Shown piece by piece: positions 1 through 64,000 of a stretch of 64,000 nt of DNA. Numbering within the stretch: position 1 is the stretch's first letter; each line of letters opens with the position of its first letter. This DNA comes from Trichosphaerium sp. ATCC 40318 (taxonomy: Eukaryota; Protista; Tubulinea). The notes beneath the pieces are model-generated. The model saw only the letters and a list, made by a program, of their open reading frames with translations. It was not told the DNA's origin and made no database searches. The stretch is from the NCBI GenBank assembly GCA_038496445.1, contig JALMLS010000578.1, positions 248,001-312,000 of the forward strand, written 5' to 3'. The position numbers were made by a program, and so were the translations under genes.

Positions 1-870
1 CGTTTGTTTTCGATCCTACTTTTGGACTTCTTTCGTCTCCTTGTATGTACACGACCTTGTAAAAGAGGCCCTACACTTGTTAGAACGTATGTACGTACAC
101 CTTAAAATACACCACTTACCCTTCCAACCTGATTGCCTTGCCTTCTTTGAAAGCATCTCAAGATTTCTAACAACAGTGTGCAAAAACCTATGACAAACAA
201 AAATTTAGTAATGCCTCATTAACGAGCTTCAAGAATTCTCCATTCTGACCTGTTATTACGTAAGTCCTGACCAAGGAACATGTGATCACCATGAAAATCA
301 AGTTTTGAGCATGCATCTAAGTACAAACTCATATTTTCCTGAATAAACGTAAGACAATAGCGAACTAACGGCAATAAACGATAAAAAGAAAAAAAAACGT
401 GATCTGACGTTTGGCGCCCTCGAAAACAAAAAAAACCCTTAAAAACTGAGTATAAGTACCAAAGCCTTCAAAGGATGCAATTTTTTACCAGGCTGAGCAA
501 CTTTATAGCGCTTAATTGCCTTTGACGGAAATAGAGTATTGAATAACCTAAAAATCGCTTAAATCGTAAGAAATGATATATTTACGCACTTTACAAGCGT
601 TTCACCGCTTTTTAGAGTGTCATAAAAAGATAAAGAACATTTTTCTCCCGTAACATCTTGAATCCAGACTAATATCTTCTCCATGCGTTGCGGGTCTTCA
701 TTTCTTTTCATCTTTGGGACAATAAAGTTAAAACAGACAAAACTACGATTGTTTGCTCATACCTTTTTATAAACCTCAGCATCTAGACCGTATAGCGTCT
801 TTCCTTCTATTCTTAAACCTCCTGTAGCATTTATTGCTTTTTTAGATCCCTTTCTTTTATAAAGGCTCAT
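1..870 (-). CDS. Calponin/transgelin-like CH-domain protein (multi-exon; 3' part runs off the window start)
   Basis: Spliced translation from ATG 870: MSLYKRKG...LYGLDAEVYKK|MKRNEDPQRMEKILVWIQDVTGEKCSLSFYDTLKSGETLVK|LFNTLFPSKAIKRY...HPLKAL|ENMSLYLDAC. This matches the calponin pattern YGLSAEV...W-I...L-K-D/S-G...EN..F/Y...C; GT-AG introns. Confidence 0.75.
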
Positions 871-1354
871 TTTACGGTGTTGCGGTTTCTTGGTTGCAGA
901 AATAACGTCTAATTTAGCGTGTCGGCATAAATAACGTGTTGCTACCAAAATTGGCTAAATCATCGACTTAAGTCATGGCAAAGTTACTTACCGTTGCAAT
1001 TTATACTTACCGAAAATTGCCTTTACCACGACTTGTGTCGTTGGTCTCCGACTCCCACTTTGAAAGCCAAGGAAACTCAACAGTTTGACCAAATTGTTTC
1101 ACAAAACAAAGTTTCAAAATTGATTTGTGTAGTATGCTTTTTGGCAGTAAAAATATCAAGCTAGACGTTGATACTTCAAACTATCTAAGTTGAATTATGA
1201 ATGAGTAGTATGTTGGGAAAGGATCAAGTCTACTAGATAAATATTTATTGTACACAGCGAAACTCAATGACTGATTTTTTGGTTCTTGGGGAGTATTTTT
1301 GAGTAAAAAAAAACCTAATCTAATTGGGTGCTAACAAAGTATCATGCCCGAGGA

Positions 1355-2180
1355 TCATTTCTTATCATTCATGAGAGGTTCAATAGCATCAAATAGAAGC
1401 TTTGTTATAATATCACTATAATTATCAAGTCCAGCTGTATTATGCCTATGTCCAGCAATATTTAAAGTCGATATACTATTTTTCTTTAAAAATTCTTGGA
1501 TTTCTTTTATGTTAGATTCTTCAGCTTCTTTTGATAAGTCATCGATAACTAAACATGGTCTATGTCTAGCACGTTGTTTATATGATTTCTTAGGAATCTT
1601 TTTCCATCTCTTTGTGATGCAGTATCCAATTGTCTTAGCAGTGCCGTTGGAATCGTGAATTTCGAAGGCTTTTGAACAAAAACGGTTTAGAAGCCGTTCA
1701 GGTGAGGTTGATTAATTGTTATGGTACCTATTGTCCCTGTAGAGTCGTCTGCGTTCTTTTTTGTTCGTGCTACGTACGCTGCAGCCATACGAGTTCCAGG
1801 AGCTGTTAAAAAATCAATTGATTAGCGTATAGGCGTTGCTTGTCGTTGAAAATGGTAGATTTGCGTACGTAAGTCCATTGCTTTGATACCAAACTTTGTT
1901 TTAAGCGAAAGATCAGGTCCGTTGGTTGTCATGAATTTAGGAGGTGCCCAGCCGCCTAAAAACGCAATTAGACAGTTTTTTAAGTTATTTAAGAGTTTTT
2001 ATTTTACATCAGCGTCTTAATACCTGTTTTTAATCCCAACAGCAGTCCTGCTTCCAGTCCTGCGCGATCTGCGCCTGTTTGGCCACCAGATATTATTTTT
2101 TCGAGTGTAAATGTACCAGACGGTTTCTTTGGTTCTTTTTTAACGTACACGTACGTATTCATTGTTAGTTGCTTTGACAT
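1355..2180 (-). CDS. YpsA/SLOG-superfamily 'putative molybdenum carrier' protein, 3 introns
   Basis: Spliced translation contains KIISGGQTGADRAGLEAG...GGWAP...YVARTKKNADDSTGT...GTAKT...LNIAGHR, the signature motifs of the bacterial MoCo_carrier/YpsA-SLOG family. Confidence 0.8.
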
Positions 2181-3426
2181 TTCTATGAATATCGTAATGT
2201 AATTTGATTAAAAAGTTGACGACTTTTCAATCGGTTTGTTTTTTTGCTGAATCATTTGCCACGTGTATTGTGATGTAAGCACATGTCACATAGACTACCA
2301 TTAGACAAAAGGGAGCCAACGCGCCTTTGTTGAAGTTGTAGTACACGACACAAATCCACAACAGAGAAGGCATCTACATTGTTTTTGAACGTACAAGAAT
2401 ATCATCTTTCTGTGAGGTGTCATGTGCACAGACTCAATGCCAACACCAATTGGTATATTCAAATAATTAATGCTGGATACGTTTATTTACGACTTGTACT
2501 TCGCAAACGATGAAGAACAAACAACAAGTACCAATTCATTGGGTGTGTTAAATATCCAGTTCAATATTGACATTTTGCGAGAGCTTGGAGTGAAGATAGG
2601 GACCTTACAAAGCATTTGGTAGAACTGGAAAAGATATAACAATATTGAAAGACACAGTACGCAATATAGACACGGCTACATAGCAACCAAGCATCGTAAC
2701 CCTCCACAAAATTTTCTTTTCTGTTCAGCCTTTTCTCTTTTTTTTCATTTGTTGCACTAGTGTTCTTAGTGAAGAATGACTCTACTTTTGTACGCTACAC
2801 TTGACCAAAGACAGGCTCTTTTCCCCTTCCCAGGACATCTTCATCGTATTAGCAATGCTAACCGTACAGTACTTCAATTGGGTGATTCATTTAGAGGTCT
2901 TTATACTTAGCTAGATTCGTTGTAACTACAGGAAAGAAAGAGACTTCAACTTTTCTAAAAGCACTTTTATGGCACTGCTGAGGTCCTTTGAATAAAGCCC
3001 TACGGGGAGTTCTGCAATGATTGCATGGCACCTCCCTTCCACTACTGCTTAAACACCTTTGAAATAAAAATAGGTGACACGACTGAAAACCGTTCACTGA
3101 ACATGACAACTTCTACACAAAATCGACTAGAAAACAATAAACACTTTTCGCTCATTAATCTGATTCACGTAACTATTGCACAAATCTACGAGGGTGTTTC
3201 TTAGTGTGGTACAGTGTATTTGAAAGGCACTTCTTCGGACTTCATTTTCTGAACTAATAGCGCGCTCACGTATTAATACGTTGTTTTATAGTTAGAATAC
3301 ATATGAACAGAGCCGTACACTAAATTGTTGAGTGACACAAAAACGTCCTGTTCTGGAAATAGACTTTGCATGCGAAAATCCACGTCATTTACTGTTATCA
3401 AGCACAAAAGAAAACACGCGTCCACA

Positions 3427-3963
3427 ATGGAGCTTTGTCAACTGTTATCTACTAATATACCACCACATAAATCGCATATATCACATACAGTGTTCTTTCA
3501 AACACAAAGAGAGTGTAATAGAAGCAATAGCTTTGGGTAAAAAGACATTTACTACTTTGTAAAACCCATGTAGCTCTTTAAAACGCCTTATAACCCTTAT
3601 CTTAGTACCGCTAGGCTCAAATCCAACCCGTTGAAGCGTAAGAATAACCCACAAACCTCAGAAAGTGAACAAATCAAAAAGAAAAGGAGAGTGAGAAGGA
3701 TGTTCCCAGAGGATGCAAGAATAGCCTTAGAAGAATTATACGCCAACAATAAATACCCTCCAATGGAAGCAAAAATGAAAATAGCCAAAGAATTTGGTTT
3801 GACTAGAGCACGTGTACGTATCTGGTTTCAAAATAGAAGAGCAAAAAGTAAGAGAGTACAAGTACAGAAAGAGAATCAACGTAAACGTGATGGTATTCAA
3901 AAGTACATGTTCACAACTTTTATTGATAAAATAATAACAGAAGCATCAGATGTGTCAGTATAA
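3427..3963 (+). CDS. Homeobox transcription factor (non-TALE, Q50)
   Basis: KKRRVRRMF...LEELYANNKYP...KIAKEFGLTRARVRIWFQNRRAKSKR. The start at ATG 3427 is inferred via a phase-2 intron from 3537 to 3605 (or 3614). Confidence 0.88.
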
Positions 3964-4913
3964 CGCTGGCTACAAACAACGAAATGCCTTTATCATCTTG
4001 GAGTGTACTACAGCAAGCTAACTTTAATTGGCAGAGTGATAGTCTTGAATTTTTATAAGTACAACAACGGCAGTAAACAAAAAACTACTTGTATTTCTAG
4101 ATGTAATAAAATAATTGTATTTGTATCAACAATGCTACCTTGTGACATATGCCGTGCAATCACCTTTAACCTGAGGCTGTAAAACCTCAGCAGTATCAAG
4201 CACTTATGTTAATATACCTAGGACTGTTTATTTTACACCACTAAAGCAGTTAAAGGAACTCTACCAGAAATAGTATTCTATTACTAGTAAGTTTCTTTAA
4301 CTCCCAGTACATGTTGTTCTAGTAATATCAGAAGATAATAAAACTGTCTATGTACATGCAAAGGGCTTAAAGCAGCTCCATCACAGTTAGCTGTAAGATG
4401 GACGAAAAGAACTAAAAATATCCCAGTCATGTGCGGGAATTATGGGTATTTTAATGTCTTGGCCAAGCAGTATAAGAAACAGTTATCTAGTCTGTACTGA
4501 GTATCTTAGTACGTACTTTTATTGGTTGTTAACTTTGTATGCTGTGGTATTAGTCTGACCTTCAGTAGAAACGCGAAGTGTTATAATACACTAGTTGAAG
4601 CCTTAGACCAACCAGTATTCATTCTGCCTGTATGGAAAAGATTCATCGTTGTGAGTAGCGATGGTAGTGCTCGGTCAAGGTTAAACCAGCTATAAATCAG
4701 TAGCCGGTTAACCGATGGCTAAGAAACTCAGCAACAAAATCTGTAATCGGCTATCCTGTTAAAAATGTAATATTTTGTTGGTGTTGTACCATGGCGCCAC
4801 ATGACTGAGCTATACAGATAATTTGGAGAGCAACAACGGTAACAACATTTTGTAATAATACAATGTGAGTATACTTTGCAAACAAGACGACAATGGGCAT
4901 TCTAAGTAAAATT

Positions 4914-5190
4914 AAAAAAAGAGGTGGTCGCGTAGTGTGCCTCGGATGTACACTGTAACCAAATTGTTGGTTACTGCCACAGAGATGATTTGCTCATCTC
5001 CTGGCTGCACAAGGGGTTTTTCAGAAGAATGGCTTTTCGAAGTATTAACCACCTGACGGTACACCGTACTGGAGTGGCCGCTACTACCGCCGCGTTCTCG
5101 CGCCATTGCGGCGGGAAACACGGGCTGGTCAGCAGCGCCACACCGTTTAGGTGGGTCATTGTAGATTGGTTTAAGGAGCTGTCGATTTTA
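4914..5190 (-). ncRNA. Putative structured ncRNA, copy A (family unassigned)
   Basis: GC-rich island with multiple helices, ending in a T7 run on the minus strand. A C>T difference between copies preserves a helix as a G-U pair only in this orientation. Confidence 0.5.
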
Positions 5191-5560
5191 GATTGCGAAG
5201 TATGAAACGAAGTATTAAAACACTAGCTCCCAACATTAAAACGAAGTATATCAATGACCAATCAGGCAGTTGGGAAGCACGACAACTATGCACCTCGATT
5301 AATAAAGTGAAAGGATTGTGGTTTTATGCATCTGCTGAAGATTGAAAAAAAAAAAAGTGGGATTGATGAAAAATGACTGTAAAGTGGCTGTAGTCATTAA
5401 TAGTTGTTGTGGTACCCAACAGATGAAAACTACCATTTTTCAAACAAGCCACCACATGCGCTGTTTTATGTATGCGGAGTTAGCTGTAGTGTCAGCAGTG
5501 AGTAAAACCCGACAAACACAAAAATAGCTCTTATTGTTGTGTTTTTGCTCAAAATCTCTA
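4914..5560. repeat. Left arm of a ~650-bp inverted repeat (partner ~13650-14321)
   Basis: Reverse complement is near-identical over 4914-5420 and becomes progressively more diverged toward ~5560. The same spurious ORFs appear on opposite strands (4971-5159 vs 14077-14361; 4990-5205 vs 14031-14300). Confidence 0.95.
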
Positions 5561-6169
5561 AAATAGAAGCCGTAGAGTAGTTTCTACGCTTAGAAATGCA
5601 TAAGCACTTGTTTTTAATTGTATACGCTTTAATATGCATAAAATCGTTGAAACCATTTTTAATGTAGCGAAAGTAGTACAATAAGATACAACTATAGCGC
5701 TGTAAGAGCCTTATAACATTTACAGCTTCCTTTACAAAGACCAAGAGCAGCAAAAGTTCACATTAAATCAAAGTGCCGATAGTACATTAACTAGGCTGCC
5801 AACAGTATCCAAGTTCTTCATGACAGTACATCCCACTACAATGTGAAGGATCATGCATGTACAAGCGCCGTAAGTTGCCGTAGTGACTTGTTCCAATGTC
5901 GGCTATATAATTTTATCAAACAACTTAATTACAAGCAGCCCAGCAATGTTCTGTTGTTTTCAGTGCATCGTTGCAATTAGTGTATCATTTAAATCAACTT
6001 CGCTTTCAAAAGATCATCAAACTCAACAGGCTTAAAAGAATATGAGATACTATGGCTTGTTTTGTGGTGTTTAAAGGCGTACACAGTCATATTTTTAACG
6101 TACACGTTAGTAAAGATTTCTGTGGTGAAGGAGAACAGAATGTCACATTTTGATTTTGTTCCTGTACAG

Positions 6170-6889
6170 GAACTCAAATGCTAGTCAATTAAAATCAATT
6201 ATTCCAAACTCCACACGCCCACACATGCAGCAAACGGATCAATTTTTTGAAGAGACAAACGTACTGAACTTTAGCCACACAAGAGACGCTGTAGCATGTG
6301 GTGATCAACAATTAAAAGGGTTTGAACAAGCCAAAAGATATTACCACATACGAACACCGCTTACTCTAGGTATTCTCTCCTAAAATACGGTAAAAAGATC
6401 ATAGCTAACATAATAAAAGGTTGTTGTGTGATGTATAGATTCCATCTAACGGGATACGCATACGGCGCTGGACACGTGCGTTGAAAAGGTTTTTTACAAA
6501 AATTCGACCAAATTTTTGTTTATTCGAGTTTCTGTTAGAACATGGACTCCGTATGGTGCGGTTATTTGTACTCTGGGCATACTACGGATAAACAAATATG
6601 GAAAAATCACGAACAAGATTTATCACCAATTACAGGTACGTTCTAGCCACCAAACTAGAAGACATTTCCTAAACAAAAAACTGGAAAAAAGCTAAATTTG
6701 CTTTTTCAAGGCGTTACTGTATCCCAGTATGTGGGTAGTGATAAGCACTTGTATTTGAAGTATGGGCCAGTGAATAGATATTGCAATGCGTTCTCTTTAA
6801 AGTACCAAGGACACTACAGTAAAGCAACTTTGGGTGGTAACAAGAGCGGTTACTCTGTAAAAGTAACAGTCGAAGATGCCAAATATTAA
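6170..6889 (+). CDS. Hypothetical protein, multi-exon (5' end uncertain)
   Basis: Exons flanked by GT-AG read ...RYYHIRTPL...FHLTGYAYGAGH...MDSVWCGYLY...VSQYVGSDKHLYLKYGPVNRYCNAF...AKY*. Confidence 0.55.
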
Positions 6890-7414
6890 ACAATAGAACA
6901 ATAAATTAACTCAAGAACTCACACTGTGGACCCTTAGACAAGAGCTAGGCAGAATCTTAATCTTTCTGTTTCCTCAATCCAACTAGATTCTACCAAGAGG
7001 CGCTCTTCGCAGGGTAAAACTAGCAAACAATGTTTCTCCATCGCCAACAAAAAAAAACGTGATTTCTGTTGAGTCCAGTTTTTGAGTCCACTCAGCACCC
7101 ACGCTTCATTCTCTTCGTTCATTTTCTTCCAATCAAGTCAAAACAAAAGTTTAAGCCGCCTTTATGGAGTAGCAGATAGTTTGTGGTTGGTGAAACAGCA
7201 ACTGCCGTTACGTAGTAGTGCTTGTTAAGGCTACGTTGTAATCATGGGCCCAATAACAAAGGTTTGAGACGTCGAATTGTTATAATAGGCTAAAAATGTA
7301 TCTAGGGCGCTCTAAGCGCGTTGGTGTGGATGGGTTTGAACGTATTTCTAACATTACTGAACAAGTACTTGTTTTCACTCGAAGTACGATCTATCGCCCA
7401 ATAAAGCTAACATA

Positions 7415-9263
7415 GACTACTAAGCACTTCACGTATCCCATTTTAATCATATTAGTTGGTATGTAACGTTGCATTTAATCCGGTTTTCTAAACAACGCTT
7501 TAGGTACCACCATGACAGCTTTGGGTGCGTTTATAAAGCGATTAAAGCGTTTATAATTATTTAGGTGCATTCCTATGTATATACATTTTCAAAGTACGCC
7601 AAATACCTCCTAACTGCAATAAAAATAACATTCAACTCTAGTTGGAAGATTTTAGCGCCGCTAGAGCTTTAAACCACTCTAAATCCCTCGGACTTATTGC
7701 ATTATTTCATATAGCAGGTACAATAGCAATAACAGCGAACAGTGATTAATTTTGCGTTCGTTTAGGTCTGGTTTTGGAAAACGAAAGCATTGTTTATGTA
7801 CGACTACTCGCGAGTAGACACAACATCTCAAAACAAAAAAACCCGAATGTGACACTTGACATTTAATAGATTTCAATTACGATGAATCAAATCATAAAAA
7901 GTTGCGTACCAGCGCTAGCCCTCGCCATATCGGTAGTATTTGGTATGTTTTTTTTGTAGTATTTTTGTGCAACTACGCGAGTAGATGTATTCATTCTAAT
8001 TACTCTTCCGACACTGTTTTTTTTTTAATTGTTTGTTTTTAGAGGGAAAACACTACCCAAGATCAATCGTAGTATCTGTATTAGTAATAGTATTTGGTTG
8101 TTCTCTATCAGTTTTGAATAATCCAGAATTTAACCTTTTCGGCTTTATTATGGCTTGTCTCAGTACACTAGCTAATGGTACGTATCTTTGGAGTACCCAT
8201 AAAAAGCTAGATAACTTCAGGGGATATTTTATATCCAAACAGTATCGCAGGCAGTAGCTGTTGGCCTGTATAGTTTGACAGCTTTTTTTTTTTCAGTTTG
8301 ATCAATTTCTCTGGGTTTTTTTGGACTGCCTTGCATCCTGTGATGTATATTTATGCTTACTGTATCGTATTGTTTAGCTGGGAGAATTGTTGTTGCTGAC
8401 GTGACGCTGAGTAAGAAAGAATTTGGTAAATTTGGTATTACATTAGTAACATCTGTTTGTGGTATTGTTGCTCTTATACCTACTTTTTATTACTTTGAAA
8501 GTAATGATTGTACGTTCATATATAGTTTATGTTATTATTTTATTGACTTATGACCATTTAGTGGTGACTAAGTACGCTGCTGTTAAGCCTACAAGGGCAG
8601 TTTTTTTTATGGTGCTTTCGGGAACAGTTGCATTCTGTACGTGTTTGTTTGATGTTATTTTCTTTTTCTAATGATTATATTTAGTTTATACAGTATCTCA
8701 GTATTTATTACTACAATATACATCGGCTGTGACATCAGCTGTAATTGGAAACATGTAAGCTCTTTTTGAAATCTGTTGCTTTTTTTGTATTTTTTGAACT
8801 ATTTTTTTTCAGTTAATATCTATCCCCTCTTTCTTTTTTGTTGTGTTTCTCATATTTTTTATACTCTATCACATGATGAAGTATTCAAAATTTTTTGGAA
8901 GGTACCTTGAGGCTTCAAGGGCTGGTAAATTGAGAAACTTTTTTTTTTAAAATTTACCTGCTTTTGTTGTTTTTGCTCATGCTTTTTGCTAGTAAAGTGA
9001 TTGTTCTCATGGTTATCACCGCAATTTTATTTAAAACAGGTTTATACCATTTGAAACCAGTGAACGGTTTAGGCATAGCGCTAAACTTGGGTGGGTTTTT
9101 TGCATATAATTATTTACAGTATAGAATGATAAAACAAAGAAGTCTTCAAGCACAAGCTGTTTCTCAAGTTGATGACAGTGTTGATAAACGTGATGATAAT
9201 ATAATAGAACTTGAAGATATAGATATGTCTATTGTTGATGATCATAAGACAGAAGAAGACTAG
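7415..9263 (+). CDS. Triose-phosphate/nucleotide-sugar transporter family (TPT/SLC35E-like); start approximate
   Basis: Multiple hydrophobic exons: ISITMNQIIKSCVPALALAISVVF|EGKHYPRSIVVSVLVIVFGCSLSV..NPEFNLFGFIMACLSTLAN...LLQYTSAVTSAVIGNM|KVIVLMVITAILF...NGLGIALNLGGFFAYNY. Confidence 0.85.
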
Positions 9264-9515
9264 ATATGCGTTCATCAACGGAGTTTTACGAAAAAAAATG
9301 TACAAAAATAAAAACAACACGTGGAAATACACCACACGCAGTCACGCTCGTAAATTTACTTCAAGAAAAATTAGCATAAATATCGGAAAGAACACTCTAT
9401 AGTTGAGTCCTGGCACACTGTGCTCAAAGATGCAGAAACACCAAAACAACTTTCTCATTTTTTTATGGTAAATGAGTCCACTCAAATAAACCACGTGCCA
9501 TCTTGTGTACAACGA

Positions 9516-12500
9516 ATGCCACCCAAGAAGAAATTGTTACGTATAAAGAAGGGAGTAAGGATAGCACCAAGGAAGAAGAAAAAGGTTGCGAAACAGCAAA
9601 GAGAGGACGACGTTTCGCCCATTCAGCTTCTTTCGCTTGTCAAGAAGGTACAAAACGTGTTAAATAGCGAAAGGAAAGTCATACACGGAGAGGTGCGTGT
9701 TTTTGTTAGATTTTTCGTGGCGGGCTTAACTTTGGGTTTAGAGCGGTATTCAGTTATTTGATGAAGTGACAGAGGTACTGAAAGGGTTTGAACCGAAGCT
9801 TGATACTTGGAAAACTGAAATTGAAGCAGAGGTACCTCAAAACACATTAAATCGTTGATTTAGTTATCAGCAATAATACTCCGACACCTAAAAAGCCGAT
9901 TGGTTTGTTTTCAAGGCGATTACCCTCAACGCTTGTTTAGATCGCCAAAATAGATACCGAGAAGCCATGTGTTATAAATAAGGCGCCTTTAGAGATTATG
10001 GTTAAGATTCTAGAATACCTTCATTTACTAGAGCGAAACGGGCTTGAGCTTGTTTCTAGACAGTTCAAGGATGCTGTTAGTATTATAAGACGTAAAAAGC
10101 TTGACTTTTACAGGTAATATTCAAGAAAACAACAAGCTTTTCAAAAGAAAGATCTCACTTTCGCTTACAGATGCTGGGATATAACTGACGGTATTGTATT
10201 ATCAATGGTTAGACCAGCTAGCGACACTTTAGAGTTCTTGAGGTGCGCGACAAGGACTCCGAGCCGGAACCAAACGTTGTCTTTCTTTCACGTGTTTTTG
10301 CTCTTCTCGTACTGCACTTATACCTTGATTAGTTTGCGTGACTGTTGGTGGATATCTCAAGCAACTGTTATAGAGTGTATTAATATGTGCTCTAAGCTAT
10401 TGCATCTGGATCTTGTAGGATGGGAGTGCTATGGTCCACAAGGTAATGTAGCTTCTCTTTTTCGTGCGATTAAGAAACTCAAATTATTAACACACCTTGG
10501 GTTCGTTACTACTACATATGTCTAGTCTTATTATCTTACTTTATTATCATGTTAATAGTCTACCCATCCGTCATAAAGGTGCTGCTAAAGCTCTAATCAA
10601 GTCGGTAAAGATGCCTTCAGTGATAGATATTGAGTTGCATCAGTGTGCTTTTGTTGTGAATGACTTGCATTCTTGGTTCCCTAACTTGGAGACAATAAAA
10701 TCAACGTATTCTCTAGCTGCGGATAATATTACTAAAGCATATAAGTGCAACTTATTAAAGGTAAGCATGAATATAAACCATAAAGAAGTTGCTAGAATTT
10801 TGGTTGACGAGTGCTTTAAGTCGTATGTTGTTAAGCAACCAGTGAGATCATTGTATTACCAATTCCCTAATGCCAGTGGTACCCCAAAATTGCCTTCTGG
10901 CGATGATGTGAGAGCGTGCAGTTTTGGCAAAAGTTGGTTACCTGTACGTAATTGTTTACCTACTTTTTTCTAAGGCATACAATTTCCTGTTTTTTTCTTA
11001 TTGGTTTTTTACCTTAGATTTTTCATTCTTCATGGTATATGAAGAACTTGACTTGTTTATCTATGGCAATGGGATCCACTAGTAAAATAGATTTGAAGGC
11101 GCTATCTAATAGTTTACCAAACCTTTTAGATCTAACAATTCAAGCAAGTGAGTTACGTGCTTTGTGCTTGACTGTTTTTGCATGTTCATACTTTTCTTTT
11201 TTAACTTTGATGTTTATTTATAGAAATCAGTGACACTAGACGTGTTGCGCCTATTTCAGGAGGTTTATGTTGTCCAAAAGGAACAATATGTAGGACTTAC
11301 TTACTTTCTAGTTAACTAACCATCCACAAAACTAGCTTTGTTTCCTAAATTGGTTCGTTTGAATTTAACATTGAACGCACTTGGTATAACAAACGCATCA
11401 ATGTTCCTCAACAGGCACGGTTTTTTTCAGAAAAAAACCAACTATTGACAGAAGACAAATTCAACACCAAGAGATCACGTGATTGGTACTAATTTAGTGC
11501 ACATAGCTTACCAGATTCAATACGCGACCTAGAACTCATAATGATTGTTCATGAGCAACCTTATGATGAAACAATTGCAGGTAACCATTTTATTGCCTTG
11601 GGTTTCTTTGACTCTTTTATTAATAGAAGCTGATTTAATCGAGCTGTTGATTCGATTGGATTTGAGAACTTTGAAGGTAAGCTTTATTTGCTTTGTTCTG
11701 TTGTATTTGTCCATCTATTTCAGGTTAATCTGGTACTTTAATTGAATGAAGTACTAATATATAGTAGCTTGGTGTCAGGCCGTCAATGGACAGTGTCCTT
11801 ACTATGACATATTGGGGACATGGTGTAGATGTTCCTAAATATACAGCAGTTGTTACAGATGAACTTATTGATAAATTGTGCTCTTCTAGATCAAATAATA
11901 TAACTACTTTGGCATTAAATAACTGTGCACAATTGACAGATACATCCATGGATAAACTTCGCCGTAAGAACAATAGTGCAAATCCTTTTTTTTTTCCTTT
12001 TTTTTTCCCTGTCTTCTTCTTGTCTTTCAATATAATGGAATATAACCGCCATCCACAAAATTAGTTTGCACAGTCTCTTTTCGATGCAAACTTGATACTT
12101 CAATGACGACTGTAAACTTATTTAGCTTTTTTGAAACTTGGTTTTGTTAAGAAGATATTGTTAACACGATTTCTATTATGCTATTCTAAAGTTATGTCTT
12201 ACTTGTGGTTTAGGTAAATTTGCAAAAGGCCTAGAATCGTTATCTTTGATGAACATTGTTAAATGTTCTTCTCAAGGCGTCGCTGATTTTATTGGTGCAA
12301 GCATAAACTTGAAAGAACTCACTCTAAAAAGTCGACTCACTGGTGACTCTGCGGTTGTTGCTCATTCAATTTCAACAATATTAGACTACAACAAGTAAGT
12401 CTAGTCTTACCACTATAAAACTATTTCTCAGAAATTGCTTCATAAACAATACTTGCTGAAGATTTGCAAGTTAAAGCAGACTCTCTTTATAATTTTTCTC

Positions 12501-13183
12501 AAAAAATTCTTAGGCTTTGGTTTCTTCGACTTGGTTTATATGAAGCAATGGATGAAGCTCTTAACATTTTACAAGGTTTGTTGGTCTATGTTATCAGTAC
12601 TATGAATCTAAAATGTTTTTTGTTTAGGGTCCAGTTTGAGACGTGTTATCATTTTTAAACCAACCGAGCTTACTTTTGATGCTCTTCATGGATTTATTAC
12701 TAAATCTCCAAAACTTAGAAGTATACATATACTAACCCAATCATTATGGAGAAGAAAGGAATACTGGGGGTTGATAAAAGGGTAATAACAATGCATTATA
12801 TCTTTTCCTTTGAGACGACTTTTATAGCCTATTTTTGTTTGTATTGTTTTTTCCTCTTTTTGATGTCCACACGCACTTACCTCATTCACTATCATCCAAT
12901 AACAATTAAAAAAAGACCAATTATACAACTGGTCTTATGTATTACACCTTGAGTTTGGTAGTGTGTGATGAGGAGTGTCTTTTTTAATTTTGTCGATAAG
13001 GCCATTTGTCTTGACTTCTTTTTTCATAGAACACTTAAAACATGTAAAAGAGATGGTTTAAGGATATACCTTTATTCGGATAAACGCTGTACCTTGAATC
13101 CACGTCCAATGCTTCTGGGTAGTATACATCCGTCTTATCTTGATCAACCTCTACCTTGTTGTAAAGATTTTGCTTTTAAATAA
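9516..13183 (+). CDS. F-box/leucine-rich-repeat protein, many introns
   Basis: Basic N-terminus (MPPKKKLLR), F-box INKAPLEIMVKILEYLHLLERNGLELVSRQF near 9975-10070, and LRR_CC-type repeats (LSLRDCWWISQ, LALNNCAQLTDTSM). Confidence 0.8.
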
Positions 13184-13649
13184 AATACAATGTTGAAATG
13201 AAAAACCTTCGGTTCAAGTGTCTAGTATCTATGAGAAGATTCTCAAGTATGTAGATGACCAAATTATCTCGTTCAGTCACTTTTCATAACCTAAACATGT
13301 TTTAACGCCTTGTGTTTAGTGTAACAGGTGCCACCATGTATAGCGCTCTCAAGTCAACTCACTCTTCAATCACTGACTAAGTACGTCGTGATATTATATA
13401 TACTAACTAGGTAGTAAAAGTACAAAACAGACGCTTTTACATAAGAAGTAATTTCGAGTCTGATCAATGTTCACCAATAAAAAACTAGAAAACAATTTCT
13501 AGTTAAAAATGGAAAAACTCTTTTTGATTGCTCCTGTAGTTAAGAGACTGCTTGTTCACTCGATGTTGACTAAGCAAGATTCGAAAAGGTTGACAACTAA
13601 TTTTTCTGCGTTTTTAACGCGTAATACTGCCATAGGTATCGATTATAGC

Positions 13650-14321
13650 TGTTTTGAACGCAAATACAAAAAGAAGAGCTATTATTGTGTTTTCGCGGGG
13701 TTTTACTCACCACTGACGCTACAATTGACTCCGCATACGTGAAAGAGTGCATTTGAGGCTTGTTTGAAAAATGGTAGTTTTTCATCTGTTGCGAAAACAA
13801 GAACCAACGAATGCATTCGTTACCACAACAACTATTAATGAACTACAGCCACTTTACAGTCATTTTTCATCAATCCCACTTTTTTTTTTTTCAATCTTCA
13901 GCAGATGCATAAAACCACAATCCTTTCACTTTACTAATCGAGGTGCATAGTTGTCGTGCTTCCCAACTGCCTGATTGGTCATTGATATACTTCGTTTTAA
14001 TGTTGGGAGCTAGTGTTTTAATACTTCGTTTCATACTTCGCAATCTAAAACCGACAGCTCCTTAAACCAATCTACAATGACCCACCTAAACGGTGTGGCG
14101 CTGCTGACCAGCCCGCGTTTCCCGCCGCGATGGCGCGAGAACGCGGCGGTAGTAGCGGCCACTCCAGTACGGTGTACCGTCAGGTGGTTAATACTTCGAA
14201 AAGCCATTCTTCTGAACAACCCCTTTGTGCAGCCAGGAGATGAGCAAATCATCTCTGTGGCAGTAACCAACAATTTGGTTACAGTGTACATCCGAGGCAC
14301 ACTACGCGACCACCTCTTTTT
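13650..14321. repeat. Right arm of the ~650-bp inverted repeat (partner 4914-5560)
   Basis: Direct sequence comparison with 4914-5560. Confidence 0.95.
14050..14321 (+). ncRNA. Putative structured ncRNA, copy B (family unassigned)
   Basis: Helices: CCACCT/AGGTGG (14082-87/14182-87), ACGGT/ACCGT, GTGGC/GCCAC, CCGCGTT/AACGCGG (14113-19/14140-46), AGATGA/TCATCT and GTAACCAA/TTGGTTAC. Ends GACCACCTC-TTTTT. Confidence 0.5.
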
Positions 14322-14458
14322 GCATTTTTACTCTGAAACCTACATAGTTCAGCTTACATAACAAGGTTAACAACTAACTCCCTTCAAAATAACCGCACAT
14401 GGATCAAAGCAATAATGGTTTTATTTGTTGTTTATCTTACTATTTGTTTATAGGTTCT

Positions 14459-17375
<2,917 letters not shown>

Positions 17376-18363
17376 TTCTGGAAGTGTTGTAATGTATTAC
17401 TGCAAGTTTCAGATTTGTTGTTTTTTTGTACTCAGTTTGTGGACTGCAGTTTGTGAACGTATCCTTGTCGCTGCTAGCGCCATTTGCGGCCGTAACGACT
17501 AGCGCAAGTTTATAGCTAGTAAATAAAACTGCAGTATAATACGTACGTGTGTGCACGTCAGTTCAGGAAGGCGAAACTTGTCCAACTTTTGTTTACAACT
17601 TTACAAAAAACTGTCTGTCGTAAGAATTACAGAATACGCGCTAGTGAAGTCTCGCTTTATTTGTTTATATTACAATATTCGCAGAGTATACTCCCATGGG
17701 GTAGTACTTCGGTATAAAAGAAAACATGAAAGAAATAGACACAGCTACGGAGAAAAAAAAACTACGCTATCACGTGATTATTTTTAGACCTCAAGTTACA
17801 ATACATAAAGGAAACGGAACAGGCGTCGTGTAAAGTTCCTCCGCGTCTCGAAACGGTAGCGTGTGTTGACATGCTTTTTGTTAGTGGTTTATATCCATGA
17901 CACAGTAGACACAAGCCAACGGCCATTTCGAATGCAATACAAAAACCGACAGCTGTAACGTGAGTAAAACTGGTGCTCAATAAGCCGAAAATTGGAAGCT
18001 AGCTATTTTGAGTGAGGGATTACATTGGTTTACTTTGTAACAACCTGTTTCTAGCAATGGCCTAATGCTACAAAACCCTCTTTGAAAAAATAATCTCGCT
18101 CGCTGTATTCGGTTGAAAAGATCTACCGAAAAACAATCTTTTTGTGAGCTCATTTAGATTTGCATTGGCGCAAAGTTGTTGAGTGTAGTTATACAGGGTT
18201 AACCAACACACTGCTTGTGTTTTATTAAACGCTCATTTTATTGAACAAGAAAACAGAAAACAGGGTAAAAAAAGTTTCTGCAGTAGCTACTAAGGTTGCA
18301 TGAAGTTAAAAAAGATTTACATTAACCTGATTTTAATTTATTCTTTTTGTGTTTTGATCTTAC

Positions 18364-21300
18364 TTACATACTCAGTCTCCTAACACAAGGTGTACGCCCA
18401 TCAGCGTATACAGGTGGTTCCACCACTATAGGTACTACTTGAAGAGGTGCAGTGGTGGGTCCAGACTATAAAAGTTAGAGAAGGGCAACTACCATGGGCT
18501 GTTAATAGTTTGACGTACAATTACTTCAATGTTCATATCAGCTAGAGCGTTAATGAACGCTGCCACCGCGTCTGGATCACTTAGAAAGTTACGAACAATT
18601 TCAGCAACACTCAGTGTGCTCCCTTAGAATAACAGTAAGAAAAGGAGAGGTTACAAGGAGCGTGTTTACCTCCATTGGAGTTTATCGTAATATCAATAAC
18701 TGTCCCAACTTGTCGTTTAGATAGGATGTCAGGTACAAAGTTATTCTGAGAAGCGCTTCCGGAACCAAGCGGTAATCCAAGTAACTGCAACAATATGTTC
18801 AGTAGTGTATTCAATAAATCACTTTGTATAGGCGATAGGAGGTCTATAAAGAATCGTATGACAGCTAAGTAAAAAAATGAGCAAAAAAAAAAGAAAGAGA
18901 TAGTTCTATCAAACCTAGTTGCTGTGGGCATTCAACGCTCGGGTCAGTTGGATCAATAACAACTTCACCATCCTAAAAGAAGAAATAAGCGAACCTCCAA
19001 CCATTAACTAAGTTATCAACATACGCCAGCGACCCACAGTGAAGGTGAAGTGAACAAGAATTCAAAAGTACCATCAGCAGGATAGAAAGCAGGCGTAGGA
19101 CCAAACGATGTTGGTACACTATTCAAACCCGGTGGGGTCATTGAGTTTGGATCTGTTGTGTTCAACGCGTTAGTAGTTAAGATAATAAAGGACTCAAAAA
19201 ACAGTACCTGGAGTAGATGGCTCTGTGGACGTCCATCCCAAGTGTGCAGTGAAAGTACCATCTTGATTATCTGTTATACAATCTAGTCGTGGTAGAAAAG
19301 GGATTGAAGCAGGAGGTTGAGTTGTTGGTGCTTCTGTTGTCGGCGGTTCTGTGACAGGAGGTTCTGTTGTAGGTGACTCTACTGGAGTAACTGATAATGG
19401 CGGATAGCAGCTTCCGTATGCGTCTTCATCAACAGGAATGTTGCTTGTGATACCATAATGAGTGTTGAAGTAGCTCTCTACCATCTCTATCTCTTCTGTA
19501 CTGAGTATTCTATCGTATACAATAACTTCAGCAACTTCCCAATATGCTCTGTACACCGTAGTATCGGAGAAGTTGTTGATTGTAAAGTGATCAGTATCTG
19601 TAGGATTACCTTGTATCACTGATCGGGTAAGGTTCAAACCATTTCCTCTGTAACTTGTTCGTTGAGATACAGAGAGTACCCATTCGAGTCCAAACCTGTC
19701 AACTTTTTCTGTGATAAACACTTTATTTAGCATTCCACTTCCAGCGACTCCAGCCGTATGTTCTTCATGTCCAGAGAACCACATATTAGGGTCTCTAGCT
19801 GTAAATATACGACCTCTGTTAATATTAGAGGTGTAACTATAAAAGAGTTAGCACAAGCTTTTTTGCTTTATGAAGGTGATTAAACAGTACCGGCTGAGTC
19901 CAAAGAATGTCATTGAGGCTCCTATCGCACCATCAAAGTCAAAGGAATCTCCTAGTTGACCACCAACAATGTTGTACTCTTTGCCGTTTTCAAAGATCCT
20001 TGACAGTATTCTTGGAGTTCCTGCTATTGATGTAGAAGTATGGCCATTACCAGACATGTCAAGCCATACATTACTAATGTCATTGAATGAGTCTCCTGTT
20101 ATCCATGTATAAACGCTATCATTCAATGGCAAACAAGTAGTAAATTTAGGTGTAGGCGAGACAGTTGTCACTGGTTGGTTGGTCGGAGGATCTGTTCTTG
20201 GTGGAAGTGTAAAAGCTGGAGGCTGTGTTGTAGGCGGAGGTGTAACGGGTACAGGTGGATAACAACTTCCATATGTGGCTTCATCAACAGGAATGTTATT
20301 TGTAATGCCATAGTGAGTGTTAAAGTAGTTTTCAACCATCTCTATCTCTTCCGTGTTGAGTACTCTATCATATACAAGCACCTCAGCAACTTCCCAATCC
20401 GAACGCTGTGAACCTGCCATGTAGTTGTTGATTGTGAAGTGATCAGGGAAGTCGGTGACACCTTCAAGAGTTGATCGGGTCAGGTTCAGACCGTTCGCTC
20501 TGTAACTTGTTCTTTGAGACACTGACAATACCCATGAGTCTCCAAAAGTGTCTTCAAGATCTGTAAGCAGAACTGATCCACTTGTAAGCTCGTTGTAACC
20601 ATTCCCAGCAACTCCAGCAAACGTTGCAAGATGCCCAGAGAACCAATTTGTTGGCGCTTTAGTTGTAAAGATACGTGCACGAGATGGACCAGTGTACCTA
20701 CAGTAGAGTCAGTCACGTGATTATTATCTTAATACTGTTTTAGTAATAATTTCGTACCTGCTCATTCCAAAGAACGTCATTGCTTCACCTATTGCTCCAT
20801 TGAAGTCCAGAGAATCCCCTTGTCCACCTGCTACACTTTTGTATACTTTACCATTTTCGTATGTATTTTGTAGTATCCTTGGGTTACCGCCTACCTGCGT
20901 AGAACTATGGCCACAACCGGATTTATCAATCCACACTCTGTTATCCGGATCATATGAGTCTCCTCTAAGCCATGTGTATACATTATAAGTTAGTGGTAAA
21001 CAACCTATTTCAAGAGGAGGGTAGCAACTTCCGTAAGACACTTCATCAACAGGAATGTTATTTGTAATGCCATAGTGAGTGTTGAAATAGCTCTCTACCA
21101 TCCTTATCTCTTCTGTGTTGAGAAGTCTGTTGTATACGATAATCTCAGCTACTTCCCAATCAGAACGCTGTGAACCTGGCATGTAGTTGTTGATTGTGAA
21201 GTGATCTGGATCATCAGGAACGCCTTCAAGATTTGGTATTGTAAGGTCTACGCCATTTGCTCTGTAGTTTCGAATTTGAGATACAGACAACACCCATCCA

Positions 21301-24300
21301 TCTCCGTATCTATCCATTTTGTCTGTAAGCCATACGGGACCGCCTGTTGCCTGATTGTATCCGTTACCACCAACCCCAGCAAACCCTGAAACATGTCCAG
21401 AGTACCAGTTTGTTGGTGAACGAGTTGTAATAATTCTCTGACGAATATCACTTGTATATCTACAATCACGTGTCAGTAATGAACCAAGCTTTAATAAGGT
21501 AGATTTTGTTTTCTATGTTCGTACCTGGTTAGACCAAAGAATGTCATTGAATCTCCTATGGCTCCATCAAAGTCAAAGGAATCTTCAAGATTACCAGACA
21601 CTATTTTGTAGATTTTACCGTTACTGAAAGCTTTCCGTACTGCTTCTGGAGTTCCTCCTGTTGCAGTAGAATGGTGACCATTACCAGAATTGTCAACCCA
21701 TACTTTTCTATCTGTATCATAAGAGTCTCCTGTGAGCCGCGTGTATACACTGTCTCTGTGTGGTAAACAACTCAATAGAGTTATAGGCGGGTAGCAACTA
21801 GCATACAAAGCTGAATTATAAAAGAGAGAAGGCCAAACGACATAGTGAGTACTTAAGTAAGTCTCTACCAGCTGTATCTCTTGAGTGCTGAGTAGTCTAT
21901 CGTATACAATAACTTCAGCAACTTCCCAATGAGAACGCTGTGAACCTTCCAAGTAGTTGTTGATTGTGAAATGATCAGGGTCATCAATAAAGCCTTCAAA
22001 TCTTGATAGTGTACCGGAAAGACCATTCCCTCTATAGATTCTTCGCTGAGATACAGAGATCAGCCATGCCTCTTGCCAAAAATCAAAATCATGTGGTGTG
22101 AGAAGCACTGGACCTCCTGTCAATGGGTTATGCCCATTTCCAGCAACAGCAGTCAATGAGTTTAGGTGCCCAGAGTACCAATTCGTTGGCGAACGTGAAG
22201 TAAATATCCGTTGTCTAAACGTGTCATTTGTGCTTGTGTATCTAAAGAAGTAACAATGAGTTGCTGGTTCATGTTCATAGCTTAAGGTAAAAAGATTTAT
22301 ACCTGCTGACACCAAAGAACGTCATGTAATCGCCTATCGCGCCATCAAAGTCAAAGGAATCTTCAAGTTGACCAGAAACAGTGTAGTAGGTTTTATCGTT
22401 TGGAAATTCTTTTTCTTCTTTTATTGGATTGCCGCCGGTTGCAGTAGAGCTGTGGCCATTACCAGAAACGTCATGCCATACTTTTGTAACGTTATCATAT
22501 GAATCACCTCTAAGCCACGTGAACACACTATCGCTAAGTGGTACGCAGTCATCGATAGTAAAAGGAGCTGTAGGAGCTGTGGTAGGTTGAGTTGTTGGCG
22601 AAGCTGTTGGAGCAACAGTTGTAACTGATATAGGAGGGTAGCAACTTCCGTAAGACACTTCATCAACAGGAATGTTATTTGTAATGCCATAGTGAGTGTT
22701 AAAGTAGCTTTCGACCATCTCTATCTCTTCTGCGTTGAGTACTCTATCATATACAAGCACCTCAGCAACTTCCCATTCCGAACGCTGTGGATATACAATT
22801 GTTGTATACGGTATAACTATTGTAGGTCTATACTTGTTGATCGTAAAATGGCTAAGCTCAGCAGGAATGCCTTCTAGAATAGGCAATGTCAAGTTTAAAC
22901 CATTTGCTCTGTAATTGGAATGTTGAGAGACAGACAACACCCAAGAATCTCCAAATCTATCTGTTAGCTCCGTAAGAGAAACTTGACCTGTGCCAGCAAC
23001 TCCAGAGAGCCCCGAAATATGTCCAGAAAACCAATTTGCTCCTACAAAGGCTTGAGAAGTAAATATCCGACCGCGATGTGTTCCATTGTATCTATCAATA
23101 AAAATTAGATGCAATTCAGATTCGTTTGGTTTCACGTGCTCACAGCACTGGTAATTTCGTACCTGCTCATTCCAAAGAATGTCATTGATCCGCCTATTGC
23201 TCCGTCGAAAGTGACAGTGTCTTTTTGTAAACCGGATACAGTTTTGTATACTTTTCCGTTATCAAAAGTTCTTTCTACCACTGTCGGAGCGCCATCTATG
23301 CTTGTAGCTCCGTGACCATTACCAGACAAATCAAGCCACACGCGATCAGTAGGATCATACGACTCTCCTGTAAGCCATGTATGTACATTATCGCGCAATG
23401 GTAAGCAAGTAGATTCACGTGTAGCAGGTGGGGAAGGCGAAAAAGTTGGAGCAACTGTTGCAGTTGATGATATTGGAGGGTAGCAACTACCGTATAGAGC
23501 TTCATCAACAGGAATGTTAGCCGTGATACCATAGTTTGTGTTCAAGTAACTTTCGACCATCTCAATCTCTTCTGTACTGAGTAACCTGTCATAAACAATA
23601 ATCTCCAGTACTTCCCAATCTGAACGTTGTGATTGGTTAAAATAATTATTGACTGTAAAGTGGTCAGGATCCTCGGGAGTGCCTTCAATGTTTGGTAGCG
23701 TTATGTTAACACCATTTGCTCTGTAATTAGTGAGTTGAGACACAGATAATACCCAACTGACTCCGAATTTATCTTCCAGATTTGTAAGAAAAACCGGTCC
23801 ATTTGTCCACACATTGAAGCCGTTTCCAGCAACTCCAGCAGAAGATCCATAATGCCCAGAGAACCAGCTCGATGGATGTCTAGATGTAAATATACGCCCA
23901 CCGCTTAAGCCAGGGTATCTAAGACATTGATTGAGTAAGTTTTTATCTTGAACATGATTCAAAAACGTGGTTGCTCTTTTTGGTCTTTGCGTTCGTACCT
24001 ACTGACCCCAAAAAACGTCATTGAGTCACCTATGGCCCCATCAAAGTCAATGGAATCTCCCTTTACACCATGCATTACATGGTGCCTTTTGCCGTTTGAA
24101 AAAGTGTGTTGGAAATACGTTGGATTGCCTGTCACTGAGGTAGAATGATGGCCATTACCAGATACGTCCTCCCACACTGTGCCAGAGTTGTATGTAACAT
24201 ACGAGTCACCTCTTATCCATGTATAAACACTATCGCTTAGGGGCAAGCAACAGTTACAAGATGCTGTGGTACGTATTACGTATAATACAAGAGTGAGAAA

Positions 24301-24324
24301 CAACACGCTACGATAAGGTGTCAT
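18364..24324 (-). CDS. Large secreted protein with six tandem ConA/LamG-like beta-sandwich domains, P/T linkers and C-terminal CVRRLSM
   Basis: Signal peptide MTPYRSVLFLTLVLYVIRTTAS. Six units of CLPL.D.VYTW..GDSY..W.D.SGNGH...SR|Y...SDWEVAEV.VYDR.L..EE..VE.Y..HY, each with an intron at the same R|Y position. Last exon SGPTTAPLQVVPIVVEPPVYADGRTPCVRRLSM*. The fold assignment is inference. Confidence 0.85.
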
Positions 24325-25541
24325 TTCAGTCTGTACTTCAGTTTTTTTAGTGTACTTGAATAGAGTACACAGTTTTACTATTGCGCGACGCATTCCGTAA
24401 AAACTACCAAGAAAAATACTACCAAAAGCCATTGTCGCAAAAACAGAAAAAACCACGTGATTAATTAATGCTTTACAGCGTCCAAAATACAAAATAAAAA
24501 AAAAGGTAAATATTTAGTACCCACTTTTTGAATCACTTGTTTTCACTCCCGTGGACATAATATATAAATTTTACCTCAGTGCCGCGCTAACAGTTGTATG
24601 TTATCGTCTTTGTGAGGTAGATAACTACAGTAAAACGGCAACCGATATGGGCAGTCGATAACTTTCATAAAACATGAATTACGCAATCTTTACCCAAAAC
24701 CAGGGACAATCGCTAAGGGCACGTGAAAGTAGTAATAAAAACTTAAAGAACTCACAAATCTGTAATGTAGTAAAGTAGTTGTCAAAGAATATTATAAAAA
24801 CGTCACAACTAGTCATATTACAGATCGTGGAAAGTTGTGAAAGCGGAATGGAAAAAAAATTTGCAATTTTGAAGAAAAAACTTACTTTATTAAAGTAGCG
24901 CAAAACAACATTAGAATTACAAATGCCTACGCACAGGAAGTAACAAGGGCTCGCTTATTCTTGAATTTACTTCTAAAAAACTTATGCGAATCTGGAAAGA
25001 CGAGCGGGTAGGATCAAATATTCTCTGAGCTCCATCAGTTTTCTAAAAGTAGAGCAATGAAGAAAGTTTTTTGTGTCAAGTGAGATATTGTCTTTGCAAA
25101 AAAAAATAACGAGCAAAATAGCACTTGCACTGATTAGAGTGTACCCAGAACACCATTTGTTCACGACGAGGCACGTACGTATTTATTCAGCGGCAACAAC
25201 AGATATCACGATGAAATCTACATACAAGTACCCATCTACCCAAGAGTTAATCAGGCATCAGGAATAGGTAACAAAAACAAACCAACGTACGCGATGAGCC
25301 AAACAATTGTCAAAAGTGCGAAATTTAACTCTGGACGCTTCCAGACCAACGTGGCAGAGCGTTGTCATACTTTATGTAACCAATCCGAATAAAATCACGT
25401 GATCAAATTGTGATAAATCACGCAAAGATATAGCAACTGGGTACTGTAAAAGCCTCTATTACATTCGTATGCTAGTTACCGAACAACATTGAGGTCAACG
25501 TAAGTGTACAACGATTAACTCAGAAAAACGAACAAATCGTC

Positions 25542-26354
25542 ATGTCAACAGCTATAGATATTCTCTTCCTTGCTCCTGATACAGTAAACTTTGATTATCT
25601 AAAAGAATACGTACAAGCGCATAAGACAGAGTCTGCTCTAGCCTTGGAACTGTACGTTAAAGCTTTTTTTGCTTAATTAATTCGTACAAGGCATAGAACC
25701 GCGCATCTACCACCAAAGACGCGAGAAGGTGAATGTTTGAAGAGTTTGTACGTGTTGTTTACATTTGTTTTAGGTCGCCAGTTTATCGACTTTCTGGTTA
25801 TTATCGTACGGTTTAACGCACCAAGTGGTATCTAAACGCTATTAGGTGGACATGCGGTCAAAAACGTCTGTAGAGCTTTTACAACATGCGTTACCACATT
25901 GTGCTTTGCGACAATATATTGGCCGTATGGCTATTGTGGTTTCAAACCGTACGAATCGATTTTAAAAGTTTTTGGCGCAATTTAAAGGAAGCTTGCTCAC
26001 AGTGGTTTAGACGAAGATGAAACACAACACGCATTTCCTTTTTCGATGGTAGAAGGGCTAATAGAGACTTTGGAGCTACAACCGCATTACACCCAGTTAA
26101 ACTCAAGAGAAGTATCTAGACATACTGCAGGCAGACTTATGAGGTGAACAGACATTTTAGAGCTATTTCGTTGGCGGCCGTTGAACTGATAAGTTTGTAG
26201 GGATATTGAAATGGTTGCTGGCGTGTCTCCGTTATCTCCTTTGCAAGCGAGTTCGTTTGTGTTGTATTAATAATTTATAAACCTGTATACACTTGTAAAA
26301 ACATATAAATCACTAGTAGAAGGTGTTCAACACGTTCTTTTAGAATTCCGTTAA
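25542..26354 (+). CDS. Hypothetical protein, ~6 short introns (3' end approximate)
   Basis: ATG 25542 MSTAIDILFLAPDTVNFDYLKEYVQAHK..., followed by a chain of ~40-50 nt GT-AG introns linking open exons. Confidence 0.55.
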
Positions 26355-26396
26355 GTGTGAGTTAAGTATAGAATTCATTGCGCCGTTACATCAAGT

Positions 26397-29204
26397 ATGC
26401 TTCTTAGAGGTGAGTTTACGATCATCTATAAGCTATTCGCATTGTTGTGTCCTCACACATGATCATTTGCTGAGATACGGCTATTAGGAGCGCGTTTTGC
26501 GCGTAAGACTGTAACAAAACAGTATGCAAGGCATTTACAAACAACAAGTCGTTTGTTGGCACCTGATGAAGAAAACGCCAAGGAAACACCAAAGGACGAT
26601 AAGAAAACCAATTGCGGTACGTATACGTTATTGTATGCTAAACAGCGGTGACATGACATTAAATTAGATTATAATCTTCACCCTTGGCTTGCAAACCTTG
26701 GAATTACCGAAACAGTAAACCATGGTGTATTTAATGGTGTTTGGGAGCAAGGCAATGGAGAAACGGTTGATAATAAGACACCACACTGTCAAACTACAAT
26801 TGCAGGCGTCTCCTTTGGTACCAAAGATGATTACGAAGTATGCGTCAAAAACGCAGCTGAAGCTCAAAAAGAATGGCGTGAGGTATGTAAAAACGCTTAA
26901 AAACATCGTCATAGTGCACAACACAAAGCGGAAACGTTAAAGACGCGCTTATCAGCCACTTTACTACAAATCTCAACGTTTTTTTAAACTTTTCGTTTTG
27001 CTGAAAGCGCACGGCACACAGGGCTTCCAAGATCCTGTCTTTTGATGCCTTGTTGTTTGGTGTTGTTCTCATATTATTTTCAATCCAGTTGCCAATGCCT
27101 ACTCGTGGTGATATTGTAAGACAAATAGGTGAAGCATTGCGTGAAAAAAAGAAAGATTTAGGAAAACTTGTCTCCTTGGAGGTTGGTAAAATTCTATCAG
27201 AAGGTGAGCTATATTTTTAGTAAGGCTATTTGGGTATTCCTGGATGTACAAGTATTTTTAGAACGGAGCACTTCGCTAAACAATGTTTTTTTTTCTGTTT
27301 TTTTTTTTGCCTTATTTGTTGTTTAGGTGAAGGAGAAGTTCAAGAGTTTATTGACATTTGTGATTTTGCTGTTGGATTGAGTAGGTATGTACATGCGAAG
27401 TAGATACATGTAAGTCCTCAGTTCTAATTTTTTTAATTTTAGAACGTTAAACGGACAAGTATTACCTTCAGAGAGTACGTTGTGGGTTACTTTTGTTTTA
27501 ATTGACGTTTGTGTAGGACCTAATCATAGATTGCTTGAAGTATGGAACCCTCTTGGTACTGTTGGTATCATTACAGCATTTAATTTCCCAGTTGCTGTAT
27601 TTGGATGGAACGCAGCAATCAGCCTTGTTTGTGGTAACAGTCATGTATGGTAAGGATCAAAATTTATTCTTTGATTTATTTCCCCATCTCACCTCGTTTG
27701 CCTTGTTCAGGAAACCTGCTCCAACAACTCCATTGACTTCTATTGCTACACAAAAAATTGTAGTAGATGTTTTGAACGCTAATAAAGTAAATCCAGCTGT
27801 AGCAACTATGATACTTGGTGGTAAGTTTGCTTTTCTTTTTTTTTTTCCTGGTTTTTTGGTCTACTTGTGTTGTTGTATATCTTAATATAGTTTAGATAGT
27901 ACTGTCGGAGAAAGCATAGCGGCTGACCCTAGAATGCCACTAGTATCATTCACAGGATCTACTAGAGTGCGTTTGATTAACACAACTTTTGTTCTACATG
28001 TAGAGTTGCAAAATGTGTTCATATTTTTGTTAGGTTGGTAAACTCGTTAATAAGACTGTTGCTGGTCGTCTTGGTATGTATTTATTTTAGTGTTAACATG
28101 TATGTAACAAATGATTATAGGAAGATCTCTACTAGAACTCGGTGGAAACAACGCCATTCTTGGTACGAAATTATATTTTAGTGACTCTTTTTTTTACAGA
28201 AAAACTCATTCTAACGATATTTAGTTATGGAGAACTCTGATGTCGATATGGCTATTACATCTACCGCTTTTGCTGCTGTTGGAACAACAGGTCAACGTTG
28301 TACGAGCTGCAGACGTGCTGTATGTCGTAGTTTGGTTTATTTTTTCTGACTTTTTTTACAGTTTGTTCATGAAAGCGTATATGATAGATTCGTTGAAGGT
28401 CTTCAAAAAGCTTATGGTAAGATGGTTATTGGTAATCCTCTCAATGATAAAACAATGTGTGGACCATTACATAGTGCTGCAGCACTTGAACAATACGAGA
28501 AAACTCTTGTAGAAGCCAAGAAACAAGTACGTCGTATGTTTTTTTTTTACAGTTGTTTATTTTCATTTTAGGGCGGTAAGATACTGTATGGTGGTAATGT
28601 TATGAAAGAACATATGGGTCATTATGTAGAACCTACAATAGTATCAATATCTCCTGATGCTGAAGTTGTTCAGATGGAGACTTTTGCACCAATTTTGTAT
28701 ATTTCTAAAATTAACGCACGTGGAACTTTTATTTTTGTGATTTGACGAAAGTTTGACTTTGATGCGTTTTACTGATTATTGGGATTTAGAACTTGAATGA
28801 GGCTATTGCGCTCAATAACTCTGTTCCACAAGGACTCAGTTCTGCATTATTCTCAAAGGATTTGAATGATGTTATGCGATGGACAGGGTAAACAGTTCTT
28901 GCTTATGTATTTTATTTTTTCTCACTTTCTTTGCTTAGTCCTTCTGGTTCTGATTGTGGTATTATCAATGTCAACACATCTTGCAGTGGTGCTGAAATTG
29001 GAGGAGCTTTTGGTGGAGAAAAGGAGACAGGAGGCGGTCGCGAAAGTGGATCTGACGCTTGGAAACAAGTACGTTGTCTTTTGCTTTATTTTTTGTTCCT
29101 TGTTCGTATACTCATTTTTTATGTAGTATATGAGACGTGGTACTGTTACTATTAATCATGGAGAGAGCGTTGCTTTAGCTCAAGGTGTAGAATTTGATGT
29201 GTGA
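26397..29204 (+). CDS. ALDH7A1: Aldehyde dehydrogenase family 7 (antiquitin / alpha-aminoadipic semialdehyde dehydrogenase) with a mitochondrial-type presequence
   Basis: [119 protein letters not shown]...LAQGVEF. Arg-rich N-terminus [12 protein letters not shown]. Confidence 0.96.
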
Positions 29205-29316
29205 AGGAATAAAAGGGAGAAATTAGTTAACCATGTCTCACATTCCAAAAACTGAAAAAAACAAAAAAAAATTTAACGATCAGATGAACCCCAACTGTTA
29301 CTACACTCCATATGGA

Positions 29317-29560
29317 CCACAGTGCGCACCACCGCGCTGAAGTCCTCGTACACTTCAGGCAGAACCGAAAGGTACGACATGTTAGGAACTCGTTGCACGA
29401 CAACAGTGTGCACCACCACACTGAAGCCCTCGAATATAAGGCAGAAGGCACCGAAATGTACGAAATTGCAATGGTGACCTACGGTATGCACCACATACCG
29501 AAAAGTCCTCAAACATTATAAGCCTGCGCTGAAAGTTCGGAGTCACTGCAATGTACAACA
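29317..29560. repeat. Three degenerate tandem repeats of ~80 bp
   Basis: Units start near 29317, 29401 and 29479 and share CaGTgyGCACCAC...GAAGyCCTC...CyGAAA.GT. Confidence 0.7.
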
Positions 29561-30384
29561 AATTCTTAACAAGAAGAATACATTTTAGAGGGGATCATCA
29601 AATCGTTAACGATGGATGGCCGTCCTGATAATAGGGTAATCCAAAAATACTTTTAAACAACAAATGTTATCCAAGAAATAAATTGTGGGAGATATACATT
29701 TGTCTAAAACCCTTGTAATCAATAACACAATGCCATATACGCGTTTTGGGGAATTCGAGTTGGTGCAACAAGCGAACAAACCCGCAGGTACTACTCTAAC
29801 ACTACATAGAGCCGATTCGGGCTCTTGAGCAAAAAATATCCAACACAAACAGTTGCAAGAACCTTCTAACGCTCAAACATGACGTAACTACATGGTGATA
29901 AGCGATATTGAGATAACTATTACCTATGAAGCGAGTTGGCGCAATATAAGCGAAAAGTGGTTAACCTATCGTAAACCTGCTAATAAGGTTAATAACGTAT
30001 TAATTGCGCGTAGAAATAGCTACTGAGCGAACAGCCCAGCTTTTAAACCTGTTAGTTAATAAAACCGCAGATCACGTTTTTTAAACCGAAACGTCACCGA
30101 AACACTGAAAACAGTCATAAATACAATATCACGTCTCTGTTTATAGCGCTGAAGTGGTTTTGAGCATTTACAAAGTAAAGTAGCTACAACCAATTGTTTT
30201 TGAACCAAAACTTGCAACGAAGCCCAACTTATTTACTTAGTGCCATTTTAAACTGTTTTGCTTGCAGTGTCAACCCTAGTATCTCATGGTGGAATGAAAC
30301 CGAAAAAAGGGTGATTGAGGTCTAACAATACCTTCGGTGTGGACTAGAAATGCATATTGTAGCACACACCACCTGACACGTTTT

Positions 30385-30464
30385 CGTGCTCTACCACTGA
30401 GCTACAAGAGAAAGAAATTCCTCCTCTGGCGGGATTCGAACCCGCGACCGTCGGCTCTTGAGGC
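30385..30464 (-). tRNA. tRNA-like locus with the 3' half (30464-30421) upstream of the 5' half (30411-30385); permuted, split or pseudo-tRNA
   Basis: Minus strand: GC-CTCAAGA-GCCGA-CGGTC-GCGGG-TTCGAAT-CCCGC-CAGAGGA-G, then a 9-nt spacer, then TCTCTTG-TA-GCTC-AGTGGTA-GAGC-ACG. T arm and D arm are perfect; acceptor and anticodon stems are imperfect when the halves are joined. Confidence 0.45.
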
Positions 30465-30948
30465 TTAGCATCAGAATATACTGTCTGTGAACATTGGAGC
30501 ACCCTGACTACAATCCCAATCGCTTTCTTTTTAAAACGCAAACACGGGAATAAGTTGTTGTTTCAAGTTATGCTTTTGACAAAAAAAAGTTTTCAAGTTA
30601 CAAGATCAAAACCAGAATCCCTTTCCTGTGTTGTGCTGTGCTATTGTACAGTCAAATTTATGCTATTTACCTTGAATTTACAAGTCCTGTAAAACTAGCT
30701 TGCTTATCAATAGTTATCAAATACAATCATGTACTTGCAATGCAAAAGAGTGTTTATATACAGTTGCAAGATATACTGGACTTTAACGACTATTAAGAAT
30801 TGCATACAAGTATTGTGTAATACATTGAATTGCTTTAATTAAAAGCCTTTTATGGATGTTACCACCACGTGCCAATTGACTTTTGTTTTGAAGAAAAGTC
30901 AATAGTTTTCCCGAAATAATACTCACGTGTGAAAAGTACGCAGTCGCC

Positions 30949-32058
30949 ATGGATCGTACAGAAAGTAATAAAAACCATCTTAAGTTAGCGTCTGATACAT
31001 CAAGGCAATTAATTGTTGTGATCTAAAATAACAGCTGTAGTGGTCAACCAACGTTATTGGACATGCCCAATGAGATTCTGGCAACAATTTTGACTCTTAC
31101 AACAAAAGATCGATTTGCGGCTTGTCAAACGTGTAGTGTCCTCTCTTCTATCATTCGTGACATTGTTGGGTACCATAGTATAACTATAAAAACAAAAGAA
31201 CAAGCGAAAGAAGTTGTAAAACATAAAGGAATCATTAGAAACACAAAAATCAAGTTCTTGGCTGAAAGGTATGGGTTTCCCTCAACAAAGGTTCTGGCAC
31301 TCTTCGCCGGAGTTCATACAATTTGCCTAAGTCAGTGCTACAATGTGACAGTTGAAGGAGTAAAAGCACTTGCAGGTGTACATACAATCTATCTTGGGAA
31401 TGGAAAGGTCACAGATGAAGCAGTGAAATCACTTGCTGGCGTTCACACAATTGGTCTTTTAAGCAATTGGTCTCTTACAGATGAAGGAGTGAAGGCGCTT
31501 GCGGGTGTTCATACCATTGACCTTTCATGTACTCGAGTAACAGATGAAGGAATAAAAGCACTCAAAGGTGTTCATTCTATTAACCTTTATCTCACTGATG
31601 TGACAGATAAAGCAATGAAAAGTCTTGCAGGTGTGCACACCATTAACATCTGCGGTTGTATGAAAATTACTGTCGCGGGAATCAAAGCGCTCAAAGATGT
31701 CCATGATATTAGGCTCAGCTATCCAAAAAATAACTCTTGGCTTGAACACCTTTGCAACATACACTCTGTCACTATTCATTATGCGAAAAGCTTAACAAGT
31801 GATGCAATCAAAGCACTATACAATGTCAAACGCCTTGAGCTTTTCATTTACCCTCAACTAACAGACTTGAGCTTTGAGACATTGGTCAACCTTGAGCATC
31901 TCAGATTGGGTGGATGTATCAAGGTTACAAATGGTTGTTTGAAAAACTTAAAATCTCTAAAACGTTTCGCATATTTGGGAAGGACTGGAATCACAAAAGA
32001 GGCTGTTGAGTCAATGGGTATCAAATATGTAGTAAATAAACCACATAGTCCTGTTTAG
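30949..32058 (+). CDS. F-box protein with LAGVHTI-type leucine-rich repeats
   Basis: LLDMPNEILATIL F-box and ~24-aa repeats ALAGVHTIDLSCTRVTDEG. The short first exon (ATG 30949) is joined by one phase-2 intron. Confidence 0.88.
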
Positions 32059-33482
32059 CAGCTTGTTTGTAGTACAGTAGATGTTAACAAAAGGGGACGG
32101 AAACAACTTTTAAGTAAGCCAAACAAAGAGCCGGCAAGTGATCTTTTCTGGGTATGCTGTTTCTAGGAATCCTTTGCTTATGATGTGTTTTATGTCTAAA
32201 AAATGTGACCAGTTTTCAAAGGCTAAAATTTTTCATAAAAACATGTAAAACTAAACGGACGCAACAGTTTTGAGTCAACAACATTCTCTGTTTTATGCAC
32301 GAGCATAAGTCAACAAATTCTCTGTGACGAGCATAAGCCCTAATAACACTTATATGGTACCTTTTCATGCGTTCTCTGCGCCTTATACTTCATGAGGCTG
32401 TTATAAAGGGAAAAAAATGCATCTTTCATGTGTACGGTGCACTAGCAGCTACTCCACGCTAATGGAAGCGCACTATTCAAGCAGAAAAACTGGGATAATA
32501 ACGTGAAAACCTCCCCATAACACTTTCAACACTGCTATAGGCTTTGTGAACAGGCAGGTGTCAATTTGTAGGTAAAAAACAATTTCAGTCTCGGTTAAAT
32601 CACGTGGGCTTGGATTCGCAAAAAAATACCGGTGGCAGTAAGTGCAGCACATTTAAAATAGGAGATGGTAAGCTCTGTCAGAAGTCTCATCCGTTAGTCT
32701 AACAGATCAGGCAGAACTGGATTTTTTTTGTTAAACAGTCTGGCTTAAAACTTAAAAGAATGAGACGGACAATATCTTAGCACGTGATAAATTTATTTTT
32801 CTTTGGTTTGGAATGCCTTTTTCGAATTTTTGTACTTTTAGAAAATATGCCGTTTGCTAGCGTAATAGATAATTAAACAACGTTTAGTGACGCCTAAAAG
32901 GAATTGTGGCAATGACGCCACAAAGCCTGTGTTTTTCAACTAAATATTTCTCGAATCACACATTCTCTCGAGATAGTGTATTTCTACCCGAAATCTCGAC
33001 CCCCTCTAGGTCTTTCAATAGCATTGATTGTTGTATACGTCCTGTAATCTCCATCTTAGAAGAAATAGTAATAGAGAAAGTCATCAATGCTGATGTTAAT
33101 GTCATGCGGCTACTGTATGTTGTTTATACACATATATCATACGAGGAGGTTTGCTAATATTGTGTTTGGTATTGTGTTTATGGAAAGTTGTATTTTTCCT
33201 GGAGCTGAAAATATTAATATAGTAAACATTGTTAGCTCGCAAAAGTGTTACAAACAGGGGAAAGTAGAGTGAATAAAGTTCAGATTTTTTCAATGAATAT
33301 CAAAGTGCTTTTTAGTGTTTTGGTAGCTGAGCTCTTTGTACAAACAAAGAGTCTCACTTGCTTGATTAAATATGCATGTGAGCAGATTAACTTCAACAAA
33401 ACTACGTGTGTGGTGATCACGTTTTCTCACTCACGCATCACGATACATAAATTAGTCAAAAACATAACGAGGATTAAAGCAA

Positions 33483-35313
33483 ATGAATTCTCATACCTTA
33501 CCTGTATTCTTACTATTCTCCCTGGTGTTGATGATTGTTACGATAAATGGAAACACATTGAATTTACCAAAGAGAGGCATGCCTTTGCCTACAAGAGTTG
33601 AAGTGGATGTTGGATGCTTAGGTACAGAGAAGCAGAAGTGTTGATCGCTCTGTTGATGTTTTCTAACCCTGAATAGATATCTACAAGCCTTTCCGTATTG
33701 CTGAACTTATACCAGAGTTAAACGCAGCTACAAGCGATAGTGAAGAACCAGCGATGGCTTCTGGAGTGATAAATGGAGTGGTAAGTACTAAGATATTGCG
33801 CTTTATTTATTCATTGGTGATTTAGGAGTATTTCGTACTTACTTTTGAGTATGAGGATTCAGCGACTACAAATGGAGTTGAAGACTTGGTTATTGTTGTC
33901 TTCACGAAAGAAGGTATGTGAGGAAAACGAGATCAACGGGAAAAAAATGAGACGTCATACTGACTTTGAGCCAAGCACTTTCGAAGGGTGAACTTTACTA
34001 CTTTGTGATACAGAATCGTAACGATGCGGATATAACATTTGGAAACAATGAGTTTGCCATCGTCGCTTCAACTGATGATGACAGATCACAACCATTTGTC
34101 TTTGCATTCTTTCTTGTTGAAGATACAATGAATGGTGTACGGAACATTAATTAACACATGTATTTGCTTATGGTAAACAAAGGGTCTCATGTTGGAACAG
34201 GAGCTTACTATTCATTCCATTCGTAGGAGAGGGCTACTATTTAGACCAAAGATAGCTTACAACCCAGGTACGAGAATTTTTTTACTTACTTTTTTTTCGA
34301 AGAAAGTAGTGCTCTGACTGTTGTTTCTTCTAGTTGATAATAAATACTTGGTTACTCACGCATCGTTGGGGCGTAATGTATATTCTATCATTGATTCCAC
34401 AAAGTCACTTGTTGTAAGTAATGCCGATATCCGTAAGTACACTGTTTGTCAAACGTATGTTAACAATACTATAGCAATGAGAAGTTTGCATTATGATGTT
34501 GTATATGGCGGACAAGCTTGTAACTGCTTTGTCATTATTTTTTCCGGATACGAGGAGTTGTTATATTGGATAGTAGATGAAAACAATCTACCCATTGTAC
34601 GTACTAGATACACAATTTAACAACAACTGATTGTTTCCTTTTAAGGGTACTGATCTTATTGTTGAACCAACTTTACACGAGTCAATGGATATCAGAGCAA
34701 CCTACCACCCAAATACACAATTTATTGGTATCATGTCATACGGAATTACTTACAGTGGACCAGAGCCTGAAGCAACTAGAACACGTGATACCTCTGAGTT
34801 TTTTCTTCGTCAAGTTGATGCAATGTTTACTGTAAACAGTATTGATAGTGTACAAACTCTTGTTCAAGAACTAGATTCTTCTGATATCGCTATTGGTATG
34901 GAAGCGATAGCTGCTAATAATGTGAGAGGCATATTCTTAGGGGTAACTGTTGATGATGATAGTACAAAGGGGCTATTGTACATCACACAATATCATACTG
35001 GATTTAAATCTTTTAAAGTCAGAGCACTAAGTTTAGAAGGTTAGTCTAGACTTGTATTCATAAGTTCAACACGCTTACTGTATATTATAGACAACGATCC
35101 TGAACAACCAGCAATCGCATATGGCACTATGAGTGGTACAACTGTTGTAAGTTGGTTAATACGTAATTTTGTTCTATATTCATGTTCTTGTAGATTGCTG
35201 TTCAGACTGCTAGGCTACCTACAGATGATAACAGTGTTTGGATATATTTTTTGGGAGATTCAATTCAAAGTGTATTCTATCCACAAAACGGGCAATGTGG
35301 AAGACGACTGTAA
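33483..35313 (+). CDS. Secreted protein family B, copy B1 (beta-rich; ends QCGRRL*)
   Basis: MNSHTLPVFLLFSLVLMIVTING-NTLNLPKR-GMPLPTRVEVDVGCL|..., multi-exon; last exon IAVQTARLPTDDNSVWIYFLGDSIQSVFYPQNGQCGRRL*. Paralogous to 35749-37087 and 45692-47511. Confidence 0.8.
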
Positions 35314-35748
35314 ACAATCCGTATTTGTAATAAAAGAACAAAATAAAAAACTACTAAAGGATATGTATTGATTAGTTTAAATATAATGTAAGATTATCAC
35401 GTGATTTTTACTTTGAAGAGCAAACCTTTCTTAAGAGTGTTACAAACAAGGAAAACTAGAGCGAATAAGTTTCGATTTCAACGAATATCAAAGTGCTTAT
35501 TTGTGTTTGGTAGCTGTACACGATCGATATTGTTTAAATCTTTCGTGGGTAGATTACGTTATAAACTTTATGTGGTACTCCAAACTGTTGTTAAATTAGT
35601 TGTAATTATACTAGTACAGCCATATTGAAGCCATAAAGCGTGTTTTTAGGACCCGGTGTTACTGACATTTGTATCACATTTTTCGCACAACTCAAGTTCC
35701 GAAAGCCCTTGATCGTAAATTAGTCAAAACATGCGAGGATTGAAGCAA

Positions 35749-37087
35749 ATGAATTCTCATACATTACCTGTATTCTTACTATTCTCCTTGGTGTTGATGA
35801 TTGTTAAAACAAACGCCATGCCATTGCCTACAAGAGTTGAAGTGGATGTTGGATGCTTAGGTACAAAGAATCAAATATATTGCTCATTCTTTTGATGTTT
35901 TCTAACTGAATAGATATCTACAAGCCTTTCCGCATTGCTGAACTTATACCAGAGTTAAACTCAGCTACAAGCGGTAGTGAAGAACCAGCGATGGCTTCTG
36001 GAGTGATAAATGGAGTGGTAAGTACTAAGTTACCATGTTTCTTGTTCATTGATTTAGGAGTATTTCGTGCTTGCTTTTGAGTATGAAGATTCAGCGACTA
36101 CAAATGGAATTGAAGACTTGATTATTGTTGTATTCACAAAAGAAGGTATGTGACAAACGCATTTGTTAAAGTTATGCTGACTTTGAGCCTAGCTCTTTCA
36201 TTCAAAGGGCGAACTTTACTACTTTGTGATACAGAATCGTAACGATGCGGATATAACATTTGGAAACAATGAGTTTGCCATCGCTGCTTCAAATGATGAT
36301 GACGTATCTCAAGTTTTTGTGTACTTTCTCGTTGAAGATACAATGAATGGTGTACGTGAACATTATTTCAAACACGTGTTTGCATGCGTTTAGCTTATTG
36401 TAAACAAAGGGTCTCATGTTGGAACGGGAGATGTTAGTACTGATCTTATTGTTGAACCAACTTTACACAATTCAAAGGATATCAGAGCAACCTACCACCC
36501 AAATACACAATTTATTGGTATTATGTCATACGGAGATACTTACAGTGGACCAGAGCCTGATGCAACCAGAACACGTGATACCTCTGAGTTTTTTCTTCGT
36601 CAAATTGATGCGATGTTCACTGTAAACAGTATTGATAGTGTACAAACTCTTGTTCAAGAACTAGATTCTTCTGATATTGCTATTGGTATGGAAGCAATAC
36701 CTGATACAAGAGGCATATTCTTAGGGGTAACTGTTGATGATGATCGTAGAAAGAGGCTATTGTACATCACACAATATCAATCTGACAATCAATCCTTTAA
36801 AGTCAGAGCACTAAGTTTAGAAGGTTAGTCTAGACTTGTATTCATCAGTTCAACACGCTTACTGTATATTATAGACAATGGTCCTGAACAACCAGCAATC
36901 GCATATGGCACTATGAGTGGTACAACTGTTGTAAGTTGGTTAATACATAATTTTGTTCTTATTCAGTTTATTGTAGATTGCTGTTCAGACTGATAGGCGA
37001 CGTACACATGTTTGGATATATTTTTTGGGAGATTCAATACAAAGTGTATTCTATCCACAAAATGGGCAATGTGGAAGGCGACTTTAA
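35749..37087 (+). pseudogene. Family B copy B2 with an internal frameshifting deletion
   Basis: Near-identical to B1 but lacks the equivalent of ~34205-34645. The junction at ~36435 puts TDLIVEP out of frame (ORF stops at 36625). The tail QCGRRL* is retained. Confidence 0.7.
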
Positions 37088-37452
37088 ACAATCCGTGTCT
37101 GTAATAAAGAACCAAATAAACAACTTTAGTATGTAGCCAACCAGGTGTTATAAAAAAACGTGTCAAACCCACGGCACGTAAAAATCAATAAAAAATTGCC
37201 TCCAACATGCCTTATTGCGGTTAAGTGAATGTTCTGCTTTTAATTTTTAGCACTGGCGTAAAGCGTATTTGGATTAAGAGTTTGTCTTGCTAGAATACAA
37301 TGTAAGACCTCCAAGTGATTTTACTTTGATATACGCACAACTTCTTGTACGGTCCTAAAAACCCAATCACGTGACTCTAGCTATACCAACACGTTTTTCT
37401 AAATAATATTTTAGGACGAATCTGTCAAAAAGTAAGGCTTAGAGTAGTAACG

Positions 37453-39915
37453 ATGGGAAACGCACATACGTTTGTGTGCAGAGATGAAACTATATATATT
37501 GGCAACGATAAGTTCAATGGAAAAGGAGAGATTACGTATGCTAATGGAGATAAATATTGTGGGCAATTTAAGGATGGAGAACGCTATGGTTTTGGAGAGC
37601 TCACTTACGCTGATGGGAAAAAATACGTGGGCTATTTTATGTACAATAAACGTGATGGTAAAGGGGAGCTAACATGGTCAAATGGTAAAAAATATATTGG
37701 CAAGTTTATAAATAACAAACGTACTGGTAAAGGAGAGATCACGTGGCCTAAAGGAGATACGTATGTTGGCGATTTTAAAGACAATAAATTTAATGGCAAG
37801 GGAGAGTTTAAATGGGCCAAGGGAGATAGATACGTCGGTGAATTTAAAGACAATAAATTCGATGGTATGGGAGAGTTTACGTATGTAGATGGTAGAAAAT
37901 ATACTGGTGAGTATAAAGATAATAAACGAAATGGAAATGGAGAGTTTATTTATTCGAATGGAAACAAGTACACAGGTGAGTTTAGAGAAGGCAAAAGAAA
38001 TGGCAAAGGAGAGCTCACGTGGAAGAATGGGAATAGGTATATTGGTGAATTTATAGATGACAAACGTACTGGTAAGGGAGAGCTTACCTTAATCGATGGA
38101 AATAAATATATCGGTCATTTTAAAGATGGTAAACTAAATGGTAAAGGAGAGTTCTTCTTTGGAAATGGAGACAAGTATTCTGGAGAATTTAAAGCCGATA
38201 AACTTAATGGTATAGGAGAGTACCAATGGGCTGATGGAAGGAATTATAGCGGTGAATTTAAACAAGGCAAGCGTACTGGTAAAGGCAAGTATACCTTGAA
38301 AAATGGAGATCAATATGTAGGTGAGTTTAAAGACAATGAGTTCAATGGCAAAGGCGAGTTTACATGTAAAGATGGAAAGAAGTTTGCTGGTGAATTTAAG
38401 GATGATAAGTTCATCAAAGGAGAGATTACGTACGGAAATGGGGATAGGTGTATTGGACAATTTAAGGACAACAAGTGTAACGGAATAGGAGAGTTTATTT
38501 TTGCAGATGGGAAAAAATATATTGGTGTATTTAAGGACAATGAATTCAACGGCACAGGAAAGATTACATGGACGAATGGAGATCGATATGTTGGTGAATT
38601 TAAAGATAATAAATTCAACGGTAAGGGAGAGTTCATTTATGAAAACAGGAGTATACATTCAGGTGAATATGAAGATGATAAACAAAATGGATATGGAGAG
38701 TTTATATATTCAAATGGAACAAGATATACTGGTCAGTTTAAAGACAACAAGTTTAATGGTTCTGGGTGTATGTGGTTAATTGATGGTACCATATTGAGCG
38801 GTACATGGGTAAACGGGGATATAGTTGGAAGTGGTACAATAAGTTTTATTGGAGCTAAGGATATTGAAGCAATATACTTGCTCCAACGAAAAAAGTTGGT
38901 TACTTTTCTCAATGAATATGAAGTAACATATAACCCCTTTACACTCTCAAGTGTCCTCAGAAAGGACTCTATCCAACCCTTGTCCTGGACATATAAGCAA
39001 GTGTTGTTTATACTATTCAAGATTGAACCAAAGCTTGTTCCTATATTAAGAAAACAACAATTGAGGTATGTTTTTTTTGCAAAAGTGTGGACTTTTATGT
39101 TTTGTATAGAGGTAAAGATTTTTTGGAGCTAGACAAAACAACACTTCTATTGCTTGATGTACCGTTGGGCCATGCAAACAAAGTTCTTGATTTTATCGAG
39201 AACTTGAAAAAAGGTACAAAGAGGAAACAAAATCAGCGACAAAACTCTCACATGAATTTAGAAACTATGAGTTCAAAGTTGAAAGCATACTCAAAAGACA
39301 ATTTGTTGACCAAAGCCTGTTTTGATCCTAATTACAAATACACGAAGTTTGGATCTGAGCCTGAACATTTAGATATTATTAAAAACACCATTGATACTAT
39401 TAAAAACTGTCATCAAGATGATCAAGTACGAAAATGAATTATAAAACTTAACAGCTGACTAAGAACCCATTTGTAGATGGATGCGTCAGATAACTCAAAT
39501 GATACCAATCTAGGCAATACAAGCGATGCATCTCACATGCCTGAAAGTGCAGATGATTTGATTTCAAAGAACTCTTGGAATGATAAATCCAATGATTCTG
39601 TTGTCACCAAAGTACTACCAGATTTACCGTTATTATGAGTATTTTAACCTACTGTATTAGCCAAGCTTGAATTATAGTTATAATAATGAATCAATCACTC
39701 CTTTAACTACAAGTGAAGAGGTAATACACAATTGGGGGTTGTTACTAATAAGCTTGGGAATTGCAAATGAGCGAGCTTCAGAGCTTGGATCATTGATGAA
39801 TGAAGCAGGTGTACAACTAGATGAAATAGATCAAAGTTTGCTAAAAGAACTTGGTCTCAATGCCATTGAACGTGTCAAAGTAATCAGAGCAAAGAAAAGA
39901 AACCAAAGTTGGTAA
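37453..39915 (+). CDS. MORN-repeat protein with C-terminal SAM-like domains
   Basis: About 19 repeats of Y.GEFKD.K..G.GE.T..NG in one long exon. Spliced C-terminus WTYKQV...RGKDFLELDKTTLLLLDVPLGHANKV and LLKELGLNAIERVKV. Confidence 0.88.
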
Positions 39916-40129
39916 TAATCAATAAACTACTATTTCAGCACTTGTACAAAAAAGGCATTGGGAATAAGGTAACACCAATTCTTTCAGGCTTTATTTCTTG
40001 ATGTGACAACCAAAGTAAAAACGTATCTTTTATTAACATTGAGCTTTATAAAATTAATTGCCATTCATTCTCATATCATAATTACAGTATGTACTGTAAA
40101 TCTGCACAGAAGTAATTGAATCATAATTT

Positions 40130-42132
40130 TTATGGTACAAGTGACAATCGTCGTACACAACATTGTCTATCGACAAACACTGGTGCTATTGGTGGGGAGT
40201 TGTAGGTGGAGGTGGAGGATCGAAATTAAATGCAGCTATGCCCAAACTTGTTGGAGCATTAGTGGCAAAGGTGGTTACAGCATCAGTATTTACATTAATC
40301 GATAAATGCCTCCCATCTAGACAATTAACAATTAAAGTGTTTGTCGATATTGATGTCATACCTACAACAGAAAAATTGTGAGATGCACACAAGGATATAT
40401 AAAGAACTTACCACCAATGAAACAAAAAGTAGGCTCTGTAATTCTTATTGTGTGTTGTACAGCACAAGATCCAGATAGAAAATTAGGAATAACTTCAATA
40501 GAACACCATCAACAATTGCTCCTATTATTTTTATGTAAGCGTGATAACAAAACATTTCTGGATTTTGTTTTAAACACGTGCCACGATTATTCTGTTGGAC
40601 ATCCGTTCTTTGATCGCTGCAAGCAATAGTAAACTTACAATTTTGTAAATCTACTTCATAAACAATCAATTCTGAACCCTCTGCGAATATTCTTCCACTG
40701 TCTTTATCTATCATCAATGCAATTATTCTAATACTGGTAATACATGTTTTATCCTTGACAAAAAACGTAAGTTGCAAACACAGTGTGTAAAATATAAAGT
40801 ATGGTGTAAAAGAACGTAAGTTGCTGTTGTGTATGTAAATAAAAGATATCGTACAATTTGACATGTGTAAGGATCAATTGAGAATAGCTCTTGGTTCGCG
40901 TTTACATACAATACTTTATCAAGTACAGCACTGTACTCCAAAGCGACAGGTTGAGTACCCAATTGTAGATTATCACATGCTATAAGCAGTGATTAGTGAC
41001 GATTTAGTTAAAATGTACTCGTACATGCTATGACAGTATTTGTGTCTGAAAGTAGCCTATAATCAAATCCTGGTATTCCAGCTTTTCCTGTAATTAAAGC
41101 ATCAATCACACCTCCTTGAGGTGCTATTGTAGGAGGAGGTGTAGGCATCACAGGTGCAACAGGAGGCATTGTTGTATCTACTGGAGGATCCAATGGTCCT
41201 TCAAAAAATAGAGAAGCAATTCCATCTGATTGTGGTAATGTTGTTGTTAACACAGATATTGTTGAGGTTCCAATATCCAAAGAAAAATACCCCTCAAATA
41301 AAGGGCGGCTATCAACATATCCAATAATTTGATTATCTGAGACTGCTGTAATATCTAGGAACAATTAATTAAAGGTAATTTAGAGTATCAAAAAAAAGAT
41401 GTACCTGCAGTTACGTCCCGCATATTAGCAGCATATTCCACTGTTTGAGAAGCAACACAAGACATAGGACCTGTTAAAGGAGCTATAGCCATTCTATCTA
41501 ATCCGACAGTGTATAATGTATCTCCATTATCTCAACTATAACATCTTTGTAAGCAAATACAACATGTCTTCCCGTTGCCAGATGAAAAAAAAAACGTACG
41601 CCCATATGCGGGGCCAATATTTATTACGTCAACTCTACAGAAATGACAAAACGAGCAATCAGTTGGATCAATCTGTGCAACAAACCCCAATACGGAGAGT
41701 CCATATAGTATTTGTGTGGCCTTGTCAACAGCAATTGCGTCAAATTCTTTACTCAACTCACATGTATTCTAAACACGATTACTTGAGTAATTTAACATAT
41801 AGGTACATGCCTGTACTACACATGTTCGTGGATCTGCCCGAAACAAGGTGCCATCTGTCATTACAAATAGTGTTCCTGTAGCAGGTAGATAGGACATTGA
41901 AATAATAGCTTCAGTACTGAATGGGTCACTACAGCCTAAACAAAAACGCTTAGTGTTAAACAAATAGATAGTATTCATCTTGTATGAAACTATGAAGAAC
42001 AACTGATGGTGTGGTAATTGATCTTATTTCTATACCTGATGGACCGTCAACTGCATATGCATTGTTAGCTTGTGAAAGCGTATACGATAATAAAGTAGTA
42101 AGAACAAGAAACAAGAGAGGTGTTGCGCTCAT
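40130..42132 (-). CDS. Secreted protein family A, copy A1 (Cys-containing, propeller-like; 1-nt frameshift near the 3' end)
   Basis: Signal peptide MSATPLLFLVLTTLLSYTLS; paralogous to A2 and A3. A G4 run at ~40194 (G5 in A3) shifts the frame; the restored tail is PIAPVFVDRQCCVRRLSLVP*. Confidence 0.7.
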
Positions 42133-42527
42133 TGTGTGGTTGTTTACTAAAAGTTATCATTCTTTAACTGCTACCTCTAAAAATCACGTTGAGTGTTTGT
42201 AGTACTCGAGATTTCGCTATAAACCAAACGACAGTGTCTTTATAGAACGGCTTAAAATAGAAATCACTAAAAATCACGTGACATTTTCGTGTTTGAAATA
42301 CTTTCTTAGCGTTTAAAGAATAAGCATCTCGCTACTTTATTATTTATAGGAGTAAACTGGATCTCACCTGTAAGATCCCTATTCCTTTTAATGTTAAGAT
42401 GTGTTGTGTAGGGTTTTACTTCAGCGAGTGTTAATACTTTGATGTAGCGGTTAAAACATACCAACTATGCCCGCTGTAAAAGCTTGTATGTTGTAATAAA
42501 TGAATGTTTGATACAATTTTCATTGGT

Positions 42528-42710
42528 TTAAAGTCGTCGTCCACATTGTCCTGGTTTTGAGCTAATGACTCTTTGAATTGAGTTTTCCATCATAAACAAT
42601 AAAATAGAGTCCTCACTTGTATTGTCATTGTCCCTTTCAACCTCAACTGCAACCTAAACAATGATGGTGAATACAGAATAAAAACGCTCTCAATATCAAG
42701 GCTATTTGAA
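42528..42710 (-). pseudogene. Family B 3'-terminal remnant (last exon, ends PGQCGRRL*)
   Basis: Nearly identical to 45692-45850, then jumps to sequence matching ~46214-46236. Confidence 0.8.
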
Positions 42711-42898
42711 AACAAACATCCTTAACGCAGGCTGACTGATACAGCTTTTCAATGCGTAAGAATTAGCCAAGGAGGTATTGCTTGCTCTGTTTTAAACTTG
42801 TAGTGTACTTTTCTTGATAATGAGGAACGCTAAGAACTTCGATAACTTTATAGCAACGAAAACCCTGAGAATCGCATTACCTCAAACATATTTTAAAA

Positions 42899-43030
42899 AT
42901 GACTGCAAAAAAAAAAGAGGTTACCTATACGAATGGAAATGGATATGTTGGTGAATTTAAGGATGACAAACGTAATGGCAAAGGAGAATACACATTGGCC
43001 AATGGAAATAGATATGTTGGCGAATATTGT
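42899..43030 (+). pseudogene. MORN-repeat remnant
   Basis: EVTYTNGNGYVGEFKDDKRNGKGEYTLANGNRYVGEY, about 1.5 repeats, then unrelated sequence. Confidence 0.75.
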
Positions 43031-43257
43031 GTTTCGCTGTGCAATAATTATGGATGTAACACTGGGATTGGGATGCTAGTTGCTCAACAGATTAATACAT
43101 GGTATAGCGTATATATGATCTTAAATTGGAAGAAGAATGCATTTTAAGTAAGCTTGGTAATGACTAATTAAACTAAATCGCTAAGTGAGAAATTGGCCTT
43201 TTTTTTTTTGGCAGCTTTTATTGGATAACGATGTAGTACTTTGATGGACTCATAATT

Positions 43258-45172
43258 TTATGGTACAGGTTGTGACAATCGTCTTACACAACGTTGTCTA
43301 ACAAGAGCAAACGCTGGTGCTACTGGAGCCATTGGTGGGGGTGGTGGAGGATTGAAATTAAATGCAGCTAAAACAAAGTTTGTTGGTGCAGTCATCGAAT
43401 AGGTGGTTACAGCATCAGTATTTACATCAATTGAGAAATACCTTCCATCATGACAGGAAACAATTAAAGTGCTTGTCGATATTGATGTCATACCTGCAAC
43501 AGAAAAATTAACATGAGGTGTCCAAAGCTAGAATAGAGTTTGACATTAGGTCGTACCCAGTATACCGCATAAACTAGGTAATGCGACTACAGTTATTGTG
43601 CGTTGAGGAACACATGAGTCAGATAGATAATTAGGGGCGACTGCAACAAAAGAGGTGCCGCCACGATATAGAGTACCATCAATGATTTCTCCTGTTAAAA
43701 CATGTGAGTAACATCAAAGGCTTTTCTGCAAAACTGCTTAAGGCGCGTGCCTTTGCCGAGATTTGTGTTACCACCACTGCAAGCAATTGTTAATTTACAA
43801 TTTGCTAAATCTACTTCATAAACTATCCCACCCTCCAGAGCGAATATTCTTCCACTGTCTTTATCTATCACCAAATCAAGCAGACCAACACTGGCGGTAC
43901 ACGTTTTGTCCTTGAAAAAGAACATAAGTTGCAAATGTAGGATGTAAAATAAAACGCACAATTTGACATGTGTAAGGATCAATTGAGAACAGCTCGTGGT
44001 TTGCATTTACATACAATACTTTATCTAGTAAAGCACTATACTCCAAAGCGACAGGTTGAGTACCAAATTCTGGATTATCACATGCTATAAGCAGTGATTA
44101 AGTGACGATTTAGTTAAAATGTATTCGTACATGCTATGACAGTATTTGTGTCTGAAAGTAGTCGATAATCAAATCCTGGTATTGCAGGTTTTCCTGTAAT
44201 TAAAGCATCAATCACACCTCCTGGAGGTGCCAAAAATAGATAAGAAATGGCACTGCTTCGTTGTAGCCGTATTAGAGACTCCGATATTGTTGAGGTTGCA
44301 ATATCCAAAGAAAAGTAGCTATCAAATAAAGGAAACCCATCATGGTATCCAATAATTTCGTTGTCAGAGACTGCTGTAATATCTAGGTAACAAATAAGTA
44401 AAACAAAAGTTTACCATTCGACGTACCAGTAAAAATGTCAATTAGATTAAGAGGATATGCCACCGTTTGAGAAGGAACACAAGCCATAGGACCTGTTAAA
44501 GGTGCTATGATCATATTTTCATCTCCGGCCAAGTACAACATATCTCCAATTATCTCAGCTATAAAAATGCACGTGATAAGCAAGCTAAGAAATAACTAGT
44601 AAAAAACGCACATCCACTGACAATAAACGAAAGATTCGTCAAGTCCACTTTACAGTAATGACAAATAGAGCAATCTTTTTTATCAACCTGTGCAATAAAT
44701 CCCAATGGATGGACAGCATATAATACTTGAGTAGCCTTATCAACAACGATTGAAACAAATATATTACTGATTTTACAAGTATTCTAGTACAATTAATAAT
44801 TGTAAGATGTCTACTAACGAGCATACCTTTACTACACATGTGACTGGATCTACTTGAAACAGGATACGATCAGCATTCAATGCAAATAGTGTTCTTGTGG
44901 CAGGAAGATAGGTCATTGAAGTCAACCTTTCAGTACGGAATGGGTCGGCACATACTAAACAATGTGGTTAGTAGTTACAAACAAACTAATGTTCTATTTT
45001 TAAGGATGAAGTTATAACAAAGGTGGCATCTCGCACTCTTTACAGTTGTCTGAAATATATCTCCTAACTTCATTTCTATGCCTGATGAACCGTCAACCAC
45101 ATAAACATTTTGTGAGAGAGTGTACGCCAAGAAAGACGTTATGACAAGGAACAAGACAGGTGTTGCGTTCAT
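43258..45172 (-). CDS. Secreted protein family A, copy A2 (ends CVRRLSQPVP*)
   Basis: MNATPVLFLVITSFLAYTLSQ...; same exon structure as A1/A3; lacks the central Pro-rich linker (APPGGVIDALITGK). Confidence 0.8.
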
Positions 45173-45691
45173 TGTGTGGGTGTTTACTAAAAGTGATCAT
45201 TCTCTTAACTGCAATCCTCTAAAACCCACGTTGAGTGTTGCAGTACTCGAGATTTCACTAGAACCTACAAAACACAGTATCTTAGTTGAAAGGCTAGCAT
45301 TAGAATCACTAAAAATCACGTGATTATTTTGTGTAGCTCACCATAACTCGCCATCTAGCGGTAAAAGACTAGAAATCGGTCTTCGTTTGATTTGTTTTTA
45401 AGGTTATCAATGAGCTCAACCGGAAGATGTCTAGGCTACTGGTTATTTATTTAGTCGCAGTTGTGTCATTTAGAGTTCCGCATTACTTCCGAGCTAGTGG
45501 TAAAACCTTCCGTCCAGGAAACGATTAAATATTGCAACTTTGTAAGGAGAAAAAGGCATACAATGTCTGTAGCAAGAAGATTTACGTAGAAACACTTAAT
45601 ACTCTTTTGTTGCCTGTATAATAATGATGGTTATGTCCTCCGCAACGATCTCTAAATAAATGAAGGAATGTTTGATGCAAATTTTATTGTT

Positions 45692-47511
45692 TCAAAGTCG
45701 TCGTCCACATTGTCCTGGTTTTGAGTTAATTACCCTTTGTATTGAGTTTTCCATCATAAACAATAATATAGCATCCTCACTTGTATTGTCATTGTCCCTT
45801 TCAACCTCAACTGCAACCTAAACAATGATGGTGAATACAGAATAAAAACGCTAATCATGAACTGAGACTTACAGCTGTTGATTCAGTCATAGTCCCATAG
45901 GCGATAGCAGGTTGCTCAGGATCAAACCCTAGTTTAGGTATTAATAATTTGACTGGAACTAGCAAACAAACCTGGTATGGTAAGCGACACAACTTTAAAG
46001 GATAGAGTGGCAGATTTATAAATTGTAATGTACACTGTTCTCTTTGTTCTTGATGCATCAGGAGATAACCCTATAAAAGTACCATGTATATCCGGTATTG
46101 CATCCATACTTATAACAATATCAGAAGGATCCAAAGGTTGAACAAGTGTTTGGACACTGTCAATACTGTTCACATTAAAACTATCATCAACTTCTCGAAG
46201 AAAAAAGTCTGAGCTCTCAATATCAAGACTATTTGGAACACTTTGGTAAGACATGATACCAATATATCCTGATATTGGGTGATACTGTGCTGCTAAACCA
46301 CTGGAGCTATGTAGATTATCTTCTCTACCCTAAAGACAATTAATAAAGTGTTTGCAATTCAATGACAACAATTAAAAAAATCAGTAATGCATACAATAAC
46401 TGCTTCGTTTTCGTCTATTATCCAATGAAATATTGTTTCTCCAGAAAATATAACATCAAAACAATTACAAGCCTGCCCTGCGTATACAACATCAAAATCT
46501 CCTCCGCTCATTGCTAATAAAAACAATAAACTCCTCTCATTGAATATTGATGGAAAATACTTACGTATTGCAGCTGTAGTGATCATCTTTTGAGAGTCAA
46601 TAACTGAGAATAAGTTGTTACCGAATAAGGTATTACCATCTATCCTGTAGGTAACCAAGTATTTATCATCAACTAAATGCAAGAGTGAATAACGAACAGA
46701 AAACAGAATCTACTACTGACATACCTGGGTTGTGAGCTATCTTTGGTTTAAATCGTACTATGTCACTCTGAGCATGAACAGTTATCACTTGTTCGACAAT
46801 TATGCCCTTGATAAACATAAATTTCATGGATTTCTCATCTTCAACGTACACCGTTTACTGTATCTTCGACAAGAAATATTGCATACACTGTGTCTTGGCC
46901 TTCAAAAAATGAGGTACCAATAATAGCAATTTCATCGTTCCCAAAAGCAATGTTGGCATCGTCTGTATTAATTACTCGAAAGTAGGTTAGGTCACCTAGA
47001 GCAAGTCCTAAATATAACCTTAGGCATGCTGCCGGTTGCGTTTTGAGGTGTTGTTGTACCTTGCTTGGTGAATACAACCACAATCAAGTCCGTGGTTGTT
47101 GACATTTCGTCATCGTACTCAAAAGTAAGCACAAAATATTCCTAAAATAGGTCACGACGGAGAAGTCACGTGAATGAAAAACATAGGTTAAGTATTTGAA
47201 CTAACCACTCCGTTTATTATTCCGGACGCTAATATAGGTTTTTCGCTATCGCCTGTTACTTCATCAAGCTCAGGTATGATTTCGAGTATTCTAAAAGGTC
47301 TGAAGATATCTACAGGCTTATTAAACTTATCTGTGCGTTTTTATTTCTTCTTAGTACCTAGGCAACCACCGTTAACCTCGATTCTGACAGGTAAAGGTAG
47401 GTTACTTCTCTTTCTTACAACCTCGTGGCTACCACGTGTTTTTACCAATAGTACAAGCAAGGTGAATGTTAGGAATAAAGTAAATGTGTAAGAGCAGCTG
47501 TTGTAATTCAT
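45692..47511 (-). CDS. Secreted protein family B, copy B3 (diverged; ends PGQCGRRL*)
   Basis: MNYNSCSYTFTLFLTFTLLVLLVKTRG-SHEVVRKR-SNLPLPVRIEVNGGCL|...FNVNSIDSVQTLVQPLDPSDI...PEQPAIAYGTM...SKPGQCGRRL*. Confidence 0.82.
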
Positions 47512-48012
47512 TTGCGTTATTGTTTGTAGACTTTTACTGTTTTGAAGTACCCTGACTGGTGGCAAAATGTGATTGTAGTACAACACAAGAAATCGTAAGA
47601 ATCTTCGAAGAATATGTTACACTTGTGTTATCACGCAATAGTTTCTTTGAACAGTCCGTCAGAAATATTCAAAGAATTGGAACGTGGTACTTCGTGTTAT
47701 GTAAAGAAAAGACCAGACTTTCTAGAATCAAGCTACAGGGCATATAGCAATACATGGTAACATAAAAATGTTTACTTGAAATAATAGTATTTCACGAACT
47801 CATCTCTACAGGTCATAAATTGTGTTTCACTGTGTTAATTTTATGATGTCCAACAGTGAGAATGGGATTGCTACTGTTGATATTAAGATTAATATATGGC
47901 AGGTGTACGATCTTACATTGGAAGAAGAATGCATTTTTTGTAAGCTTGTGGTAATGACAAAATTAAATTTATTATCTGCACAGAAGTAATTGAATGCGTT
48001 GATTCATAATTT

Positions 48013-50122
48013 TTATGGTACAGGTTGTGACAATCGTCGTACACAACGTTGTCTATCAACAAACGCTGGTGCTATTGGCACCATTGGTGGGGGAGTTGTA
48101 GGTGGAGGTGGAGGATTGAAATTAAATGCTGCTATACCCAAGCTTACTGGAGCATTAGTAGCAAAGGTGGTTACAGCATCAGTATTTACATTAACTGAGA
48201 AATACCTTCCATCTAGACAATTAACAATTAAAGTGCTTGTCGATATTGATGTCATACCTACAACAATTAACTGTGATATGTGTACAAGGCAATATTTAGA
48301 ATATGTAAACATTAAAAAACGTGAGATCTTACCACCTATTGAACAAGCCAAGCGTATTGGGCGTTGTACAGCACAAGATCCAGATAGAAAATTAGGAATA
48401 ACTTCAACAAAACGGTCACCACGGTATAGAACACCATCAATGATTACTCCTATTAAAATATTCATGTCAGTTGTATGTAACACGAGTTTTTTTTTCCGAA
48501 ACACGTGCCACCACTATTCCCTTGTTGATTGGTTCTTTGATCACTACAAGCAATGGTAAACTTACAAGTTTGTAAATCTACTTCATAAGCAATCAGGTCT
48601 CCACCCTCGGCAAATAATCTTCCACTGTCTTTGTCTATCATCAGTGCAACAATTGTAACACTGGCGATACACGTTTTGTCCTTGAAGAACGTAAGTTGCT
48701 GTTGGTGTATGTAAATAAAAGGTATCGTACAATTTGACATGTGTAAGGATCAATTGAGAATAGTTCTTGGTTCGCGTTTACATACAATACTTTATCAATT
48801 ACAGCACTATACTCCAAAGCGACAGGTGGAGTACCAAATTCTGGATTATCACATGCTATAAGCAGTGATTAAGTGACGATTTAGTTAAAATGTATTCGTA
48901 CATGCTATGACAGTATTTGTGTCTGAAAGTAGTCGATATTCAAATCCTGGTATTCCAGCTTTTCCTGTAATTAAAGCATCAATCACACCTCCTTGAGGTG
49001 CTATTGTTGGAGGAGGTGTAAGCATCACTGGAGCGACAGGAGGCATTGTTGTATCTACTGGAGGATCCAATGGTCCTTCAAAAAATAGAGTAGTAATTCC
49101 ATCTGATTGTGGTAATGTTGTTGTTAACGCAGATATTGTTGAGGTTCCAATATCCAAAGAAAAATAGCTATCAAAGAAAGGACGCCTCTCAAGGTATCCA
49201 ATAATTTGATTATCTGAGACTGCTGTAATATCTGAGGAACAAATTAAGTATAGATAATTTTGAGAAATGAAAAATGTACCTGCAAAAACATCCTGCATAT
49301 TAGCAGTATATGACACTGTTTGTGAAGGAACGCAAGCCATAGGCCCTGTTAAAGGTGCTATAATCATATTATTATAAGCAACTATATACAATGTATCTCC
49401 AATTATCTCAACTGTCATAATACAACAACTTAATTAGCATACTAGAACAAAGATTTGAAAAAAATATCGTACGCCCACTCGTGGTACCAATATTTGTTAT
49501 ATCCACTGTACACAAATTGCAAAACGAACAGTCTGTTGCATCAATCTGTGTAACAAACCCCGATAAGGAGAGTCCATATAGTATTTGCGTAGCCTTGTCA
49601 ACTGCAATTGACGCAAACTCTACACTCAATTCGCATGTATTCTATATCAATACAATCAATTAATGGTGTAATTATACACTCAGATCATACCTTTACTACA
49701 CATGTGCGTGGATCTACCTGGTATACGATACCAAGCTCAGACAATACAAACAGTGTTCCTGTAGAAGGTAGATAGGACATTGAACTAATAGCTTCAGTAC
49801 TGAATGGGTCGCTACAGCCTAAATAAAGAGCTAAGTATCAAAGCCTAACCGAACTCCGCACTAATGTTTTCTAGACTACTCGAGTAAAAGAAGTTAAAGG
49901 TCAATAGGTAGCTACCTATTCATCTTGTAATAAAACTTTGTGCTGTACTATGGAGAATTGTGAATGGAAGTATTACGTACTTTGTAGAATATCGTCTGTA
50001 TTGGCAATTGATAGTATTTCTAAACCTGATGGACCTTCAACTGCATATGCATTATTAGCTTGTGAAAGCGTATACGATAATAAAGTAGTAAGAATAAGGA
50101 ACAAGGCAGGTGTTGCGTTCAT
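48013..50122 (-). CDS. Secreted protein family A, copy A3 (ends CVRRLSQPVP*)
   Basis: MNATPALFLILTTLLSYTLSQ...; two beta-rich halves with recurring (V/I)DP.TC motifs, separated by a PPVDTTMPPVAP linker. Confidence 0.82.
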
Positions 50123-50454
50123 TCTGTGTTTGTTACTAAAAGTTATCATTCTTTTAACTGCAATCCTCTAAAAATCACGTTGAGTTTGTAGTACTCGGCT
50201 CGAGATTTCTCTAGACGCTAACTGAGAAACTAATGTTGCTATCGAATGGCTCAAGATTGTTTTGAATATTTCACCATAACTACTAAAAATAGAAACATCT
50301 CTAAAACCACGTGATTGATTTTTCGGAGTCACACCGCTATCAACACAAAAGACTTGTAGGATGCTAGCTAGAAGACAAAATATAATTTATGAACTCCGCT
50401 GAGAAAGTGAACAAACAAACACTTCTTCACGCAGTGACGTAAAGGTGTTGCATC

Positions 50455-52422
50455 AGTCATGGCGTTTACGCGATAACGGTTGCTCAGGGTAATATCCCAG
50501 TAGGTACGAATAATTTGACTGTAATAGCATACAAACCAGGTATCTAAGAGAAAATAATTAAGGTGAATCACCTTGCGACCCTACTGTAAAAGGTAAGTGT
50601 CCTTGTCTTTCCCTATTGTTGCACTTTTCAATAATAAGCACCTGGTAAGAATTAGTTGGCTCAATAGTTCGTGAACACTAGCAGAATTTGCTCCAGAATT
50701 ACCTTAAATAGCAACTACTTACCTGCAGGTTTTGTACAAATAAAAGACAAAGGAGATCCACCGCCGTTGATGAAAAGCTAGAAAAAAGAAGCTTAAAAAT
50801 AGGTGACTTTGATACCGCTTTAATTGCATGAGTAGTACTTTAGCTGCTTGCTAGATCTTAATTGTGAGTTTAAGAACCTCTTACATAGGTACAGTGATCT
50901 TTTAAGATGTAAACAAGCTGATAGCAAACTTGTGTTTAAATGTTCAAGGTTTAAATCAAAAGATGTATTAGGTGCTATTTACTCTTTTATCTGTACAATT
51001 GGTAACAAACCAAAGTCTAAAATATGACAAATATAGCATCACACATAAATCATGGCAAGCATCCCCCATAAAATCCTCAGCGTCCATAAGCACTACAAAG
51101 TTAGTTATTAAAATTAAAGCACCATCAGTGTAACTTGCTTGGAACGTTAAACATTTCTTCTGCTCGTTCTATCGCCAATGTCACAACACCAACATCAATG
51201 TTCCCTTTGTCGCATTGTATTGTATTAGGTCTCATACTGTTCAACAGAGCGATCAAAGCTGAACCATCTTTCCAACTATTTAAGGTTAAACAAGTTAAAA
51301 AAAAAAAAGAGGTGCTGTGATACTAGTAGTAGTCCAAGATGTCTCGTTATACCTTGATGAAAAATTAGTTACATTACTATCAGGGATCATATTGTGAACC
51401 CAGTCCATTATGATCTTCCTTTCGCTGACTCCTACACAACTGATTTTAAAAATAGATTTTAATCACAAAAGACTCGGCAAACAGTCTCGTACTCTTTCCT
51501 TCTATTTTGTCACTTGGAAGAAGCATACAGTATTTTGCTTGTAGAAGGTAAATTATACCTAATGTTATCCTTTCATGTCCATCGACAATATCTTACGAGT
51601 ACAATTAGTCATTTGTTTTGGAAGCTTTTTTTTTTGTGATTTGGTAACGGGAACAGAAAACTAACCTTCACCTGATACACCAACCAATTTGATACCATCA
51701 TCCGTCAATGCTTGAAGAGCACATTGTGCATTTGCTAGCTTATGAACTCTCATTCTTATCCTTGTATAAATACGACCAACTTGTTTACCTGAAGCACATG
51801 GTCAGTAATAATACCACAAACATTGCATTGCTTGACAAATAGATGCCTTGTTGAAAAAAATGTGATTAATATAGCTTATAAGGAATGGGTAGCATGTCCC
51901 TCATACTGAGGAGTGATGGAACTAAACTGTTGTAGGGAACTTGAGCAGTTTTTGGTTGAAGAAATTGCAGGTAAACCATGCTAAACTTCATGACCAATCC
52001 TGTGCATGAAGACAGTAACTGAAGTATACTCTGTACAACAAGCTATCATTTATCAAAGTACATTGACATTGTATAATAGGTATACAGTCACGTGGGGTGA
52101 GGTATGAAAAGAGTCTGACATTTTTAATCAAAATGTTGTTGCTAGAGTTTGAATCGCTCAAAAACGCGGTAACTATACCTGTTACGATCTCTATGAGGTG
52201 ACACAGATAAATACCGTCTTGTAAGTCCTTTATTATGTCGTTTAAACGATATCCTACAAATTTTATTCTTTAACACCCTCATTCGCTATTTCTAGGCGTA
52301 CCTCTTATCTTTAAGTGCATATTGCACCATTTTGTGTATACCTTTTTAGTCGGTTAACGGTATGGCTTAAAAACCTACAATACCTTCTTTTGAGATAACA
52401 TCCACGATGGAACTTGGCTCAT
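50455..52422 (-). CDS. Filamin/alpha-actinin-type actin-binding protein (tandem CH domains); 3' end uncertain, probably truncated
   Basis: WMLSQKK|VYTKWCNMHL..DLQDGIYLCHLIEIVT...IKLVGVSGE|DIVDGHERITLGII...WVHNMIP..NVTNFSS|SWKDGSALIALL...LMDAEDF...VMLYLSYF, followed by the start of one filamin Ig-like repeat. Confidence 0.82.
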
Positions 52423-52723
52423 ATTCTATTTACCACACTAACAACGTCCAAAACCAATCTTCAACTTTCTTCTCGGTGATATTACTTCGTGAAACTCATT
52501 GGTTTTTTTTATGATTTCTATGTGTTTCAAAATGGTTATTGGTCATTGTAGGCGGTGAAACTATGTGACTTTCATACGGGACACCAAATATTTTGTACTG
52601 AAATTCATTTGCAAGGACGCTGTAACTACTTTACAATAATTTACTTTTTTTTTCCTTTTTTGTTGTACTCGTTTAGTGTTTGTTTGTTATCTTTTAACTT
52701 TGCTTGCTCTTTGTCATTCTTTG

Positions 52724-54257
52724 TTATTGTTCCAAGCTTATAGAATCTGTGGTATTTTCTTGCAACAGCGCATCAGCTTCAGCTTGTGCTCTAAGTTCTG
52801 CTTGCTCCTCGCGCCAACGTCTGACATATGGATTATGTGAAGATTCAGGAAGCTTGACATTGAATGAGTAGTTAATGAGTGGTACTGTAAATGTGAATTC
52901 GCGGTTTGCAACAAGTCCAGGTTGAACAGAAGATGTCTTCATACTTTCACGGTCAAGTCTAAACCTACAACGGAACAAACAGTTAGTCACAAAATACAAA
53001 AAATAAAGAACATTGCGAAGTTGAAGAAATAACAGTCACGTTATTGTAAGATTTTTAAGGATAGTGAGGTTATTAAAAAATAATCCAATTATATCGTGTA
53101 GTACCCTACAGCATCCATTGAATTTTCTATAGAATTGCCAACCCCGTCACCACGCTGACGATTAAACATTTAGTAAAAAAATTACACAAAAAAATTGTGT
53201 TTTGTGTAGTAATAGCCTCATGTAAGACGTTATCATACCTCTCTCAAAACTCGAGTTAGTGTGTACAACTACAAAAGAGTAAGCGTTTCTCAAAGTTCAA
53301 AAAAGCAACTTTAAAAATTGGAAATGGAAAAAGCGATCGTTTTGGTATCTGTGTTAGCACAAAATGCTCGTAAAAACAAATTGTTGTAGCACCCATCTTG
53401 CACATTACTTGTGAGAAAATACCAAGATATTGAAAAAATGGTGATAAGAATTCAAAATCAAAAGAACTATTAAAACTTACGTCATGGATACCAGTTATCT
53501 TACTGCCAACGTATAACGTTGTAGCAGTTATACCAAATACAATACCAAGGCTCATAACTAACGCACGTGTTGCCACTGAAAAATGCCCTAAAGGTCACAA
53601 TTTATGTCAGAAAATGTCACGTGACAGGTAAAGGTAAAAAAAAAAAGGAAAAGTGAGTTTACACGCTGCGTACTTAGCATTTGCTTTCTGTTTAGCTTTT
53701 GTTGACGATAGAAATATAATCCTGGCGCTAAACCACATATAAAGCCAGGTACAGCCATAAATCCACTGAAATTAACATTGTAAGCGTAAAAACAGCTATT
53801 TTAACTCGTTTACTTACGCAATGGTTGCTATACTACCTGTACCGAACTATGAGGTGGTTTTTAGTACGTTTATGTATTATTAAAAGGAAATAAGAACTAT
53901 GGCTTTTTAAACGGTTATTAATGTGCGTACGAGTATTTTTGTAGCGTCTGTAGTTAAACGACGTTGTTCTTCTTCGTCATCTGTAGCTTTTATGTTTTCT
54001 TGAATTTTTTGTATTTCTTGTATTGTTTCTGCTACCTGGGTGTTCATGTATGTCTGTACTTTATTATAAACCCATGTTTTCATCCTATCTACAGCAGATG
54101 GTCTCTTTTCGACTATGTGTGCGGCTAATACGCTATTACGTTGAAGAAAGCGGTTTCACAATTTACCCGAGTCAGAATCAACGCCAATGTCGTCGCTAAG
54201 TTCGACTTCATCCCAAGCACTGGCTAATAAAGCACCTGTAGAACTTTGGGCTGCCAT
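52724..54257 (-). CDS. Hypothetical membrane protein (weak resemblance to TMEM242/DUF1358-type proteins)
   Basis: ATG 54257 MAAQSSTGALLASAWDEVEL; multi-exon; hydrophobic exon VATRALVMSLGIVFGITATTLYVGSKITGIHD. Confidence 0.55.
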
Positions 54258-54426
54258 TACGCTAGTTTTGTACTGAAATGACTTTAGTTAAGCGAGCTGT
54301 GCCTTGTTCTCAGCACAAATCAACAACAGACCTCGCAAACGCATCAAGAACACCTTGGCGAACTACAACTACAAGTTGTGTATTATTATTTAACGGCATT
54401 GCTAAAAATACCCAAGACTATTACCT

Positions 54427-55125
54427 ATGTCCATGGATTTACCACAGGAAATAATAGAAGGATGTATAATGCCTCTGGCATTTGATACAGCGAAGGAAGT
54501 CATAAGTCTGTTCTTGGTTTGCAAGCAATGGAACGCTATGAGGTATACGAACACTTTCTGGCGCGATTACGTTCGTAAAGACCTCGTACACGAGCGTTTA
54601 GGAACGTTTAGTCCCGAAAACCGTGAAACAATGCCAACCTTCACAGAAGAACTAGGAAGTACATTTGCTTGTTGTTTTAAAGTCAAATTTGAATCTTTTA
54701 GCCTTTGTCCGTATCCCAAAGGCTTAACCTCGCCTTCCTTTTTTCAATTTCATGGTTTAGGCTCTCCATATGGTAGGAACCAAGGAGGTCTTACGTTTTA
54801 CATGTATTGTAAGTCTAGAAAAGGACCTCATGGGAGAGGAATCATTCAAAATGATGGATGTATTATTGTACCTCCAAACTATGTTCGTGTGAATGAATGG
54901 ATGGATATTGTACTATATAAAGCACCTAGAGCTATTTGGATATATGTGGATGGTGTAAGATTTGGTCACAGAGTACCTGAAGATGTGACATCTGATGACT
55001 TTTTGGGTGTTTCTGTTGGACCTGCTTGTATTTGTACAAAGGGTGATCGTGGAGTTGAAATGAAAGATGTTCGTTTATTCCGTACGTTGCCACCATTACA
55101 TTTGGTAAGGAAGCTGTATCCATGA
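54427..55125 (+). CDS. Intronless F-box protein with a ConA/LamG-like C-terminal region
   Basis: MDLPQEIIEGCI...LFLVCKQW...FWR; C-terminal VNEWMDIVLY...IWIYVDG pattern. Confidence 0.75.
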   Translation: MSMDLPQEIIEGCIMPLAFDTAKEVISLFLVCKQWNAMRYTNTFWRDYVRKDLVHERLGTFSPENRETMPTFTEELGSTFACCFKVKFESFSLCPYPKGLTSPSFFQFHGLGSPYGRNQGGLTFYMYCKSRKGPHGRGIIQNDGCIIVPPNYVRVNEWMDIVLYKAPRAIWIYVDGVRFGHRVPEDVTSDDFLGVSVGPACICTKGDRGVEMKDVRLFRTLPPLHLVRKLYP

Positions 55126-56170
55126 AGAAGCCAAGAAATAAACTGTGGCATTCTCATTTTTTTCATTCTTTTTGTTTTATTGAGTACACTTCCGCTGAAA
55201 GGAAAATCATTTCGGACTGAGACAATATTAATGCTATTTATATTATTTGTTTTGTATCCTTGCTGCGCCTGCTAGGTTAAGTCGACCAATTGGAAGCTGA
55301 AGTGAATCAGCTGTATTCTCACATGATAATAGTCTTAAGCTACGCCCATGAGCTCAATTTTGAGCTCCTATGGGCTTAATGCCTTTGTTGTCACTCAGCA
55401 ACCTATTTCGTATTATTGGATTTAGACGACGTGTATTCTACAACACTTCATCTACATACGTATAACTTGGCTAAAAGAACTCACACTGCTGTTTCTAACA
55501 AAAACACTGTATTCTGTCAAAAAAAAGTAGCACGTGGCCAAAACAATTACGCTTTGCGTAAACGACAAGCCTAGGCCTGCTCTTTCTCTTTTCACATGAA
55601 CATGGTTCAACGCTAATCACATTGAAGTGGCAACATGCTGTAGTGTTACCACATGAATAAAGATGAACCCACAATTTATTGTGACACGTATTTCCTTTCG
55701 TCAAAAGAAAAAAAAATCGTAAAAAAAAAGAAAAGAGTAGAAAAAAAAATCCTGAATTTTTCAAGGAAGTATTTTGTTGTGGTTTAACCTACCACAGCAA
55801 ATTAGACGGTCGTAACGTCATGTGACATGCACATGGTATCTATTCAAACCTTTTTGCTGATGAAGTCTGCATACCTCCCTTCAACACCAGTACAAAGCTC
55901 GCGGAGCTGGTGGTTTTCATGTCATAAAAGAAGAAACTTTTAAGAATGCAATTCTCATTGGCTTTTTAGAATACAACACTGTCACATGTTCTGTCACATA
56001 GGTAACAGGTAATATCATACAATTGCAATTCTCACTCTATGTAGAGTTCAAGTCTTAGCCTAAATACATCAAAGATTGTTTTTTTTTATGGCTTTTTTTT
56101 TGAGGTTTTGGAATTACCAACTATCTAGCACTCAAACGGACTAGCTCAAGGGATTTCTAAAGCCATCCAC

Positions 56171-59100
56171 ATGGAATACGACGACAAGTTGTGAGGTCAC
56201 GCACTTAACACGTGTGTGTAAGTAAGTTCGTTAGCACACATCAATTACTTGTTTGAATATGTCTCACTGGGCGTATACCCGAACCTCTTTTTCGCCAGAC
56301 CGTTTACTGTGGTACGAGGATATTTTTTGTAGAGCTGCCAACGATACAACTAGATATTGATCTATAAACAGGGGATGGTACCACAGCGCATACGAGTCTA
56401 GTACACGTGTTTCTACCGAAGATGTTAAAGGATTGCTTGAAAAAGGGAATATAGACGTTAACTTTATATCTGGGCCTCACGAAGAGACTGCGCTTCATCT
56501 AGCAGTGTTTAATGAAGAAAATGAGAAGGAAGATATACAGCTACTTTTAGATCATGGAGCTAACGCCGATATACAAGATAAACTTATGAATACGCCGTTA
56601 AAGGTAGCAGGTAAGCGAGTTATATCGTTGGTTTGAAAAAAATAACTAAACTATCAAAACGCCTTTTCTAATCACGTGATAAGCTTGGGTTGGTAAGATA
56701 GAGTTTCTAGAAGTGCTTTTAGATCATGGAGCTAACCCAAATATTCCTAACTGCACTGGATGGTATCCTGCACACGAAGCAGGTGCGTCAATGATCAAAT
56801 ACAATATTTTTTTGTTGGTATTTAATTTAAACTTATTACGCGGTTCACCCTCCTCTGATATGTTCGTGATTCTAACCATAGAATGCATAGTTATGGGTAG
56901 ATGGAATGAGACATCTAGAGCAACAGTCATGGAGCTACTAATTGACAAAGGAGCAAAAATTGATGTTGTCACTGACAATGAAGGCGATACACCTTTTTTA
57001 TTAGCTGGTGAGATTAATGACTTCTTTGACACAGTAGATAACTTCTTGTTACAGCTAGAGAAGGACGTATCGGAGCTCTACGTAGTTTAGCATCCAAAGG
57101 AGCAGACGTTAATAAGAAGAATAGCTACAGAGATACAGCACTTCACATAGCAGGCAATTAAACTACAAAGTACTCCCCGAGATTCTTGTGATTTACTCTT
57201 TCAATAGTCCGCAAAGGTAGTTCTGAGATGGTTGAAATATTACTTGAGTATAATGCAGAGCATGTACAGTGCGGTAGCGGTCTTACGCCTATGATGGTAG
57301 GCAAAATCTGGAAGAACAACTTTTCTCATATATTTTTTTAAGTTATGTATTCGGGAGCATCCAGACAACTTCTACCTTATGAAGCAGCTTTTAAAAGCTC
57401 AAAAACCAGAATATTGGTTGTACAGACCTACAAGATGGAGTATGAAAAAGTTTTGTGAGAAGGCAAGGGAGTGGTACTTACGTCTTGTACGAAATGTCTT
57501 TGTTGTTCCACAAATACGACTGATTCAATTTTAGCCCAAGTACTCTTATTTCGACACTGCTCTCGAAGCTGGAGCTCTAGCTGGTTTACAATGGATACCT
57601 GACTTCATTCAAAATAAGGTAAGCTTACCTAGTGTAGCTATACATGCACTAACTGCTTAAAATAGAAATACTTTGAAAAATATCCAATTATGGCAGGATC
57701 GTTGTTAGACCTCCCACAAAGCGCATGGAATAATGCTTCCCTATTTAATGAGATACATAGAACACTTAAAGATAATAATGCAGGTATACCAAACTGGGTC
57801 AACATAAAAACACGTGACTGATTTTTTATGGAAGGTATTTCTGTTCAGTACCCTCAAGAACTTGGGTTTCGATTGAGACACTACTGCGTTGGATGGGTAT
57901 TTAACAAGTGGAAGGACAATGTCAAGTCTCCCATAGATTATAGGTATGCTGATTAGTGGTAATATTCAATTTATGATAATGCGTTAGGGAATTTGATTTA
58001 CTTCAAGATAATCCTGTTGCCAAGAGAGAATATGCTTTATTGAAAGACAGACTACAAAATTTGGATTTTCCTGATGATCATGAAATCGTTTCTGCTAAGA
58101 TTGTTCAGAATAAATCTCTATCTGATCGGTTTGCTGATTACATTCCGCTTTTAGCACATCGACATAAGTACGTCAATCAGTTTAGAACCGAGAAAAAACG
58201 GTAACAAACGTGTTAGTTTATTGGCAAAGTTGTTTAAAAGTCAGAAGTGGAAAAAAGACACCATCACCTTGAAAAATCGCCAAGATGTTATGAGCGGTTA
58301 TGAAAAGAATGTAGATGTTTGGGAATGGAACAAGAAGTTGAACGAGTTAGATGTATGTGAAGCTACAAAGAATCTTTTTGAAAAGCAAAAATATAAAAAT
58401 TCTTTTCTTTGGTTTTGCTTTTTCTTATACTGTGCTTGTACCTTACCATCTCTAAGCTACCAACAATACTCGCTGCTCATGGCACAAGTAAAAAAGCCGT
58501 TGGAAATATATTAAAAGGAGGATTTGGTACTCTAGCAACAACTGACCCAGGATGGTAAGTTTTCCTGTAAAAGTAGTTTCTATCAACTCACATTGTTTTT
58601 CAATAGGTATGGACAGGGTATCTATTTCACTAGGGTACTGTTTTTGCAAACTGGCTGTTAGTATTGTTAAGCATTTATATAGAATATAAACTACGCTTGT
58701 AAGTATTCACGTGAGGAGGAGAAAATGGTGATAATAAGCGTCGTTCTTCCTGGAAACGTTTATCCTGTATGCCTACAACGTAAGTAGTACTGAGCTTACA
58801 CATTTGTCTACCTAGGTTGTAGAGCATCCACATGCTCCTTCGGAATCTCTTGCAGGCATGCCAATCAAAGTAGGATACCAGAGCCACTATATTTTGGGTA
58901 TAGTTAATTTTATGAAACAGCAAAGAATGGTTAATGTTTTCTTACCTTTTTCTTGCAGTTAATAAGAAAGGACTTCCTGTGTCTTGTACCGTTAAAAAAA
59001 AAGGGTCTACACAAAAAAAGCCCTCAACTAAAGCACCAGTTGTGTATGAAGAGCTTGTAGTTGCACAAGGTAGAAGAACTTCCTAATTCCTAAATCAAAC

Positions 59101-59442
59101 TTTTTTCTTTCTGATATGTCTTTGTTTTGTCTAGATATTCAAGCGGTGCCTTTGTATGTTATTGGTCTGAAAGCAAAAGATACTAAAGAACAAAAGAAAG
59201 TTAAGGGAAAAGACAATGACGATGAGTTTTCTTCTGATGAAGAGCCAATGAATAGGTAAGTTGTGCAACGCTTCCCTTTTCCTCTTTTTTTCACCTTTTT
59301 TTTAAAAAGAGAGATGTGGGGCGATACTGAGGATACAAGTGATAGTGAAGATGACGAACCAAAAAATTGGACCTATTTACAGCGTATAGCAAGTTTATCT
59401 CGGTCTCAAAATTTAAGTTTATCTCAGTCTAAAAATAAATGA
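56171..59442 (+). CDS. Ankyrin-repeat + SAM-like + PARP-type (H-Y-E) ADP-ribosyltransferase protein
   Basis: Ankyrins ETALHLAV...LLLDHGANADIQD, DTPFLLA, DTALHIAV. Catalytic motifs AHGT (58480s), GW|YGQGIYFT, NYACKYS, VLPGNVYP, YEELVVAQ|DIQAVPLYVI. Confidence 0.85.
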
Positions 59443-59911
59443 AAAGGGGTTGTCTAGACAGGCAATTCTCTTTACAATAGCAATGATTAACGACATTGTT
59501 ATTAACACATGCACCTGACATACCAAAAACATATACGTCTAATGTGCCTACGACGTATTCTGCCGATGAACCTCAACAGAGCTAAAAACTCAATAACCAA
59601 CAGCACAACACATGTAAAAAACTGTTAATAAACGTGTTGTCAATCGCCTCAGTTTACAACTGTTAGAGGGTACTTTAACACCTTCATCAATTATCAAAAC
59701 CAAGAAAGGATGCTGAACTCCACCAAGTGCTTTTATACCATTAATTTTTACTACATTTAAGCTATAAGTTTGTTGTTGACGAGTTGGAGCAAAAAACTGT
59801 CCCGGAAGCTTGAAGTACTTGTCAAAACTCCGCGCAACCTTAACCGACTACTGTTTTTTTTGGGCCGGGCTTAAGTCATATGGTTAAGTAACCCGAAAAA
59901 TTTTTGAAGCA

Positions 59912-60901
59912 ATGGAGTCATACATGGACATTACAGAGAATACGCATAAACGAGACCGTGAAGAAGATGACAGCCTCTCTGTAGATGTAACGAGACCAGC
60001 AAAGCGTTCAAAACAAAGCCAACAGGATTCCAAACCGAAAGTATACAAACCGACTATTATTTGCGATATATCAGCGTCTCTACGCGATCCTACGGTAGAA
60101 TCAATAACTTGTACGCAAAATGGAGATATAATATTCACAGACGGCCAAAGCGACTCGCTATACGTAGTTAGTACGTCAATGAACCTATCACAGCCGACAG
60201 TTAAGACTTTCCTTGGCTGTGGACCAAATGCACAGTTCGCAGGTTTTACGTCATTGCCTGTACCCAAAAACTCTTCTTTGCTATCTGCTGATGTTATATG
60301 TCCAAGACAAGTGATGGTAGGAAATGATGAACTTATTTATTTTGTTGATGGCACGTGGGTACGAGAAATAAACGTCTCTGAAGACACTGTTAAAACAATT
60401 CTTGGAAAAGGATTTAAGAACGTTCCTGGAGGTCTAGAATGTCCTGTAGGTCTTTCAATGGATTCAAGTTATAACCTTTATGTTGCAGATGTTGGTGGGT
60501 CTATAATACGTAAAGGACAAGATGGAGAATTGAAGAGGTTTGATTTTGAAGGCAAAAAACCGGTGTATGTTAGTTTTAATGGAAAAGACATTGTTGCTGT
60601 ATTACATGGTCGTATAGATAAGCTAGATAGAGATAATGATATATTTTATTCTTTAATAGACTTACCGAGAGGTATACGTAAGTTATACGGGTGTACAAGC
60701 ACGTGTGATGGAGAAACTTTTATTTCAACAAACCAAGGTGTTTTCATTTATGTTGATGGAAAGAACACGCTAGAGAAGTTAAAGATACAAGTGGATGGCC
60801 ATGTCGGAGCTATTTGTTTTAATGAAGGTATAATGTATGGTGTAGTAGAGAAGAATAACATTGATGGGAATAATGTAAGTTTATTTAAACTTGACTTGTA
60901 A
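59912..60901 (+). CDS. Intronless NHL-like/beta-propeller protein with a basic N-terminal NLS-like segment
   Basis: 329-aa ORF; CPVGLSMDSSYNLYVADVG and GDIIFTDG are NHL-type blades; HKRDR..RPAKRSK. Confidence 0.72.
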   Translation: MESYMDITENTHKRDREEDDSLSVDVTRPAKRSKQSQQDSKPKVYKPTIICDISASLRDPTVESITCTQNGDIIFTDGQSDSLYVVSTSMNLSQPTVKTFLGCGPNAQFAGFTSLPVPKNSSLLSADVICPRQVMVGNDELIYFVDGTWVREINVSEDTVKTILGKGFKNVPGGLECPVGLSMDSSYNLYVADVGGSIIRKGQDGELKRFDFEGKKPVYVSFNGKDIVAVLHGRIDKLDRDNDIFYSLIDLPRGIRKLYGCTSTCDGETFISTNQGVFIYVDGKNTLEKLKIQVDGHVGAICFNEGIMYGVVEKNNIDGNNVSLFKLDL

Positions 60902-60935
60902 GTCTACAATCAACTTGGGTTTTTTTTTTTCAAAA

Positions 60936-62336
60936 TCACTTTATTGCTTCTTGTCTTCTTTCCCACCATGACTTACGTGGTTCGTCATGGCGAGATTGTT
61001 TATGCCACCAGTACTTGTTTTCTCCTTCTCCACAGAAAGATTCAAAGTAGGTTCTGTGCAGTTCAGTGTACAAGTGTTTGTAAGCGTCTATCCTCACTTC
61101 CTGTGTTGTATTTTTAATAAGTTGTGTAGACACAAAACGTGATTGCACTTACTGCAATGTAAGCAGCAGTACGATCGCATGTATCCATAAACTGAGGTTG
61201 TATTTGAGTGAAGTGTAAATCAGCAAGCATAACAGCAGTGCCAACATCTTCAAAGTAATTTAATTTTGGTCTTTTTTCTATTGGCTATTTTGTGTTCAAA
61301 GTATTAGTTTTACCTCAACGTTGTTTCTAAAAAATGCTGATTTTGTACGCACAAGCATCCAGTAGCTATTATACATGTGTAACGCGAGATCATGTGATAA
61401 GATATAAGCGCCACCAGCAGCGTACTGCAGAGGAAGATATTTTTGTGGTACCATAGAAGTTGAATCGTTGTATATTGCTGTCCGCCCGTAGTACACTCGC
61501 CTCTTTGGGAAGTACTTTGAATACTCTAAAATTTTATTTGGTAGGATCCATGCGTCATCATCACCTTTAAAGGTGTTAGTAGATCAGATTGGTACTAGCA
61601 ATTGTTTTTTATGAATGTTGAATGTTCAATATTGATAATGTACATTTTAGAATGTAGTCAAAGTTGTAAGTCTCAATTGCATATTTGATAAACAACATTG
61701 TCTTCATTGATAGGTCCTCGTATTTATCTTTCATTGGAAGTAGTTTAATATCTCCATACGTATCGTTCTCTATCAATATTAGAGCCAAAACGAAAAATAG
61801 AGTGTAATTATCAAACTAAATTCAGACTATACCTCTTTTAAGTTCCTTCATGATATCAGGACCTTTACCATCAATAAGTCATTAAAGTACTTTAAATTTA
61901 ACAACCGCACGTATATGTTTACCGCCCATTATCCAATATGCTTCGTACTCCTTACCTTGTGTATCTTTAGGGAATCTACCACAAAACGTTAATCACCTTA
62001 GAAAAAAATAATCACAAAACAAAAAAGCTATTTTTAGTACAGGTTCCACCACGTGTTTCTTATGGGTCTTCGTCTACGTATGTATTGTGGTGATGAAAAT
62101 GCTCCAAAAATTATCTTCCTGTGCGGTAATGATTTGTTTCTTAGTTTAACAACGTGTGGAACTATTTTATCAACAAATTTAGGCATATCTGAGACTTTTG
62201 AGACTTCCGAGGGTTCCGGAAGGCTGTTTTGCTGCTTGATTTGATTTTTTGGCTTTGCACTCATAATATTTACGAGAAACAAGATTATTATAATATTGTA
62301 GAATAAAAGCCAATATGATTGCCAGAGTATTTGCAT
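60936..62336 (-). CDS. GT31 beta-1,3-galactosyltransferase-family glycosyltransferase (start approximate)
   Basis: N-terminal TM segment, RRRRPIRNTW, ENDTYGDI..DKYEDLSMKT, FDYILK|GDDDAW (DxD), YAAGGAYILSHDL, FEDVGT. Confidence 0.88.
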
Positions 62337-63329
62337 GGCCGTACAGTAAGGAATCTTGACAATTTATGACCATGATACTGATTGTTGAAAGATATCTAAG
62401 ATGTATCTCGTTCTATCACTGTGGTAAAGACCTACAAATGTTATGTGGTTATGACGGATCCGGTCGTAATAGCTTGTTGGTGTAACAACAGTTAGCGAGA
62501 TGACTCGAGGAATAGAGTTTTGTGAAAATTTGAAGTTCACGTGCTCTGTTATTAAATCGCTTTCTTGCAGTTGTATGACATCTCAATTTAGTATAGAACA
62601 TAATAAATCAGTTAACAGATACGCCTTTTCCGTTACTTTTGGTTTCAGCCAAAATTAGCACACAGAATTGACGCGTAAGCTAAATTTTTTTATCGTAGCT
62701 CATATTTCTGTATCACATCTGAAGATTGTCGTCTTAACTAATCCAATAATTTAGAAACAGTCCTGGTTGCAATATTCAAGCAGTCCATCTGAAGTTGCTA
62801 TTTCGTAGTGGCCCACATTATGCCGAAATGCGAACAATGTAAAATCCTTGTCAATTCCTACCTAAAAAAAAAAAGGTTTAATGTCAGATGAGAAGAATTG
62901 TAAGAAAATTCTCCTTTGCAACCAAATGTCTGTAGGGCTATGTACTTAACATGTTACTTAATATATAGTTTAGTTTCCATATACCCAACCTTCGTACCTT
63001 TACAATGTCGTTGTATTCTATTGTTGCGTTCTACTTTTGTTCATGTTCTCATCATCATAGGATGCTCGTATCCAGCTGAAAGACATCAATCGAGATGTTG
63101 AAACTAACGCCCTTCCGTTATGAATACAAGCAATATTCATATTCATTGTCCCGTAAGCCATACATATTCATGGGCGTTTGGTGAGTCAGGATGTTGAGGA
63201 GCTTTTGGTTTGTAGCACCTAGCGATGTTCCAAATGGATAGATTCAACAAGTTGCATAAAAAAAAAAATTCTCGGTTTTCTCTAGCTGTATTGTGAAACA
63301 AAACGGCACAAATTAAGCTAAATAGACAA

Positions 63330-63587
63330 TTTTATTCTTTAATAGACTTACCGAGAGGTATACATAAGTTGTACGGATGTACAAGCACGTGTGATGGAGA
63401 AACTTTTATTTCAACAAACCAAGGTGTTTTCATTTATGTTGATGGAAAGAACACGCTAGAGAAGTTAAAGATACAAGTGAATGGTCATGTCAGAGCTATT
63501 TGTTTTAGTGAAGGTATAATGTATGATGTAGTAGAGAAGAATAACATTGATGGGAATAATGTAAGTTTATTTAAACTTGACTTGTAA
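63330..63587 (+). pseudogene. 3' fragment duplicate of the NHL-like gene
   Basis: Near-identical to ~60644-60901; the 5' three quarters are missing. Confidence 0.8.
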
Positions 63588-63632
63588 GTCCACAATCAAC
63601 TTGGGGTTTTTTTTTCAAAATCAAGTGATTTT

Positions 63633-64000
63633 TTAATGATTCCAATCTTCTTGTCTTCTTTCCCACCACGACTTGCGTGGTTCCTCATGGCGAGAATATT
63701 TATGCCACCAGTACTTGTTTTCTCCTTCTCCACAGAAAGATTCAAAGTAGGTTCTGTGCAGTTCAGTGTACAAGTGTTTGAAAGCGTCTATCCTCACTTC
63801 CTGTGTTGTATTATTACTATGTTGTTTAGACACAAAACGTGATTGCACTTACTGGAATATAAGCAGTAGCACGATCGCAAGTATTCATAAACTGAGGTTG
63901 TATTTGAGTGAAGTGTAAATCAGCAAGCATAACAGCAGTACCAACATCTTCAAAGTAATTTAATTTTGGTCTTTGTTCTATTGGCTATTTTGTTCAAAGT
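63633..64000 (-). CDS. Second GT31 paralog, 3' exons only (continues beyond the window)
   Basis: Near-identical to 60936-61300 (FEDVGTAVML...EVRIDAFKHLYTELHR...) with an altered C-terminus (EDWNH*). Confidence 0.8.

Follow-up and report, generated by a model that had tools for sequence, protein, structure and literature searches.

Do secreted proteins with unrelated bodies in one amoeba share a C-terminal signal? The question is raised by the window analysed here, 64,000 nt of Trichosphaerium sp. ATCC 40318, in which a six-domain protein and two clustered gene families, A and B, all end in or just beyond the peptide C-x-R-R-L. A sequence-only reading had proposed one motif for the three; translation of the window finds C-[VG]-R-R-L encoded at all eight sites it had listed, on the strand given, and at each of them 0-5 codons ahead of a stop. 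The genes and their endings are:

18364..24324, minus strand: six-domain secreted protein, gene model of ~1770 aa from open frames
18367..18438, minus strand: tail of the six-domain protein, ...EPPVYADGRTP-CVRRL-SM (core 18373-18387, stop 18364-18366)
33483..35313, plus strand: B1, ending GQ-CGRRL-stop (core 35296-35310)
35749..37087, plus strand: B2, apparently shortened, ending GQ-CGRRL-stop (core 37070-37084)
40130..42150, minus strand: A1, tail CVRRL-SLVP-stop (core 40145-40159; profile E 5e-7)
42528..42653, minus strand: B3, a relic (last exon only), ending GQ-CGRRL-stop (core 42531-42545)
43258..45172, minus strand: A2, tail ...APAFALVRQR-CVRRL-SQPVP-stop (core 43276-43290)
45692..47511, minus strand: B4, 10 exons, 448 aa, with signal peptide, ending GQ-CGRRL-stop (core 45695-45709)
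48013..50122, minus strand: A3, tail ...APAFVDRQR-CVRRL-SQPVP-stop (core 48031-48045; profile E 3.6e-11)

A six-frame search of the window for C.RRL yields nine matches, all nine with a stop within 0-5 codons, versus a mean of 1.8 matches, 0.5 of them near a stop (maximum 3 in 300 shuffles), when the window is block-shuffled; the near-stop share expected from the shuffles is 28%. The ninth match (36994-37008, minus strand) lies antisense to B2 coding sequence and probably arose by chance. As had been reported, the region of the GH9 cellulase (~14.8-17.2 kb, minus strand) contains none. Rfam and tRNA scans of the whole window gave no matches.

The peptide is spelled in many ways. The codon differences listed earlier are correct, and the claim of protein-level conservation with no copied DNA block holds: between families, only 31% of paired identical C, R, R, L, and S residues have the same codon, and the switches include AGR/CGN and TCN/AGY. 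Synonymous codons are scrambled within families as well as between them. A paralogue of the six-domain gene, L004, retains CVRRLS with all five comparable tail codons changed synonymously, at a background divergence of 9%. Comparison of 11 distinct last exons from family A, and of 6 from family B, shows the tail to be the longest invariant block in both, and GQCGRRL is identical in the six family B copies, most other positions of whose last exons differ. With synonymous codons scrambled and the peptide fixed, selection acts on the peptide, and the tail is under strong purifying selection at this level.

The earlier choice of C-x-R-R-L as the unit was right for the core, but the true unit is longer: an aromatic residue and an Arg precede the core, and an invariant Ser follows it. 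The full tail covers ~16-23 residues: a Pro- or Pro/Thr-rich linker, the consensus [PA]-P-[VAI]-[YFW]-x3-4-R-x-x-C-[VIM]-R-R-[LI]-S, 0-6 poorly conserved residues, and a stop. R-R-[LI] is invariant across all tails read, and conservation is equally strong at the Cys and at the aromatic residue and Arg that stand 3-9 residues upstream. Ser directly follows Leu in every extended tail, the extension being variable and no longer than seven residues; endings include SM, SL, SQ, SQSIV, SQPVP, SQIN, and RRL. Family B and L063 have the stop immediately after L/I and no extension. The idea of a single motif for three families must be qualified likewise: the core is common to all, but family B has C-x-R-R-L only, with neither Pro linker, aromatic residue, upstream Arg, nor Ser.

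A profile of the tail (23-24 positions) finds 45 places at E<=0.01 in the 70-Mb genome. Placement is C-terminal in all of the ~30 profile matches read, out of these 45, and every tail read genome-wide (~36 distinct DNA sequences) is 0-8 codons from a stop. Its carriers fall into at least eight groups, family B being one and the other body families numbering seven or more. The tag is strictly C-terminal, and is found on seven or more families that are unrelated in sequence, unmatched in Pfam, and headed by signal-peptide-like N-termini. Searches with degenerate DNA patterns (C.RRL followed by a stop) show no genome-wide enrichment, with 571 matches vs. 579 for reversed-pattern controls, so that raw pattern counts are useless here, and the signal emerges only after true codons and context are read. 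Other organisms gave no tail in profile or word-based searches, both of low sensitivity: against 1.84 billion representative proteins the profile had no match at E<=0.001, a threshold that 24 positions hardly reach, and a word index requiring three shared 5-mers and similar length, from which this genome's own proteins are evidently absent, was blank for the A3 last exon, the family M tail region, and a near full-length family D frame. A literature search for CVRRL, CGRRL, or CxRRL found nothing relevant.

Two further candidates were set aside as probable chance matches: L006, and C225/C599, a basic protein with no visible signal peptide that ends ...KIRT-CGRRL-stop.

Between families, BLAST aligns the tail alone, and hhalign gives the bodies of A, B, C, and the six-domain protein a probability of 0.1-2.3%. 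The bodies thus show no detectable homology, as the sequence-only reading had supposed, also in an HMM-HMM comparison, a kind of evidence that it had named as a possible refutation. Pfam searches of 20 exon translations had no match, nor had the six-domain protein or any other carrier. The six-domain protein, C, D, and L057 have a longer similarity, PP[VI]Y-x-x-GR-x-P-C, with a BLAST E of 1e-7 over 17-22 residues. A merger of A and B in clustering was an artefact of neighbouring genes falling within the flanks. Signal peptides were judged by eye (Met, hydrophobic core, small-residue cleavage site; no predictor): the N-terminal exons of the six-domain gene, A1-A3, B1, B2, and B4 fit, as had been claimed, and each family with a readable N-terminus, these three and C, D, M, and L057, begins with a signal-peptide-like sequence. 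Ahead of the tail there are Pro/Thr stalks, which in family M extend to ~600 residues of PPTTL repeats; there the tail closes a 646-codon open frame, and the sequence ends in KNEL. Tail and family-specific sequence are encoded together in one exon in A, B, C, and M.

In the six-domain gene, linker and tail form a separate exon. The predicted protein consists of a signal peptide, six tandem repeats of ~250 aa on Pro/Thr linkers, a C-terminal region, and the tail, with 18 Cys overall, and the model has 11 GT-AG introns of 47-80 nt. The tail is read only if two predicted short GT-AG introns (47 and 53 nt) are removed, both backed by the gene modeller and by a 91%-identical paralogue on the same contig. 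The repeats have Laminin_G_3 look-alikes in the Atlas at 0.95-0.98 and may, going by this look-alike search only, be LamG/ConA-like; an AlphaFold model of one repeat (13-row alignment) had a pLDDT of 39.

Family A and B genes alternate in an array, and a single transcript contig joins B4 to A2. A3 is made up of repeated blade-like units with an internal Pro-rich linker, family B has weak propeller look-alikes, and both families may be beta-propellers. One open frame covers the conserved last blade and the tail in family A; some divergent members have no tail match. In A1 the frame holding the tail extends over just 22 codons, so that a frameshift parts tail from body, as had been noted; A1 is probably a pseudogene, or contains an assembly error in a homopolymer run. 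B4 is RNA-supported from end to end. Transcript contigs X1 and X2 show nine CT..AC (= GT..AG) joints, one contig continues unspliced for ~350 nt through the B4 stop, and the spliced ORF rebuilt from them ends GQCGRRL-stop, identical to the ab initio model; transcription and splicing thus follow the model for one CGRRL-ending gene of family B. The last exons read earlier are to this extent confirmed, for B4; the 5' exons of A2 appear spliced in X1, and the contigs stop short of the A2 and A3 ends, so that CVRRLS-type tails are without RNA support. It could be argued from this, from the frameshift in A1, and from L009/L061, which have no clear gene body, that the CVRRLS tails are gene-model artefacts, untranslated and located in UTRs or pseudogenes. 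We consider this very improbable: the family A tail is in frame with the last blade, that of family M ends its long open frame, synonymous-only change is not expected in untranslated DNA, and for B4 the structure given by the modeller was exactly the RNA-verified one.

None of the signals KDEL, PTS1, CaaX, and GPI fits, as the earlier reading had recognised. KDEL/HDEL, PTS1, and CaaX resemble the tail as short C-terminal signals, but have other residues at a fixed distance from the C-terminus, which here varies from 0 to 7; PTS1 and CaaX, moreover, act in the cytosol. A KDEL-type ending ([KRHQSA]-[DENQ]-E-L as the final four residues) is found only in family M, with KNEL; no carrier has the [SAC]-[KRH]-[LM] end of cytosolic PTS1 proteins, family B ending in R-R-L and the others being extended, all behind signal-peptide-like N-termini; and these N-termini are equally at odds with CaaX or C(x)3X, cytosolic signals with Cys four or five residues from the end (here the distance is five residues in B and 7-12 in other families). 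A GPI signal, like the tail, ends signal-peptide proteins with glycosylated stalks, and the small residue marking its attachment site may be Cys, but a spacer and 12-20 hydrophobic residues follow this omega residue, and here the motif is followed by at most seven mostly polar residues.

Parallels are found in other systems as well. The bacterial LPXTG/sortase, PEP-CTERM/exosortase, and GlyGly-CTERM tags are likewise single short C-terminal motifs on many unrelated secreted proteins, often with a Pro/Thr-rich stalk upstream, and were discovered by comparative reading; they are prokaryotic, however, and are followed by a membrane helix and basic cluster, in contrast to the few polar residues in this eukaryote, and a hydrophobic segment after the motif is absent from the tails read. 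The CRGKA ending of Giardia VSPs is an invariant C-terminal pentapeptide of many protist surface proteins, with Cys first and basic residues, but it is cytosolic, behind a transmembrane helix, and confined to one family; here a Pro-rich linker, not a helix, precedes the motif, and many families carry it. The IgM/IgA secretory tailpiece and the acetylcholinesterase T peptide also are short C-terminal extensions with a near-terminal Cys, which forms intermolecular disulfides and controls assembly or retention; they have no sequence similarity to the tail, and each belongs to a single vertebrate family. The R-R-L core recalls the secretory-pathway protease sites TEXEL (ASP5) and PEXEL (RxLxE/Q/D, Plasmodium plasmepsin V), and the RXL propeptide sites of diatom silica proteins embody a similar idea. 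The Golgi protease ASP5 of Toxoplasma cuts at RRLxx, and C-terminal ends are among the sites that it matures (PMC4764566). The tails contain the corresponding sequence (R-R-L-x-x or R-x-L-x-[EQD]), with family B and L063 ending at L; most family A, D, and L057 tails have RRLSQ or RRLSE, which also match PEXEL RxLx[QE]. TEXEL and PEXEL differ in serving apicomplexan export, usually near the N-terminus, and in having no conserved Cys or upstream aromatic residue.

Taken together, the C-x-R-R-L tail looks like an undescribed address or attachment label. The reading we favor, by a modest degree, is of a lineage-specific C-terminal tag that would be read within the secretory pathway, giving its carriers a common fate. 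The Ser-led extension, of at most seven residues, would be a disposable propeptide cut off beside R-R-L, leaving the mature end ...C-x-R-R-L already encoded in family B and one family C member; candidate enzymes for this clipping, pepsin-like proteases (PF00026, at least four loci, candidates by family only) and P-domain convertases, are encoded in the genome. The single tail Cys, at the end of a stalk and beside a basic patch, could then form a disulfide or an enzyme-made bond, by which the carrier would become part of covalent oligomers or of the test, the fibrous coat of the cell. The test of the sequenced isolate is smooth and fibrous (PMC10521059). Cys counts give no sign of a free thiol (four conserved in B, 18 in the six-domain protein, ambiguous in family C). 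A more ambitious version, which we think rather unlikely, has the tail mark substrates for a eukaryotic attachment system not yet described, in which clipping would be followed by covalent joining to a test polymer: a secretory or cell-surface enzyme would recognise ...R-x-x-C-[VI]-R-R-L-S and make a Cys-based or transpeptidation-type bond, a functional analogue, with different parts, of bacterial sortase or GPI-dependent wall anchoring.

Simpler functions and histories should be weighed against this tag. The tail could be a protease maturation site only, cut TEXEL-like after R-R-L or dibasically after R-R, with the Cys as part of the recognition sequence; invariant R-R-[LI], the constant Ser, the short and variable extensions, and the precedent for RRLxx cleavage at C-terminal ends by enzymes of families present in the genome would all be as expected. 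It is hard to see, however, what would be gained by trimming 0-7 residues off a stalk and nothing more, and family B would shed nothing or one Leu. The Cys, aromatic residue, and Arg, moreover, are as strongly conserved as RRL, and for a kexin/furin-type enzyme the invariant Cys would be at P4, where Arg is preferred by furin-type enzymes, with Leu-Ser on the discarded side; we regard maturation by itself as improbable. Of much the same low probability is simple inheritance, in which an exon-shuffled or gene-converted module, or families diverged beyond recognition, would have left a structural end-piece and not a signal. The longer similarity among the six-domain protein, C, D, and L057, the separate linker-and-tail exon, and the possible propeller fold of both A and B are in its favor. 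Common origin would nevertheless leave unexplained why the peptide is fixed when synonymous sites are randomised; family-specific sequence occupies the tail exon in A, B, C, and M, and the body profiles do not match; and a structural end-piece is not expected behind 600 residues of disordered repeats. Least probable of these three is a lipid anchor replacing GPI, the Cys being lipidated and the Arg-Arg patch helping to hold a stalked protein on the outer leaflet. Signal peptide, globular domain, Pro/Thr stalk, and short C-terminal signal are the layout of a GPI-anchored glycoprotein, and Cys beside a basic cluster is a common membrane-binding design, but there is no hydrophobic segment, the conserved Leu-Ser and aromatic residue go unexplained, and we know of no lumenal enzyme that lipidates a C-terminal Cys.

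Family B may stand apart, given the missing tail parts and the four conserved Cys of the mature protein (one N-terminal, a C-N-C pair, and the tail Cys), which permit an internal disulfide. Its CGRRL would then be unrelated to CVRRLS, the last Cys pairing with the N-terminal one, perhaps closing a propeller ring of the kind its weak look-alikes suggest, and R-R-L being a coincidence; by a rough estimate about one family per genome could end in C.RRL by chance. Against this, A and B genes alternate and are joined in one transcript contig, GQCGRRL is invariant over six otherwise divergent last exons, and family B ends where other tails would after clipping before Ser. On balance we think a separate origin for the family B ending somewhat unlikely, though less so than any of the alternatives above.

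Recognition of a short tag (KDEL, the GPI signal, LPXTG) has in each case opened a whole trafficking or anchoring pathway. To our knowledge, the building and populating of the cell covering in organic-test amoebae is almost wholly unstudied; the tail picks out ~40 candidates for coat or secreted proteins, from eight or more orphan families and all bearing one peptide mark, whose Cys, Arg-Arg, and Leu-Ser are a simple mutable handle for reporter and proteomic work. Covalent attachment or a new lipidation, if true, would be a new eukaryotic post-translational pathway; even a maturation site would leave the tail useful as an annotation rule for the lineage.

A weak match between A3 and L001:3825-4103 (E 0.002) was rejected as A-C homology: it is upstream of the family C gene there, and looks like a decayed family A relic.

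C-[VG]-R-R-L is encoded at all eight sites where the sequence-only reading had placed it, on the expected strand and with a stop codon 0–5 codons downstream in each case. The window itself is eukaryotic in character (GC 37%, short GT-AG introns). Six-frame translation yields nine C.RRL matches, all nine adjoining a stop; block shuffles of the window (300 trials) gave a mean of 1.8 matches, 28% of them near a stop, with a near-stop maximum of three. The genes concerned, and the additional match, are:

14800-17200 (-): GH9-type cellulase gene, directly downstream of SIX
18364..24324 (-): SIX, six-domain protein gene
33483..35313 (+): B1, family B gene
35749..37087 (+): B2, family B gene
36994-37008 (-): ninth match, CVRRLSV-stop, on the opposite strand to B2
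40130..42150 (-): A1, family A gene
42528..42653 (-): B3, family B relic
43258..45172 (-): A2, family A gene
45692..47511 (-): B4, family B gene
48013..50122 (-): A3, family A gene

The ninth match is treated as chance: reverse-complemented, it reads as B2-specific coding sequence (TDRRRTHV), and no open frame lies upstream of it; about 0.01 CVRRLSV-stop-like matches per window are expected by chance. The cellulase gene has C.RRL in none of its frames, as first read.

For family B the C-terminus is real. Spliced transcript contigs cover B4 fully, with nine joints showing CT..AC ends on the plus strand, that is, GT..AG introns of 43–65 nt on the minus strand; the joined exons form a single open frame from Met to GQCGRRL-stop, and one contig extends unspliced ~350 nt beyond the stop. 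The RNA check proposed earlier for the last exons thus bears out this end, while the transcript contigs stop short of the ends of A2 and A3, so that the CVRRLS-type tails are predicted from genomic sequence. A gene modeller based on codon usage and splice scores recovered all nine B4 introns, a check that is only partly independent since B4 was in its codon training set. For SIX it gave a 12-exon model of 1770 aa, with the C-terminus ...EPPVYADGRTPCVRRLSM. The final two SIX introns, of 47 and 53 nt, are canonical at their ends and are matched in a 91%-identical paralogue, also on contig 18; a 6-nt indel between the two genes sits within the proposed last intron.

The assembly searched comprises 70.28 Mb in 642 contigs, and the window lies on its contig 18; the Trichosphaerium sp. 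draft, as published, is 70.87 Mb, with GC 37.69%, mean intron 75 nt, N50 262,981 bp and longest scaffold 1,255,013 bp (PMC10521059). A genome-wide pattern search, with flanks then read, found CVRRLS at many further loci, and a gapless alignment of 16 tails gave the consensus [PA]-P-[VAI]-[YFW]-x3-4-R-x-x-C-V-R-R-L-S. The motif proves longer than first noted and occurs far more widely: a 23-column tail profile matched 49 places, 45 at E<=0.01, adding the variants CIRRLS, CMRRLS, and CVRRI-stop. Because near-identical duplicate contigs are among the matches, the number of distinct tailed genes is estimated lower, at 35–40. In every tail read (about 36 distinct DNA sequences, covering about 30 of the 45 profile matches), the motif lies 0–8 codons from the stop, the residue after Leu, where there is one, is Ser, and the extension beyond Leu is at most seven residues. 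Searches outside this genome, which are weak for a 20-residue tail, found none. On contig pairs 179/193, 34/493, 235/282, and 419/86, the sequence read at the tail loci is identical or almost identical, pointing to haplotigs left uncollapsed in the assembly or to very recent duplications; the numbers of tail copies are accordingly upper limits.

Clustering of the upstream bodies, with neighbouring-gene artefacts removed, gave the following carriers (L-numbers are tail loci elsewhere in the genome):

Family A: about 14 copies with the tail, out of about 40 family loci; blade-like repeat units, internal Pro-rich linker
Family B: six genes and one relic, ending CGRRL-stop
Family C: four genes, about 290 aa
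Family D: three genes, about 250 aa
Family M: three to four mucin-like genes, up to ~600 residues of PPTTL repeats directly into ...QYRKRCVRRLSKNEL-stop; among them L017:1164-3104, L008:7044-8375, and L008:3095-3640 (contigs 179, 48), in which a single open frame has as many as about 120 PPTTL units in tandem
SIX and its paralogue: six-domain protein group
L057: single gene
L009/L061: Pro/Thr-rich frame, gene body not clear

The mucin-like L017/L008 tails end CVRRLSKNEL, the last four residues fitting an ER-retrieval-like K-N-E-L pattern. The bodies are as dissimilar as they had first appeared: between-family BLAST similarity is confined to the tail, and hhalign of tail-trimmed alignments of A, B, C, and the six repeats gave probabilities of 0.1–2.3%, the best match being signal peptide to signal peptide. 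Pfam matched 0 of 20 exon translations. The SIX repeats weakly resemble Laminin_G_3/ConA-like domains and family B a beta-propeller, as leads only; one SIX repeat modelled with AlphaFold had pLDDT 39. Signal peptides, already reported for SIX, A, and B, appear likely in all seven families with readable starts (these three, C, D, M, and L057), each beginning with Met, a short polar stretch, 10–15 hydrophobic residues, and a small-residue site. The carriers are probably extracellular. Divergent family A members (about 40% identity; contigs 23, 43, 172, 321, 329, 385, and 497) have no tail-profile match, their last-blade match lying inside much longer open frames, and may carry a different C-terminus.

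Conservation is at the protein rather than the DNA level, as had been proposed. Of 345 between-family pairs with identical residues at C, R, R, L, and S, only 106 (31%) share a codon, with switches between AGR and CGN for Arg, CTN and TTR for Leu, and TCN and AGY for Ser. The SIX paralogues, with 9% base divergence in the tail region, have different codons at each of the five tail positions that can be compared; the six base changes involved are all synonymous. Since codons differ synonymously while residues stay fixed, the tail peptide itself is maintained; no invariant block is longer, either across the 11 distinct last exons of family A or across the 6 of family B. Together these patterns rule out a block of DNA copied recently, as well as untranslated sequence.

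Read directly, the tail lacks the defining features of KDEL, PTS1, CaaX, and GPI signals, in agreement with the first reading, and likewise those of the Giardia CRGKA tail and of sortase-type tags. At the level of sequence it does fit the definition of a TEXEL-like RRL site. The conceptually closest systems are bacterial C-terminal sorting tags and Cys-bearing tailpieces, and the tail is filed with C-terminal sorting or attachment tags, outside every named family.

The tail usually caps a Pro/Thr stalk, the normal place of an anchoring signal in surface proteins, with no hydrophobic segment after it. Its variable distance to the free end speaks against a receptor of the KDEL or PTS1 kind, which would read the terminal carboxylate. 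Three features suggest that the extension is removed beside R-R-L: Ser is invariant, the extension is short and variable, and two families are encoded to stop exactly at ...RR[LI]. In Toxoplasma, the Golgi protease ASP5 cleaves at R-R-L-x-x and also acts in the maturation of C-terminal ends (PMC4764566). This genome encodes pepsin-like proteases as well as P-domain convertases, so either class could be responsible. Cleavage alone would leave three features unexplained: the Cys, which is just as invariant; the Arg located three residues before the Cys; and the aromatic residue farther upstream. We favour a tag that would also serve covalent linkage: the extension beyond R-R-L would be clipped off, and the tail Cys then used for attachment into the fibrous test (cell coat) or into oligomers. 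The isolate that was sequenced, a gamont, bears a smooth fibrous test (PMC10521059). A lipid anchor and a pure maturation site are less likely readings.

Family B shares only C-x-R-R-L with the other tails, and having four conserved Cys it could pair its tail Cys with the one just behind the signal peptide. That it is a separate, structural case seems less likely than not. Against it, B and A genes alternate in the window array, B4 and A2 are joined by one transcript contig, and B stops exactly where the other tails would end once matured as proposed.

The joining contig, X1 (1725 nt), contains B4 exons, the stop, unspliced sequence to about 45342, and then, with four introns spliced out, A2 5' exons; as it spans both genes, there is either UTR overlap or read-through co-transcription at 44784-45815 (minus strand). 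An extra 50-nt GT-AG intron in B4 exon 6 (46587-46636, minus strand) is removed in X1 and retained in a second contig, X2; its removal would disrupt the reading frame, and the event is probably unproductive alternative splicing. Between B2 and A1 is an intact single-exon MORN-repeat gene (37453-39132, plus strand; 559 aa), and a short MORN fragment copy (42869-43144, plus strand) adjoins the B3 last-exon relic; gene and fragment are remnants of a duplicated B-MORN-A segment.
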